NCBI GenBank assembly: GCA_008632985.1 | Contig: QPGO01000092.1 | Location: forward strand, 62,001 to 126,000 | Source: Psammoneis japonica | Lineage: Eukaryota | Reading direction: 5' to 3' | Length of the DNA stretch: 64,000 bases | In this document: piece after piece, positions 1-64,000 of the stretch | Layout of the letters: each line of letters begins with the position of its first letter | Position numbering within the stretch: position 1 is the first letter of the stretch | The notes under the pieces: model-generated | Told to the model about the DNA's origin: nothing | The model's input: only the letters and a program-made list of their open reading frames with translations | The model's database searches: none | Translations under genes and position numbers: made by a program

Positions 1-2
1 CC

Positions 3-1253
3 GGAGGACGTCTTTTCGACTGTGCTTGGTATGCGGAGGGAAACCGATGCAGCTACTTTGGGCATTTGAACGAAAATAACGGACGTACCGCGAATGACGC
101 ATGCTGTGTGTGCAACGGTGGGATCACCAAGACTTCACTGCCGACTTTGTCACCAATCCAGTCTCAAACGCTCGAGCCTACCATGCATCCTACATTTCCA
201 CCAACGCTACCTTCGCCGTTCTACCTTCCGACACTGTATCCCACCGCAGGGCCAACCAAACCCGACATTACACAAAGTCCGTCAACGAAACCTGCTGATT
301 TTACCTCATCGCCTTCCACCCAACCGTCACAACAACAAGGCCAAAACAAGACTATTATTAGCTTCTTTGGGCTAGCCGATAGTCCCTACAGCGTGGACGA
401 GCGGTTCTGCTTGAACATGGCATTGCGTGATCTCGATCTTGCCGCTGCTGACGCCTCCCATGTTATTCACCTTGGTGACATTAAGAACCGGCAGTCGGCA
501 TGCAATGAAGAAGCTTACAATGATATTGCAGAAATATTTATACACCCTTCCAACGCAATCAACTACGACCCTCGTGATTGCTTCTTTGTGCCGGGAGACA
601 ACGAATGGCATGATTGTACAAACGCTTCCGAAGCTTGGGATCGTTGGACAAGGAACTTTGGTATCAACAACCCGTATGGTTTTGGCACTCTTTCAGATGG
701 TGAAACAGTCGTCACACGTCAGACGGGTGTGTTACGAGAGCCAGGTGTAGATCGCAGCGAGAACTTTGCCTTTTTCAAAAACCAAGTTCTTTTCATAGGG
801 CTAAACATGGTCGGCTCCAAAGAACTGATCGGCGATGAGTCAATTCGACTGGCTCAAAATTTTGAATTTGTAAGAGAACAGCTTGAGGTGTACTCCAACG
901 GAACCTTTGGAATGAAAGCGGCTGTTGTGTTTGGTCATGCAAGTATCGGAAACTTCCGTGCCCAGTATTACGGCCAACCCTTCAAGACGTTGTTGAGACA
1001 AAAGTATCGAAATCTTTCAGTATTACATCTACATGGAGACGGACACGTATATAACAAGGGTAATCCTGATCCGCATAACCTCAACTTGGTGCAAGTTCAG
1101 CTCGATTCTGGGAGAAAGGCTCCTCCGGTGTTGGTTTCAGTGATTGAAAAACGTGATGGGAGCCACGAGTTTCAGATAGATAGGAGGCAAGGTCGATTTG
1201 ATGGCTTCTGTCCAATGGGAGACAAGGAGAAAACTTGGCTCGCTCCTATGTAG
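3..1253 (+). CDS. Calcineurin-like metallophosphoesterase, copy 1 (5' end outside the window); Cys-rich module plus Pro/Ser/Thr linker
   Basis: Frame is open from base 3 (DCAWY...C...TANDACCVCNGG). Metallophosphoesterase-type motifs ADSPY, HLGDIK, VPGDNEW, FGHA, HLHGDGH. Confidence 0.8.
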   Translation, partial: GGRLFDCAWYAEGNRCSYFGHLNENNGRTANDACCVCNGGITKTSLPTLSPIQSQTLEPTMHPTFPPTLPSPFYLPTLYPTAGPTKPDITQSPSTKPADFTSSPSTQPSQQQGQNKTIISFFGLADSPYSVDERFCLNMALRDLDLAAADASHVIHLGDIKNRQSACNEEAYNDIAEIFIHPSNAINYDPRDCFFVPGDNEWHDCTNASEAWDRWTRNFGINNPYGFGTLSDGETVVTRQTGVLREPGVDRSENFAFFKNQVLFIGLNMVGSKELIGDESIRLAQNFEFVREQLEVYSNGTFGMKAAVVFGHASIGNFRAQYYGQPFKTLLRQKYRNLSVLHLHGDGHVYNKGNPDPHNLNLVQVQLDSGRKAPPVLVSVIEKRDGSHEFQIDRRQGRFDGFCPMGDKEKTWLAPM

Positions 1254-1464
1254 GTGCCCCCAAGCGTAAGCAAGGACCTCGGTCATCTCGGGCAGATAGG
1301 TATCTCGTCGTGGACGAGTTTGTTTGGCCTAGTGCAACCGGTATTTTTTAAAATTGAAAATTTGACGTCGGGCGTTGAGAGCATACAACAAATCCAAAAG
1401 GATGTAATAATACATTGACTGCATTATGATATATTACATAGTTGTTCATTCTAAAGAACATTAG

Positions 1465-2781
1465 TTGCCGACCGTTGAGATAGCACAGAAATCAATCAGA
1501 CGTCCAAAAGGCCACAAAATGAAAAAATCAGTGATTTCAAACATGGGAGGATTAGTCTCTTCGCTCCTGAATGAAACTACTCCCGAACCAACAATAAGCC
1601 CTACATTTTCGCCGACGCTACCTTCGCCGTCCTACCTTCCGACAACATATCCTACCGATTCTTCATCTCATCAACCTACTTCGGCACCGACCCTGTCCCA
1701 AACGTTCGAGCCCTCGATATATCCTACATTTTCGCCAACGCTACCTTCGCCGTCCTATCTGCCGACAACATATCCTACCGGTTCTCCACCTACGCCCAAG
1801 ATCACACAAAGTCTATCGATAAAACCTGATTTCACCTCATTTCCTTCGATCCAACCATCACAGCAAGGTCCAAATAGGACAATAATCAGTTTCTTTGGAC
1901 TGGCTGATACTCCATATAGTGTCAATGAGAGGTATTGCCTCAACATGGCATTACGAAACCTAGATGCTAGCTCGGAAACATCCTTCATTGTTCATTTGGG
2001 TGACATAAAGAGCGGGCAATCGGTGTGTGACGAAGAAGCTTACAACGACATTGCAGAAATATTCACACACCCCTCCAATGCGATAAATTACGACCCTCGC
2101 GATTGCTTCTTCGTGCCGGGAGATAACGAATGGCATGATTGTGCAAACGCTTCCGAAGCTTGGGATCGTTGGACAAGGAACTTTGGTATCAACAATTCAT
2201 ATGGTTTTGGCTCTCTTTCTGATGGTGAAACCGTCGTCACACGTCAGATGGATGTGGTCCGAGAGCCAGGTGTAGATCGCAGCGAGAACTTTGCCTTTTT
2301 CAAAAACCAAGTTCTTTTCATAGGGCTTAACATGGTGGGCTCCCGAAATCTGATCGGTGATGAGTCGATTCGCTTGAATCAAAACTTTGAATTCGTGAGA
2401 GATCAGCTTGAGGTGTACTTCAATGCAACTTCTGGAATAAAAGCGGCTGTTGTGTTTGGTCATGCAAGTATCGGCAGCTTCCGTGATGAGCATTACGGGC
2501 AACCTTTCAAGACGTTGCTGAAGCAAAAGTATCCAAATCTTCCGATGTTGCATCTACATGGTGATGGACACGTTTACAATGAGAAAAATCCTGATCGACG
2601 CAACCTCAACTTGGTGCAAGTTCAACTCGATTCTGGGAGAAGGGCACCTCCGGTGTTGGTTTCAGTGCTTCGAAACGATGATGGGAGCCACAAATTCTCC
2701 ATTGATAGGAGAGAAGGTGAATACGAAAGCTTCTGTCCGATGGGAGACAAGGAGAAAACTTGGCAGTCGCCAAGTATGTAG
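1465..2781 (+). CDS. Calcineurin-like metallophosphoesterase, tandem copy 2 (start uncertain; ATG at 1519 or 1543)
   Basis: Clear paralogue of copy 1 with the same motifs (ADTPY, HLGDIK, VPGDNEW, HLHGDGH). Lacks the Cys-rich module. The PTFSPTLPSPSYLPTTYPT linker is duplicated internally. Confidence 0.8.
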   Translation: MPTVEIAQKSIRRPKGHKMKKSVISNMGGLVSSLLNETTPEPTISPTFSPTLPSPSYLPTTYPTDSSSHQPTSAPTLSQTFEPSIYPTFSPTLPSPSYLPTTYPTGSPPTPKITQSLSIKPDFTSFPSIQPSQQGPNRTIISFFGLADTPYSVNERYCLNMALRNLDASSETSFIVHLGDIKSGQSVCDEEAYNDIAEIFTHPSNAINYDPRDCFFVPGDNEWHDCANASEAWDRWTRNFGINNSYGFGSLSDGETVVTRQMDVVREPGVDRSENFAFFKNQVLFIGLNMVGSRNLIGDESIRLNQNFEFVRDQLEVYFNATSGIKAAVVFGHASIGSFRDEHYGQPFKTLLKQKYPNLPMLHLHGDGHVYNEKNPDRRNLNLVQVQLDSGRRAPPVLVSVLRNDDGSHKFSIDRREGEYESFCPMGDKEKTWQSPSM

Positions 2782-2955
2782 CTTCCAACCTGTTCAAACG
2801 GAAATGCGCGCGTCAACTACCCTTTATTCGTACGACTGCATTTTAACTATATAATATCCATTTTCTCAAAAGTAGCGCGTTGTGGATTACCAGAGACTGT
2901 CGTTGGATGTACTTACGTATTTAAACCATCTTTTGTTTGCTTTTTGTGTGTCTAG

Positions 2956-4327
2956 CTCGAGTCAGCTCCAAGATAGATCCGTCTCTCTACCAATGGATCT
3001 GGCGTCAAATTCGAGACAAGGAGAATCTGAGTGAAGAACAGCGTCGAGAACTGGAAGAGCTGGTTGGTGATTTGGATGACTACTCGGGAGAGTACAAGTC
3101 TTTTGAAGATCGACTCGATGGCATCCGCGCACACAAGGAAGAGCATGGTGACGGTGAGTCGAGCCTGCTTTCGTGTCTTGAATCCATTGTTTGCAATCTA
3201 AAATCCCTTTCTTTTGCTTGTTGTGAGTCTAGCTACAGTCAACCAGACAAACGATCCGTCTCTCTACATGTGGATCTACAGACAATACAAGAACAAGGAG
3301 AATCTAAGCGAAGTGAAGCGTCAAAAGTTAGAAGAGCTAATTGGTGACTTGGACGACTTCTTGAGAAAGCACAAGTCACGCAAGTCTTCTGCTCAATTTC
3401 CTCTACGTCCGCCACCAGATCATCCTCAGCTGTCTCATCGAATGGTTGGAGCCCACCCGGGCTTGCGTCCACCTGTTCTATGTCCGCTGCCAGATCATCC
3501 TCAGCTGTCTCATCGAATGGTTGTGGTCCACCCGGGCTTGTGTCCACCTGTTCTACGTCTGCCACCAGATCATCCTCAGCTGTCTCATCGAATGGTTGGA
3601 GCCCACCCGGGCTTGCGTCCACCTGTTCTACGTCCGCCGCCAGATCATCCTCAGCTGTCTCATCGAATGGTTGCAGCCCACCCGGGCTTGCGTCCACCTG
3701 TTCTACGTCTGCTGCCAGATCATCCTCAGCTGTCTCATCGAATGGTTGGAGCCCACCCGGGCTTGCGTCCACCTGTTCTACGTCCGCCACCAGACCATCC
3801 TCAGCTGTCTCATCGAATGGTTGGAGCCCACCCGGGCTTGCCTCAAATTTCCTCTACGTCCGCCACCAGATCATCCTCAGCTGTCTCATCAAATGATTGG
3901 AGCCCAGAGTCACGACCAGATCACACCACCACCCTGCCATCCTCTGCCTCCACCACCACCCTGTGGATATCACCACCATGTTCCACCCCCACCACCACCA
4001 CTTTGCGATTTGCCAAAATCCCTTTCCTTTCACAAAATTTGCTCCACGTGCGGCAAAACACGTGGCGAGCATGGGGAACTGGGTTTTGGCAGCAAGTGCG
4101 TCTTTCAAGATTGCGGCAAGTGCGGTGCGGGCGTTCAAATGCATGTGAGGACAAAAGTGCCCATGGGATTCTTTTGCACTCTGACCGTGGAGCAGGGAGC
4201 GACACCCGGAGCGGCCCAAGCCTGTCAGCGCAAGATTCAAAATTTGGCTGTCCGAGCTCAAGTGCAACAACGATTGAATCATGCGAATGCTTCATCCATT
4301 CCACCATTGCGCCTTGTCAAGGTGTGA
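2956..4327 (+). pseudogene. 5'-truncated HA-domain-like gene relic fused to a 25-aa Pro-rich repeat and a C-terminal CxxC zinc-finger-like region
   Basis: Two HA-like units (DPSLYQWIWRQ...LEEL, DPSLYMWIYRQ...LEEL) joined by a GT-AG intron at 3154-3232. The acceptor at 2954-2955 has no recognisable upstream exon. One-base frameshift near 3845. CSTCGK...H...C...CGKCG near the end. Confidence 0.55.
3403..3925 (+). repeat. 75-bp tandem repeat, 6 copies plus a partial seventh
   Basis: Unit ctacgtccgccRccagatcatcctcagctgtctcatcgaatggttggagcccacccgggcttgcgtccacctgtt starts at 3403, 3478, 3553, 3628, 3703, 3778 and ~3853. Confidence 0.95.
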
Positions 4328-5010
4328 CATTGCATGCTACACAAATTGCACCAAGGATGCTGTTTCATGCACAGTTGCATTTTACAATGCATGAACGGAG
4401 GGAAGAAGAGGGGGGGATCAGATTTTTGAGACCAAGCAAATTCAAATTTTGTGGTCAAATGTTTTATACATGGGCACATACAAAATTATCACTGAATGCA
4501 AGTTGTTTGTGCATGAAAATCCCCAATGGATTCAATCATCTCACTGTTGCAAACATTGAGCTAAAATGTTCACATGAACCCCAATGAATGGAGGATGCAT
4601 GTGAGATGGTGGACTCAGGGTAAAACATTTTTGGAAATTTCCATGCCTCAAAAAAAGAGGTGACGTACGACGACTGTGGATGCTGTTCAAGAACAGTGTG
4701 ATGTGAGGAGGTGTGCCTCCCACTTGCTGATGCTGATGTGGTCAGAAGCGATGAGACTGAGGAAGGAAGAGACTCCTCGAAATCACGAACCGTTGAATTT
4801 CAAATTTTGATTTATATTTGTACGGAACGCTGAAGAAAGATATTACACGTACACTCGTTGTAGCATTCCACGTACTTTTGTGTCGTCACTTTTTGCGCCT
4901 GCCGTTGAGACATTTTCAACGCTCTGTGTGCGGTGAGTTCACTACCATAGTCCCTAAAAAGGGCTTTCCAAGTTTATGTGCTAATTATAAGCTAACCAAA
5001 CTAGGAGAAG

Positions 5011-6843
5011 ATGGAGGAGTGCGATAGGATGCTTGCACACGTGAGCGACGCAAATGGCAACGAAGCGGTCAAGACGGATACCCAACGATTGCATCACATG
5101 TCCGAGCTTGAAGAGATTAACGAGGACCTCAAGAAGGAAAACAAACAGTTGCGGGCGCAATTGCTGGAGCAAGATGAGATTATGACAAGAGAGTTTCGCC
5201 GCCGTTTGGAAGATTCTGGAATTCACATCCGTAGTCGAGTTGGGAGCACTGCTCCGCCACAAGAGTGCTTTCAAAAGCATGGAATCTTACCTTCCCCTGA
5301 AGGAGACGTGAATCATGGACAAGAAAAGCATGACGACTACAAGTCTCAGTATGAAGAGGCTCAAGAAGAGCTTTGTAAAGCGCTGACACAAACAGCAACG
5401 CTGCAGGAGCAATATCAGCAAGCAAAGGGCAGCCTCCTAAAACTGGAAAAGATCGTCGAAGCCAACCAATCTGAAATCGAGGGTTTGCAACAAGAGCTCT
5501 GTAACGTATCGGATGAGAAAGAGAGCGCTGAAATCATGTTTCGGGTGGAAAAGAAGAAGACGATTGACTTAACATCTCGAGTAGCCACTGCCGAGGATGA
5601 GGTGAGGACCATGGCGGAAGAACGTGAAGTCGAGATTCAAGCTGAAAGAGACAAGAATTATGAATTGATGAGCCAAATCTCATCGATAGTACAAGAGACA
5701 GACATGGAGCAGCTAGAAAAAGATCTAGCGGAGGCTAACAGCAAGCTTGACTCCTGTCGTGAAGAGCTCGTTGATAAAATTGACCTGATTGCGCAGCTAG
5801 AAGAACAGGCGGAAAATTCATTCCCCAAGTCAGATGAGTCTGAGATGCTTCGAAAAGTTGAGGATGAAAACGTCCAGCTAAGAAAAGATATTCAGTCTCT
5901 TCGTGATATCTTGAGCCGTCCGGAACATTCCACAAAGAATGCTTTGACTGAGCTCAAGTTGGAGCTGGCAAGAAGCAATCAAGAGTCCTCTGACCTGAGA
6001 CGTCATAACATTGTGTTGTTAAACAGAGAGCGTGATCAGATGAGATTGCTAAAGGAGATGGAGGACGAAAAGAAAGGCCTATTGAATGACTTGAATTCGG
6101 TAAAGGGGCAAGTTTACTACGACGAGGCATCCGCTAACGACACAAATAGCTTGACAAGCAGGCACACCATGTCCAGTATCTTGGAGTCCATAGCTGATGA
6201 AGACTCGTATTTAAGCAGTGAATACTTGAATGCAAACCGAGACCATGTATCAGACGCATCCATTAGCCCAAGGAGCATTACAAAGAGGCCATATTCTAGC
6301 GAGACCTCAATGACCAACGAGACAAACAGCTTCACGTCGTCACTCCCCAACGACCGCGAAGTCTTCAGTCCCACAGAATCTTCCATTAGTTTCGATATGG
6401 ATTCAATTGATTATGCCGCTGGTGAAGCTGCCCTGTGCCAAGATACGCCAAGTACAACCACGTCATGCTTGGAAGGTAACCAGAACTATGATATCATTGA
6501 GGAGTCAGATGATGACACAAGCAGTAGTGCCAAGGATGAAAAATCAAATGAGACAGATGAAACTGCTCATATGGATGACGGTGCTGGTGGTGCAGTGGCA
6601 GAACTCTTGCAGCTGCCGTCTCTGCAAGACAGTGTGGAGGAGGAAACTAGCGCAACCGATACAAGTGAACCCACGAATGAAACAGTCAACTTGGGTGTCT
6701 GGCTAACGAACTCCATGGCCCAGTTCAACAGCCCCAAAGTTGATCCCAAGACCTCGAAAAGTTTAGCTACAAAGAGTACCTTTACAGGAACGAGCAGCGA
6801 GGATTCTGAACATGACAGATCAGCAAAAGTGCTCTTCTTGTAG
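5011..6843 (+). CDS. Coiled-coil protein with acidic Ser-rich tail, function unknown
   Basis: 610-aa ATG-initiated ORF. Long E/K/L/Q-rich heptad region. Normal dinucleotide content. Confidence 0.75.
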   Translation: MEECDRMLAHVSDANGNEAVKTDTQRLHHMSELEEINEDLKKENKQLRAQLLEQDEIMTREFRRRLEDSGIHIRSRVGSTAPPQECFQKHGILPSPEGDVNHGQEKHDDYKSQYEEAQEELCKALTQTATLQEQYQQAKGSLLKLEKIVEANQSEIEGLQQELCNVSDEKESAEIMFRVEKKKTIDLTSRVATAEDEVRTMAEEREVEIQAERDKNYELMSQISSIVQETDMEQLEKDLAEANSKLDSCREELVDKIDLIAQLEEQAENSFPKSDESEMLRKVEDENVQLRKDIQSLRDILSRPEHSTKNALTELKLELARSNQESSDLRRHNIVLLNRERDQMRLLKEMEDEKKGLLNDLNSVKGQVYYDEASANDTNSLTSRHTMSSILESIADEDSYLSSEYLNANRDHVSDASISPRSITKRPYSSETSMTNETNSFTSSLPNDREVFSPTESSISFDMDSIDYAAGEAALCQDTPSTTTSCLEGNQNYDIIEESDDDTSSSAKDEKSNETDETAHMDDGAGGAVAELLQLPSLQDSVEEETSATDTSEPTNETVNLGVWLTNSMAQFNSPKVDPKTSKSLATKSTFTGTSSEDSEHDRSAKVLFL

Positions 6844-7004
6844 TGTTTCGATTGTGTCTCCCGTTTAGTAAGCGCTGCAGAGCGATCACCCGATTTGTAG
6901 TCCAGGTGTACTTCCCATCCTCTAGAGGGTAGTATTTTGCTCTAGATGGGGTCGGTTCGTTTGCGCGTTAAGAACCCAAGGCAGTCGTACTTGTAATCGC
7001 AACT

Positions 7005-7110
7005 CCTAACTAGAAGTAGAGAGTAGAGACTCTCTTTTCTCTCTACTAGTAGAGCTACTCTAGAGACTTATCTCTACTCTAGCTAGAGAGTAGAGTACTC
7101 TTTGTAGTGA
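7005..7110. repeat. Low-complexity TAG/CTA/AGAG tract with short palindromes, downstream of a stop codon
   Basis: Contains the palindromes ctctactagtagag, ctctagctagag and agagtactct. Confidence 0.6.
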
Positions 7111-7712
7111 GGTACGGTAGGTAAGGTCGGTCGGTCACGGGTCGATGGTGAGAAGTACAAACACCTAACCACTATAAAGATCCAACGTCAACGTCAACGG
7201 TACCACTAAGGTTAACCTATTCACACCTGAAGGAAATATTTAATAGATTTACTATCGCCAAGTTTTACCGTTGAATGTGATCTAGGTATAACCATTAATA
7301 AGATATATATCGAACTACTTAGCTAATTTTCCCATACTTTAGCGTTGAGACACGAATGAATTTATTCAATTTCGGTTGCTTTTTCACAAATCGTGTTTCG
7401 TCCGCGCGGGCACGAAAAAAAAAGACGCGGGAACGACGAAGGCGTCGCCTTGTTGCACACACAACAAAACCGCGAGGGGAGCGGTACTTTTGTGTTTGAA
7501 CAACGCGGGAACAAGAAAGGCGTTGCTGTGTGAGCGGATAGTTAACACCGCCAAGGCATATCACCCTTTTGCATATTGTTACGACTTTTATTTTGCTTTT
7601 GTTAGAACGAGGAGCGCGGTCGATCGTTCAGTGCTATTCATACAAGACGTAGGCATTGTAATTCCTAAGCTTCAGCGCAACGCTACAAACGTACGTATAG
7701 ATTTTACTTGTC

Positions 7713-10700
7713 ATGACTGCTTCCACTCCGAGGCACCGGGAGCACCGTGATCCTTCTCCGACTAAAGTTCGTAAGATACCGATATCACGTACCCAATCTT
7801 CGGATGATGTTGAGGAACCCTGGGATGAACGGAGCGCTCCCAGGCGGACCTCTAGTGGAGTCATGGGCCTGGTGGAGGGAGCAGGAGAAATCATGACGAA
7901 CTGTTTTGCCAAGACAGATGAAGACGGACTAGAGGACGGGGATCTTCCAAGTCTCTCGCGGCCGAAATCTCGCCCAAGGGCCGAACAGCGACTCGAAGAG
8001 GAGGACGAACCGCCTAGCTTGCTGGGGAGCAAGCGGAGTACTACGAGAAGACCGCTCAATCCACCTGCTCAAGCGGGTGGTATGAGTGTGGAAGAGCGAC
8101 GGTTGGCGGCAATTCGTAACCGAGATTCTCCTGGAACGGCTGAAAAGCGGTCGGAGTTCTTTAGACAATTGGATCCTCCGACTCCCTCCGATACCGAGAA
8201 GACCTTTGAAGATGAGCCCGACGACGAGGCTGCCGACCGCCGTCAACTGGTACCGTCTTCTCAACGTCGTCAATACCTGGAACCTACTCCTGACCGTCGT
8301 CAATACTTGGAGCCTTCTTACTCAGATATTGACTCACCCCAGCGTAACGACGAAGTGGTTGATGAGTATGGCAGCTACGAGAACATCCCTGGTGCAACTT
8401 CAGCCGAAGAGGTTTCGTGCTTTGACTCTGCTCTCACCTCTATTACCCAGATCTGTGGGTATGGCGATGATCCTAAGGTCAGCACAAGAGATCAAAGGTG
8501 GACAGAGCCCCATGGTGATAGTTGGATTGATATTGATGAAAAGCAGAAGGAAGAGGATGAAAATGCAGTGGAACAGACTGCAATTGAAGTTGAGTACGTG
8601 GCCGTTGAGGAGGATCAGGAACAAGCGAAGGGGAAAGGCAAGAAAGGGAACAAGAAGAATTCCTACCTCTCTGCTTTGGCTCGCAAGGCCAAAAAGGACT
8701 TTGATGAAAAAGCTCCTGAAGCCAATAAGGAAGCTGGTGGAGGTGCTGTCGTGGTGGTCCCTACGACTGCAGGTGGTGAACCTCAGGACAAGTCTGTGGA
8801 AGACGTGTATTCCAGTTTCAACCCCACGGAGAGACGAAAGTTCTTGAATCTTATCAATAGTGGTATGAGTTCCAAAGAAGCATCCAACAAGTTCTTTCGG
8901 ACCGAGACGACGGTGGCGACAAGAAAAAGAAAAAATCGCTCTCATTCAGGAACATGTTCAAGAGAGGCAAATCCGAGAAGCCTTCCAACGAATTTCACCC
9001 AGTGGGAATTGCAATAGACCGATCACTGGACTCGGTAGATTCATCGACAGCTGAAGGATATGGTGAAGAAGCGCATCATTCGCCAAGTTCCTCCTTTGAA
9101 GGCGATTCGTCTACGCCGATTAAAAGAGCACCTCCGAATTCTGCGGAACTTGCACAGGCCGTCAGCCCGAGGCCTTCCATTATACAGGCGATCCCTCGAC
9201 ATCCATAGATTCAGGTGAAAATGACCACGGCACTCCGTATAGTGACAGTCGATCTGCGCCACCACCGCAGATTGCGTCGACCGATCCGTATCGTGCATAC
9301 AACATGGCAGTGGCCAACAGTCCGTTGGCGGGAACCTACGACGAGGATGACGGCGCTGTGTTTGTGAGTAGTGCTTCCGAGTCGGGCGATAGCGATGATG
9401 AAGGCGTCCGCAAGCAAGAAAAACGAAACAAGGCGGCTGCGATAGCTCTTGGAGCTGGTGCCGCTGGTGCTGTTGTAGCAGCTGGAACAGCAGCTGCAAT
9501 CGCAACCAGTTACAGCGGTGAGTCGGGCAACTCAGGTCCATTTCAGAGGAGTGGTAACAACTATTATGATGCTGTTCGAAAAGAAGTCCCTGAAGACGAC
9601 GAGGACTACGGTAGTGAGGATGCGGCCAGACAGGCCCCCAAGGGTTCGAAATTGTCATCCATGCGATCTTCTCCTCGGATGCTGGGATTTAAGAGCCTGA
9701 AGAATCAAGGCGACGATGATGGTAATCAATTTCAGTACGACTCGGGAGTTGGAGAGCATCATCCCAGCAAAAGACGACTCCGAGGTTTACCTGTCACTCC
9801 AAATGGTTTTGAAGCCTTGGAAGATCAGCAATACGGGCAACTCTCGAAGAACACCATGTCAGAAGATATTGAGGAGGAGATGCGGAAAATGGAGGCCGAG
9901 TACGACAATCCAGAGACCGAAGATGAGGCTATCGGGAAAATCGAGAGAAACCTTCTCAGGCCTGGCCCCGTATCAGTCGACGATCTGCCGGACAATGATG
10001 ACTATGGACAAAATGATACTTCCTATGACTTAGCAACACCGAGGGCGATGGCTGAAGCAGAGGCTTCTCCTACCCAGAGGATTGAAGTTGCAGGAGACCT
10101 GAACTTGGATAACTACTTTGACTCCACTGTAAGCTACGCGTCTCCGGGGCCACCAACACATGATCAGGCATCGGTTATCAGCGGAAAGAGCGAATGGACT
10201 GCCCGGACTGGCTACACCGGCGCTTCCACTGTTCACACCCAGTCTTCCAGGAAGCGTCACAAAGGTGCAGCCAAGAAACGCATTGCAAAAGCGCGGGCGG
10301 CTGAAAAAGCGTCAAAGTCGCGGAAGAATGGATGGCATGAGTCCATTGTGGCTGCTGCCGCTAGTACGAACCGAGTGTGGGATCCTCAAAAGGGTTGGGT
10401 CGACTACGAGGATCCTGATTCAGTTACGCATGAAGCTAAGTCAACCGAAAAGCTCAGAATTTCCCTTGATGGCGTCAAGATGCGATCAGGAGACGTTGGT
10501 CGCGATTCCGAAGACCGTCCACGCTCGCGGCCTGTCGACGTTTCCTTTCCGCCTGAATGGGAACGCGAGAGAAACGAAATGACTCAAGATGGATATGCGT
10601 CCCCTACTAGCAATGTGAATGCTGCCCCGCGGTCAGTTGACCCAACCGACTCAGAGGATGAAGGTGTTGAAGCTGATGCTGACGAATGGGTAGAGTCTAT

Positions 10701-13467
10701 GCGTGAAGCAACGGCTGGTATCGAAAGAGATGGTCAGAAATGGGATCCGAAGGTTGGATGGGTTAGCACCGAAGGTGACGGCGACGATCAAACACCGGCA
10801 GAAGACCGATCTCGAAATGTTCCAACAGACGCGAAACCGACTGAAGAATATTCTGCGGAGGAGGTGGTCGACGACAAGACGAGCAGGGGAATGCCTCCTG
10901 ATGTCAACGAGTCTTCACTTGCTGAAGAGCGTTATCCAAATGCAGCGAAGGACGTTACCATCCCGACTGAAGAACGTTCTGGTAGTGATGCAGAGGCCAC
11001 GAGCGAAAGCAATATGAGGAGTCTGGGGATGCCTCCAAAAAGTCCAGAAATCACCAGCAATCGCGACGCGCTGGAAACATTCATCGAGAACTCGGCTGTT
11101 CCAACTACTTCGCGTCAGTCCGAGCTGTCGACGGGGGGCTCTGACCAAGCAGTTGCTTCGAGTGGAGGGATGGTTGCAAAAATGGGCGCCCCAGAATCTA
11201 GTGGTTCGGAATCTGCCAACGGCAAAGACCCATCCCTGGGGTCTGTGGGCACGTCGAAAGATAGCGTTAGCGAAGCCCCACCTAACAAATATGTGCAGCT
11301 TGGAGACAATGGATCCGTTCGTTCTACCTTTGCTCAAGAACAGCTTCAACAATCCCAGATCGAGTCTCAACAAGGTGAAAGGGCAAAATCAACAGAACGC
11401 GACGCGAAATCCGATTTCGCAGTTGGAGCAAAACAAGCTGAACTTTACACGAAGTCGTCGTCGGAAGCAGGAGCTAATGATGCTGCATTTTTTGTTTCTG
11501 CTCCATTGTTCGCTGAAAGCGATAGAAGGCAAGATGACAGAGCGCCCCTGCTTCAGGCTGATAAGGATATGTCCTACTCGAGTGACATTCGAAAGGCCCC
11601 TCAGGTGAATGTCGTAAAGCAGAAATGCGACGAGGAAGACTTGAACTTGTTTTCTGGAGACGACTTTGATGATGTCGGAAACTTATTTGATGGACCTCTA
11701 CTTTCCCCACCTCCGAAGGATAGATCAGGCCCAGTAGATGTCGACGATCTTGATACTAATGTTGACGCGGTCAAGACACAAAGCGTAGACACCCACGATC
11801 CTTCACGACAGATGGAAAACTTTGAATCTCCAAAGGTGCCTGACACTCCCATTGCGCTGGGAACGCCACCGGCACCTTCCCGCTCATCAAGCAATGCGAG
11901 TCGGTCTGGAAAGAAGACGACACCTGTCCCAAAACTTGGGAAAAACAAAAGAGATACATCACCATTGAGTCAAAGGAAAACTGAAGCGCCTGTATCGGCG
12001 AAACAAGCTCAATCTAGGAACACGGACACAATAGCGTCTCTATCAAGTCAGCCTGATTCTGAAAGCCAACAAACACCCGCAGGTGATGAAAGCGTTACGT
12101 CCAGTGTGAAGGAACGTTTACAACAATGGGAGTCGCGGTCTGGTGGCAAAAGCGCCGGCCACCCTGACCCCCCATCCAATGACGGGAAGAGGTCCATATC
12201 AGGAGGACGTCATGACACGAATGCAAGGTCTATTACGCCAGATGTCGAAGCTGAAGCCTTAGAATGGCCTGGGGATTCGAATGAGCCCACCGAGGTAGAG
12301 GAAGGTCAGAATGTACCTGCGGAGTGGAAGTCGTTCTTTGGAAAGAAGGTGCGTGCTGAGAGTTCAGCTGCAATGCAAGCGCAAAGTCAAGGCGAACCCA
12401 AGCCGCCAAAATATGTGTCTGCGGACGATGCGGACGAATACATTAGACCCGATGAAGGATCGTATCCAAGAAAACGTTCAGAGCCAAGTTCGCGTTGGAA
12501 GCGCAAAGGTGGCGACGATGATTCACTATTCGACTTTGAGAAGGCCCATGAAGGGGTACGCCGAGGCAGCCGTTCTGCTCCTCGCGACTTCCCGAACATA
12601 TCGCCCATTCACACACAAGACGAAGATGACGTTGTGATGGAAGAAGTGGAGTCCAACACTGGCGCCGTTAATAAGGATTCGACTTTCTTCCAGCGTCTTT
12701 CTACTTGCGCGGCGCCTATGATGCCGTCACAGCTTACCAAGTCATGTGATGGCGGCGCTTCGGTTCCCATGTCTTCATTCCTGCGAAGTGGCTCTTCCAA
12801 GAATGGGTCCATAGACGAAGTCACAACGGAGGAAAATGAGGATGGCTCAAAGTCTCGCACGTCAAGGAGCACCAGAAGCTCGAAACTAAGAAGGGAGAGT
12901 CCGCGAGCTATTGGGAGTGAAGTGAGATCTTCGTCCAGTGTTGCATCGGAAGATTTTGGTCAGAAGACAGCATACCTCGAAGCCATCGCGATGAAGGCCG
13001 CCGTCTCAAACCCAAAGCGCAGCGGCTCGTCGGGACGCCGAAGGTCCCCTGGTTCAGACATCTCGTCGACATCGCGGTCGTCGGAAAAGTGGAGGGCATT
13101 CATTGAAAAGAAGAAAGCTGCCGGTGTCGAGAGCTCGTCAAAATCAAACACCGACGTATCTAGGGCTGCTGAAAAGTATGCTGCAGAAAAAGTCGAAGAG
13201 ATGATATCTGTACTTTCGTCACGTTCGAGATCTGCCCCGAAGAGCAGGGACGATGAACCAGGTGATGACGCTCATCGTGGAGGTATTTCACCAAGCGCTA
13301 GTCAGTCACAGCGAGGGAATGGTGCTGGAAGAGACAGACCTGTATCAGCAGGTCGAGTGGGAAGGAAAAGCGAGTCTGCAAAGGCGGCGGAAGAACTAGC
13401 AGCTGCTCGAGTCGAAGCAATGATGGCAGCGCTATCGAGCAAAAGCCTGGACGAAGGCGAGATTTAA
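7713..13467 (+). CDS. Very large (~1900 aa) intrinsically disordered protein, split into three ORFs by two single-base frameshifts
   Basis: ORFs 7713-9017, 8954-9208 and 9304-13467 join if one base is restored near 8891 (...NKVLSDRDDGGDKKKKK) and near 9169 (...SPEAFHYTGDP...YNMAVAN). Composition is continuous throughout. Confidence 0.7.
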
Positions 13468-13568
13468 TCCGAACGCACATTTCATGTTTAATGTTTGCAT
13501 TTGTATTAGTGAAAAGTTACGTCTAGAAAAACAGCTCGAGCTGTAATTTTCTCTCTGCAGCAATGTGT

Positions 13569-16500
13569 TTATTTTTGTGCATCAATCCAGGTTTTCAACA
13601 TTTCCTTTGTTACCACAACTGTACCTTGCTGGAATCTGGGAATGGTCGAGTAGAGAGGTGGTTCCATATCTTGCCGCAGTACCTGTCGGACATATTCGCG
13701 TAGTGCGGTGGTGCCTGGAGGCGTAACTCGCTTGGTCGATTGAGCCTCCGGCGAGCTTTCAACGTTTGAAGTTGCGTCGCGTTCTTCAATTTGAACACCA
13801 AATCGTTGTCCCTTTCCTACGCCAGTGATAAGACTGATGTCGCGGATTTCTTCACCACTTAGCACTGCCTCCATTGCGCGTTTCATAATGTACCGACAGG
13901 CGGCTCTAGCAACGGGGAATGACATTCCACTGAGGTCCGTCTCCCACACCGAATCCAAAGAAGAAGAACGAAGCACGATTCCACGGCGCACAGCTTCGTC
14001 GAACACCTGGTCGACCCTATCTACGTCTACTTTACCTTCTGAACGACAGAGAGTGCCAATCACGTCAGTGACGGTAATAATATCGGGTGACATGGATGCA
14101 TCTGCCGCCGCTGTGGCTTTAACAGTTGAATTTTTCTTCCGTTTTCCGCACATTTCCTCCCAAATCTCAAATGCCTTAAGAAGAAAGAGATTCAGCAATT
14201 TCAGAATAACAACGATATTGCGACTAGCCATTTCATACCTTTTCAAACGCGTACCTTGTCTGGCAAACCTGAAACCCTCAATGCTGACAAAAGTGCATTG
14301 TACGCAACTTTATCGGGTTGGAGCCCTTCATTCTTCATCTCCGTGAAAAGTTCAAGAGCTTGTTCCCATTCACCAGCCCGACCACACGCAGCTATGATAA
14401 ATACGGTCAGATGCCAAACAAGATGAACTATTGCACTGAAAAAAGACGTAAGCATCATTCGATCCTGATCTCAACTTACAAATAGCTGAAGTATACGCAA
14501 TCTTGTTTGGACGCGTTTTTGGGCCGCCCTTTCTCATCGTTTTAATGAGCTCCAACGCTTCTTTCCACCGGCCTCCTGAACTGCATGCGCTTATGGCAGC
14601 AGAGTAGGAGAAACCATCGGGTTCGATCCCATCAGCCTTCATCTGTCCAAGCAGCTCCATCGCGCGAATCCACAATTGTTCTTCGTCTACATCAGGAGAC
14701 GCCGCTTCCTCGTCTCTGTAGCTACTGGAACTTGACGCATATCGCATGGGAGCGTGCATCCGAGAAGACTGTTTCAGATTGAACCTGGAGGCCTTCGACA
14801 GAGCAGTTATTGCAGCATTGTAAGTGATGGCGTTAACCCTCATGCCTTTTTCTCTCATCTTCAGTGAACAAAGGGGACGCAAGCGGGCACATCAACAGTA
14901 AGCGACATAACAAAACAGGGCTTGCGGGGAAAGCATACCACAAAACTACATGCCTGATAAAGAAGCTCCAAAGCTCTCTCCCACTGTCCACCATTTCCGC
15001 ACGCAGCAATAGCAACAGAATACGTTACTTCGTTGGGCGCAATTCCGTTTTGTCGCATTTCATCCAGCAAATCCAGCGCCTTCCTCCACATTTTCCCCTT
15101 GGCACAAGCTTCGCGAATTAGCAATCAAATGCGAAGAAAATACACATATTAATGGAAAACATAGGGAAATGCATTTTGGAGAAGCCAGCGAGAACTATTC
15201 TTACCATCGATAACCGCAGTGTAACAATAAACGTCAAGAGGAAGGCCTTCGTCCTTGATTTCTTGAAGCAGAACCAGAGCTTTCTTTGTGTTTCCTCCCC
15301 GCCCACAGGCTCTATGCACACAGAAGACGGAACAAAAATTGAATTTAAAATACAAGGCAAGCAGACTACAAAACATAGCAGAAGGAAGTAGTCACAGTAG
15401 ACATACCGAATAGCGTTCGTGTATGAAATAATGTCAGGTTCAATATCCGGTTCTCGCTGACATTGATCCAACAAGGAAAGAGCGTCCTTCCACCTTCCTT
15501 TACCGGCACATGCTGTCATGAGCGAGTTATACGACACGACATTGGGGGAGATCCCGCGTTTTTTCATTTTGTGCAAAAGTTGCTTTGCTGTGCCCACTTC
15601 TCTTGCCTTTGCGCAAGATGCAATCACAGTGTTATAAGCAAAAGCAGTCTGTGGAATTTCCAAATCGTCCATGACATCAAGAAGTTGCATTGCTCGGCGC
15701 CATTGCTGACGTTTTGCTAAAGCTACAATCACCAATTCAAATGTATAAACATTGGGCTACAACAACACGGGGAAAAGCGGGTCAGAGGGACCAGGACCAT
15801 GCGCCATCGATTTGATTCGCATACTCCGTGACTCACCTGTACACCTTTGTTAGGCATGGATAGCAGTACCTGTACCGCTTGTTGAGCTTGTGAGGCTGCC
15901 ACACAGTTTTCGATTACTGCATGGTATGTCGACAAGACTGGATCTGGGTGTGGGTTTTGCTTCCGCTTCTGTTCGACCTTGTGTTGTCTGCCTTGCTCCA
16001 TTGAGTGTAGCAACCGCAACGCATCCTTCCATTGTTTGTCCTTGACCATACAGGTAAGCACAGCGTCATACGCTTCTACAGCTACCACATCAGGCTCACT
16101 GTCTTTTTCACGTACGAGACGTTCCTCCTCGTCCGCCGCTGTGGATTTCAGAAGTGACAAGGCCTTTTTCCACCAACCTGGTTCCGTCTTTTCATTACGA
16201 CACATGGCAGCCACAACAAGTGACACATCAATTGAGTTGGTTGGCTTTACCCCGGCTTGGCGCATGGCGTTCAGAATCTCCTTTGCAGATGCACCATTGC
16301 CAGCCTCGTGGCATTCTCGTAGACACGTCCGGTAGGTTGACAATTCTTGTTCATACCCCTGCTGTTTCATAACTTCTAGTACGTCCAATACGCTATCCCA
16401 TTCATTTGATGCAACACATGATGCTAAAATCGAATCACAATATGATTCTAAATAAAAAGTCGAAAGCAGTTAGCACAATCTGTGGTAAAACTACGACCTG

Positions 16501-16951
16501 TGTCACAGTCGTAGTTAAAGAAAGATCTTTGGGGACTTACGAGTCAAATTTTCGCCTCGGTTATTGCGCTGATGCATTTCTGCTATCTAGCTTCAAACTT
16601 CACGTGGGAATTTTGCTGTGCTGCTTCATTTTTAGCCTGGGCAACAGGAGGCGGTTCCTCCACAGTGGGTATCACAGTCCCTCGCGCTCTAGACGAGCCA
16701 TTATGCTTTCTCTTGATTCCGTCACGTTTATCCTGCAGCTTCTTTTTTCGCGAAGATGCGTACAAACGTGTCTTTGATATTGGGTATTCTGAGGATGCCA
16801 AGGTAAATGTCTCAATCAAGCGGGCGCTGTGTGCCTCTCGTGCAAAGCAACACGGCAAAACAGTAGGCGAGAAAGCATTGACATGACAGATGGATCGAGA
16901 ATCAGGAAAAATCAACGTCGTCAGCAAGAGCAAAACTGTACATGCTTTCAT
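13569..16951 (-). CDS. Multi-exon PPR protein with C-terminal SMR domain, probably plastid-targeted
   Basis: Many PPR repeats (PNVVSYNSLMTAC, PDGFSYSAAISAC, PNEVTYSVAIAAC). SMR-like DLSGMSFPVARAA...LITGVGKG. N-terminus MKACTVLLLLTTLIF...VNA-FSP resembles a signal peptide plus ASAFAP-type site. Confidence 0.85.
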
Positions 16952-17270
16952 ACTCGGCCTTCGATCAAAACGTGGTATGGCTATGGGTATTCTAGCGACG
17001 TCGCAATTCATTTTCAGCAACATCATTGGTGTCATGCGGTAGTTGGCATGCGCCCCCGAAAAATGAAGAGAACGCACAAACGTCAGACGAAGAAAATCGC
17101 GGGAAAACTATCGATTCATCCGACTCCGCTGATGTGACGTGGCAAATCTGCGCTCACAAAATCGCGCGAATCTGAAATCCCATTCATGCATGCGGCGATC
17201 GGCGACATCACCATCCATCGCACCGCCAGCCGCCAGAAGAAAAGAGAGCCATTTAAAACGTTTCTTTACC

Positions 17271-18220
17271 ATGACATCTGCAAAAACAGTTATTTTGGAA
17301 TACATCTGCCCCATTTTCGCTCCATGGATGTGCAGAAGGCTGTTCTGCGAGGCAGCTTGGGCGATCTGAATCCCACACCTTGGGCATTCATGTTGGGTAA
17401 TTGTTTGGGTTGGGTAACCTACGCCTTTTTGATTGAAAATTATTTCGTCTACGTTGCTAATGTACCAGGGTTCCTGCTTTCTATTTGGCTCAACTTGTGT
17501 GCTGCCAAGCTGCAGTATCAAGAACACTTTACCAATGAAACGAGAAAATCAATCGCAAGTCTATTTTCAGACGGATCATCGACTTTTGATCAAAACGGCA
17601 ACGACCATGAAAAAAGGATCGACATAAATGGGGAAGAGACCCAATCATCTCTTGTGCAACGAGCAGCTGACGTTGGGAAAGTCGTGTTGCAAGTAACGTC
17701 GCATCAAACTCCAGCTCCTGCACCTCACGAGAAGCTCGTGGTTGGCATATCAATCGTCTGGACCGTAATTCTCTCTGTAATTGGATTTGGGAATTCCTTT
17801 TCAAAATCGACAAGAGAATATGTGGTGGGCATTGCTGTGAACTTGAATCTCGTGTTTTTCTATTTCGCACCCCTCTCGACGATCATTCGCGTTCTGCGGA
17901 GCAGAAACTCCGCGTCCATTCATCTACCAACCATGTTTACAAACACGGCAAATGCCTCATTTTGGACAGCATACGCCTTTGCTGTGAATGATCCATTTAT
18001 TTACGTTCCAAACGGCATCGGAGTGCTTCTCGGCGTGATTCAGTTCATTTTGTACCTTGTTTTTCCGAGACACGCGTCAAGTGACGATGGCGACAACTCA
18101 GCAGTTCCTGAGGATGAACAAGAATGTCGGGAACAAAAGCAAGAAGAGCAAGAAGGAAAATCAAATGGAAATGAGCAGACTACTGGTGATACAGGAGTAG
18201 ACGGTCTACAGGAGAGGTAG
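17271..18220 (+). CDS. SWEET/MtN3 sugar transporter with a disrupted 5' end
   Basis: LGDLNPTPWAFMLGNCLGWVTYA and FYFAPLSTI...W.AYAF..ND.FIYVPNGIG MtN3 motifs. The likely start MTSAKTVILEYICP (17271) is out of frame with the body. Confidence 0.85.
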
Positions 18221-18612
18221 TAGTCCTAGCTCTCTAGCTAGGTAGTAGCTACTGTAGGGAGGGGGTCGACTGACTGAAAGACTGAATCAGCTGGCTGATT
18301 TCAGATTGATTGATTCAATCAATAGAGAGTGCTCCTTCGGTCGGTCCTACGCCCGTCGCGTTGCGTCGGTCATTCGTCATCGGGTCTCGTTCGTTCGAGA
18401 GGTACGACCTACCATACCGTATCTTGATCACAGGCTGTGTCTTGATCATCATCAGGTAATGAGTTCTGAATGTACGTGATCTTACTGTAGCGTTCTACGA
18501 GCATTTCGGCGGTCACATGCTTTTGTGCCAACCCAGAAAAATGGAAATGACTCCTCTTGCTCATTGTTGTGCGGATGAAATAATGGACATTGCCAATTGG
18601 CAATGAGAGGAA

Positions 18613-20720
18613 ATGCAAGATAGGGAGGAGGTTCGCTCGGAACCCTACCTCATTTCCCCTGATTACACGTCGGAGAAATCGCAATGTCGTCCTGTTCCTT
18701 TCTGGCGCTCGCAACGTTGTTACGTTCTTGCTGCAGCGATCTTCCTTGTTGTTGGGGCGTGTATCTTGATCCACCTGTCCATTCGTGACAATTCAACCAA
18801 TGCAAATAGGCATAATCCGACAGGGCACAACATATTCACTCTTCGGAGTCAAAGTCCAACCATTGCACCGAATAGGATTTCAAGTACAGAACCAAGTTTC
18901 TCGCCGTCTACGCAGCAAATCGGTATGACTCCATCGCACTCTACTGGCACGCCCTCATCTCAACCTCCCCCGACATCTTCTTTTGGGAAAGTCCCGTCGT
19001 CACAGTCTCGTCAACCTCCACCAGAGTCGACGTCCATGCCGTCATCATTTCAATCTTTGCAGCCAGAGTCGACGTCCATGCCGTCATCTTTTCAATCTTT
19101 GCAGCCAGAATCGACGTCCATGCCGTCGTCCTTTCAGTCTTTGCAGCCGTCATTGGAGCCATCTTCCTTGCCGTCCGCCGAACAGACGTCGGAGCCGACC
19201 CTTAGCCCATCTTTGCAGCCTACTTCAGAACCGACTCTTAGACCATCCTTGAATCCTTCCCCAGAGCCAACTCCAAGCCCATCTCTGCCACCGACCTTGA
19301 ATCCATCTTCTTTTCCTTCTTTGCAGCCGACGTCGAATCCATCTTTTTCACCCTCTTTTTCGCCTACTTTGCATCCATCTTCTTTTCCATCTTGGAAGCC
19401 GTTGTCACTTCCAACTTTCGGACCGTCGTCATTGCCGACTGTACAGCCTTCACCATTGCCAACCCAGGCGCCAACAACGCCATCTACACTTCGTCCTACT
19501 CGTGAATCTTCACGTCCCGCAGAGGTGTCTTCAGATGTCATGGTTGGTGCTTACTACTACCCGTGGTATAGCCGAGACTTTCACGGTCGCCAATACGTGA
19601 GAGAACATCTTAATCAAACTCCATCGTTGGGCGAATATAGTGATCGAAATCCAGCTGTACTAGCACAGCATCTGAATTGGTCTCGGAAAGCAAACATTGG
19701 GTGAGTAGGATACAGCACTTATGAGGGGTCTGATGCGAGCCGCAGTCTGTACAATTCTCACAGCTCTGTTTCAACATGCGTCCTCACTGCCCTGAACAGA
19801 TTGTGGGTTTCAAGTTGGTGGGGCCCTTTTTCGAGAGAGGATGTAACGCTCCGAGACCATATTTTGATTCACGAATCGTTAGAAGATATGAAGATTGCTC
19901 TCTTTTATGAGACCGAGGGAAGAATCCAAGGCGATAATGAAACGCACTACATTCTTGACAGAGTTTTCCCTGATATTCAGTATATGTGCGACAACTACTT
20001 CTCTCTCCCGAATTACTATCGTATTCAGGGTAGGCCCGTCATTGCCGTGTACCTGACGAGATGGTTGGAGAGATTGGGATTGCTCCAGGAAATGATTGAG
20101 ACTATACGGCTCGCGGCCAAGATCAAAGGTTATAACATATTTATTGTTGGCGATCATGCCTTTGGCCGTCCGAACGGTGCGAATTCAACAGCTTCTCTCA
20201 AGCTGCTTGATGCCGTCAGCAGCTACGATGTGTATGGAGCAATGCCAAACAAGCCATATGCTCTGCAAGAAGGAGTTAATCGATACTTTCGAGCACAAGA
20301 TGAATGGATACGATTAAGCAAGGAGGCAGGTTGCGCCTATATTCCCAGCGTAAGTCCTGGCTTTAACGACCGAGGAGTCCGACTAGACAAAAACCACACG
20401 CCTCTGTCGCGACGTCTATCACCATCTCGTGAACACGGAACGCTTTTTGAGGAAGTTCTCCGGCAAGCTATGGAACGGGTTCAACCCGCCAATATTCTGT
20501 TGGTCAATTCTTTCAATGAATGGCACGAGGATACCCAAATTGAACCGGTTGCTGGTCCACCATATCAAAGATACGACAATTTACCTTAGGAATAGAGTAC
20601 GTTGGTTATGGAGAACTCTACTTGGACATATTGAAAAGGATGACTACTTCAGTACCGGCGACAAAGGTTCACTCAGGATACCGATTGCTTTCTTGGTGGA
20701 GATCACTTTTCCAGTTTTAG
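18613..20720 (+). CDS. Type II membrane glycoside hydrolase family 99-like protein with a Pro/Ser stalk
   Basis: N-terminal TM segment, VGAYYYPWY, intron 19701-19799, SVSPGFNDR, NSFNEWHEDTQIEP. Restoring one base near 20555 gives ...GIEYVGYGELYLDILK to the stop at 20720. Confidence 0.8.
19021..19146 (+). repeat. 42-bp coding tandem repeat x3 (PESTSMPSSFQSLQ)
   Basis: Directly visible in the DNA and the translation. Confidence 0.9.
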
Positions 20721-21922
20721 ATTGCTCCAGGAAAAACGACGTGAAGCAATGGTACAAAACTTCTGTCTCCCCAGTCCCGAGCGCATACCTTGGGAGTGTT
20801 TTTGTGAGGTGGCGTTCTACGTGCTCGAGGCGATACTAAGGACGAGATCGATCAACTAGCTGTGCAAGAAACGTGGCGGCTTCGAAACCACTCGGTGGAA
20901 TGAGAGCAGGTGTCTTGCCCCTGACTTATCGTGGAAGGCGTATCAGTGGTAAACTTTAACTTTTCAACTGGACCTGCGATTTTCCAGTGCTTTGCCTATA
21001 TGTCAGTTCCGGTCGCGCTTGGACGTAGAGTATTTAGTCTGCTACAAATGAGATTCACACTTCCACTCGCGTGATGCGGTCGAAGATGTTGTTGCTCAGC
21101 TAATGGCCGGCTCGCTAATACTTTACTTAGGTTGCTACTCCAGCTATCGCACATCGCTTGTGTGGAGTCAGTCTCGGGTTTCGGTACGGTAGAGCTTAGA
21201 TGTTGGGTACTTAGGCGGCTACAATGACATTCAAACTGCCTTCCATTCTAGTGCTCCGGTCGAAAAGATGTCGTTGCAGAGCTCATCACGCGCTTGCTAA
21301 TACTTAGGGTTGCTACTTGCTACAGTAGTGCTCCGCTAGTAGTAGAAAGAGTCTAACAGCGGTTCCTGTCAACTGTCTACTCCATACTAGAGAGAAAGAG
21401 AGCGTCTCTACTTAAACATACCCTGTAGTCGATGATGTCGCGTCAAGAGAGTACAGTAAAAGATGAGCGTCGCGAGCGCCGGCCAGCATTCACTCATTGG
21501 TAGGTAGATAAAGCAAAACTTTACTTATTGCTTTCTGAACGTCGTTATTTAAAAGACAGCGACATTACATAACGATCAGAAGCTAATACAGTACTTCTTT
21601 CATAATCAAATTTTGTACGTATTTGTCTTTGACAATGTCTCGAAAGCCTCTACTAAGGGAATAAATATGTCTGATTTTAGATCGATTTTAAATAAAATAA
21701 CCGTTGAGAAATGTCGAAGACATCTATAACATAAACAAAACATTTTGAATTTTTCAAAAAACGATTTCGCACGAACTAACTGATCATCAGCAATAACTTT
21801 TGTCTGCTTACGATGAGTATAGTGGAGGCCGAATCAGGGTGCGATAACTTATCTCTGTGATCCACGACCTGTCTCATTTTTCTTTGTCATGGGAATGAAG
21901 GTACAAGGGCGGCGTCGAAGAA

Positions 21923-23622
21923 ATGGAAAGCAGTTCAATCGAATCACATGTGAATCCTTCGCGATTGTCGGCACCCAATGGCCAAATGAGAACTTCAATC
22001 GAAAGTCGCTTGACTGCGGATCAGTTGCTGTCTCATGAAGCGCATCATGGTTTCCTGAAAGGTAGTGGATCAATTTCCGTTGTGGGAATGAAGAGCTCAA
22101 CTCCATCGAAGTTGCTGTCAAATGGAGCTCAGCAAGAGCCACTCAATGGCAATGGGCCGAGTACACTAGCATCAGCAACTCCAATACAATTGCTCCCCGC
22201 CCAATCTCAAAATTCAGTCCATCTAACGAAAAATTCTACCCCAACACAGTTACTGCCAAATGAAACTCCGCATGAGCTTCTCAATCCAGTCCATCCAACG
22301 AAAAATTCCACCCCAACACAGTTGCTGCCAAATGAAACTCCACGTGAGCTTCTCGATGCGTCTATGCCAAGTGCGTTTGATTCACGGACTGCCGTCGCAC
22401 CAGTGGCTTCGTTGCCAGCGACAGTTTCTCCGTCTCCACCCACAAGCAAGCCGAAAACGGTTGGCACTTCTCGAAAAGATCCAACTTCGGTCAAGATATG
22501 GAATGCAATGTACGAGCGTTTGGTTCTGTATCGCCAGATTCATGGCAACTGCTTGGTCCCGAGAAGTTATCCAGAGGATCCTCGTCTTGGCAATTGGGTT
22601 TCCAAACAGCGTGCGAACAGAGCTACTCTCTCGTCGGAGCGGAAGGAAAAACTAGACGCTATAGGCTTTACCTGGTGTGTGACTGCCCGTGAAACTTGGG
22701 ACAGCATGTACCAGCGTCTTGTCGACTACCGTAATGAGTACGGAGATTGCTTAGTCCCATATCATTACCACAAGGAGGACCCCAAGCTCGTAACGTGGAT
22801 CTACAAACAACGCACCATGATGAAAAAGGGCAGCCTATCTGATGATCGAGTTGCCAAGTTGGATGCAATTGGCTTCGTTTGGTTCCCTCAACGCAATGAG
22901 TGGGATGCCATGTTAGCTCTGCTCACTGATTGGCGCACAAAACATGGACACTGTCGAGTTCCTTTTGATTACGACCAAGACCCAGAGCTGAGTGAATGGG
23001 TCTTTACTCAGCGTCGTAATAGACAGAAGTTGTCTCGTGAACGAAAGAAGAAGCTTGAGTCAATTGGATTTGAGTGGCATCCAATACAGCGCGACATGTG
23101 GGATGTAATGTACTCCCGTCTCCAAGCCTACAAAGCTCGCCATGGCAACACATTGGTGCCTCAGAGGTACCCGGAAGACCCTAAGCTCGGACGTTGGATA
23201 ACTCTCCAACGAGAAAACAAGGATATCATTTCTCCAGAGAAGAAGGATCAGCTGGATGCGATCGGCTTTGTTTGGACGGTTGTGCAAAGGGAGCCTTGGA
23301 ACAACATGTATCGACAGCTATGTGAATACAAGGCGCAACGTGGTGACTGTCTCGTTCCTCAAAGGTTTGTTCCGTGTTTAGTTAGGCATGGAGTTTTGAA
23401 TTCGAGTCTCTCACTCGTCAGCATTGTTGTCACAGGTTTAAGGAAAACCCGCGTCTAGGCGGTTGGGTGAGAGAGCAAAGAAAGAGGAAAGATTCTCTCC
23501 CACCCGAGCGAAAGCAGCTCTTGGACGCAATTGGATTTTCATGGAGGGCCAAAGGTCGCCCCAAAGAGGAGCTCATGTCGTGCTTCACGCCTCCCAGTGA
23601 CGATTGGCTACCAGAAGCGTAG
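21923..23622 (+). CDS. Helicase-associated (HA) domain repeat protein, about 5 repeats
   Basis: Repeated W..MY.RL..Y...HG.CLVP..Y..DP.LG.WV..QR...LDAIGF.W. Removing intron 23365-23435 completes the last repeat up to TAG at 23622. 72-bp duplication at 22217/22289. Confidence 0.9.
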
Positions 23623-23715
23623 AGGATGAGTTAACATGTTTTCCTTAACAGAGTTACTCTGTAGAGCCCTACTACCATAGTATTACTTCATAAAACAACG
23701 ATACATTTTCCTGTC

Positions 23716-23738
23716 CTCTCTCTCTCTCTCTCTCTCTC
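23716..23738. repeat. (CT)n microsatellite
   Basis: Pure CT run next to the WD40 gene stop codon. Confidence 0.9.
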
Positions 23739-23739
23739 A

Positions 23740-26278
23740 CTAGCAGTTGTAGTAGTTCCATGGCCGTGGGCTCAACAAACGCACGCGTCCTTGTTTTGTT
23801 CCATAAACGAAACCGTAGCCAGAGTCCGGATGAAACCGGGCAATGTTGACATCGTCATCTCCACTCAGCATGGTGGAAACACGTGTCATGCCCCCACGAA
23901 CTCGGTACAAAGCCGTCACGGGGTGAAAGTGGTTGTCGTCGCCATCCACCTGTGGTTCTCGTACTCCGTACCGAGCAAGCAAAACTCGGCAGATGGAGAA
24001 AATTTAACGCACGTGACACCAGAGGCTTTGGCCCCGTCGAGTGGAGCGGCTTCCAATAACTGACCGAGTCTGGGACGGTGTCCCTTGGCGACGGACGACA
24101 TTTGTCCTCGTCCTTGCACAGGACCGCCATTGGCCGGAGATGATATCGGTGCAGTGTCCAAGCTCACTGTAACGACATGTGGCACATATCGACCTCTTTG
24201 TGCGGCAACGTCGGTATGATCACCTGAAACCACGGACAAGGGATGCGGTTTTATCGCAGGGAGCTGTAATTGATGGCGTGGACCAGGAGGTGGTGGCGGG
24301 ATGGATGACATGGCTCCGGTAGCCGCTCGAAACGAACTGGATGAGCCACCCAAACCTTGCAAACCGCTACTTCCACCAACGGGTGCGTGTCGTTGCCCCA
24401 AACCTCCAACCCATCTTCGACCTGGTGGCGATGGCGGCGACAAGAGAGGCTGACTTCTACCACTGGGATTCGGGGGTGTAATGGGAAAGCTCGGTGGCGG
24501 CGGAATGGCATTTGGTGCGGGGTTCTGTTGTCGCGGAGGCGATGAAAATGCATTGTCGCTTGGCGTTGACTCTCCTCCATCTCGGGATGGAGATGAGACA
24601 TCATTATTGGTTTCGACTTTGAGTTCCTCACTTGATCCAGAAGCATTAATTCCCCCTTCAATAGTCATTTCGACATTGTCGTCATTCTTTTCTTCTGCAT
24701 CTTCCTCATCTGAATCACCATGGTCGTATTCATCCTCTTTTCTCAAGAGCTCCATTGCGCTGTTCACTCCTTCGGGTAGCCAGTATTCAGCACACGCACA
24801 CAATACTTTTCCGTCCGGGGATACATCAAAGCCACCGTCATTGTACAGGAGGGCACGAGGAACAAATGTTCGAGGCTAAAACCAAGAAAACAATGGAAAA
24901 GGTGAGCCAAACACAACAGTTTCAAAAAAGAGGCCAGCATATAACACCATACTAGAAGAAAAACGTACATGAGTCAGTATTTTTCGTTGCACAATCGGTC
25001 GGTTTCCCGAAACATTGCCATTTTCTCCATTGTTGGGAAAGGGATGCAACGCTGCAAAGAGTGAAAAATCCCACAATCTCAAATAAAAGCTCATTCCACC
25101 CCTTGACATGCCACCCAACCCGGGTCCAATCCGCCTCGGATCGTCCGTGGGCGGGTTCATGCCTCCGACAATCACCGTGTCTCCACCGGGTGGAAAATGC
25201 ACACACCGCAGCATGTGTTGCTGTTCCACTTCGGTCAAAACGCCACGGGACGTGCGAGTCAATTTACCATCCTCCCCCTTTCGTGTCAGACCGCCCTTGT
25301 TGTTGTAATCCCAAAAATGCAAATGTGATCCCGACGCAATGGCCAAAACGTGACCCGACGGATGAAAGCTGAGACTGATAATGGCGTGAGACAGCCGCAT
25401 CATGTGAAGACAATTCTTGTCCGTCCAATTCCATACGCGTACTTGAAACCCAAACAGCCACTGGCGAGAATGTTGGGATCCGTCGGATGGTACTTGACGG
25501 TCCACGGAGTACGTGGATGTCCCTCGAGGGTTTCCAACAGTGTACCCGTGGAACAGCAGGTAATCTTAACGGTGTGATCCCCATGAGTGGACGCCATGGT
25601 TTGAGAGTCGGGTGAAAAGGCAATCGAAATTGTGGATATGGCTGGAGAGGAACGTTGTGTGTCGTTTTGTGCGTCGTTATTATTGTCGTCCGCTTGTTGT
25701 TGCTGTTGTTGTTGTTGACTCTGTCGGCCACCTAAATGATGAAGATATGAAGACTTGTATTTCACAACGCTGTAATACTCTGCAAAGGTTCGAATTTCTC
25801 GACATGTTCTTGTCGCATAAATTTCACCACGTTTTGTTTGAGGACTGTCCTTGTCGGTTGACATGTCGTCGTCGTCGTTGTTGTTAAGGGTGTCTGTTTC
25901 TGCATCTGAAACATTCCGCGAAAGTACTTGTCGAATCACGCGTGCTCTTGCTCCAAGACGTTCTCGATCCATCAACGATAAAATCACGTTACAACCAGTA
26001 TCACCCATACCCCCGTGCTCATGTATTCTTCGTTGTTGTAAGCTTTCTTGTTCAATTGTTGTTCGAAAAGCACTGCGTTCCTCCATGACTGTTTCAGACG
26101 GCTCTTGTGGCAATGACGCTGTTGCTGATGAGTGTTGCCATGCGTGATGACTATCATTTCGAAGGAGAGATGCATACGATGTAGTACCAATCATTCTAGA
26201 CCAATCGATATTGTGTACAGTGTCTCGATTGTTTCCATCCATCTTGCCGTCGTTTTCATCTCTGCCATTGTCGGTCAT
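23740..26278 (-). CDS. AMBRA1-like WD40 repeat protein
   Basis: STISIAFSPD..TMASTHGDHTVKI...LEGHPRTPWTVKYHP..PNILASGCL and C-terminal DVNIARFHP..G.G.VYGTKQG match the AMBRA1 family. One intron at ~24.85-24.97 kb and one-base frameshifts near 25447 and 23971. Confidence 0.8.
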
Positions 26279-26619
26279 AACCCGCCGCCGAGAGAAGTTG
26301 TGTGATGGCGGCGAAAGGCGAAAGCAGAGACAGACACGCCGCAGATTTTATTCAAGTAATCAATAATGAATACAATTGAATAGTTCATGCGAACCACCTG
26401 ATGATTATAATATTAATACTTGAATACTTTTATGATTATTCAAAACTATGACTATGAATAACATTTATTTTAACAAATAACGTCCCACAAAACTATTTCA
26501 CTTAGGCTCGAAAGCTGTCGGTTTGGAGGCAAAAAATAAAAATATTTGACGCCTCGGTGTAATCCTAAACTCAAACAAAGTGTTCCCTGCACTACTAATA
26601 GAGCAGAGACGTGACACAT

Positions 26620-29600
26620 CTACTTGTCCGCTGCTGCCGGTTCTTGCAAGCGAACATCCTTGCTTTGCTGGTCCTTATCGCCTTGCGGAGGAGCGTCACG
26701 CAGCCTCTTGAAACTCTCGTCATAACTCTTGATCAAATCAGCCCGCGTCGGGCAAGCATCCAAACGCATGGACCGCTCCCTGTCTGTCTCGTACAAATTA
26801 ATGACACGGCGAGGGTGTTGATAAAAGTAGTACGTCATATCAAGCTTGCCAGACAAATCGTCACAAAACTTAGCAGTTCCGATTGGTTTTCAAGAATGGT
26901 TCCGGCATCCTGCCAAGATTTGCGGTGACGGAGCCTGAGACTGTACTCCATCAAGGCAATGTTATTGTCTATATTGTCGCAACGAAAAAACACAATCTGT
27001 TCCCAAATGCGGGGACGGGCCTCGACAAATTTGTCGAGTTTTTGGCGAAACATGTCCAACTGTTGTGGGGTTGTGGTCTCGAGGAACTGAAGGTTGAGAT
27101 TGACAAACGCGTTGGACGAGCGGTTGCAATTGATAATCCTCGACGATGCAATAGAGGCATTGTTGACAGTAGAGACTGGAAAAAAGACGAGAGTAGTGAT
27201 GAGACCATGATTTGGAAAAGAAAAAAAAAACAGAAAACAGTCATTGCGGAATGGCTTACGTTCATTCGTTGCAGCAAAGCGTAACGTTGTATAAAACAAG
27301 TTTATGTCTGGAGAGATGCAAAAAAAAAACAAGATGAATTGCCAGTAATAGAAAGACGATAGAAACATAAACACGGAACTCCTTATCGTACCTTCGACGA
27401 ACCACGAGTTAGAAACTCCTGGATTGGTGACGCTGTCGGCACCAGCAAGGATGATCCTATCCCCAAGGTCGTACGGACGTCGTGCCGCAATAAGAAGAAT
27501 GCCCTAGAGAGCGTGAAATAATAAGAAAGTTTGGTAAAACTTTGAAACAGAAAATTCATTCCATGATAACTGAACTTACTTCAATGTATTTCGAGGCTGA
27601 TGGACCAAATGCAAAGGCAAAAGTCACAAGCAGAGTCGACATTGAAACGAGAAGAGACCACGGGTTGATTTCAAGTATACCAAGTATCACAAGGGCCAGG
27701 AGAAAGTAGAAAACGCCTTCAAACATTTGTTCCAGTACCCGATCAATCACAGAAGCGTTGCCAACAGACGCACGAAAGTATCGCAGGCGCCTGTAGACAG
27801 AATCACATCCCTGCACAAAGGCAACGAGGGATACCTCGTTGAACAGGCCGGGGCGGAACAAACGCTTGATAGCACGGTATTTCGACTCGTCTTCGGCCCC
27901 TTCGGCGTCAAAGGCGAGAAGAGCTAGCGTATCAAAGCTAAGAACCTCAGATCCGGGCTGAAGAATCATTAACTTTCGATATGTTTTCTGCGCGGACTTG
28001 ATACACTGGTCTCGCGTGCTCGCTAAACCAAAAGCAGACGAGAACGGGTGTTGACCATCCTTTAACATTCCAGCACGCCGATCACTGAGTTAGGAAAGGG
28101 ATAAAAGCATCAGGAAATGTAACAGCAATCTTGAGACTTACCATGAAGGACAGTGCCTTGCGAAACTTCAAAGCGTCGGAGATGGACGCATCAGCCATCG
28201 ACTGTCATTGAAAACAACGGGATGTCAGAGACTATCCGGTTGCAATGAAATCAATAAAACGATTCCGAAACTCAAACTTACCTTGTCATTCTTGTCCGTG
28301 GGCTCTTCCCAACGGTCCAGCAAATGTTTCATCTTGCTAGTGCCCATCGTCACGCTTGACTTAGCTGAATCATGCCGAAATCGTGTCGAGGCCTCAACGT
28401 TTCCTTCATCGCTGTCTGAATCACTGTCAGAATCGCTACTTTCACTGCTGCTAGCGTCTTCGCCGTCATCATCGGTCAAACTTTCGTGATCGACTGGGAA
28501 AGAAGAGCTCTTCATCTCAAGGTCCAATGAAGAACTATCCCTGCGCACAGAAGATTTCGATTTCTTATCAAACTTTGAGACGCTGCCCCACTTTTTCGTG
28601 GCTTGCATAGCGCCTTGGCGTTTCTTTTTTGCCAAAGCTTCATTCAGGGAAGCCTTCTCCTTGTTGACCATTCCTGTAATGTTGCGAGCTTCAAGAGCGA
28701 GCTCTGCGACCTCTGTGATTATCACAATATCAGCGAGAATGCTTTCCAAACGAGACTTGTAGTTTGCTGTGAAAAGGGTGCTACCAGTGATGAGAAATGA
28801 AAGAGTCGAAATGAATTCATTCTCTAGAGAGAAACTTACCGACAGTCTTCTTTCCAAAATACATAGCCAAAGTCAGCCGCTTGATAGCAGTGGCCACTCC
28901 ACAAACTAGCATCGCAAAGAGCACACGGGTGTATAATGGATCATTAATTAGATCCCCGCCCTTGTTCGCATCACTGAAAAGCTCAAGGTTCGTGGAATAG
29001 AGCCAGTTCCTCTCATTTGGATGGTCTCCATGCAATAGGAACATATCCCACAATGCCCACGCCGAGAAAATAAATGGCCAGCCTTTCGAGTTGATGGCAA
29101 AAAGCGTAAAGAGAGGTCCAAGGACCCGCACAGTTAACCGGTTCCGTAGTGCCAACAAATCTATCAAAATGAATTGCGTCAAGATTGCTAGCTGCAAGGT
29201 CAGAGTCTGACGCGCGGCAAACACAAACCACCAAGACACGGTTGCTAGATCAAGGAACGGAAGGGATGGATTTCCCATATAATAGAAAAGCACATGAGCG
29301 CAAATCAAACATGGCACGCCAACCTTGGTAAACCACGAGAATACCAGAAAATTCCCGGTTTCCTTGAGCAACGTCACAGGGTGCAAAGCCTGAATCAAGC
29401 CCTGCCTTAAAGCCAATCGGCGCTTTGCTCTCCGCCAGTAGCGACGACAGTTTCGCTTGAACCGATACCACTTTCCAGCAGCTTGACGACGTACTTTGGA
29501 ACTTTTACCTCCTACCAATGGGAGATTCTCTTCGGCATAACCATTTAAAGAATCAGGCACGGAGGAATCGCCCGACAGAACGCTCTCGCCTCCATCGTCT

Positions 29601-30199
29601 TGCATAAAGTTCTGGTCCAACACCAACGCTACCTGCATAAGGCGGTTGGCATCCGTGTCGGCATGGGCGAATTCCGACTCACCAATCTCGATCTCTTGAC
29701 CACCAACATCATCAAATATGCCGCTGACTTCTGGTAAGACTTCTTCGTCCTCTTCCTCCTCGGTCGCGGGAACACTCGCGGCAGCTGTGGTTTCGAGCTC
29801 ACTTACGGTGGTAACACCCAACCTACCCTGAGCTTTCAACTCACCAACCCGTTTGACGAGACCCATAAAACGTCTTTGACCCTCGGATGATTCAGTCTTT
29901 GGAGTTTTGCTTGCGGTATGAAACACCTCTTCTTCCTGAAACGTAACGCGACTTAGCAGAGGCTGTTCTCCCATCTCGGACGCTTGCCAATCTGACGTAG
30001 AATTCAAGGAAGCCCGGCGTCTGCGATCCTCCAAGGCTCGAACGACGGCATCTTCTGCATCCGTATGCTTGGATGCACCGCCATTATCAGGCGGTGAGAC
30101 CCCGTAGTAGTCCATGGTTGACACCTTTGTTTTGTTCTTGATTCCGTCATTGTTCATTGTCCTTCGGTGAGCGCGCTGGGGTTGCGTGCGTGCGGCCAT
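26620..30199 (-). CDS. MscS-like mechanosensitive ion channel, multi-exon
   Basis: TM-rich N-terminal half. LLVSMSTLLVTFAFAFG, RRPYDLGDRI, TTLRFAATNE, NNASIASSRIINCNRS. Several GT-AG introns. Start codon uncertain (30199 or 30157). Confidence 0.85.
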
Positions 30200-30299
30200 C
30201 GGTACAAATTGCACGTTAATCGCACTGTATGTAGAATGCTACGTCTTGTACGTACCAGCGTTGCCCCGCAGTCGCGCATTGAGCATCAAAAAGCCGGTG

Positions 30300-31270
30300 A
30301 CGTCCAACGCCAACAACCTAATGACCTCTCGCAATGCTGAACAGGTGTTTTGATCAAGCCACTGTGAGTAGAACAAGCTGTGACAATGAAAGTTGGACAA
30401 AGGTGAAGCATGCTGTGACCAAGTCAATCTCATCGAGCATGACAAGAACCAACGTTTCCGCGACAATTCATCTCGACAAATCTGCCGCCGCATGTCGCAC
30501 GACAGCTTCCGTTGGGGGTTGGCATGCAAAAGTGTCTCCTTTTTGTTGTGGGGTGACTGCTGTTGCCTCTGGTGTGTTTGTGATCATCATGGGTGGAATG
30601 GCTTTCCTGTCCACAACAGCTTCTGCCAGCCGACAGCTTTAATTGGGTCATTTGGAAACCGAGTTGGTTGGATTGAAAATGGGTTTGTGGGTGGTTTGGA
30701 GATGGAGAGTTGGTTGGATTGAAAATGGAGCTGGTTTTTTTAGATGAAATTGGGTTTTTCGGATGTGCAAATCAAAAGCAAGCAGGCACCATCATCAGCA
30801 AAACTGGCAGACGAGAGACCACAAGTGGTGGGAAAAATCCAGCAAGTGGCGAGTGACACACAAAACAAGAACACTCAGATCTCAAAGGTGCAAGACGAGA
30901 TCTCAGAGAAGCTTGGTAAGAAAAATGACCTTGAAGAAATGATTGTGTCCAAAGGGGTGGCGCACCACACCTTGCCAATGTTTTGCTTGGTTGGTGTAGG
31001 ATGCACAGAGACAGCAATTTCTGGTTTACATTGGTGGGTCAAGGCCAAAGTGTCCAGGTGTGCAGGCCGGGCTGTGTGTTTTTGGATGGTGGCATGAATT
31101 GATTTTGATTCATTTGGCTGAAAAACATGCTGTTTGCTGTCTTGGGATGTGTGTCTTTGTGCAGAGTGATAGATGTGCCGTTGTGCAAAAGGGTGTGGTA
31201 GAACATTCCGGCAGTGTTGGTGCCACAGCACCGACAGGGACATTGTGACGCAATGGAAATATAAAAATTT
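30300..31270. mobile_element. Small TpA/CpG-depleted relic, probably a TE fragment
   Basis: Abrupt switch to TG/CA-rich composition between MscS and APC6. Internal repeat gagttggttggattgaaaatgg x2. No recognisable protein. Confidence 0.45.
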
Positions 31271-31507
31271 GTCGGGCAAGCACACCTCCCTGTGTCTCGG
31301 AATTCTTTAGTGATTTGTTGTAGCGTCACACCAGTTACGACGATAAACTTGATCGCAAATAAAACAGTATTCACAGGACGGATGCGAGTAATTTCAAATT
31401 CAGTGTCAATCACAACATTCTAGCTGCAAATCTGAATGGACGAAACAGAGCTGTCTTTTAAAAATTATTAAACAATCCAACCACATCCCATCTGTGCTGT
31501 ATTATTC

Positions 31508-31576
31508 TCACGTCATGCTCATGTCGACATCGCTACTGGCAAAGGACAAGTTATCATCCGACGATGCGGCTCGTTG

Positions 31577-31607
<31 letters not shown>

Positions 31608-34009
31608 TGGAGTTGTTGTCGACGGACGCTTTGTCTTGTCCTAGGCCGGTTGGGTGGTGGCGACACAAAGGACGGCTCCGGAGGAGTCGGCGATGATTCC
31701 GCAACGTCTGCCATTGTTTGGTCTTGAACCGACATGGACGACAAGGCTTCCTCCAAGGCGCGATTCAACATGTCCGAGCTGAATTGATCGTCCGGCTTTC
31801 GACTGAGGGCCTGGTGATACAACTCAATGGCGCCATCCAAATTGCCAGTCAAGTGTTTTGTGAATCCCAAAGCAGAATAAGTTGATGCGTTGCCCTGCAA
31901 GATATAGATGGAGAACGGTATGAGCGTTAGAGAAGTCAAATTATGAGTCAACGCCATGATCATTATCAATCCATTCAAACAATATACTGTACGTACTGGA
32001 CAAAGCGCCAAGCACTTTTCAAGACAATGCGTCGCTTCGGCAAAGTGCCGAGTCTTGCGATAGCATTGTCCTAGATTAAAGAGCGTCGGTTCCCAAAAGG
32101 CATCTTGAATCAAGTCGATACACTCGGCAGTCGTTTTGGCAAGGGCCACGTTGCCACGTTGTCCTTGTGGACCACGCGAAGAATTGCTTTCGACTAGAGT
32201 GCGGAGACACTTGTCAAAATATAGTATGGCGTCTGGGTATTCCTTTTTATTCCACGCCGCCACACCTAGCTCGTGAAAACACAACGGATCACCTCCACTC
32301 GATTCCAGCGCCGCCGTTAAAAAGTGGTTCGCCAACACCAAGTGATTGGTGCGCAAATACTCCATCCCCATGTACAACAAACTCGCGTGTTGTGCCGGTG
32401 AAAGTCGCTGAGCGGCGCGAAAACTCGCCAGAGCTTGATCCGATTCGTCGCAAGCGGCAAAGGCACAACCAAAGGCGATCCACGCATCCGACGATTTGGG
32501 ATCGAGACGTGTGGCACGACAAAAGTGTCGTTGTGCCACGTGATATCGACCACAGGCATAATAATACGCACCCACGGCAAACCAGGAGCGAGCCGACTTG
32601 GGGTTGGCTTCGACCCACTCGTGGGCAAGTCCAAACAAGAGCCGTTTCTTGTTCAAACCCACCAAGGTGGCCACGTGTACAAAGGAACAAGTTGGACAGA
32701 GCGGATCGACTTGAGCCAGCGCTTGACAATACTCGAGTGCCTCGTGTAAATTGTGTCGACGAAAACTTCGAATGGCGGCAAGACTCAACACTTCGGGCGA
32801 TTGATCCAATTTGTGCTCCGTCCACAACTTGTCAAAGGCCGAATCGACATCCATTGTCTCTTTCGTTTCTGTAGAAAAGTGTGGCTTGGCCGGTGGTTTG
32901 ACATCCCCGTTGTCATCGTCTTCGTCTTGCTTGTCTTGCCACATGCTTCCCAAAACATCCCCGTGATGTGGTGTCGCCACGTGTTCAATCGTAGAAGCGT
33001 CTTGTAATCCACCAAACAGACTCGTATTATTGTTACTGTTTGGTTCCTTGTTTTCCTTGGAGTGATCGTGTGGCAAATCCAATCTTGCTAAATAGACATG
33101 CAAGAGCCATTCCATACCGGGTTCCAACTTGAGTGTGGATAACAAATCGTGTGCTTCCACCGGCGTCACCACGGCACGTTCCAACATGCAATCCAGCGCT
33201 TCCACGCAGGTTGCATCAATGGCCAAGGCCCGTTTCCAATACAGAGCCGCACGAGTCGGATGACTCGTTTCGTCATAGGCACGTCCACGCCATAAACACA
33301 AGCGTGCGACGGGATGGATTCTAGCATCTGGTTGTTCCAGTGCTGGTACAGACGACACCAACGTCTTCCAACCACCCTCATCGTCATCGTCGAGGGGCTC
33401 CGTGGCTTGTTCCAATACCGCCAGACACTCGTCCCATTCTTGAATGGCCGCCAACGACTGTGCAGCTAGTAGAGTAGCTTCCAGATCCACCAGTAACAAT
33501 TCGGCTTTTTCCAAAAGAGACACACACCGCCGGTGTTCGCCATTCAACGCCAAGGCTTGTGCATACAACAGGGCATCACTCGGCAAGTGCGTTTTGCTGT
33601 AGAGAATGCTTCCATAAAACACCGCCATGTTGGGCGCCGGCGTGAGATTGGGACCACCCAGAGCGTCTTGGGCCAAGTGACGGAGTTTTGTCAAATTCAT
33701 GCCATCCAACAGCACAACAGCATCTTCCTGCTGTTGTTTGCGAGTACTACTAGTGTTCTTGGGCGGAGGAATGCCAGTTGCCAACACACCACCACCACCA
33801 CGTTCTTCAAAGAAGCGACGTCTGTTTTTCCCCGACGTTGGCGGAGATTGTCTCGTTGCTGCAGAAGTAAAAAAGGGAGACGTCAAGTCGGCTGCTTCGG
33901 CCGAGGTATCCGCCATGTTGTTGCTATTCATACTGCCCACCGACATGCGTGGACGGCTTCGACGACCCGTAAAGGGAGATCGACCGGATGGGCCTCCTGT
34001 TGACGACAT
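31508..34009 (-). CDS. CDC16: Anaphase-promoting complex subunit 6 (TPR protein)
   Basis: SWFAVGAYYY, AWIAFGCAFA..DESDQALASFRAA.RL, LYMGMEY, WEPTLFNLG..YRK, A..LYHQAL match APC6/Cut9. In-frame 102-bp intron at 31895-31996. PolyQ near the C-terminus. Confidence 0.9.
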
Positions 34010-34729
34010 TCTATATATAATACGTTTAGCGCGGATGGGTAGCTAAGCGAACAATCAACAAAAACTCAAAACACAACAACGACGACGGCACGTGATTGTT
34101 TCGTCGCATCATTTTTTGTGGAGCGTGTGTGCGAAAATGCAGTGCGGTACAAGGGCTCACGTAGATTATGGTATTGGTTGTACGTAAAATGTCGATAAAC
34201 GTCGTCCATCGCAGAAATTAGATCTCCGTCATTGGAGGTAAATCAATGATATATATGGTATTTTTCTTTGAATATAAATATATTTATAACTTTTATGTTT
34301 TCATGCCAAACTATTTGTTTCTGTATACTCAACATATTTTATTAACACTCGTGTCTGTGTCGCGTGTGTGTCCTCGATGTTGCTTGTGACAACCAACACC
34401 AGTTGTGGCATGGACAACAACTAACCGAAGAAGCATGTCAGCCATCAACGCCAATCCCAACAAGTCTAAAGTGGCTCATGTTGCAGCAGAAGTGCCTTCA
34501 GAGGACCCACCCACAGTGGAGGTGTTCAAAGCAAACAGCAGCAACGTGGAACTTCTTTCTTTGAAGCACTCGGCAAAGGCAGGGACATGCAGAAACGTCT
34601 GCTGCTGTGCCCTGCACATGCCAGTTTGTTCAGAAAGACTGTGTGTTGAATGAAATGCACACATGTCTTGTGCAGCATTGGGATGAGGCAGCAACACTGG
34701 TCACATCTAACCTTCAAGCACAAAGATGT

Positions 34730-35047
34730 TGTCAGCCTGTCTGCCGTGCGATGGACAGACTGGTGGGTCATTTGGCCACAAATGAATTGACGTGCTCGCG
34801 CTTGCACATGTTTGTGCAGACTGAGGTCTGGTTGTCAGTGGGTGCAAGGATTCATTGATTTGGGCCCCTGATGTGTGCACTGGACAGACTGTGCACGGAT
34901 CATGATGACCAGACCTTTTAAGAGGGCCAAGCAGATCCCTCTGAGATCTGTCTCTCACTCTCTTCTGCCAGCACTTGTGTTGTCACAGTCCCAGTGCTTG
35001 GGGAGTCTTTCACACCTCTGTCATCATTGACCTCAGGCATTCTGTCA
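34730..35047 (+). repeat. 5' LTR
   Basis: Aligns with 41804-41981 but has an extra 129 bp between two tggacagactg repeats (34752, 34881). Confidence 0.85.
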
Positions 35048-38000
35048 GGTTGTGGCCTTGTGTTGTGCCACAGAACACTGCACTGTGCTTTCTGTTTTGA
35101 CTCATTTGTTTTGTGTGAACCGATCAAGCAAGCCTGATCATCTGCTCCTGAAACAGTTTTTTCCTCGGCTTTCCTGGCATTTTTCATGATTGCAGAAACA
35201 TAAAATGTTTTCACCATGTCCAACCATGGTGGTGCCCAACCCTGCAAAAACCATCCCCACAGCCATCACAGAGATCTGTTGTGAGTTTCAAGCACGTGCA
35301 ACTCCACCTCATCTCCATGCGGCCCTGAATGTGATTTACGCGGACTCCACACTCAATCTGGATCTGTTCTTTGAAGACTCAGACCATGCTTGACCCAAGA
35401 AAAATGTCATGGACTCACTCCGTGACTGTCTTGTCAATCAAGCGTTTCTTCCACCTTGTGCGACAGATCCCACAGACACACAGTCTGTCAAGACGATTGT
35501 GGACCAAGCTCCCTTTTGAGTTGCAGACCCCAGTGGGTCTCATGCAATTTGTTTGATGCCCAAAGGACTGTTTTCCATGATCAAGTTGACTCTTTAGAAC
35601 CACAGACATTCTTTGTTCATTGTCATGTTGACGCAGCATGTCCATGTGGACCCCAACATGTTGTGGAACTGCAGAGACTGGAATGAGTTCTCTCTGACTC
35701 CATGCAAGCCAAAGACTCAACCCACACCCCCATCTTTGACTTCTGCTGGAACCACAACTGTTGGTGTGAATGACCCAGTTGCAACACTCAATGAGTGCTC
35801 CATGAGCCAAGCTCTGCCTTCGACTGCAGCTGCAAAAACATCAGGAGGTGCTGCTTCCCATGTTGCATCAATGCATCCATTCAACCCCAATGCTTTGTCC
35901 AAGGATGTTTGTGCACACTGCAATTGCAAGGAATGCAGCAACACCACCTTGAAAAGTTCCCTCACCCCTTGTGCTCATGGGTGCCATCACTGTGTCAATG
36001 CATCTGAGTGCATCATCCTCAATGATGGCATGCTTTTTATCATGAGCTTGACTCCCGACCAGAAAATGTTGTCCAGGGAACCTTCCTGCCACATGCCATG
36101 ATGACTCTCCCACAGGAATCCGTGCTTGGCATCAAAATTTCTAACATCACTCCTTTGATTCTGGGTGCTGCGTCCATCCATTGTGGTGCTTCACTGAGGA
36201 CCATGGTGGTGAGAAAGGCTTCACAATCAGCAATGATGAGGACAATGACTCACCTCAATGCGTGTGTGTTCATTGCAAGGAAGCCCAGAGCTCTGTCCAC
36301 AAGATCTTGTCCAAAGCGGATGTGTTCCCCAAGAATGGCAAGCATCATTGGATTGTTGCTTCCTGCTGCTGCAATGGACACAAGGCCCTCAAGCAGATCT
36401 CATTTGAGATTCATCTTGCCTTCAAAAATGAAGCTGCAGGACCAGTGGACTCCTGCCCCATGCAAGGCAATCTCTCATTGACTGACTGCCACATTGTCTT
36501 TAAGGATTTTCTGCATTTGAATGCTTGTGTGTTTGATGTGGACTCCACATCAGATGACCCACGTGAGATGACTGTCTTTGTCAAGAGAACACCAAGCACT
36601 CCAAGTTTTTATCCTGTGCCACACATGATGAGTGCAAGTCTCCAGCTTTGCTCAAGAAATGTGTGGATGCCCAGATTGTTGAAACACTTTCAGACTTCCT
36701 TTGTCAACCCAACAGTCCAGCTGTCAGCAACTGCACCAACGTTTGCAACCCATGCTGCAGGTGAGATTGCAGTCCAGATGACACCTGCAACACTGCCACC
36801 AATGCAAATGCATTGCATGCTTTGGATGCACCTCTCATTGAAGCCCCTTCCAAGGGTGCACCTGAAGATGCCAGCACCCCAAACATTGCCATCATTCCCA
36901 GTTGTGATGCCATTGACACTCTGTGTGATGAGCTGGCTGCTCTTGATGCACCCCCTGCAGATGAAGACCGTGTCCTCCATCATGCACATTCTGCCTCCGT
37001 CTGCAAACTCAAGACTGCTCCACAGGAAGCTTTCAAAAAACCCTGCACAGTTTGTTCAGATGATCATTTGTTCCATGACTGTCCAGTGTTGAATGGTGCT
37101 GAACATCTCAAGAGTTTCCACATTTGCTTTTGCCAATTCTTGAAATGAGAGGCCGCTGTGCGTGCTGCAACAATCCAAGGTGCTCATGGTTTGTTGCCAT
37201 CTGCCATCTGCCAAGAAACCTGTGGAACTCTGGTGCTGAGCCTCCAAATTTTCAATCAGGTCATCACAGCTGGTTTTGGATCTCCAATGCAGCCCATTTT
37301 CTGCTGGCCAAGACAAGACAAATGTCAGTGGGGTGACTGCAAAAGAGGGGCTGCCAGTCTTGTCACCTGCCACTGAACCACCTCTTTCTCCAACAACCAA
37401 TCTGGGCAATGACAGCACTCCAGTGTCATCCATGCCTCCAGATGTTGCCAAGCTGCTGGATGACAATCCCACTCCAGATTCTTTGGATCAGTGGAGGGTT
37501 GATTCTGCTCTGAATTCTTTGGATCAGGGGAGGAACAACCAAGACTCATCTGATCAATGTGAGCTCATTGACCTTGCATGTGATGACATGGCTTTTGAAG
37601 ACAGTTTTGCAGCAATCAACTCTGTTCATGTCACCCTGACTGCCCCTGCTCATGCATTTGAATCTGTGCCAACGGAACTCCATTGTGAACCACTCCAGGT
37701 CAATGCTGTCAATTTTGCTCCAAATGAACAATGTGCTCAGTTGGGTGCTGGTGCTGACATTGCCTGCACTGGTGATCGTGACCTCCTGCATCAACACCAG
37801 GAATTCACTCCAGATGACTCATGTCCTCTTGCTGTCAACCCAGCTCTTGGTCATGAAGTGGTGCCAGTTGGCTTTGGTTGCCTTCACACACCGGCAGAAA
37901 ACTCCCAAGGTTTTGTTGAGATTTGCGTGCATCATCACCCACACACTCAATCTGCCCTGGTTGATGAGCAATTGTCACCGTGCAAGAATGGTGCCCATCG

Positions 38001-41000
38001 CATGGACCACAATGTCAATTGCATCCTCAAGTTTCACAATTTAGGTGCCTGCAAGTTTGTTGCATTACATCGGTTTTGCAAGAGTCAGGATGTTGTCATT
38101 CATGGTCAGTTGATCAACGGCAAGTGCCACACTCACCCACTTGCACCTCCAACATCTCATGATGAACTTGATGCATTGATTGAGCACTTGAAGGCCACTG
38201 ATCCATCTTTTTCAGAAGAGTGCGGCTGAAGTGGTCTTGTTGCACATGATTGCAACATGTTGTGGACACCAGAACGATGCCTTGCATGAGGAACGCAAGT
38301 TGATTCCACGAGTTTGCCAGGACATTCCCTTTGAAGAACATGCCAAGAAGAACACTCCTGTTCAATCCCTCAAGACTGACATGGAACGTCTTTTGTGACA
38401 CCAATGACTTGGTCATCCCAGCAATCACTGCTTGTGTCATGTGCATCATGAACATGTTGACGGTGTCCCCAAGTTTGCTCACAGCACATCTCCTCTAGAT
38501 GCTTGTCCTGCCTGCATCCAAGCAAAGCAGACCAAGGAACCCGCTGGTCTGAACACTGTGTTGACTGCCACTCAACCCCATCAAGGTCCAACAGCGGACT
38601 TCTCTTTCTCCAGATTGTGCTCAAAGAACAAGGCACATGCCGCTGATTGTGCTGGATTGAGTGGCAAGACTTGTTGGATCACTGTCTGTGATCACCACGC
38701 CAAACAAGTTTGTGGTGCTGCTCATGTCTCTGAGGCCACTCCTCCAATTGGATTTTCCACTTTCTGGAGGAGCCCTTGCCAAGATGTCTGGATGAATGTG
38801 TCTTTCTGGATCAAGGTGAAGATTTGCACAATGGTCCAGCAGCTCGGCAACTCTTTGAGGATGACTTTCACTGTGTGATTCATCCCATCATGGGAAAAGA
38901 TGCTTCAAACCAGAGTGGCCCAGTTGAGCAGAGTCATTTGACTGTTGCAAGTGCCACTTGGGTGATGCTGACAGGTGCAATCTGCTGATCAAGTTCTGGC
39001 CCTGTGCTTTTCAAGATTGTCCTCAAATCAAGAATGCTGTGCCATCCAAAGGACAAACTGCTGCTCCAATTGCCCTTGCCACTGGTCAGAGAGATGATTT
39101 TTTCTGCTTTCTGAACATTTGGTTGCCATGTCTGGGTCCATGTCTTGAATCACCGACTGGCAAAATTCAAGACTGACTCTTGCAAGGGAATTTTCTTGGA
39201 TTGTTCTTCTGGATGCCACAAAGAACATTTTTGTGGCACATGACCCTGTGATGCCCGGGTCAAGCTTGCCAAGCACATGCACTTCAACGAAGGAATGAAT
39301 GACTTGGATTGTGATTCCATCCCTCCCCATGTGGACCATTTGGGGTGCACCCAAGCTGGTGATCCTGTCCCTGCTGAGACCAAGGAAATGACTGCAGATG
39401 AGTTTCACTTCACTGGCAATCCTTTTGCCCAGACCATTGCATGGTCATGCACAATGAAAGGACCACATTTGGATTCCAACTTTGGGCTGTCCTTGACTGC
39501 AGATGAGTTGTGCCAATGTGTCTGTGTCTCGGATGTCTGACATCAGTTCTCCTTCTGCTCATCTCTTCTCTTTGTTGAAGGTGATGTGCAACAAGACATT
39601 GGGCACTTGTGTTGTCTTGATTGATGGTCACCCGGGAGACTCATTTTGAAATTGAATTTGTGCCAGAACAATGTCTTGACTCTAAAGCTTTGCAACATCC
39701 CCTGTGGTGGAACACAATGTTTTCTTGCCCACTCCCAACCCTGATGACAAAGATGTCCTGGAGATCATGAAGGCTGACACACATGCAACTGCTGTGATGC
39801 ATCATCTGGGTGTCAATTTTTTGGAAGTTGATGAGGTTTGGGAACCTCCCCCTTTTCACATTGATTGTGACAATGGCATCATGAATGTCAATGTGATGTC
39901 TTCTCATGCCATCATCCCGGAGGAGCAAGCTCAATGTGCCTTTGCTTGGCACCATCTCAAGAAGTCACCTGCATGGCCTGAGTGGCATGCAGGCAAGTTC
40001 AACAGGCAGCTGGACCAGTTTCATGAACTTGGCATGTTTGGTGCCCCCATCAAACAACCCAAGGATGCCTTTGTCCTCTGTCCTCATTGGCAACATGACC
40101 TCAAGCATGATGGCATGCAATGTTCCTGCCAGTGTTGTGATGGATCACTGTGTGTTGCATCTGTCCTCCACAGACTGCAGCACCAAACGCACTCCTCCTG
40201 TGTTGAGAAACCAATTCGGTGCATGTTTTTTGCACTTGCAGCTGCCATGAGCTGTTGAGTCCATGGCGGTGATGCCTGAGATGTGCACACACACTCTCCT
40301 GGGCCCTCTCATCCTGTCTGTGTTGCAAGTGATGAAGCATGCACAACATGGCACAAGTCTTGCTTTGGCGTCAATCTGCATTGGAGGACCATGGTTTTGC
40401 TGATGCGACATGCTCTTCAAGGACACCCAGAAGTTGGTGTGCTCTGGGAGAAACACATCAATGACATCCTTTTTGATGTGACCCTGGTGTTCCACAATGC
40501 AATGCATGACAAGTGCACTCATTCAGCTGCCTTTGATGGACACAAGATCTTGTTGCTCCAACAAGTTGACGATTTCTCTGTTGCTTGTCCTGAAGAATCC
40601 ATTGTGACCATGATCTGTGACAAGATTGGCAAGGCTCTCCAACTTCCTTCCAAAGACACCCCACACCTTTCAAGTGCCTGAGACTGATTGTCGAATTCAA
40701 TGGTGTTGACATTCACCAATGTGACAACTCTGTTGGCATTGCCATTCACGGGGCTGCATTGAATGGGCACGCATCTTGCATGGTTGGGCCAAGCCGACTG
40801 CTGATGAACCTGCATTGAACTGCATGGTGACTGTGATCCTGGTCAATTGTGTTCGTGATTTGCACACTGACATTGGCCCTGCTAAAGGGACACCAGAACA
40901 TGCCAAGCTTGAAGAGGCAGCTGGTTTTGGATGCTGCACTCTCCTTGGTGAATTGTTGTGTGCATGTGTTGTTTGCAGATTGGACATCAGACATGCTGTC

Positions 41001-41803
41001 ACTGCCTTGTTGTCCAAGTTCTCTTTGTGTCCTTCCATGGTGCACTGCAATGCATTGAAGGGTGTTTGCAAGTGCCTCCACCAGACCAAGCATTGGGAAC
41101 TGAGCTGCAGGAAACTCAAGCATGATCTGAGTTTGCCTCCATGTCCTTTTGAGCGCTTGACTCCTGACCCCACCCTGCCATCATTTCTCCCACTTCTGAG
41201 AGTGATTGTCAACTCCTTGCCTTCATGGATGCTGCCTGTGGAAATGATCTTTGCAACCATCAGTCCACAACAGGGCATGCTTGCATGTTGGCTGGTGCTG
41301 CCACATCTTTCCAATGCAAGACCCAATCAGTGACTGCTGTGGGTTCTGTGGAAGTGGAGTTTTGTGCCACCAGCACTGCTGCCAATCACACTCTGCCTTT
41401 TGTTGACAAAAAATTGGCAATCAAGATGACCAACCATTCTGTCCCCACCAAGAGTTTGCACCACATTGACACTCAGTTCTTTGCAATCCAAGATTGGAAG
41501 GAAGCGGGCAAGATTGTCACACCAAGACACATGCCTGGCATTGTCAACCCCAGTGATGACCTTGCCAAGGCTCCAGGATGGGCATTTCATGCCCGCTGTG
41601 CTCAATGCATGATGGGACACTGCCGTTGATTTTTCTTTTTTGTGGTGGCCTCCCTGCTGCAGATTGCTTCCTTGTTTGTCATGCATGTTGCGCATTGGGC
41701 TTGGACATTTTTTGTGTGCTGTGGTCTCTTCTCTCCTGCATCATCCCTGTTCTGTGGATTGATCTGCATTGTCACACACTGGACATTGCAGATCAGGGGA
41801 GGG

Positions 41804-41981
41804 TGTCAGTGTGTCTGTCATGCAATGGACAGATTGTGCGCAGATGATGACCAGACCTTTTCAGACAGCCAAGCAGATCTCTCTGAGATCCACCTCTTCT
41901 GCCAGTGCTTGTGTTGTCACAGTCCCAGTGCTTGGGGAGTCTTTCATGCCTCTGTCGTCATTGACCTTTGGCATTCTGTCA
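41804..41981 (+). repeat. 3' LTR
   Basis: Follows the PPT directly. Starts tgtcag and ends ctgtca. Confidence 0.9.
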
Positions 41982-42939
41982 AATGTGGGAAGGCAGCAGT
42001 GCTGCGCACACCAAAGTGGCAGCTTGAGAAGATCCCCCAGCAGTGGAAGAAGAAGGGCAGGCCAGCAACATCATTGCTGAACACCTTGCCACACATTTGG
42101 CTGTCATGCAGTAAAAAGATGACAGTCTCAAAAACAGGACTGGATGTCTTGCTTGCCTCAAGCAAAACATTGTGATGCTGGGTGACACCCAGCTCTGTTT
42201 TTTGCACATGTGGGGGTGGCAACCTCTTGGCACGGTCTCAGCTTCCTCAGAAGGCTCTGCTGGTTCTTTTTGAAGACATGTTGTCCAGCAACATTGACAT
42301 CCTGATGGCCAGCTCTCATCACCAGAGCTTGGTGCTGGTCAAAGAAAATGTGTTGGGGGTGTGCTTCAACTCAACAAAACAAAGACAACAAGACCAAACA
42401 TGAGGATTGCAGGCAGGCTGAGCTGAAGCACTTGGCATCATCCCATCTGTCTGAGCTCAAACACTGGAGCCCTCACAGTCATGACAGATCTCTGCATGAT
42501 GACAGGTGGCATTTTTTGATTGAAGAAAGACAAGCTGTGTCACAACACTTGGCATCATCTCATCTGAGCTCAAACACTGGAGCCCTTGCAGCTGTGATGA
42601 GCGGATCTGTGGGGTTGGTCCATTTCTGGACCATGAGAGCAAAAGCACTGCACAGTGTGGAAAGCATGCATGCACAGTGACTGCACAACAACCAGGCTTG
42701 GCTGGGGCACTCTGCTCTGACTTGCAACTAGCCTGATTTTCCAATGACCACCATTGCCCTGATTCTTTTGATGCTGGCTGCTCTGCAGAGCTTCAACAAA
42801 TGCTTGTGCATCTTTGTTGTCAAACAAGGAGCACATTTTTACATTCTTTTTCTGTTTGCCATTCAACACAACAAAGGGTCTTGCCTTTCAAAATGAGAGC
42901 ACAGCCCTGCTGTTTTGCTGTCAGCGCACCTGGTGCATG

Positions 42940-43230
42940 GTGGCACACTGTGGCCAGACTGTCTGTTGGGTGCAGGTCAGACACCACCTTTTTAGATGGC
43001 TGAGCAGTTTCCTCTGGGATCTGCCTCTCACTCTGTTTCTTGCAAGCAGCACACCACATGTCACTGCTGTTGCTGGTTTGTGTTGCAGGGAGATCCATGT
43101 CACATTTGTTGACTCAGCTGCCATTGCTCTGGTGGGTTGTGGCCCAGTGCTGCACTGCATGCTTTCTGTGTTGTGAGCCCATTTTGACTCATTTGGCTTG
43201 CAATTTTGTGATCTGACCAAGCCTGCCCCA
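42940..43230 (+). mobile_element. Second, truncated copia: LTR remnant, PBS and leader
   Basis: ggttgtggcccag at 43135-43147. Following sequence (ctgcactg..tgctttctg...ttttgactcattt...caagcctg) resembles the leader at 35070-35140. Upstream part is homologous to 61775-61880. Confidence 0.65.
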
Positions 43231-46200
43231 AGTTTTCACTCCCATTGGGATGTTTTTTCACAAAACCAAGACATTTTTTGGGCTGCAGGACAGCCCTGGT
43301 GGCCCTCCATGAGCTGTGAGAACAACTTTCTGCGCACCTCCACTGTGGTGACTTGCAAGAGAGAAAAGAGCACCATTGGTGCCTTGTCAAGATCTAAGCT
43401 GTTCTTTTCAGGCACACCCTCATCCACCAAAGGCCCAAATTGTGCCTGAGCAGCATTTGCAGTGCCTCAACTGTTCTTGTCTGGACCCATTTTTCTCAAC
43501 AAATCAAGTCAATCCAAGGATCATGCTCCTGAGCTGTCATTGCAGGGGTGCTGTGTTCTCCAAAAAACCCTCACCTTGCCAGAAATGAGAGATGCCCCTC
43601 TGGTGTCTCATTTGTCATGTCACTTTTCAAGAAAGTCCCTCTCAAGTTAAGAACTCCAAGGATGGGGCAACAGCTCTGCATCTTGTCTGTCATGCAGATG
43701 CTGGGACACAAGACTCATCTTGCTCTCAAGGCTTCTTGCAACCAAAAACAGCTGCTTTGCTGGTCAGTGTGGTGGCAAACATGTGCTTCAACCACCCCCT
43801 GGCATAAAACACAGATGTGTGGATCTGCTTTTTCTGTCAAAGCACACATCCTCACCTCCAGCAGCTCTGCTTGCCATTCTGGCTTGGCCTGTCAGTGTCA
43901 CAAATCTTGTCATGCCCTGAAGCACAACTCTGCAGCATCCAAGACACCCCCAGTGGCTCTGGCTCTTCAACCACTGAGACACCATCAATGTCTTCAACTT
44001 CCAAGAAGTTTCTTCTGCTCAACCTGCGTGCACTGCTGCCCTCAATTCACAAATGTTTTGACCACAGTGTTGTGGATGAGGCAACAATTCTTCTGAGTTT
44101 GTTTGCCCCATTTGATGGCGGCAACATCATTTGGATGAGACAGACCACATCGCACACTCAGCTTGCCAGTGGACCCCTTTTTGCAACAGGTCCAATGCTG
44201 GGCCACCCCATCTGCAAAATGCCCAGTGTGTTGCACCATGTGCTCCTTCTGCTCCTCTGTTCTGACAGCCTCTTTGATGCCTCCTTCTGCTGTCCCTCAT
44301 GCTTTTGCCCAGGCTCTTTAATTCCTTGCTTGGTTTGAAAGCTTTGTGCTCCACAAACCAAGCTCATGTTGTGATCATTTGCCACACAACACTTGCCAGT
44401 GGTGATGCCTCAATTTCCAGCAGCAGTGTGCAGCTGGTTGGCTGATGGCTGCTGCTCACCCTCTTTGGCATTTCCTTCAAACCATGGCGGCAGATGGGGT
44501 TTTGCTGTTGACAATGACCCTTGAGCTTGCAGCAACTTGTTGGGCTTTGGGCAAAGTTGAGCAAAAATTCAAACATGGCATTTGTCAAAATGTCATTTTC
44601 CCTGCACAAATGTCAACTTGATGTCTGCAGAGCAAGAGATGCCACAGTTTGTGCTCATGTTGGCACACAGCAACCTCTGATGACATCAGCAATGGAGGCA
44701 TGCTTTCATCCCAGGTGAGAAATGAACACATGGAGAGGTTGGGCATTGTGCCCACTCTTTTTGTTCCATCACTGTGCATTTTGTGTGAGCAAATCTGTGA
44801 CAGATTTTCCCCCAATTTTGTGTGGCTTTTTCCCCAGATCTGGCTGCTTTGAAGTGTCAGCTGTTGCTCTCATTGCCCAGAGGGCATGGACAACAAAAGA
44901 AAAGTCTTCATTTTGGGGCAACATTTTGGCAAGAAAATGGTGGGAAGCTGTGCACAATGACTGCTTTTGCTGCAGCTTGGAGCCACTGTTTGTCTGTTTC
45001 TTTCACCACATCTTTTCACAGCCAATGCCCACACTCTTCATGGCATAAAGAGCTCAGCACCCACACCCAAAAAAGTGGTGCTCTAGCCAGCTCCATCATT
45101 TTTCATGTGAGCAAAATTGGGGGGAGGTTGACTTTGCATGTGTGCTTGTTCTTTGTGAAGTCAACTGTCTCAAAGATTGGCAGATTTGCAAGCCTGTGTG
45201 GGAGCCTTGTCCGGCAAATTGGCAGAGGCAACATCAACAAAACAAGCCAATGTTGACAAAATTTCAGCTCTAGACTGACACATCAAGTTGCAACTTGTTG
45301 AAACAAAAGAGGTGGAGCAAAGCAGCTCTGTGGCACACAGATGTTGCCAGCATTGTTGCCCCACTTTGCCACATTGTTGGATGCATTGTTCTTGCACCCA
45401 GGCTTTTCATCCATTGTGTGCACTCAAAGCTGGTCTTTTGTCCATGCCAAATGCTCCAGCATGTGTGTGTGTGTGTGCTTGTGAAACCTGACATCAAAGC
45501 AAAGGCACCATCCATGGTGACTTAAGGTGCAGGCATGACAGAGTGCAAAAAACATGCCAGTGTGCCACAAAGACAGGTGTGTTGTTGCTTCCATCTGACA
45601 TCAAGAGTTGACTTCACAGCTGCAGGAAGAGAAATGGAGGCATCAACAAAATGCTGCCAGCTGAAAAGCTTGCCCCCCCCCGGCAGCAAAAATCAAGCTC
45701 CAAAAACACTTTCACATTGAGCACAGCCTTGCTTGCCTGTTGCTGCTTTTCTTTCTTGGTGCCCTCATCACAACTCATGTGGTTCTTGGATCATGAGGCA
45801 GCAAACTTCTCTTTGCTTTGGAGCTCACTCAATTTTCTTGCATGGGCTTGGTGTCAAGTGCAAAAGACACATGGAGGCTGAGTCACATGGAAAACCTTGC
45901 AACTTGTGTCCAAAATGGGCAAAAAAAGTCTGGAGGCAGCAAGGAGCACTCTCTCAACTCTCAAAAAGCTGTGCAAAAGACACCACACATGGCTTGGCTG
46001 CCATGGAAAATCTGAAGAGTGCTGCTTTTGAAGATGGCTGGCACACTTTGCCATGTTGCAACCCTGAATGTTGTGGCAAATGCGCGACAAAGCTGAGAAC
46101 ATCAAAATGTCAAAAATGACAAAAATGCTGGCATGTGTTGCTGCAAGCTGCACTTTCTTGTTGCTGGGTGCAAGTGCTTGCCTCGTTTTTGAAACAAAAA

Positions 46201-46929
46201 TTTCTCTAAGAGCAGAATCAAATGGGCCATTTTAGATTGTTCTCATCATGCCATGGTGAGCTGCTGATGAGCTGGTCTCCAGCTGTGCTTGTGCGAGTCT
46301 CTGGCAGCTGGTTGTTTGTGTGTTTGCAGCTTCACAAGGCTGAATTTGAGCCCTTTGGCCTGTTGCCACTGCCTGTTTTTTGTCAACACAGCATGTCAAA
46401 ATGTGCCTGTTTGTCAACATGTGGTTTGCCATTGTGCTTTCAAGGTGGGTTCAATTCTGTGCCTTGATGAAGTGCAGCACCTCCAGCCAGCTCTGCTGGC
46501 ACATGCAGGTGGCCATGGATGTGCAACTGAACAACAGGACAGACAGGCCTGTGCAGGCCCACTGTTGGCCTCTGCAATCAGCCCTTGTTCAATGTGCATC
46601 AGATTGGTTGCTGGCTGGCCTCCCATTTCCAGCACAATTGTGCATCAGCTGCAGAGACTTCAAGTTTTTGCATGCTGAATTTTGTGGGGCAGAGCTTTTC
46701 AAAATTTTTGATTTTTCTGAACACTGCAACATGCAACAACACTCAAACAACAAACATTGATGATGCTGTCAATGGGACAACATCAAAGCCACTTTGTCCC
46801 ACTTGTGAACTTGCAGTGCAATGGCACCTGACACCAAAGCTGCAGAGCCAACACAAAAAGGAAGGCAAAGAAGGCTTGCATTTGCAACTGGGGCAACAAA
46901 TGCAATGTGACACATTCCACATGCTTTTC

Positions 46930-49760
46930 ATCCAACAATCATGACATGACCCACCTTGTGAAAATCAGGCAAGGAGACAAGAATGGTCCACTGCAACGTT
47001 GTGTTGAAAACCACTTCAACCTGAGCAAAGATTGCAGGGAAGAGCACAAAGTTTTTGCTCATCACTGCCCCCCCCCCCCAGATCATGCAATGCATCTGTG
47101 ATGAAGATGGCAAGGTGGCACACAAGTTCTGGGCAGAGATTGACAAAGCAGAAGCTGAATCACATGACGGCTCAATGACTGAAGATTGCAGCCACTCTGA
47201 AAAGAATCCAAGCATGTTTGCACAAACACCAACCTGCCAGCATGAAAAAAAAGCCAAGCACACTGAGTTTGAGGACCTTGATGAGGACTTTCAAAAGAAC
47301 ATCTGGGCTGCACTCAGCCAAATGGCAGACATGAGCAAAGCCAAAACAGCAAAAGCAAAGGAAGCCACAGTGGCAGCCATGATGGCACCAGATGGATTGC
47401 CCTTGAATGAGCGTGAGAGCAAGGAATTTTCCTCTTTCATTGCAAAGGAGCTCAAAAACAAGGCTCTGGTGCTGCGAGAGGATGAGACCTCTGTTTCATT
47501 TTGACCAAGTTCCTCAAGTCTGCTTTGACCCTGTGCAGTTGCAGCAAAACTGGATTTGAAGAGCACTGCTTTTTGCATCTCTGCACATCATGCCATCAGT
47601 GAGCACAATGAAAAAGCTGCAATCCAAAATGAAGGCAAATGAAGGGTTCTTCCCTCCTTTGCATGGATGGTTCTTTGATGAAGAGGTCAACTGTGACAAG
47701 TGGAATGAGGGTCGTGATGTTGTTGGTGTGACAATGGCGGATGTGATGAAGCTTAAAGCTGGCCTTGTCATTTGGGTCAGCAATGACAAAGGAGTTGGCA
47801 TGACAAGCAAAACCTGACTCTCAATGAAAGGAATGGTGACAGAACTGCTGGAAGATGAAGCTGGAGAAAAAATGACATGAAATGTGAAGAGAAGCATGAG
47901 CCTGCAACAGGATCCACAACAGCAAATTCTTTTTGGACAATGGATCCCTCATGGGGGATGAGCAGCCAGAGCAAATGATGCACCAAGTCATCTTGTCTCA
48001 TGAACTTGCAGGTGTTAAAATGAGTGTCTTTGTCTCAAATGCAGGCAGGAGCAACTTTGGATTTTACAGGCTGCTTTGTGGCAGGAAAAGAACCCGGCTG
48101 TAGGATCTTAAGTTGGATGATTGCACAGTCAGCTTTGTGAACCCCGCAGATCTGACCAGGCAAGTGCACTTGTTCCCATGCTCTGCTCACAGGATCAAGA
48201 GCATGAGGAACAACCTGTGCCAAAGCAACTGGACCACAGGCACCCACACATTCAAATTTGATGGCGCTCCATTCAGCTGGGAACCTGTTCATGAGTCCTG
48301 CATTTGGGACAAGGAGAGAGGAGCAATGTCAGTGGGAGAGGGTGGCATGACTGAAGGGGCAGCAGATCTGGACAAATGGGAGTTGATGAGGGTTGGACCA
48401 GCAAAGAAGCAGCTGTTTGCCCCCAACACCACATTTGAACAAGCCTGTGCTCTTGCAACAAGCATTGGAAAAGAGAAGGAATGTCTGGTCAAGAAGAGTG
48501 CCACCATGTCCCACAATCTTTCTGCCATTGGGAAGTGCAGAAAGACAGAAGCCTTCTTCAATCAAAATGTTGATGGCAAGAAAGACAGGAGGAGGGTGCA
48601 AGCTTGAGTGAATGTGCTCAAGTGCTGCATCACCATTGGTTCTCTGAAACATTCATGAGCGCAAAGAGAAAACTCACAAAGGAAAACCTGGAGGAAACAA
48701 AGAGACAATCAGGAGCTCATTGTTTTTCAAAGAGTGGGTGGACCAACATGAAAAGTTAAAAAGGCAGAGGAATGAAGGAGATTGGGTGAAAAATTCAATG
48801 ACAAACACAACTCGACAAGCGATTTCTCTCCAAAGTGACATGGAACAATCTTTGACTCACCGCACTTGGGTTCTTAAGCTGTGCTTTGACTCACCACATT
48901 TGGGCTCTTAAGCTGTGCAGAGGCAGTGCTGTCACTGGAAGATGGGCCAAGGGAAGTCATGTTTCTGCACTCCAACCAGAGTGTGCTGGAGGCATCATTT
49001 TCTCAGATGCAATTAACGGGCTGGGACAAACTGCACATGCACATTTCTGGACTCGACACCGTCAATGCGGTCCACACTCTCATTGCCATGGAAAAGAATG
49101 GAACGCGTGCTAAAGACCAAGTGGGAGACATCAAGTGCGCTGACCCAGTGGAAGCTCTGACGCTTGCTGAGATGCCGAGCAATGTGCCACAACAGCTGAT
49201 GCCTGGATCTCTTCTTCTGCAATTGCCCCCCCCCCCCCATGGCTGCTGCTCTCTTTCCTCATCACTTCCAGTGCAAGGAAAATGCTTCCACCAAACTGAA
49301 AGAGCTGGTGGAGGCAAAAGCCTTGACTCCAAATGGATGCGATGGTCTGTTGAAGAATGATGATGAGTTTCATCAGCTCACAGGGGTCAGTGTGCACACT
49401 GTGAACAAAAGCTGGTTCAAGGCTGTTTGGACAATGACAAGTGCAGACAGGCTCACCTTCAATGTGTCATGTCAACACATCACATCATGGGTTCTTCTGC
49501 TGCCAAACTCAACGAGGGAGGCCAGGGCAAGCATTGCCCAGTTGGTCTTGGCTCTTTCTCAGCAGCTGCTGGATTGGGTGAGGAACTCAATGACTGACTT
49601 CTTGGCATCAAAACAAAGCACACAGAAGAAAGACTGTGGCGATGCATGGCTCAAGAAGGATGATGCGAATGGCGAGGTCATTCGATTCTTTGGTTGGGCG
49701 ATGTTTTCTCTTTGGAAGAAGCTTTCACGATGGCAAAAAATGGCAAAAGAGAATCACATG
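46930..49760 (+). pseudogene. Degenerate P-element/THAP9-like DNA transposase relic
   Basis: VHLFPCSAHRIKSMRNNL...FDGAPFSWEPV...ELMRVGPAK recalls the P-superfamily D/C-xx-H-x-x-K-xx-RNN, SW and KMxV motifs. Many stops and frameshifts. Confidence 0.5.
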
Positions 49761-50056
49761 AGTGACTGTCATTCACGAGGAGAACAAAGTCGCAACATGG
49801 GTTGGCTCACCTTGGTTTCCAAGCCTTGTCCTGTTGTTTGTTTATGTTCATGCGTGCGGCATTCGGTGCGGTGGCTTTTCTTTTCGAAATTTCATCATCA
49901 TCTGCAGCTGGCGGATTATTTTCCTGTGTCCGTTGGATCGTCGACAGGGCCAAGCCGGCTGTACATCATGCACTACAACAACCATGTGTCATCATTGCTG
50001 GTATTTACAGTAGTTATTTGAACAACAGAAACCAAGAGCGTGGAGTCGACTAGGGA

Positions 50057-51889
50057 CTACCCCCTTCGTTTCGTCCCACAAAAATCAATATTTCTTCGGA
50101 ATTGACTGACATGTTCCAGCGGAACATTCGAGGCATCTTCACCTCCCGCGTATCCCAAGTTGTCGTAGTGAGACAGAGTCGTGGCTAGAATGGCCACAAC
50201 CGTATCCATACCCAACTGTCGCCCAGGACATTTGTGTTGGCCCTTGCCAAAAAACGAAAATTTACGAAAAAGTACTTCATCAAAGTGACCATCCTCGTCG
50301 AGCCAGACGGTTGGGTCAAAGGTCGATGCTGGAGACTTTGCCCACTCTTCGCGTCCAACCTTGGTGGAAGTTTCTAAATTGTTGAAATCCGTCAACAAGA
50401 CAAAGCTTCCCTTCTTGAGAGTTTTGCCCTGTAGATCAAAATCTCGCATGGCACTCAGTGGCATGGCAAATTCGTAGCACCGCAAGGCTTCCGCCACGGT
50501 CGCTCTTACGAGATGGCACTTCTCCAGCTGATCTGCGGTGGTAATGACTCGGTTGGGACCACCCAACACGGCATCGACTTCCTTGCGGAGTTGGGGTTGC
50601 AACGCCTGTCGATCCGGATGCGACAACAACCACAATACACTTTCCGCAATGACTTCAATCGATTCGGCTCCGGTATAAATAAACGACGATGAGAATTGAA
50701 GAGCATCCGTTTTGGCAATTTTGCCATCTTGGAGGGAATGTTGAATCTGGCTCATGGGACATCTGGAAGGAATATCCTGGGATGCAAGGGCCTTGTCCAA
50801 ACCGTCCAAGAATTGTTTTGTAGAATCCAATGCTCCCGCGAGTCGCCATGGACGAAACAACGTCGTCAAGATTCCATTCGCACCAAAGTACTTCGTGATT
50901 TCGAATCCTTGGTGCTGGAGTTGTTGGGCCATTTGGTCACACACGACTGGATCTTTGGCCTGCGAGACTCCAAAAATAAATTCTCGATTGACCAAACCGG
51001 CAATGGGTTTGGAGATGCAATATCGGAAGTGGAGATTTGGGGTCTCGGCGTCGCTAGTTCCAGCCACGGCTTGCTTCATGATGTCTTGTACCTTCGGAGC
51101 AATTCTTTCCAAAAGTTCGCGTGACGGCTGTTTGTGGACGGCGGTATCCATCAGTGCTTTGCGTCCCTCCAAAACTACATGAGGATTGTTGCTTCCCATG
51201 CCCACATTGCGTGGCAATCCCAACAAAACTGTTGGAAGTTTTGTATTCACAAATGTGGACTTGACGTTTTGGGCGTTTCCTGTGACAATTGTGGCAGGAC
51301 CAATGGAAAAGACGTCGCCATAGTCTTGTTTCAAATCTTTTAGAAGGGTCAAAAAGCCTTTGGTTTGAATCGTCCAAAGAAGTTTGGGCATGTCTTGGAG
51401 GGAGGGCCCCTCAAACGTTTTGACTGTCTCGAATCCAAGTGCCAGTGTCCCGAGAACGCCGGCTGCTGTGGCCGCAAGCCAGGATGGATCCATTTCCGTA
51501 CTAGTGCTTGAGGAGACTGCCATCGCTGTGAGTACGGCAGTAACAGCGGCGGCCGATCTTGTAGAATGCTTCTTCTGGAACTCCACGACAAAGTTGTTCG
51601 CTTTGTGAAAGGGACACTCCTTGGAGGTACTTGTAGCAGCAGCAGGAGTAGACCCTTGTTCTGTGCAGGCGGTACTCGTCATCCTCGAAGAGGAGACGCT
51701 TGATGATTCAGGAAGCATGCTAGAGTCGTCACAAGAAGTGTGCTGAAGGAATGAGGACCGTTTGTGCTGCTGATCGTTGCTCTTTCCAGTAGAGTCACCG
51801 TTCTTCTTGTGGACCCCAAAGCCGTGGCTCCGTTGTGGGGCAAGGAGGAGACAAAGAAGAATCGATGTGGCACTGTATGGAAGTTTCAT
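50057..51889 (-). CDS. Cytochrome P450, intronless, with a putative bipartite targeting presequence
   Basis: Heme motif FGKGQHKCPG, ExxR (EALR), FDPTVW. N-terminal MKLPYSATSILLCLLLAPQRSHG-F followed by a Ser/Thr-rich stretch. Confidence 0.92.
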   Translation of the reverse strand: MKLPYSATSILLCLLLAPQRSHGFGVHKKNGDSTGKSNDQQHKRSSFLQHTSCDDSSMLPESSSVSSSRMTSTACTEQGSTPAAATSTSKECPFHKANNFVVEFQKKHSTRSAAAVTAVLTAMAVSSSTSTEMDPSWLAATAAGVLGTLALGFETVKTFEGPSLQDMPKLLWTIQTKGFLTLLKDLKQDYGDVFSIGPATIVTGNAQNVKSTFVNTKLPTVLLGLPRNVGMGSNNPHVVLEGRKALMDTAVHKQPSRELLERIAPKVQDIMKQAVAGTSDAETPNLHFRYCISKPIAGLVNREFIFGVSQAKDPVVCDQMAQQLQHQGFEITKYFGANGILTTLFRPWRLAGALDSTKQFLDGLDKALASQDIPSRCPMSQIQHSLQDGKIAKTDALQFSSSFIYTGAESIEVIAESVLWLLSHPDRQALQPQLRKEVDAVLGGPNRVITTADQLEKCHLVRATVAEALRCYEFAMPLSAMRDFDLQGKTLKKGSFVLLTDFNNLETSTKVGREEWAKSPASTFDPTVWLDEDGHFDEVLFRKFSFFGKGQHKCPGRQLGMDTVVAILATTLSHYDNLGYAGGEDASNVPLEHVSQFRRNIDFCGTKRRG

Positions 51890-54800
51890 ATTTTTTGCTT
51901 TGTAGTAGGTGTAAATTGTGAGACAGCATTCAATCGAGTACCGTATGATGGTTCAGAGAAAGAGATAAAACCGGTTTATGTAGCTTACCTGTACGGTAGG
52001 TTCCTCCCAAGCCGGGAGTGGGTTAGTCGCAAAGAGCAGGTTGGCATTTCGGAGCGTGAGAAATATGGAAATAGTGGAAGGTCGCGCAACAGAAAGGTGA
52101 AGGCCTCTCTCCTCTCTGTACATACCGGTAGTCTACCTTCACCTTTCTGTGAAGTGATAATTTGGTGTGAAGTGATCACGTAGAATTGTACGTATTTTTT
52201 CTAGTACTGAAATTCTGATCAGAACGCCACCAACTTATGTTCTGATTTTTATTAATTAATGTTTATAATCATTTGCATACAAATCGCCACAGTAAAGTTT
52301 GCCGTCGAGTTCCAGATGAGAGAAAAATCGGCATATGTCCGGTCACGTAGGTAGCTCCGAGTCTGAGGAGAAAACGCCATACGTTCAATTCGCACGTACG
52401 ATGGACAGACGTTTTACGACATTATGCTGCTGCGACAAAAACAAACCAACCATGATGCGGCAATGACCGATGTTTGATCTTGCCACCAAACCTTTTCCTG
52501 CCAAAAATGTCAACGCATGACATCCAAATTTTGCTGTGACAAGTGTGTCAATTGCAAGAGACGTGAGAGAAAACCCAAAAATGAACAACAAAAGCTCCTT
52601 CCTGCAGCTGTGCCGCTGCCCAGACTGCACATTTTCACAACTTGCATGGCAACAGCCAATGTTCTGTTTTTGCTGCCAAAATTGCTGATGATCAGCATGC
52701 TGTGCTGTTTCTCTTTGGCAAGTGTGCCAGTGAAAAGAGAGGCACAGCAGGAAAAAACCCAAGCAAGCAGGGCAAATGCAAAGAGGCCCTTTGTGCAGTT
52801 TTGCCACAAGACTCAGGCTCTCAGCTCTCACAGCTTGTGCACTTCAATTTAAGTTTGCACTTGACAGATTGAAGGCTGACTTTCAGCAATCAGGTGTCAG
52901 GTTCTGCTGTCACACTGTGCCTGTGAGCAGCAGTGCCAAGGTTGCTTGGCAATCCAGCAGCCAGCTCTCTGTGAAAAATGGCTGCAAAAGGAAAGGATCT
53001 GCCTGCTGCAACACAAGAGACAAGCAATCAAGAGTGCATTTTCCTGTGGTTTGGTGTCAAAGTAAATCTGCTTGTTTGTGGTGCTGTGCTGGCAAGACCA
53101 GCTGCGAGGCACAGCCCAGCCGCCACCAGCACAGCGGGTGCTGGCCTCCTCTCATGATGTTGGCATTGGGCCACATCATGCAGCTGTGCCGCTGCAGTCA
53201 AATGGCATTTCTGCCAGCTCTGCATGAAAAAATGATTGCAAAAGGAAAGGAGCCATCTGCGGTGCAAGAAACAAACAGCCGCCAAGCTCCCCACGGTGGT
53301 GGGCTGCTTGAAGTGCAGCAGCAGCTGCGCTCTGTGCTGGCCATCCAACAGAGATGAGTGGACCACAATGTTGGCTGCAAGATGAAAGGACTGTGTTGGT
53401 CACAACTGGTGCCAAACAAGTGCAGGAAATTTTCCTTTCATCCGAGAAAATTTGGGGGCTGCCAAGAGAGGAGCCCCCCATGACCCAAAACCCCACTCAG
53501 ACGTGTTCCAGCTGCACGTGAACCAAATCGTGCACAAAAACGACATTTGCACGATTTTTGTGCGGCCCCCAACTTGCGATCAAACTTTCACCACCAAAAG
53601 TGTGGATTCATCCAAGTGCAAATGTTTTGCAACACTGACAAGACTCGTGTGAGTGCTGCAGCGTCATTGTCATTGTGCCATCTGTGTTTTTCATTGTGTT
53701 AAAAGACTCGCAACACAACGGATGATTTTCGTCGAAAACATTGCCGTCACTTGGATGTCACCCAAATGTGTCTTTCTACGATGCCACTTGGTGGGTTTTC
53801 TACCTGCAAAGAAATCTCAGCACAAATCTGCTGACGTGCAATCAGCGTTGAGTCTGCTGAGGAAGTTTGTGATGTGTGTCCCATGAGGACTTGAGTGCCC
53901 CTCAAAAAACTGTTTGACTTTTTCTGCACCCACGCGGTTTCGCGTGATTGCCCCATTTAAACAAAATTTTCAATTGCGAAGAATGCCAACACAAACAACA
54001 AAACTTTTCCATTCAAACAAATGCAAACAAATGTGTGCTGTTTCGACCGTGACAGTTTTGTCCAATGGCATTGCAAGCCCTGGGACAGACTTTGGACCTG
54101 CAGTTTGGACAATTGCAAAGAGATCCGTGCCACACACACAACCGGATGACACATCTGAATGGACCAGGGCAACAGGGTGCAAAAAAGTGACGGACAGATG
54201 CATGCATGCTGGGGACGCATGCAGACACCATGGAAGAGTGACTTTTGGCAACAATTTCCAAAATCTTCTGTCCTGTTCAAAGTTTTGCATTGTGCATGGG
54301 TTTTGTCAGCAGGGCTGTGCACCCTGCTTCACAAGTGTCTAAACTGAATGTCTGTGGGTCAAAATGTGTCAAGCCGAGCCATTCTTCTGAAGCTGCTGAC
54401 AAAGAGGAAAGGCAACATTTTCCACTCAAACAACATGACACCAGGAAATGTGTGACCAAACATGTGAACAATGATGAAATGACAACCACACTTGAGTCAA
54501 TTAGAGAAAACACCGGGACAAAAAATTTTGTCCCGCGGGTGCAGAAAAAGTTAAATGTTCACACTCTAGAAGCCTGCAGAAGTCAATCTGTCCAAGCATT
54601 TCATGTGAAAATGCTGCATGCACTAAAAGATGCACAAATTGCACTCAAAATCGATTGTTGTTTTGTGCGTCACCTGGGACTGGAACACGCCCTCATGCTC
54701 ACATCTTGATTTCCCCCTTGTTGGCTTGTCAAATGAAGAAAACAAAGAGGCTTTCCTCTTTTGTTTTGTTGCACAATGTGCGCCAGATTTGCCACACCAA

Positions 54801-55851
54801 TTTGAGCTTTTGTGGGCTTGCTTGGAGCAGATCACACTTGAAGAGACCATGGAAGCACATCTTTTTGTCCTTGAGAAAGTGCCTCCCAATGGTGTCTGCC
54901 TCACTCATTGAGTGCACTGCACAAAAAGAGGTGTTTTGGCAGCCACAGGCTCTGCGCAAATCAACTTCTAGATGAAAGGTTCATGATGGTTGCAACCACG
55001 CATTGAATCACCAATTGTTTTTTCCTTTTCTTGTTTTCTTGCATTTCCTTGTCTAGGAAATTCAGTGCCAAACAAGGAATTCCCTGTGATCGAAAACCTG
55101 TGATGATGCGGTGATTGGCACATTGACAATGATTCCGTCTGTGGCGTCGCTGTCAAATTTGCACTGGAAAACCATGTGGGTTTCTACTTGTCACCATCAA
55201 AATGGAATTGTGTCATCATCAAATTCTACACAAACCCTGGTGCATTTCCTGCACAGTTTGTAAAGAGCTGCCTGCGCAACTGGACGATTGCCGAAACCAG
55301 GCCTGCGGGGAGCATTGACCACTTGTCTTTCTTTGTGGGTGTGGGTGTGTGCCATTGCATGCTGCATTGCCTGTGCGCACGCAGGGCCCCAGTGGCATTG
55401 TGGCAGCTGAGTGGCATGGCCACCGCACTGGTGACGTGGATGACCATTGTGTTTGATGTCTCATGCCATTTTTGGGGCTGCAGCGAAGGTGCACGGACAC
55501 TCTTTTTTTTCCAATTTATCACCACAACAGTGCATTGCACAAACTCACTTGTTGCTTGACATGTTTTCCCAAATGTGACTGTTTCGTGTGGAATTCACGA
55601 TAAATTGTCTTTGTTTGTAACTGAACACATTTTTCAACATGCCACGCCGGCAATCCCAATTTTTGAGAACTTTCGAGCTCTCCTGAAAAACCGTGCCACG
55701 CACCCGTCGCAGGGAATTTGTTGATTTTTTAGGATGTCCCCACGACCTCTCATGTCCTCAATGATCATTCTGCAAATCCAAAGAGTTCATCTGCACTAAA
55801 CAACCCATCCCGTTCCAAAATCTGAGGGACACACTTTCAAATTCAGACGAA

Positions 55852-55915
55852 CTGCCCGACTGCCCAACTGCCCGACCCCCCGACTGCCCGACTGCCCAAC
55901 TGCCCGACTGCCGGA
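55852..55915 (+). repeat. 8-bp minisatellite (ctgcccga/ctgcccaa), about 8 copies
   Basis: Directly visible. Two units carry CG->CA. Confidence 0.85.
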
Positions 55916-56282
55916 CCAACACGAAAAAGTCTGCAATCACCAACCACTGAGTGGTCAATGAAATCTTTCCCTCCGCCGTCTCATCTCTCATCTCTCTTCT
56001 GCTCAACTTCTCACTGAGAAAAAAAAAACGCAAAAACCATCATCCCGACTCGTCGACCATGGCGCTCCAGTTCTGAACCCATCGTCCACACTGTTGAGCT
56101 GTTGATGCACCACTCGATTTGCAAGAGTTGACATGACAAGAGACTGTGCGCAGCATGTGCGCAATGCATTGTCGCACCATTTTTTTCTGTCATTGTCGAC
56201 ATGCATCCCAGCAGTGATTTTGCATGAGGTTTGAATTTTGTGATGATCCGCGCGCAACAATCAGCTCGACACAAATTTCAAA

Positions 56283-59200
56283 AATGCCCACAACATGAAG
56301 TGGACTTGTCTTGCAATGGCAACCTGTGTTTGCCACCATGTGCATTCATCCTCAGTGCATTGACACTGTCACTGCTCCTTCACCGGCGGATGCATTCAAG
56401 CCTTTGGAAAAAGCCAAGGAGAAAGGTAGAGCAAAGGGAACAAAATGCCCACGTGTGGACAAGTCTTTGAAGTTTCACACTCTTGTGGACTTCCATGCAA
56501 ATGGCAATGGAGTTTCTTTGAGCTGTTGCTGCCAGAATGTCCGCCCCGAGCACAGCAGCTGTCACAACACCCTGAATCGGGCATGGGGAGAAAGTGGACT
56601 TCGTCGTCTTCATCAAGAAAATGCTTCAGTGGAGAAAGCACAAGAAGCCATTTGCAACCATTTTGGAGCAAAAGACAAGAAGGCAAAGGAGGCAACCACT
56701 GCCTTGCACAAGGGGAACAGAGCTCTTGCTGACAACAAAGAGCAGCACGTTGTTGAAGTTTGCTGCTGGTTGGGTCAGATGGGGCGCAGAGCATCAAAGG
56801 ATGCCATTCTTGAGATTGTGAATGACTTGGCCAATGAGCACATTGGTGAGCATGAAAAACCATCTGTGTCTGATTGTTTTGTGCACTCCATGCTCCAACG
56901 CCATCCAAAGCTAGCAAAACTAGCTCAAGCTTCAAGTTTGGACCCAATTCGTGCTGAGCAGGGGACAAAAGAGGTTCGGGACGCATGTTTTGCAAAGTTG
57001 CAGTCTTTTGTGAAGCATCTCCATGCTGCAGGTAAAATTGATGTTGATTGCATTGAGAAGCTTGAGGCTTTTAGAAAATGCAACATGGATGAAGTTGCAA
57101 TGGATGCTGTGAAATGCTGCAAGAAAGTGCCAGTCTTCAAGGAGGTCATGAAGAAGTTGCACATTTTTCAGAGGACTCCCGAGGGCAATGGCAAGATGAG
57201 CCATCATCTTGCCATGTGTGTCACTTCTAGAGCAGATGGCAAGTGAAGGGGCGCTGCTTTGTTTGTTGTTGCTGCCTTGCTCTGGACAATTGTTGAGTGC
57301 ACTTGCCTTGTGCCCGTCCGCCTCCACAGGCATCAACGCAATTCCGCGCCAAGAAATTGAAGGTGCCCCGCCGCCGTTCCTTGCACATGCCTCCAAATCC
57401 AAAAGAAGACCAATGACTCCAACCGCGTTGATGCTCCAGAAGACGAGGCTGCTGTTGGTGAAATGCATCTTGACGGCCTCGCCCCAGCAAATCCCAACCC
57501 CAGCGCCAAGTTCAGCGACAACCCACGTGGCTTTGATGTCCGGACAACCACAAACGGAAGCACATGGAAAAAGATGCAATGCTCGACTTTGCCATTCATC
57601 ACCGCAAGAACCTTCCCAAGGGTCAAGGAAAAACAAGTTGCGTGACAGACTGGACGCAACCAAACGATCGAGGTGTCAACAAATGCCTGCATGCCAAGAT
57701 TGAGGAAGAGGCAAAGAGGGCCAGGCACGAGAGCGGTCTTGCAAAAGGAGTGCAATTGACAAACCAAGTTTTTCTTGCTGCTTGGAAGGCTTGCCTTGAA
57801 GCTGAGAAGGCCGAGCTCTTGTCCAAAGGAAGCAATGTCTCTGCACAAGCACCTGGAAGGAAACCGGACTCAAGCCAATCAACCCCGATTGCGTGGCGTG
57901 GACGGAAGTGCTGGAGACAATGGGGGCCGCACACGACCTCGCCCCAGAATCGCAAAGAGAAAAGGAGGAACAAGCACAAGAGCAACAAAAACAAGAGTGG
58001 GAAATTGAGCCTCTCCCACCTGACAACCGAGTTGCCATTGTTGAGAGATCAAGAAATGTTCTCCGCCAGGGCTGCAACGACGACGACAACCTGCTTCATG
58101 ACTTGGATGTTGCGGTTCCAGTGGCAAAATCAATGTTGGCAAAATGGAGAGAGGACACAGAGTGCAAGAGTGAGAAACCAGAGCCAACAAGCAAACAAGA
58201 AGAGCTGGCTGTGCAACTTGCACAATGTTGCTTGCCTGATGCGGCGTCACTGCCTCGTGCAGTGGAAAAGACGAAAGAGGAGCACATGTGAGATTGGACT
58301 GCAATGGTGCTGCGTTTGGTGTGACCTTTCATTGATGCCATTGAAGTGCAATTTTTTGATCCCACTGGCGCAACCTTTGATGGAGTTGTTGCACTCCAAA
58401 GCAATCCAAATTGGAAGCTGGTGCTGGAAGATGGGGCTGAGCACATTGTGACCGAGAGCGATTTGTTGGATGCTTCTAAGCACCGCGTCAACCCCAAAAA
58501 ATTTCTGAAAGATCTTGCTGCAACCAGAAGAGAGCATCTGCACAAAAGGCAACAGAGACAGAGAGAGCAGACAGCATCAATTGAAGCTGCAAAACAGAAG
58601 GCTTCTGAACAGTGCAGTGAAATGTTCAAAGTCTGGTGTCAACAACAGCAAGGGAAAACAATTGGTGAGAGCTTTTCTTTTCAGGATTTTTTGCAATTGA
58701 AAGGGATGATTGAGAAACCACATGTTGCGATGATCGACAGCTTCAAAGCAGAGGTGAGCAGCAGTGGTGCAAATGCCATCAGCATCGCAGTGCGTGCAAC
58801 AATGTTGAATGTGCTTGCCGGTTTCAAGCGAAAGGATGTGGTTGCCGGCACAGCAGGTGCTTCCAAACAACTGCCCAAAAAGAAGAGACGTGGAGCCATT
58901 GTCAAGACAGCATGAGGTGAGAATGCAATTGTTGCCATGCACCGCACCAAGACAAGGATGATCAAGGTGGGCAAGGCAGAGCAAACAAAACTGAAGGCTG
59001 ACATCACCAAGCAATCAAAAGCGCTCAACGAGTTTGATGCACTTCGATCCAGCACGCCTCAGCACGGTGAGTGCGAAGACATTGAAGGGAGATGAGCTGA
59101 AGATCTTGATTTGGCTGGTTTGGACAAATGCCGGTTTGTCAGGGAAGAGCATTGAAGCAAAGAAGAAGGAGCTTAAAGAGCGGAACATTGCAAAAGAATG

Positions 59201-59390
59201 TCTCGACTCTGTTTGCATTCAGAAAAGGCGCGATCTTGATGACCTCAAATCAAAGCTTCACGACTCTTCGGCTGACAGTGATTCGGACGATGAAGACCAA
59301 GAAGAGTTGGCTCAAATGTACAATCATCTGCATCATCTGGACACTTTGTGCAAATTTTCATGAACGGTTGTGATGAGAACCAAATTTTGT
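56283..59390 (+). pseudogene. Degenerate pogo/Fot1-like (DDE_1) transposase relic
   Basis: CENP-B-like segment (FVHSMLQRHPKL), ASSLDPIRA, NMDE (~57082), TTNGS and TQPND.GVN (~57655). The middle catalytic Asp region appears deleted. Probable intron after ADGK. Confidence 0.65.
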
Positions 59391-61769
59391 CAACTTTTTG
59401 TGAGGAGAAATGTGCCAAGTCCATTTGGATGCGCTTCTTTTTCTGACGTTGTCTCATGTTCCCACATCGGCATTTTCGATGCGAGCACACGATGACAACA
59501 ACAAAGCATGCTTGCATGTGTCATGGCCACAAGCTGTGAGGCATGCCGTCACATTTTGATTGAACTCGGGGATCTTGATTTCGAAAGCAGCCATTTGTTT
59601 GACATCGTGATTTTTCATCGCCCACAAATCGGGATTTCAACTGAGTCGAGTTGATGTTGGACGTGCTTCAAAGCAGTGCATTTGATGAAACAATTTGGGG
59701 CTCTGGAATTATGGCATTTATGCCATGGAGACTCAAAACAGCAAATGGGTTGACAATCAAGTAGTGATCAGGCTTGCCAACATTTCCAAAAATGTGACAA
59801 CAAAAATTGCATCACTCAACAACCAACAACCCTTCAAGAGAAAGAAACAAGAAAAGTGACTCCTCTTTGCACTTGAACCAAAAGAGACAAGAATGCACAA
59901 CAAACATTTGAGAAGGACAAGAAGCTCTTGAATGCATGAAACAAGAAGAGAGTCAATGAATTGCTCTTGTTTTGAACGTCTTGCCCTGTTCTGTCCATGT
60001 GTGATGGTGGTTGGTTGAAAGGTTGGTTGTGGTTTTTTTGTGTGACTTGCAGCTTGAGGCATGTTGGTGCATGAACACATGGCCCATGTGCGGTGTGTCA
60101 CCTTTGGAATGTGCCACTTGCGAGGCTTGAGTGGACAGCTCTCTGTGCTGAGCTTTGTCTGCCAAATGCTGAGTCTAAGTGCAGATGCTGCCCCATCCCA
60201 CCCAACCATGCATTGACAAAACAGTTCTTGCAAAAATTGTTGCCTGTTTCCTTCTTCCTCTGAAGAGCAGCTCTCTTGGTGACAGTGCTGCCCACATGCC
60301 AGACTGTGCTCAAAAATGCTTTCCAACCTGCCAGCCAAGACACCCAACTCGGGGTTGTGTGGGCTCGAATCTCTCTCAAGACAAGCCAACATTTCTGGCA
60401 CTGATGGCAATGCTGAGCCCTCCTGCCTGTTTGACTTCCCAGGGGTGTGCCCAGACCTCCTGCATGCTGGCTCAACCACAAGAGTTGCTGTTTTTGTTGG
60501 CTTTGTCAGCAGGATGTGCCAAGGCTGCTCTGGCCATGTGTGCCTGGCTGATGCCACAATGCAAGGAGACAGCTGCAACAGCACTTTCTGTTGTCAGCAA
60601 AGAGTGTGAGCTGGCTGGACTGCCCAACCCCACACTTCACAGCTCCTTGGCAGTCACTCCAAATCAAGCGCCAACTTGGGGTCAACTGCACCTGACTGGC
60701 TGCAATGCAAAGACAGCTGTGGCATCACTTTGTGACAACAAAGAGAGTGTGAGCTGGCTCCCAACCCCACACTTCACAGCCCCTCAGCACTGGCTCCCAA
60801 TCAAATGCCAACTTGATGCCAATGGCCATGAAGCCATTGTTGCAATCCCTGTGCCTGGCCCATCACACAGCTTTGCACAGGGTCAACATGTGTGGCCTTT
60901 GCAAGATGGGCCCCTGGCTGACTGCTGACTGCTGACTTCTCAGCCATGGCTTGCACAACAAGCCGCCACAACACAGAGCATTTTGGGGCAAGTGCAGCAC
61001 AGCTTGAACAAGCAAACCATGCTGAGATCACCCAGAGTCAGCGCTGCTGTCCTGGGGCTCCATTCAAAGCTGAGCTGGGCTGCTGCTTGGCTCCTTGGTG
61101 CACAGCACATGCTTGGCATCACATTGTTGCCAAGCAGCCACATGGCATGTGCGCCCACCATTTGTGCACCTGCAACAGCAACTCCTGGCCACAAAGAAGC
61201 CAACAAAAAGTCAAACCTGCTTTTTTGGTTGAAGAGTGAAGAAACTGTGAGCAAAGTTGGGTTCAAGAATTGCTGGCAATGCCAAGTGGGCAACCAAAGA
61301 GAGGTGCCAAAAATGGCTGTTCTCGCTCATTTCTCAAGAGGAGCTTGTGCTCATGATGCAGGGTCTGAAGCAAGCACCAGTCAAGATGACAGTTTCTTTC
61401 TCTGCCCCACCCAAAACAAAGCCTTTGAGTCAATGTGGTGCTCTTTCAACAATTGACGCACACTGGGAGGAGCAGCAGCTGGAGCCACGGCAGCTGGCCT
61501 GGCAGGGCTTGGCTGACAACCAAGCTGGGCTGCTCAGCTTGGTGGCACACACTCAGCGTCACATTGTCTCCCTCTCCTGCAGCTGCAGTGTGCCCCACTC
61601 TTTGCACCTGCAGCAACCACCCTGGACCAAAAAAAGCCAGTGCAACTCTGGCCTTGGTTGTGTGTTCAATGGTCGAATCTCCCCTCCTTTTTCCCTTTTC
61701 CTTCAGCCGGCCACAAACATGAAAAAAATGCCAGAACAACGCAAAAATTCTGCGATTGGCAAATTTGAG

Positions 61770-61970
61770 TGATGGGTCAGACTGCACCACCTTTTTAGAC
61801 AGAGCTGGACAGTTTTCTCTGAGATCTGCTTCTCACTCTGTTTCTTGCCAGCACACCACATGTTGCTGCTGCTGCTGCTGCATCAGAGCGTGCATCACAG
61901 TGATCCAGACCTGCTTTCTTGTGGCTGGTGATTTTTTTCCTGAAAAATTCCACGGTTTCAGACCTTGACA
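61770..61970 (+). mobile_element. LTR remnant related to 42975-43075
   Basis: caccacctttttaga...cagttt.ctctg.gatctgc.tctcactctgtttcttgc...cagcacaccacatgt is shared. Ends in tgaca. Confidence 0.55.
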
Positions 61971-62499
61971 GCTGCGTGCATGGCGGTCATTTGTCAACCA
62001 CAACAGACAATGGCATTGTTGCCATGAAGCCCAAACTGATCCTGTGAGAACAACAACATCACCATGAAACTGCCACACAGTTTTTCACCATGCTGGCAGC
62101 TCCCAAAAGTCTGCCCTTTTGAAATGCAGCTTCTGCACAATTTTTGCACTGGTGCATCTCATGAGCCATGGGCTTTTTTACATGATTTTGTGTGTGGAAT
62201 TTGTGCAATGGAAATGACGCCAAACATCTCATGAGCCAGCAGCTTTTTTGGGATTTGTTGTGCACACAATGCACCAGATTCTTGCACGCAGATGTAAAGG
62301 CAGAAGAGACAAACAAACATGCTGGGAGCTTCTGTGAGATTCTACGCAATTGGGCAGACTTTTGCAGTGAGCAGACTTTTGGGAGCTGCCAGCATGAGAT
62401 CGCCTGCCCTTGTTTCCCGCAAAACTCATTGGTCAACAGCAATGCTGGTCATCAGAACGTTTGCGAACATGATTCAAATTTAACTTCATTTTGACAATG

Positions 62500-63860
62500 C
62501 ATTGTGCTTGATGTTTGTCAATGAACACCACCTTGTTTGCTTTGCCACTTTGCAAAGCTCATCAATGAACACCACTTCACTTCTTTGCCGTTGGCCTTTC
62601 TGCATTGTTGACGATGTGCTCTGCTCCCTTGCCAGATCAGTGTGGCATCTCGACTGTCCTTGCTTTCTTCTCCATCTTCTTTGTCATCATTCTGCCTTTC
62701 CTTTTCCATGTTTTCTTCCTCACTGTCCTTGTCTTTGCCAGAAAGCTCTGTCATTGCTTGTGTTTGCATCTCCAACTCTGCTGGTTTTCTCTTTGTTTTT
62801 GCTCCCTTGCCCTTTCCATCACTCAGCCTCTTTTTTCCTTTGCTGCACCATGTGTTGAACTGCTCACCTGGGTGACTTGCATGCCCTGTCTTCCTTCACC
62901 TCTGCAAGCAGGTCATTGAATCTTTTGGTTCCTTCATCCTTCCAAGAGTCATGCTGTCATGCTGAGTCTGTGCATGGGGGCACCGGCTTCACATCCTTCT
63001 CCTCTTCTTCATTTCCTTCTTGAATGTTCCCATCCTTCATGGCCTTGTGCTCCCAAATCTTCCAGCAGTTTTCCATCTTCAACAGTCCCAGAGCCTTGTT
63101 GCTTGCCAAAGTCAGCTCTGAAGCCTTGGCGTTTCCTGACTCCACCATCTTTCTCCACACTGCAGTGCTCTGTGTGAACTTTAGAACCTTGTCACAGAAC
63201 CATGTGCATGCTTCCTTGTTCACCCGCTTTTCACTCACAATGGTCTCCACTGTCTCTTCTTCCCAAGTTGCCAGGAATGGTTCTTCAGTTAATGCAGCTT
63301 GCTTCTTGTTCTTCTTTTTGTTCTGGTGTTTTCTTGCAGCTTTCTTTTGTTGCTTGCAGATTCCCTTGGCTTCCTGTTCTGTCAATGCCGCTGCAGTGAA
63401 TGAGCATTTCGACAGCTGCGCTGCAGCCAACACCTCCTTTTCCATGATCCCCGCAGCACTCACCTCTTGTTGCACTCTTCGTCATTGTCCAGGTGACAGT
63501 GTTCCTCTTTGTGTTTGTTGCATTGAGGGTGCACTTTTTCACCCAGTCTTCCCACAATCCTGCACAGTCTCACTTGCTGAACCTGCTCTTGGCTGTGTTT
63601 TTCCATGTCAGCCATGACACCTTGCCTCCACTCACCAGGTCTGCCTTGACAAGGAATTTTGCCCTTGGGAACAGTTCTTTCCAAGCCACCTCCTCAACCT
63701 CTCTCTTCAGAGATTGGTGATCTCCAGCAGCTCCCACTCTCAACAATGCTGCTGCTGACCTTGGGCTGTTTGGCTGCTCTTCAGCAGCCCCCTCCTTCCT
63801 TTTCTTTTTCTTTGGCATGACACAAATGTTGCAGACTGCAATCTGTTGTCAAAATGTGTG
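62500..63860 (-). pseudogene. Hypermutated ORF relic, probably a TE accessory gene
   Basis: Protein-like fragments (CTWFCDKVLKF...W...SNKALGLLKMENCWKIW...PPCT) with Cys at likely Tyr positions, interrupted by TGA stops and frameshifts. Confidence 0.4.
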
Positions 63861-64000
63861 GCAGCAATCATGCACAGCTCATTCTGATGTGGATGATTGC
63901 CGTTGCAATGTGAGGAGATGCTCTTGCCAATGCTTGTGATCCTTCAACTGCTGCCACAAACAATGAAAACAACCAAAATTGGGGTTGTGCATGTTTTCCA

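Follow-up and report, generated by a model that had tools for sequence, protein, structure and literature searches.

Transposon blocks of a diatom genome in which TpA and CpG dinucleotides are replaced by TpG and CpA

The 64-kb window of Psammoneis japonica DNA analyzed here contains two blocks of dead mobile DNA, made up of a full-length Copia element, LTR fragments, a probable pogo-like remnant and unrecognizable sequence. The flanking host gene (31508..34042, minus strand) encodes an APC6/Cdc16-like TPR protein (Pfam ANAPC3/TPR) whose best named relatives are from Seminavis robusta (45-46%) and Cylindrotheca fusiformis (39%); normal in composition, it served as control and taxonomic anchor. 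Block A (34400-49840, 15441 bp) holds the Copia element on the plus strand, between LTRs paired by blastn (5′ LTR, 34874..35050; 3′ LTR, 41819..41984, also recognized in purine/pyrimidine coding). Its degenerate, CoDi-like gag-integrase-RT-RNase H coding region (36085..41626) was mapped by translation, motifs and tblastn with Nitzschia inconspicua polyproteins (P0062-P0064). It is split over three frames, the RT/RNase H frame (647 codons) carrying 15 in-frame stops, 14 of them TGA, and its sole Pfam match was a sub-threshold gag_pre-integrs hit at 38408-38875. The six recoded Copia peptide motifs listed in the preliminary description were all found, on the plus strand at 40079-41612.

Comparison with the Copia LTRs detected a related LTR-like fragment (42930..43085, plus strand). 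It heads the part of block A that could not be annotated (41985-49840), for which neither Pfam nor tblastn with Copia queries nor Atlas gave a signal and the depth of sequencing run X1 was mostly 64-98, near single copy. A second fragment of the same LTR family (61702..61899, plus strand) lies in block B (52425-64000, 11576 bp), which reaches beyond the window end. Between the blocks is a spared island (49841..52424, minus strand) with a cytochrome P450 gene (ORF 50057-51952; Pfam p450, E 7e-18). Block B also includes an ORF (56299..57246, plus strand) resembling the N-terminal half of an HTH_Tnp_Tc5/DDE_1 (pogo-type) transposase. It had no Pfam match; its Atlas feature matches, scoring 0.90-0.92, were every one with HTH_Tnp_Tc5, and it had one homologue, P0215 (39% over 176 aa), of whose five aligned Tyr two read His and Cys. 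This ORF is probably a pogo-like DNA transposon remnant, a lead short of family assignment.

Both blocks are hypermutated. Block A retains 40 TA against 1032 expected from base composition or 570 at the genic rate (TpA O/E 0.04; binomial P 5e-190), and block B 41 against 773 or 427 (O/E 0.05; P 8e-131). CpG is also scarce (124 vs 899 expected in block A, O/E 0.14; 251 vs 675 in block B), and TG and CA are in excess (block A, TG 1865 vs 970, O/E 1.92, and CA 1695 vs 956, O/E 1.77; block B, TG 1270 vs 697 and CA 1200 vs 748). The most enriched tetranucleotides were CTGC, GTGC and GCAC (2.5-2.9x). Lost TA and CG were balanced by gained TG and CA in both blocks: with genes as the dinucleotide reference, losses in block A came to 530 TA and 755 CG (1285) against gains of 773 TG and 539 CA (1312); in block B they came to 386 and 408 (794) against 451 and 334 (785).

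Per kb, TA O/E was 0.00-0.10 over 35001-50000 and 0.02-0.13 over 53001-64000, compared with 0.26-1.01 over 1-34000. Block borders were sharper than 200 bp, TA falling from 19 in 34200-34399 to 2 in 34400-34599 at the left border of block A, returning at 49843 and dropping again past 52423. These sliding-window and block counts confirmed the initial observation of transposon blocks nearly free of TpA, poor in CpG and rich in TG and CA beside normal genes. The TA-free stretch reported at ~36612-38041 proved exact, with zero TA over 36611-38041, and it is surpassed in length by TA-free runs of 1620 bp (60176-61796) and 1521 bp (46233-47754). A single depleted span, 34345-64000, had been described; the depletion holds in two blocks but is not continuous, since 49841-52424 is compositionally normal (TA O/E 0.52, CG 0.94).

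In run X1, six contigs (988-2426 nt, depth 59-70; flanking genes, 55-61) each showed 0-1 differences from the TA-free sequence, so that the base-calling artefact envisaged at the outset did not appear. Such an artefact would arise if repeats contained modified bases (5mC, 5hmU or similar) that were miscalled as TG or CA. A consensus of mixed TG/CA would indeed result if palindromic TA and CG were miscalled in a strand-specific way, and run X1, the sole run with the sequence, has a library type absent from its record and may be from the assembly's own sample. However, a match this close over k-mer contigs of 1-2.4 kb would not result from noisy long reads. Reproduction of the sequence at single-copy depth excludes an assembly error, and the mixture of TG and CA along one strand is incompatible with a modified base whose reading merely depends on the strand. 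Furthermore, a graded form of the signature was present in 80 independently assembled metagenome loci, and the comparable signature described in a preprint on Bigelowiella natans came from Illumina mutation-accumulation data (10.64898/2026.01.13.699255). An artefact is thus extremely improbable. Among 302 read-difference rows, 33 were inspected; none revealed another family member in this genome with TA at the TG/CA sites of this copy.

The coding region of the Copia element recorded the same changes at the codon level. None of 51 Tyr of P0062 was kept, 19 having become His, 15 Cys and 8 Phe, and its 100 Arg read His (16), Cys (15), Lys (13), Gln (10) or Arg (10). Control residues were better kept (Phe 40/73, His 34/60, Cys 17/22), and Asn-to-Ser and Asp-to-Gly changes were rare (4/38 and 3/96). 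At positions conserved in the majority of 153 homologues, 8 Tyr gave 4 His (CAT/CAC), 2 Cys (TGT/TGC) and 2 Phe, with Trp kept at 7/7, Asp at 12/13 and Gly at 15/17. The two LTRs are 84.9% identical over 172 bp by blastn and 91.5% in purine/pyrimidine coding; they agree at 147 of 166 positions and differ at 19, among which are three TG-vs-CA double differences. These double differences, together with the near equality of Tyr-to-His and Tyr-to-Cys changes, indicate that the change occurred after integration and on both strands.

Related Copia loci from metagenomes (n=80) ranged in TA O/E from 0.04 to 0.81, TG+CA being higher as TA was lower; as they share ancestry, pooled counts from them are non-independent. 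An alignment of 60 copies provided 59 consensus TA sites and 50 consensus CG sites. The most depleted copy, L080, kept 0/59 TA (31 TG, 26 CA, 2 other). Further copies retained 3, 11, 12, 15, 21, 24, 25, 30 and 32 of the 59, and most retained 40-53, so that loss is graded from copy to copy; intact relatives are TA-normal rather than equally TA-free. The loss is also specific and directional: outside TpA, neither A-to-G (13/249) nor T-to-C (16/238) was raised in L080, in agreement with the codon controls above, transversions numbered 36/1193, and the reverse change of TG or CA to TA occurred at 1/193. It is, moreover, independent of CpG decay, L080 keeping 38/50 CG compared with 36-40/50 in TA-normal copies.

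This independence bears on the preliminary proposal of a second mutator coupled to 5mC. A second process besides 5mCpG decay, converting TpA to TpG/CpA in transposons and sparing adjacent genes, is supported; an obligatory coupling is not, because CpG O/E in block B is uneven (0.49 in 52425-59999, 0.16 in 60000-64000), TA O/E is 0.06 in the former sub-block, and L080 keeps its CpG. The same observations contradict Pol-eta-type error-prone patch repair at WA motifs, which had been suggested as agent and would be set off by T:G mismatches from 5mC deamination. Strong CpG decay does accompany TpA loss in block A and 60000-64000. Yet TpA has gone completely from DNA in which CpG decay is mild or at background, ApA is undepleted (AA O/E 1.20-1.35 in blocks vs 1.15 in genes), and the scarcity of Asn-to-Ser and Asp-to-Gly changes speaks against a WA target. 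We therefore rejected this explanation as scarcely credible.

Copies could also be born mutated, if retrotransposon RNA or cDNA were edited during replication by an ADAR-like or APOBEC-like logic. The best-characterized targets, in the window and in metagenomes, are retrotransposons; graded copies could reflect differing numbers of edited replication cycles, and sense-strand TG exceeds CA in several metagenome copies (37:16, 26:18, 25:13). Against such editing, both products occur on one strand in L080 and in the Tyr codons, and the Copia LTRs carry TG-vs-CA differences at shared sites. Depletion, furthermore, spans LTRs, inter-element DNA, the probable DNA transposon and a flank of ~470 bp at single-copy depth (34400-34873). 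In B. natans, it was DNA-virus sequence already integrated that acquired the mutations, while the cells grew asexually (10.64898/2026.01.13.699255). Editing before integration is thus very unlikely.

Conversion depended on the bases around TpA, YTAR being resistant and TAC favored: YTAR accounted for 52/81 of surviving TA in the window vs 226/1270 in genes, and converted fractions in metagenome copies were 0.78 for RTAY, 0.69 for RTAR, 0.60 for YTAY and 0.41 for YTAR. In these copies TTAC gave 38 TG and 3 CA, and GTAA 1 TG and 8 CA; CTAA (24 TG, 8 CA) ran contrary to a simple TAY model. The choice between Tyr-to-His and Tyr-to-Cys followed the preceding base in the predicted direction, non-significantly (15:6 vs 9:10, Fisher P 0.20).

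Attack on A in 5′-TAY mirrors attack on T in 5′-RTA of the other strand, so a thymine-modifying enzyme fits the composition and context data equally. A TET/JBP-type dioxygenase, for example, could act on TpA in silenced DNA and oxidize its T to 5hmU or 5fU; these would mispair with G and yield T-to-C. 5hmU favors TpA in dinoflagellates, and 5-formyluracil mispairs with G. We nevertheless hold thymine oxidation to be unlikely: 57 transitions at 59 sites in L080, with 2 other changes, seem cleaner than expected of a transversion-giving oxidative lesion, and we know of no parallel among dioxygenases to a YAY > YAR hierarchy. TadA-derived editors, by contrast, are described as inherently targeting a YA motif on single-stranded DNA, where they prefer YAY to YAR and favor YAC (PMC12528748), paralleling the TAC > TAT > TAR order found here.

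We consider it probable that transposon DNA here has been hypermutated after integration, by transitions that are specific to TpA, fall on both strands alike and can be separated from CpG decay. Two context-specific transition processes would have altered the blocks in the chromosome. Methylated CpG would decay normally to TpG/CpA, while a region-targeted process would turn TpA into TpG or CpA (an A:T-to-G:C change within the dinucleotide, whichever strand is hit), running to ~90-97% completion and halting within 200 bp of host genes. This second process would make no TAA or TAG stops, and proteins would die by missense, chiefly Tyr to His or Cys. Its agent would attack one strand at a time, preferring 5′-TAC > TAT > TAR, as might a deaminase that converts A to inosine, read as G, where silenced chromatin exposes single-stranded DNA. 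A TadA/ADAT-like polynucleotide adenine deaminase is consistent with the data, short of proof, and we propose it tentatively as the likeliest agent; no deaminase domain was found among the ORFs of the window.

TadA and ADAT2-ADAT3 tRNA adenosine-34 deaminases likewise target an adenine that follows U/T. Natural TadA/ADAT enzymes edit tRNA, and nothing about them explains how a candidate of this kind would be aimed at transposons. DNA editing by natural ADAT is known from amphioxus and trypanosome enzymes only, according to the B. natans preprint (10.64898/2026.01.13.699255). AID/APOBEC enzymes similarly mutate foreign nucleic acid within short motifs; however, their base is C rather than A, and their signature is usually strand-asymmetric and pre-integration, whereas the one described here is strand-symmetric and arises in place.

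RIP of ascomycete fungi is also a genome defence that makes context-specific transitions in mobile DNA, regional, saturating and in sharp contrast with genes. Its direction is opposite, from CpA to TpA, enriching TA and making TAA/TAG stops; here TA is erased, GC content stays at 0.48 and inactivation is by missense. RIP further depends on duplication and a RID-type methyltransferase; read depth over part of block A is close to that of a single copy. Diatoms have RID-like DNMT4 enzymes of unknown function, and their transposons carry DNMT5a-dependent CG methylation (PMC9998398). Deamination of 5mC accounts for the CpG-to-TpG/CpA half of the changes and for Arg-to-Cys/His/Gln/Trp recoding, but cannot remove TpA, which was lost also without extra CpG loss. 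The initial view that established processes leave the TpA loss unexplained calls for revision, a 2026 preprint having described such a TpA-only signature, seen to arise de novo, in B. natans.

In that preprint, Mettrop et al. (bioRxiv 10.64898/2026.01.13.699255) report hypermutation that strikes integrated viral DNA specifically at TpA. In mutation-accumulation lines two viral inserts together gained 231 mutations, of which 230 lay at TpA and changed A to G or T to C; reverse transcriptase and DDE endonuclease domains were overrepresented among the low-TpA coding sequences of the genome, and an ADAT2 homologue was named as candidate. In B. natans as in this diatom, the changes affect TpA alone and yield both TpG and CpA; they are restricted to foreign or mobile DNA and run counter to the usual GC-to-AT bias. 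The blocks here (0.04-0.05 and about 1.7-1.85) lie far past the cut-offs given there (Rho TpA <= 0.43, Rho CpA+TpG >= 1.52), and the episodic activity across lines matches the graded series of metagenome copies. The cases differ in host (a rhizarian and a stramenopile diatom, on different supergroup branches), in target (integrated viral DNA and transposons) and in saturation, TA O/E being 0.04 here and 0.45 in the B. natans giant-virus insert, with the virophage insert undepleted. Strong CpG decay overlaps TpA loss in this genome, unlike in B. natans, where events were seen de novo; in the diatom they are known from standing sequence alone. The extended context, YTAR refractory and TAC favored, comes from the diatom and metagenome data and was not met in the available text of the preprint. 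A literature search found no prior report of TpA-erasing hypermutation in diatoms. The signature has so far been reported once, in an unrelated alga.

The dinucleotide TpA is almost absent from two blocks of the window, block A at 34400-49840 (15441 bp) and block B at 52425-64000 (11576 bp). In 1-kb windows, the observed/expected ratio (O/E) of TA was 0.00-0.10 over 35001-50000, 0.02-0.13 over 53001-64000 and 0.26-1.01 over 1-34000, and both TG and CA rose to 1.3-2.15 in the depleted part. Block A holds 40 TA where 1032 are expected from base composition and 570 from the genic rate (binomial P 5e-190), together with 124 CG (899 expected), 1865 TG (970) and 1695 CA (956). Block B holds 41 TA, with 773 and 427 expected on the same two scales (P 8e-131), 251 CG (675), 1270 TG (697) and 1200 CA (748). 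Block-wide O/E values were 0.04-0.05 for TA and 1.6-1.9 for TG/CA, and GC content was unchanged at 0.483. A stretch of about 1.4 kb without any TA, claimed in the preliminary description of this DNA, was exact (TA = 0 from 36611 to 38041), and other TA-free runs of the window surpass it in length.

The borders of the blocks are sharper than 200 bp. At the left border, near 34400, TA drops from 19 in 34200-34399 to 2 in 34400-34599 (200-bp steps); block A extends to about 49840, and block B starts after 52423. The intervening 2.6 kb (49841-52424), which carry a cytochrome P450 gene, are normal (TA O/E 0.52, CG 0.94), and an APC6-like host gene is likewise spared, with normal composition. A mass balance, in which genic dinucleotide frequencies were scaled to the size of each block, gave for block A a loss of 530 TA and 755 CG (1285) and a gain of 773 TG and 539 CA (1312), and for block B a loss of 794 and a gain of 785. 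Both self-complementary pyrimidine-purine steps are drained into TG/CA, nearly one for one. GpC is raised and ApT slightly lowered in the blocks, as expected from TAC to TGC and GTA to GCA changes.

Two small islands with the same signature lie in the genic half. One, at 30301-31200, has single-copy run depth and separates two ORFs (TA 9 for 63 expected, TG+CA 188 for 112 expected); the other, at 3801-4400 (TA 4 for 34 expected), falls within ORF 3202-4587, which also holds a tandem array of 75-bp period at 3402-3906. A 1.1-kb direct duplication (141-1239 and 1675-2764, 81% identity) is found in the same genic part. Finally, the ~470 bp to the left of the first Copia LTR (34400-34873) are TA-poor (3 TA in 34400-34799) at a single-copy run depth of 55, and represent either an old unrecognisable relic or the process spreading past the Copia element.

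Base calls were checked against the public sequencing run X1, which is possibly the assembly's own sample, with library type unrecorded, so that it tests the base calls and does not count as an independent strain; it contains 93% of sampled words of 33001-43000. When X1 contigs were compared with 30001-50000, six pieces spanned TA-free sequence. Three were identical to the window (35042-36069, 36043-37030 and 44340-46721), two carried a single difference (37310-38691 and 41927-44352) and one carried one difference and two gaps (38898-40114). Their word depth, 59-70 as against 55-61 in flanking genes, and their exact agreement over kilobases are not what noisy long reads yield. Within these exact-match contigs, TG and CA are mixed along a single strand, which led us to reject a modified base giving G on both strands and excludes one read differently on each strand.

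Other copies of the Copia family in X1 differ from the window copy at 236 transition and 65 transversion places. Among 33 inspected of the 302 listed differences, seven were TG or CA in the window and CG in other copies, and none restored a TA, so that no TA-bearing copy of the family was seen in this genome. Contigs of single-copy depth in or beside the blocks differed from the window at CpG-type sites only (34545 and 34571, CG in the window and TG in X1; 37927, CG and CA; 39252, TG and CG), a pattern suggestive of CpG decay still in progress between haplotypes or strains. In the APC6-like gene, position 32318 reads TA in the window and CA in X1 and in a second run, X2 (GTTAA versus GTCAA), a TpA-to-CpA-type difference from which, with n=1, we draw no inference.

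The host is a diatom, the APC6/Cdc16-like flanking protein being closest, among named relatives, to those of Seminavis robusta (45-46%) and Cylindrotheca fusiformis. Block A opens with a full-length Copia element whose LTRs (34874-35050 and 41819-41984) are 84.9% identical, or 91.5% when scored by purine/pyrimidine class only. Nitzschia inconspicua polyproteins of 1638-2242 aa align in pieces across three frames of its coding region (36085-41620). The RT/RNase H frame is interrupted by 15 in-frame stops, of which 14 are TGA, as expected from CGA-to-TGA change at CpG. A Pfam scan of 130 ORFs from 34346-49594 gave no significant match to reverse transcriptase or integrase in the Copia element; the sole relevant match was a sub-threshold gag_pre-integrs, the others being weak or spurious. 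With 153 Copia homologues as queries, tblastn detected no second pol remnant outside 35900-41700 (five hits at E 0.05-0.1).

LTR-like fragments lie at ~42930-43085 and 61702-61899. Self-comparison after purine/pyrimidine recoding recovered this LTR family only, long matches of 73-75% being at noise level, and a tandem-repeat scan of the blocks gave two small arrays only. An Atlas search of ORF 43533-44093 returned nothing (best score 0.77), and six-frame Pfam analysis of 52500-64000 identified no family. In block B, ORF 56299-57246 resembles pogo-type transposases, in that all its Atlas feature hits (0.90-0.92) carry HTH_Tnp_Tc5 and some DDE_1; it has one database homologue (39% identity) and no Pfam match, and we regard a pogo-like transposase remnant here as a lead only. 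Judged by similarity, mobile-element content is established for the Copia element and the LTR fragments, and the remainder of the blocks, including 43086-49840, is unrecognisable. Run depth was 100-1600 in parts of the Copia element and 64-98 over 42007-46675, near the single-copy level of 55-63. With part of block A at single-copy depth, simple repeat-sensing of the RIP kind is no more than possible; heavy mutation could hide old copies.

When the Copia element was aligned with the Nitzschia inconspicua polyprotein P0062, none of 51 tyrosines is retained: 19 have become His, 15 Cys and 8 Phe. One hundred arginines have given 16 His, 15 Cys, 13 Lys and 10 Gln, with 10 retained, and the aligned residues of the window comprise 0 Tyr, 102 His and 92 Cys where P0062 has 51, 60 and 22. 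Other residues were kept more often (Phe 40/73, His 34/60, Cys 17/22). Columns conserved by majority agreement among the 153 homologues, collected by exhaustive HMMER search, were then examined: eight Tyr columns read His in four cases (CAT/CAC), Cys in two (TGT/TGC) and Phe in two; of 15 Arg columns, five now read Cys, four Gln, three His and one each Trp, Ser and Arg; and Trp (7/7), Asp (12/13), Gly (15/17) and Met (3/3) persisted. Adaptive avoidance of TA by an active element was rejected: the Copia element has lost conserved tyrosines, and 15 stops together with frameshifts disrupt its frame.

Tyr-to-His, a T-to-C change on the sense strand, is as common as Tyr-to-Cys, an A-to-G change, indicating that both strands were hit. 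The LTRs of a pair are identical at insertion; here they differ at 19 of 166 positions, including three TG-versus-CA doubles and three CG-versus-CA differences. The same ancestral step was thus resolved independently in each LTR, placing the mutation after integration. These observations contradict ADAR-type RNA hyperediting fixed by retrotransposition, which would confine A-to-G changes to the transcribed sense strand and show a loose preference for the 5' neighbour; the 5' T is a strict requirement in the Copia data and in the most altered metagenomic copy described below, and depletion runs continuously through non-retroelement DNA. Pol-eta-type mutagenesis at WA, the alternative offered in the preliminary description, mutates A following A as well as T, and is contradicted by the absence of ApA depletion (AA O/E 1.20-1.35 in the blocks) and by the rarity of Asn-to-Ser (4/38, after A); the same transition after G was also rare (Asp-to-Gly 3/96). 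On the sense strand of the window Copia (34876-41981), TG (900) exceeds CA (766).

Using an alignment of intact RT homologues (A3) as query, we identified 80 related Copia loci in metagenome contigs, which confirm independently that the phenomenon exists. The A3 consensus contains RPHWQY, YGGDA and LRQVDDF, just as the preliminary description had expected of the unmutated family. The loci share ancestry, and the seed pattern of the scan accepted Arg-to-His and not Arg-to-Cys. No nucleotide-level match to the window Copia was found among the 80, and the window's own mutated ORF as query found no metagenome relative. TA O/E formed a graded series, from 0.04 (L080) and 0.11 (L060) through ten loci at 0.20-0.37 up to ~0.8. 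The loci poorest in TA reached a TG+CA O/E of ~1.6, most others lying at 1.2-1.3, and CG O/E was ~0.5-0.8 regardless of the TA value.

Sixty loci were aligned over 1.4 kb of L080, giving a majority consensus with 59 TA and 50 CG sites. L080 keeps none of the 59 TA: 31 read TG, 26 CA and 2 otherwise, so that 57/59 became TG or CA. It retains 38/50 CG, and the corresponding transitions elsewhere are infrequent (outside TpA, A-to-G 13/249 and T-to-C 16/238; outside CpG, C-to-T 15/311 and G-to-A 5/183), as are transversions (36/1193). The reverse change, TG or CA to TA, occurred once in 193 sites. Other copies keep 3 (L060), 11 (L074), 12 (L034), 15 (L049 and L039), 21 (L079), 24 (L029), 25 (L027), 30 (L025) or 32 (L028) of the 59 TA, and most others 40-53. 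Tyrosines of the reference P0071 are retained at 10-12 of 14 positions in TA-normal copies and at none in L080 and L060, with Arg retention unchanged. Intact relatives are TA-normal, so the preliminary description is not refuted by its own condition that intact active copies be equally TA-free. The series shows a process that is TpA-specific and one-directional, and that hits copies individually to different degrees. On the sense strand, TG:CA was 37:16, 26:18, 26:18, 25:15 and 25:13 in L060, L074, L034, L049 and L039, which are non-independent copies; this excess of TG could be a transcription-linked strand bias or a by-product of a preference for TAY in Tyr codons.

Could decay of methylated CpG explain the whole signature? 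CG O/E falls to 0.14 in block A and to 0.16 in 60000-64000, and CpG-to-TpG/CpA decay probably supplies the CpG half of the window signal, the recoding of Arg columns to Cys, Gln, His and Trp included. As the whole cause, CpG decay is contradicted by 52425-59999, where TA O/E is 0.06 with CG at 0.49, and by L080, with its retained CG and total loss of TA. TpA loss is therefore independent of CpG decay, and the coupling to 5mC proposed in the preliminary description found no support, although what that description observed is confirmed and its core, a TpA-to-TpG/CpA mutator acting on transposable elements and sparing genes, is supported. Taken together, the data show post-integration, strand-symmetric, TpA-specific transitions limited to mobile DNA, overlaid here on CpG decay.

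The targeted motif extends beyond TpA. Surviving TAs in the blocks are mainly YTAR (52/81, versus 226/1270 in genes), and ATAN and NTAT are nearly gone among them. The fraction of sites converted, over 15 mutated metagenome copies, was 0.78 for RTAY, 0.69 for RTAR, 0.60 for YTAY and 0.41 for YTAR, and the TG:CA product ratio depended on the flanks (TTAC 38:3, ATAC 41:17, GTAA 1:8). The most enriched block tetranucleotides are CTGC, GTGC and GCAC (NTGC, GCAN), at 2.5-2.9x their genic frequency; a mass balance drawn up by tetranucleotide is confounded by mutation of the flanking bases themselves. Most of these figures fit an agent that would work on one strand at a time, preferring 5'-TAC to TAT to TAR, and that would be resisted only where both strands offer TAR, that is, at YTAR. 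CTAA (24:8 in the metagenome copies) and the window Tyr codons, where product and preceding base are not significantly associated (P 0.20), fit this less cleanly. The sequence data agree equally well with a mirror-image attack, on the T of 5'-RTA instead of the A of TAY, such as a thymine dioxygenase might make.

We infer that an enzyme, not a repair bias, lies behind the TpA transitions. The natural target of TadA/ADAT deaminases, which share the fold HxE...PCxxC, is an adenine that, as far as is known, always follows U. TadA-derived DNA editors are reported to prefer YAC, and YAY over YAR (PMC12528748). Together, these two properties make an adenine deaminase of the TadA/ADAT kind an attractive candidate. 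Whatever its agent, the TpA-directed process is unable to make TAA or TAG, and it disables proteins by missense, chiefly through removal of Tyr. Pfam scans found no deaminase domain among the window ORFs, and the PPR-repeat ORFs (14370-16469, minus strand), the SWEET/MtN3 sugar transporter (17138-18220, plus strand) and a protein with five helicase-associated (HA) domains (21899-23458, plus strand) are ordinary host genes containing neither deaminase nor dioxygenase domains.

Fungal RIP causes C:G-to-T:A transitions at CpA/TpG, is triggered by sequence duplication and enriches TpA. Here the direction is opposite, TA being erased. A process of the present kind has very recently been described in a rhizarian alga, Bigelowiella natans (Mettrop et al., bioRxiv 10.64898/2026.01.13.699255). 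As reported in that preprint, two integrated viral regions received 231 of the 302 mutations in accumulation lines; with a single exception the 231 were A-to-G or T-to-C, every such change at TpA, at ~6e-7 per site per generation, about 1000-fold elevated and in some lines only. It also reports that domains of reverse transcriptase and DDE endonuclease are over-represented among 324 low-TpA coding sequences, and names an ADAT2 homologue as candidate enzyme. As in B. natans, the changes in L080 and the window Copia are nearly all A-to-G or T-to-C at TpA only, both products arise in similar numbers in block A and in L080, and foreign or mobile DNA is hit (the Copia element and LTR fragments, with the pogo-like ORF as a lead) and host genes are spared. 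The graded copies, keeping 0 to 53 of 59 TA, are by analogy compatible with its line-to-line variation. A full-text literature search found no report of TpA hypermutation in diatoms or other stramenopiles, and no mention of TpA was met in PMC12344493 or PMC12994199. In diatoms, CG methylation of transposons depends on DNMT5a, and there are RID-like DNMT4 enzymes, whose function is described as unknown (PMC9998398).

Beyond B. natans, our data add end-products at saturation, a natural series of copies altered to different degrees, the separability of the process from decay of methylated CpG, and a longer motif that places constraints on the enzyme; the preprint's supplements may hold context data on this motif. 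A broader reading, which we offer tentatively and rate somewhat below even, is that diatoms, perhaps with much of SAR including Bigelowiella, possess a reverse-RIP defence: a natural DNA adenine deaminase, probably an offshoot of TadA/ADAT2 and aimed at silenced or foreign chromatin, would turn 5'-TA(Y) into TG, on one strand or the other, until no TpA, Tyr codon, TAA or TAG is left. If so, there is a natural DNA adenine editor specific for TA still to be isolated. To our knowledge, every adenine base editor now in use goes back to a tRNA deaminase evolved in the laboratory, and a natural enzyme editing A in DNA at TpA would be of interest in genome engineering as well as in mutation biology. 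As primary producers, diatoms rank among the most important, and their genomes and epigenomes are well studied; the finding would carry into them a defence principle known from one preprint on one rhizarian alga. Since a full-length Copia element is nearly invisible to Pfam, the repeat content of such genomes is probably underestimated; were the broader reading true, a large share of diatom repeat DNA would be invisible to homology-based annotation.

Follow-up and report, generated by a model that had tools for sequence, protein, structure and literature searches.

RIP of ascomycetes is a repeat-directed, dinucleotide-specific process whose transitions on both strands kill transposons and leave domains with sharp edges. 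It turns CpA/TpG into TpA and involves premeiotic homology sensing by RID/DIM-2. Hypermutation of the A:T>G:C type confined to TpA has been described for integrated viral DNA of Bigelowiella natans, with a suggested extension to transposons (10.64898/2026.01.13.699255). According to the main text of this preprint, both strands are affected and clusters poor in TpA and rich in TpG/CpA result, with a TpA rho of 0.45 in the viral region and a cluster cut-off of ≤0.43; in mutation-accumulation lines, 231 TpA transitions arose de novo in an ongoing, line-dependent process with a rate near 1e-7, and a deaminase, with an ADAT2-like candidate, is proposed, not demonstrated (10.64898/2026.01.13.699255). 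The words context, trinucleotide, CpG and diatom have no match in that main text, and its Fig. 2B and supplements may hold flanks (10.64898/2026.01.13.699255).

To judge from the available sections of the reports concerned, E. coli TadA requires UACG in a loop (PMC13170351), and editors derived from TadA edit more when C follows and less when A follows, gaining merely 25-52% from a 5' T (PMC8989541). Fungal mRNA editing by Tad2-Tad3-Ame1 is associated with U at -1 and A/G at +1, and ADAR with G at +1 (PMC11156358). In dinoflagellates, 5hmU made by TET/JBP is enriched in repeats, with a reported preference for TA and TC dinucleotides (PMC11572971). Full-text literature searches, whose coverage excludes most subscription journals, returned no description of TpA loss in diatoms; for A:T>G:C hypermutation of genomic repeats they returned one printed precedent, a 2026 preprint without a demonstrated enzyme.

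The results below establish a repeat-confined, both-strand process of TpA transitions that operates at the DNA level and prefers a pyrimidine at +1.

Two TA-erased blocks between unmutated genes

The window (the whole stretch of DNA analysed, 64,000 nucleotides) contains two blocks in which TA is nearly absent, flanked by genes that served as controls:

31508-34009, minus strand: CDC16/APC6 host gene, unmutated, control and lineage marker
34345-49850, no strand: TA-erased block B1, 41 TA left, CG rho 0.14, holding a dead copia element and other repeats
50057-51889, minus strand: cytochrome P450 gene, unmutated, control between B1 and B2
52440-64000, no strand: second TA-erased block B2, 41 TA left, same flank rule as in B1

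The 41 TA of B1 are spread over 15,506 nt (TA rho 0.04, against 0.55 across 1-34344), and in the gene-bearing DNA (1-34344 plus 49851-52400) rho is about 0.5 for TA and about 1 for CG. Across both blocks TA rho is 0.04-0.05 and CA/TG rho 1.7-1.85, and CG rho in B2 is 0.38. The edges of B1 are sharp: dense TA reaches 34343 on the left, the subsequent TA standing at 34422 and 34467, and resumes on the right from 49917. CG density in B2 is uneven, at 27-32 per kb across 52440-59700 and 9 per kb across 59701-64000; the former part holds little TA, yet retains half of its CG. Of 16 ORF pieces taken from the blocks, none scored above the Pfam cut-off, and one gave a sub-threshold DUF match.

The best named relatives of the CDC16 protein are from diatoms (Seminavis robusta, Mayamaea and Fistulifera). 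The clusters most like a multi-HA-domain protein of the window have Bacillariophyta as their commonest phylum (score 0.84), which serves as a lead only. Short-read contigs of 1-2.4 kb equal B1 with zero to one differences, and their run may be the source sample; other records of the same run on B1 differ mostly by transitions (A>G at 297 places, T>C at 331, C>T at 325, G>A at 265), each class of transversion being found at 57-82 places. In run X2 the flanking genes are covered and depth is zero across 34164-49435, an observation that says nothing about silencing. A look-up of sequencing runs listed a single sample and no RNA data set.

Surviving TA sites follow a T-A-Y rule

All nine 7-mers quoted in a first-pass annotation as typical survivors are in the TA list of B1, and the four tetramers it named as lost (GTAC, ATAC, GTAT and ATAT) each have a count of zero there, as do ATAG, CTAT and CTAC. 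Its broader statement, that TA with neither a 5' T nor a 3' A is essentially gone, is inexact, with 5 of the 41 survivors (four CTAG and one GTAG) falling in this V-TA-B class. The remainder of B1 comprises 12 TTAA, 13 CTAA/TTAG, 6 ATAA/TTAT and 5 GTAA/TTAC. Sorted by both flanks, the B1 sites are 29 YTAR, 12 mixed and 0 RTAY (unmutated DNA: 236, 703 and 418; n=1357), and those of B2 are 23, 17 and 1. Equal depletion of all NTAN classes, the outcome that would speak against a context preference, was rejected over ten strand-symmetric classes with expectations from either unmutated DNA (chi2 113) or mononucleotide composition (chi2 63); neither value was attained in any of 200,000 multinomial draws. 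The genic background is biased in the opposite direction, TAA/TTA being the rarest trinucleotide there.

Pooled over both blocks, 82 TA remain against 996 expected. Survival is 0.44 for TTAA, 0.30 for CTAA/TTAG, 0.18 for CTAG, 0.09 for GTAA, 0.08 for ATAA, 0.05 for CTAC, 0.01 for GTAC and 0 for ATAG, ATAC and ATAT. The best fit came from an additive model that lets the A of each strand decay independently, with a per-strand rate of 0.33, 0.89, 2.16 or 2.77 when the base 3' of it is A, G, C or T, respectively; its deviance was 10.7 on 6 df compared to 128 on 9 df without context. By AIC, four rates (-252) and a distinction of R from Y (-243) were followed by A versus B (-207), V-TA-B (-192) and no context (-140). 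The data support the strand-symmetric, enzyme-like preference that had been proposed in place of compositional drift. The V-TA-B target proposed along with it fits poorly because CTAG, itself V-TA-B, ranks among the better survivors; the rule is T-A-Y. The A-versus-B model is ruled out by its fit. CG survival in B1 (0.07-0.30) displayed no flank contrast comparable to that of TA.

The survivors would have a different meaning if they were newly made TA (CAR>TAR), or if the bias arose from the choice of baseline. For most of B1 an ancestral sequence is lacking, the TA at 34919 in the 5' LTR looks newly made via a transversion, and the window survivors are purine-rich at +2 (77/104 compared to 221/472), a pattern absent from the data on a related copia family described below. 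Against this explanation, the two baselines agree on unequal depletion, one TTAG site is retained in two related LTR copies, conserved Gln codons of the dead copia pol are kept in 12 of 12 cases and no conserved Trp reads TAG, and polarised changes in the related family show the flank rule directly. We therefore regard it as very improbable. Because TA is a palindrome, survivors alone cannot separate the base 3' of the mutated A from the base 5' of the T.

Products of TA loss in a dead copia element

The copia element in B1 provides a coding sequence in which products can be read:

34833-35047, plus strand: 5' LTR of copia (TG...CA), 85% identical to the 3' LTR over 172 nt
37360-41620, plus strand: dead copia pol with frameshifts and stops, probably in the order integrase-RT-RNase H, to judge from homologue layout and characteristic motifs
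41804-41981, plus strand: copia 3' LTR, preceded by a purine-rich tract
42951-43227, plus strand: related LTR remnant and PBS-like motif, 63% identical to 34881-35134

The 5' LTR is directly followed by a motif at 35048-35057 that we take to be PBS-like, and no target-site duplication is recognisable around the element. Part of the LTR remnant (42975-43075) is 83% identical to 61775-61877. In a HMMER search the pol region matched intact relatives at 35-46% identity; the degenerate RT piece gave no match when proteins were searched by word index.

Across 534 conserved pol columns, for which 118 of 150 homologues were used (32 with <2% Tyr were dropped), not one of 26 conserved Tyr was kept; 11 had become Cys (TGY), 9 His (CAY) and 6 other residues. 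Retention was high for Cys (9/10), His (23/26), Phe (22/24) and Trp (10/13), and the retention of Arg (5/38) matches the prediction for CpG decay. The approximately equal TG and CA products indicate that both DNA strands were hit. Simulating only TA>TG/CA and CG>TG/CA on lightly mutated relatives reproduced the dinucleotides of the window copia (simulated versus window, per kb: AA 72.3 versus 71.8, CA 117.8 versus 117.5, TA 1.6 versus 1.8), with no depletion of AA.

Evidence for polarity within the window is indirect. Where a pyrimidine precedes the Tyr codon, 5 Cys and 4 His were read, or 8 and 5 with more homologues, which leans the way predicted (~80% Cys) but is not significant. The product skew is the more informative measure. 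The product skew D3 (TGY over TGR) is 0.18 in B1, 0.31 in B2 and 0.095 ± 0.05 in copia, the last lying only ~2 SE from no polarity and depending on the proxy ancestors. The copia value matches the 0.105 simulated with 3' polarity and not the -0.10 with 5' polarity, no polarity giving 0.00; across proxy ancestors the simulations give 0.09-0.30 for 3' polarity, -0.01 to 0.14 for none and -0.11 to -0.02 for 5' polarity. The relatives of this element, at ~56-67% DNA identity, are too distant for site-level polarising, and polarity was therefore measured in a different copia family.

Direct polarity in a related copia family

The family sample comprised 80 metagenome loci of related copia elements, 66 of them unique and 61 aligned to the reference copy L002 (77-91%); from element type and GC we infer that the hosts are diatoms. 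TA conversion per copy was 0.11-0.83. Polarity was scored in 13 copies with TA conversion ≥0.38 and other divergence <0.12, at the 92 of 198 TA sites that are retained by 30 lightly converted copies. The resulting 567 observations (327 kept, 143 TG and 97 CA) come from copies related by descent. Derived states shared between copies were mostly near a rough chance estimate, with some pairs above it, and the counts are therefore subject to a genuine, though limited, caveat of shared ancestry.

The frequency of A>G at TA depended on the 3' base (A 9/114, G 39/383, C 125/393, T 67/244), with fitted rates of 1:1.1:5.0:4.2 for a following A, G, C and T, so that a following C or T speeds the change about 4-5 times relative to A or G. 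TAG and TAA are thus alike in the family (1.1 versus 1) and unlike in the window (0.89 versus 0.33). By the base before T, A>G frequencies were 0.19-0.33 with no purine excess, and in a joint model a 5' C halved the rate. Across the 13 copies, YTAY gave 89 TG and 33 CA and RTAR gave 6 TG and 15 CA (Fisher p 2e-4), and the log-likelihood was -485.6 for the 3' model, -516.7 for the 5' model and -523.5 for neither. Site bootstrap gave a 3'Y/3'R rate ratio of 3.1 (2.2-4.9). Among TAY sites of the family, the remaining positions between -4 and +4 had no strong effect. Conversion was 85/278 (0.31) for TACG, 93/282 (0.33) for TACA, 62/220 (0.28) for TACC and 51/185 (0.28) for TACT, and 0.23-0.44 for TATN. 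These data define the mutator signature as T[A>G]Y, which reads R[T>C]A on the complementary strand.

The two products also bear on editing of retrotransposon RNA by ADAR- or ADAT-type enzymes, fixed through reverse transcription. In its favour, the victim studied in most detail here is a retroelement, and these editors typically prefer U on the 5' side. However, their +1 preference is for a purine, and the process would yield sense-strand A>G only, whereas both products occur in the window (11 Cys, 9 His) as well as in the family, where the fitted strand bias is 0.75-0.91 once context is modelled. Entire multi-element blocks are affected, and this explanation can be given almost no credence.

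TA conversion across the family copies correlates with other divergence (rho 0.58) and weakly with CG conversion (rho 0.29, p 0.02). A single copy, L056, shows the polarity by itself (YTAY 20 TG and 5 CA, RTAR 2 TG and 4 CA). Its TA conversion is 0.89 (other changes left out) and its CG conversion 0.22, with 0.28 in the lightly converted copies, so TA loss does not require extra CpG decay; the loss of TA is partly independent of that of CG. Two further candidates were dropped: CG>TA double hits, since family copies carry only 0-3 such changes each, and UV TA-photoproducts, as the products are transitions.

Pol eta mutagenesis at WA motifs covers AA as well as TA. Error-prone patch repair of the Pol eta/iota type, set off where methylated CpG yields T:G mismatches and resembling the A:T phase of somatic hypermutation, could account for the co-occurrence of TA and CG loss in the window blocks and for the weak correlation across family copies. 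However, it predicts a loss of AA that the window copia lacks, and L056 lost TA without extra CG loss. In the family, A>G after T is 0.323 in heavily and 0.086 in lightly converted copies, whereas the values after A, C and G (0.069, 0.070 and 0.039 versus 0.046, 0.050 and 0.033) rise only with general divergence, the excess after A equalling that after C. Transversions at TA remain low in the family, and strict TpA specificity has already been observed in de novo mutations. Such repair is an improbable source of the pattern.

Proposed mechanism and comparison with known systems

In the model suggested by these results, a repeat-directed mutator with a putative role in genome defence would work on the chromosomal DNA of transposon-derived domains. 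It would convert TpA to TpG on either strand, equal to CpA on the opposite strand, with a 5' T being required, and changes would accumulate site by site over many rounds or generations until TA is nearly exhausted. TA would escape chiefly where both strands read TAR, which would leave YTAR survivors. The predicted chemistry is deamination of adenine, yielding inosine, and the predicted enzyme is a deaminase of the TadA/ADAT fold that would be drawn to silent repeat chromatin.

An adenine deaminase is our first-choice candidate for T[A>G]Y because the B. natans preprint proposes one and TadA-derived editors share the trend of C up and A down, and we give it about an even chance. Strand-coordinated events, as left by a kataegis-like burst of a processive single-strand deaminase, were not found (same-strand neighbours 280/566 versus 290 expected, 15 copies, 151 sites), which counts against this reading, although many superimposed rounds could hide clusters. 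The link to TadA drawn in the first-pass annotation holds for T at -1 and C at +1, with TadA-derived editors likewise working best after a 5' T and gaining from C but losing from A at +1, a match that is qualitative only. It does not extend to TAT, which is hit about as often as TAC, or to +2, where G is without effect and TACG is not favoured (in the related family; the window is saturated). The 5' T dependence is near-absolute here, unlike the modest preference of TadA editors. Fungal Tad2-Tad3, the single eukaryotic ADAT system compared, shares the T/U at -1, but the process described here acts on DNA and on both strands, and its pyrimidine at +1 is the opposite of the rule for Tad2-Tad3 and ADAR. 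Unlike in Pol eta mutagenesis at WA, AA is spared.

The target may instead be T. In silenced repeats, a TET/JBP-type thymine hydroxylase would turn the T of R-T-A into 5hmU or 5fU, which would then pair with G or be misrepaired to give T>C. This would explain dispersed, unclustered events on both strands of double-stranded DNA across whole domains, and since its signature, R[T>C]A, is identical, the sequence signature alone cannot decide between a deaminase and thymine modification. Against it, 5hmU pairs mostly with A, and T>C before C is not raised in the family (A>G after G, 0.039 versus 0.033). The dinoflagellate 5hmU is similarly repeat-enriched and reported to favour the T of TA and TC, but it is a silencing mark (PMC11572971). 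TC is not hit here. The available text of that paper has no match for diatoms and does not report T>C hypermutation (PMC11572971). Thymine oxidation is a rather unlikely alternative to the adenine deaminase.

As in B. natans, transitions are restricted to TpA (by Tyr to Cys/His, by simulation, and by A>G of 0.323 after T versus 0.04-0.07 otherwise), fall on both strands with TG and CA products, and are confined to foreign or repeat DNA with normal flanking genes. The range of conversion between family copies (0.11-0.83) may be compatible with on/off exposure as in the B. natans lines. Unlike in B. natans, the host is a diatom, the DNA is of LTR and other transposons, TA loss is near saturation (rho 0.04), CpG decay is overlaid and a TAY rule was measured; relative to the main text of the preprint, which already has TpA hypermutation in print, this +1 flank rule is what is added. 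The diatom process resembles RIP in being repeat-directed and dinucleotide-specific, with both-strand transitions and sharp edges, but it destroys the TpA that RIP makes. B1 shows no TpA excess (TpA rho 0.04, CpA/TpG rho 1.85), and RIP itself is ruled out by this opposite direction. The process thus appears to work like the TpA hypermutation of B. natans and like a reverse RIP, and a shared enzyme is a possibility.

We consider it plausible, at slightly worse than even chances, that diatoms, and perhaps chlorarachniophytes, share an undescribed 'reverse RIP' defence, in which a chromatin-guided T[A>G]Y enzyme acts on double-stranded transposon DNA with no need of CpG decay. Such an enzyme, whether a natural adenine deaminase of nuclear DNA or a mutagenic thymine oxidase, would have a specificity unlike those of TadA, ADAT2/3 and ADAR. 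The polarised trinucleotide signature is a fingerprint by which candidates can be judged, as they must favour T-A-Y, spare AA and ignore +2; by this measure a simple ADAT2/3 or Pol eta account is already disfavoured. If real, a natural DNA adenine deaminase would be of interest to the base-editing field. That a second copia family, drawn from different samples, obeys the T-A-Y rule suggests a process that extends beyond a single genome, and TA erasure would shape the composition of diatom repeats and mask old transposons from annotation, as with the ORF pieces that all fell below the Pfam cut-off here.

TA and CG erasure inside the window

In the part of the second TA-erased block (52440-64000) that spans 52440-59700, TA is almost lost (3-5/kb) and CG is only half eroded (27-32/kb), and the contrast with the first block (34345-49850), which holds the dead copia element, shows that the two losses are processes unequal in extent or age within one window. 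A related copia copy from another sample (metagenome locus L056, 1-2301; observed/expected ratio, rho, of 0.08 for TA and 0.96 for CG) is a clean copy with conversion at TA only.

The second block contains a long, degenerate, coding-like stretch (56300-59400) in which Tyr is nearly absent from every forward frame; it has no Pfam match and is possibly a dead DNA transposon. A CCCG-rich tandem repeat with an 8-nt unit lies at 55843-55922, its CG kept. At the left edge of the first block, a TA-poor zone with partly retained CG (34345-34832) begins ~490 nt before the 5' LTR; its onset is abrupt and comes after an AT-rich stretch upstream of the unmutated host gene CDC16. The zone may reflect spreading, or else another repeat.

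Surviving YTAR sites, the best-preserved TA context, are enriched in purine at +2 in the two blocks (77/104 oriented sites versus 221/472); the related copia family does not repeat this enrichment.

The mutator is not triggered by duplication alone, since TA is normal or near-normal both in tandem gene duplicates (66-2781; 81% identity over 1121 nt) and in a coding repeat of 75-nt units (3395-3906; 88-97% identity). The unmutated region also holds an ORF of 1387 aa (9304-13467) without a Pfam match.

The same erasure outside the window

Flanks of metagenome copia loci from other samples (L024, 4001-6000; L034, 3001-3500; L064, 1501-2000) carry blocks with the double TA and CG erasure of the window, at rho of 0-0.15 for TA and 0.08-0.33 for CG. 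Tyr is missing altogether from 12 of 150 protein matches to the element's reverse transcriptase, and most of these 12 have raised Cys or His.

Reverse transcriptase matches devoid of Tyr
P0022, P0024, P0041, P0049, P0066, P0068, P0087, P0093, P0101, P0113, P0136, P0137

These 12 proteins are probably TA-erased copies in other genomes; the seven that were traced derive from ENA, JGI and Logan.
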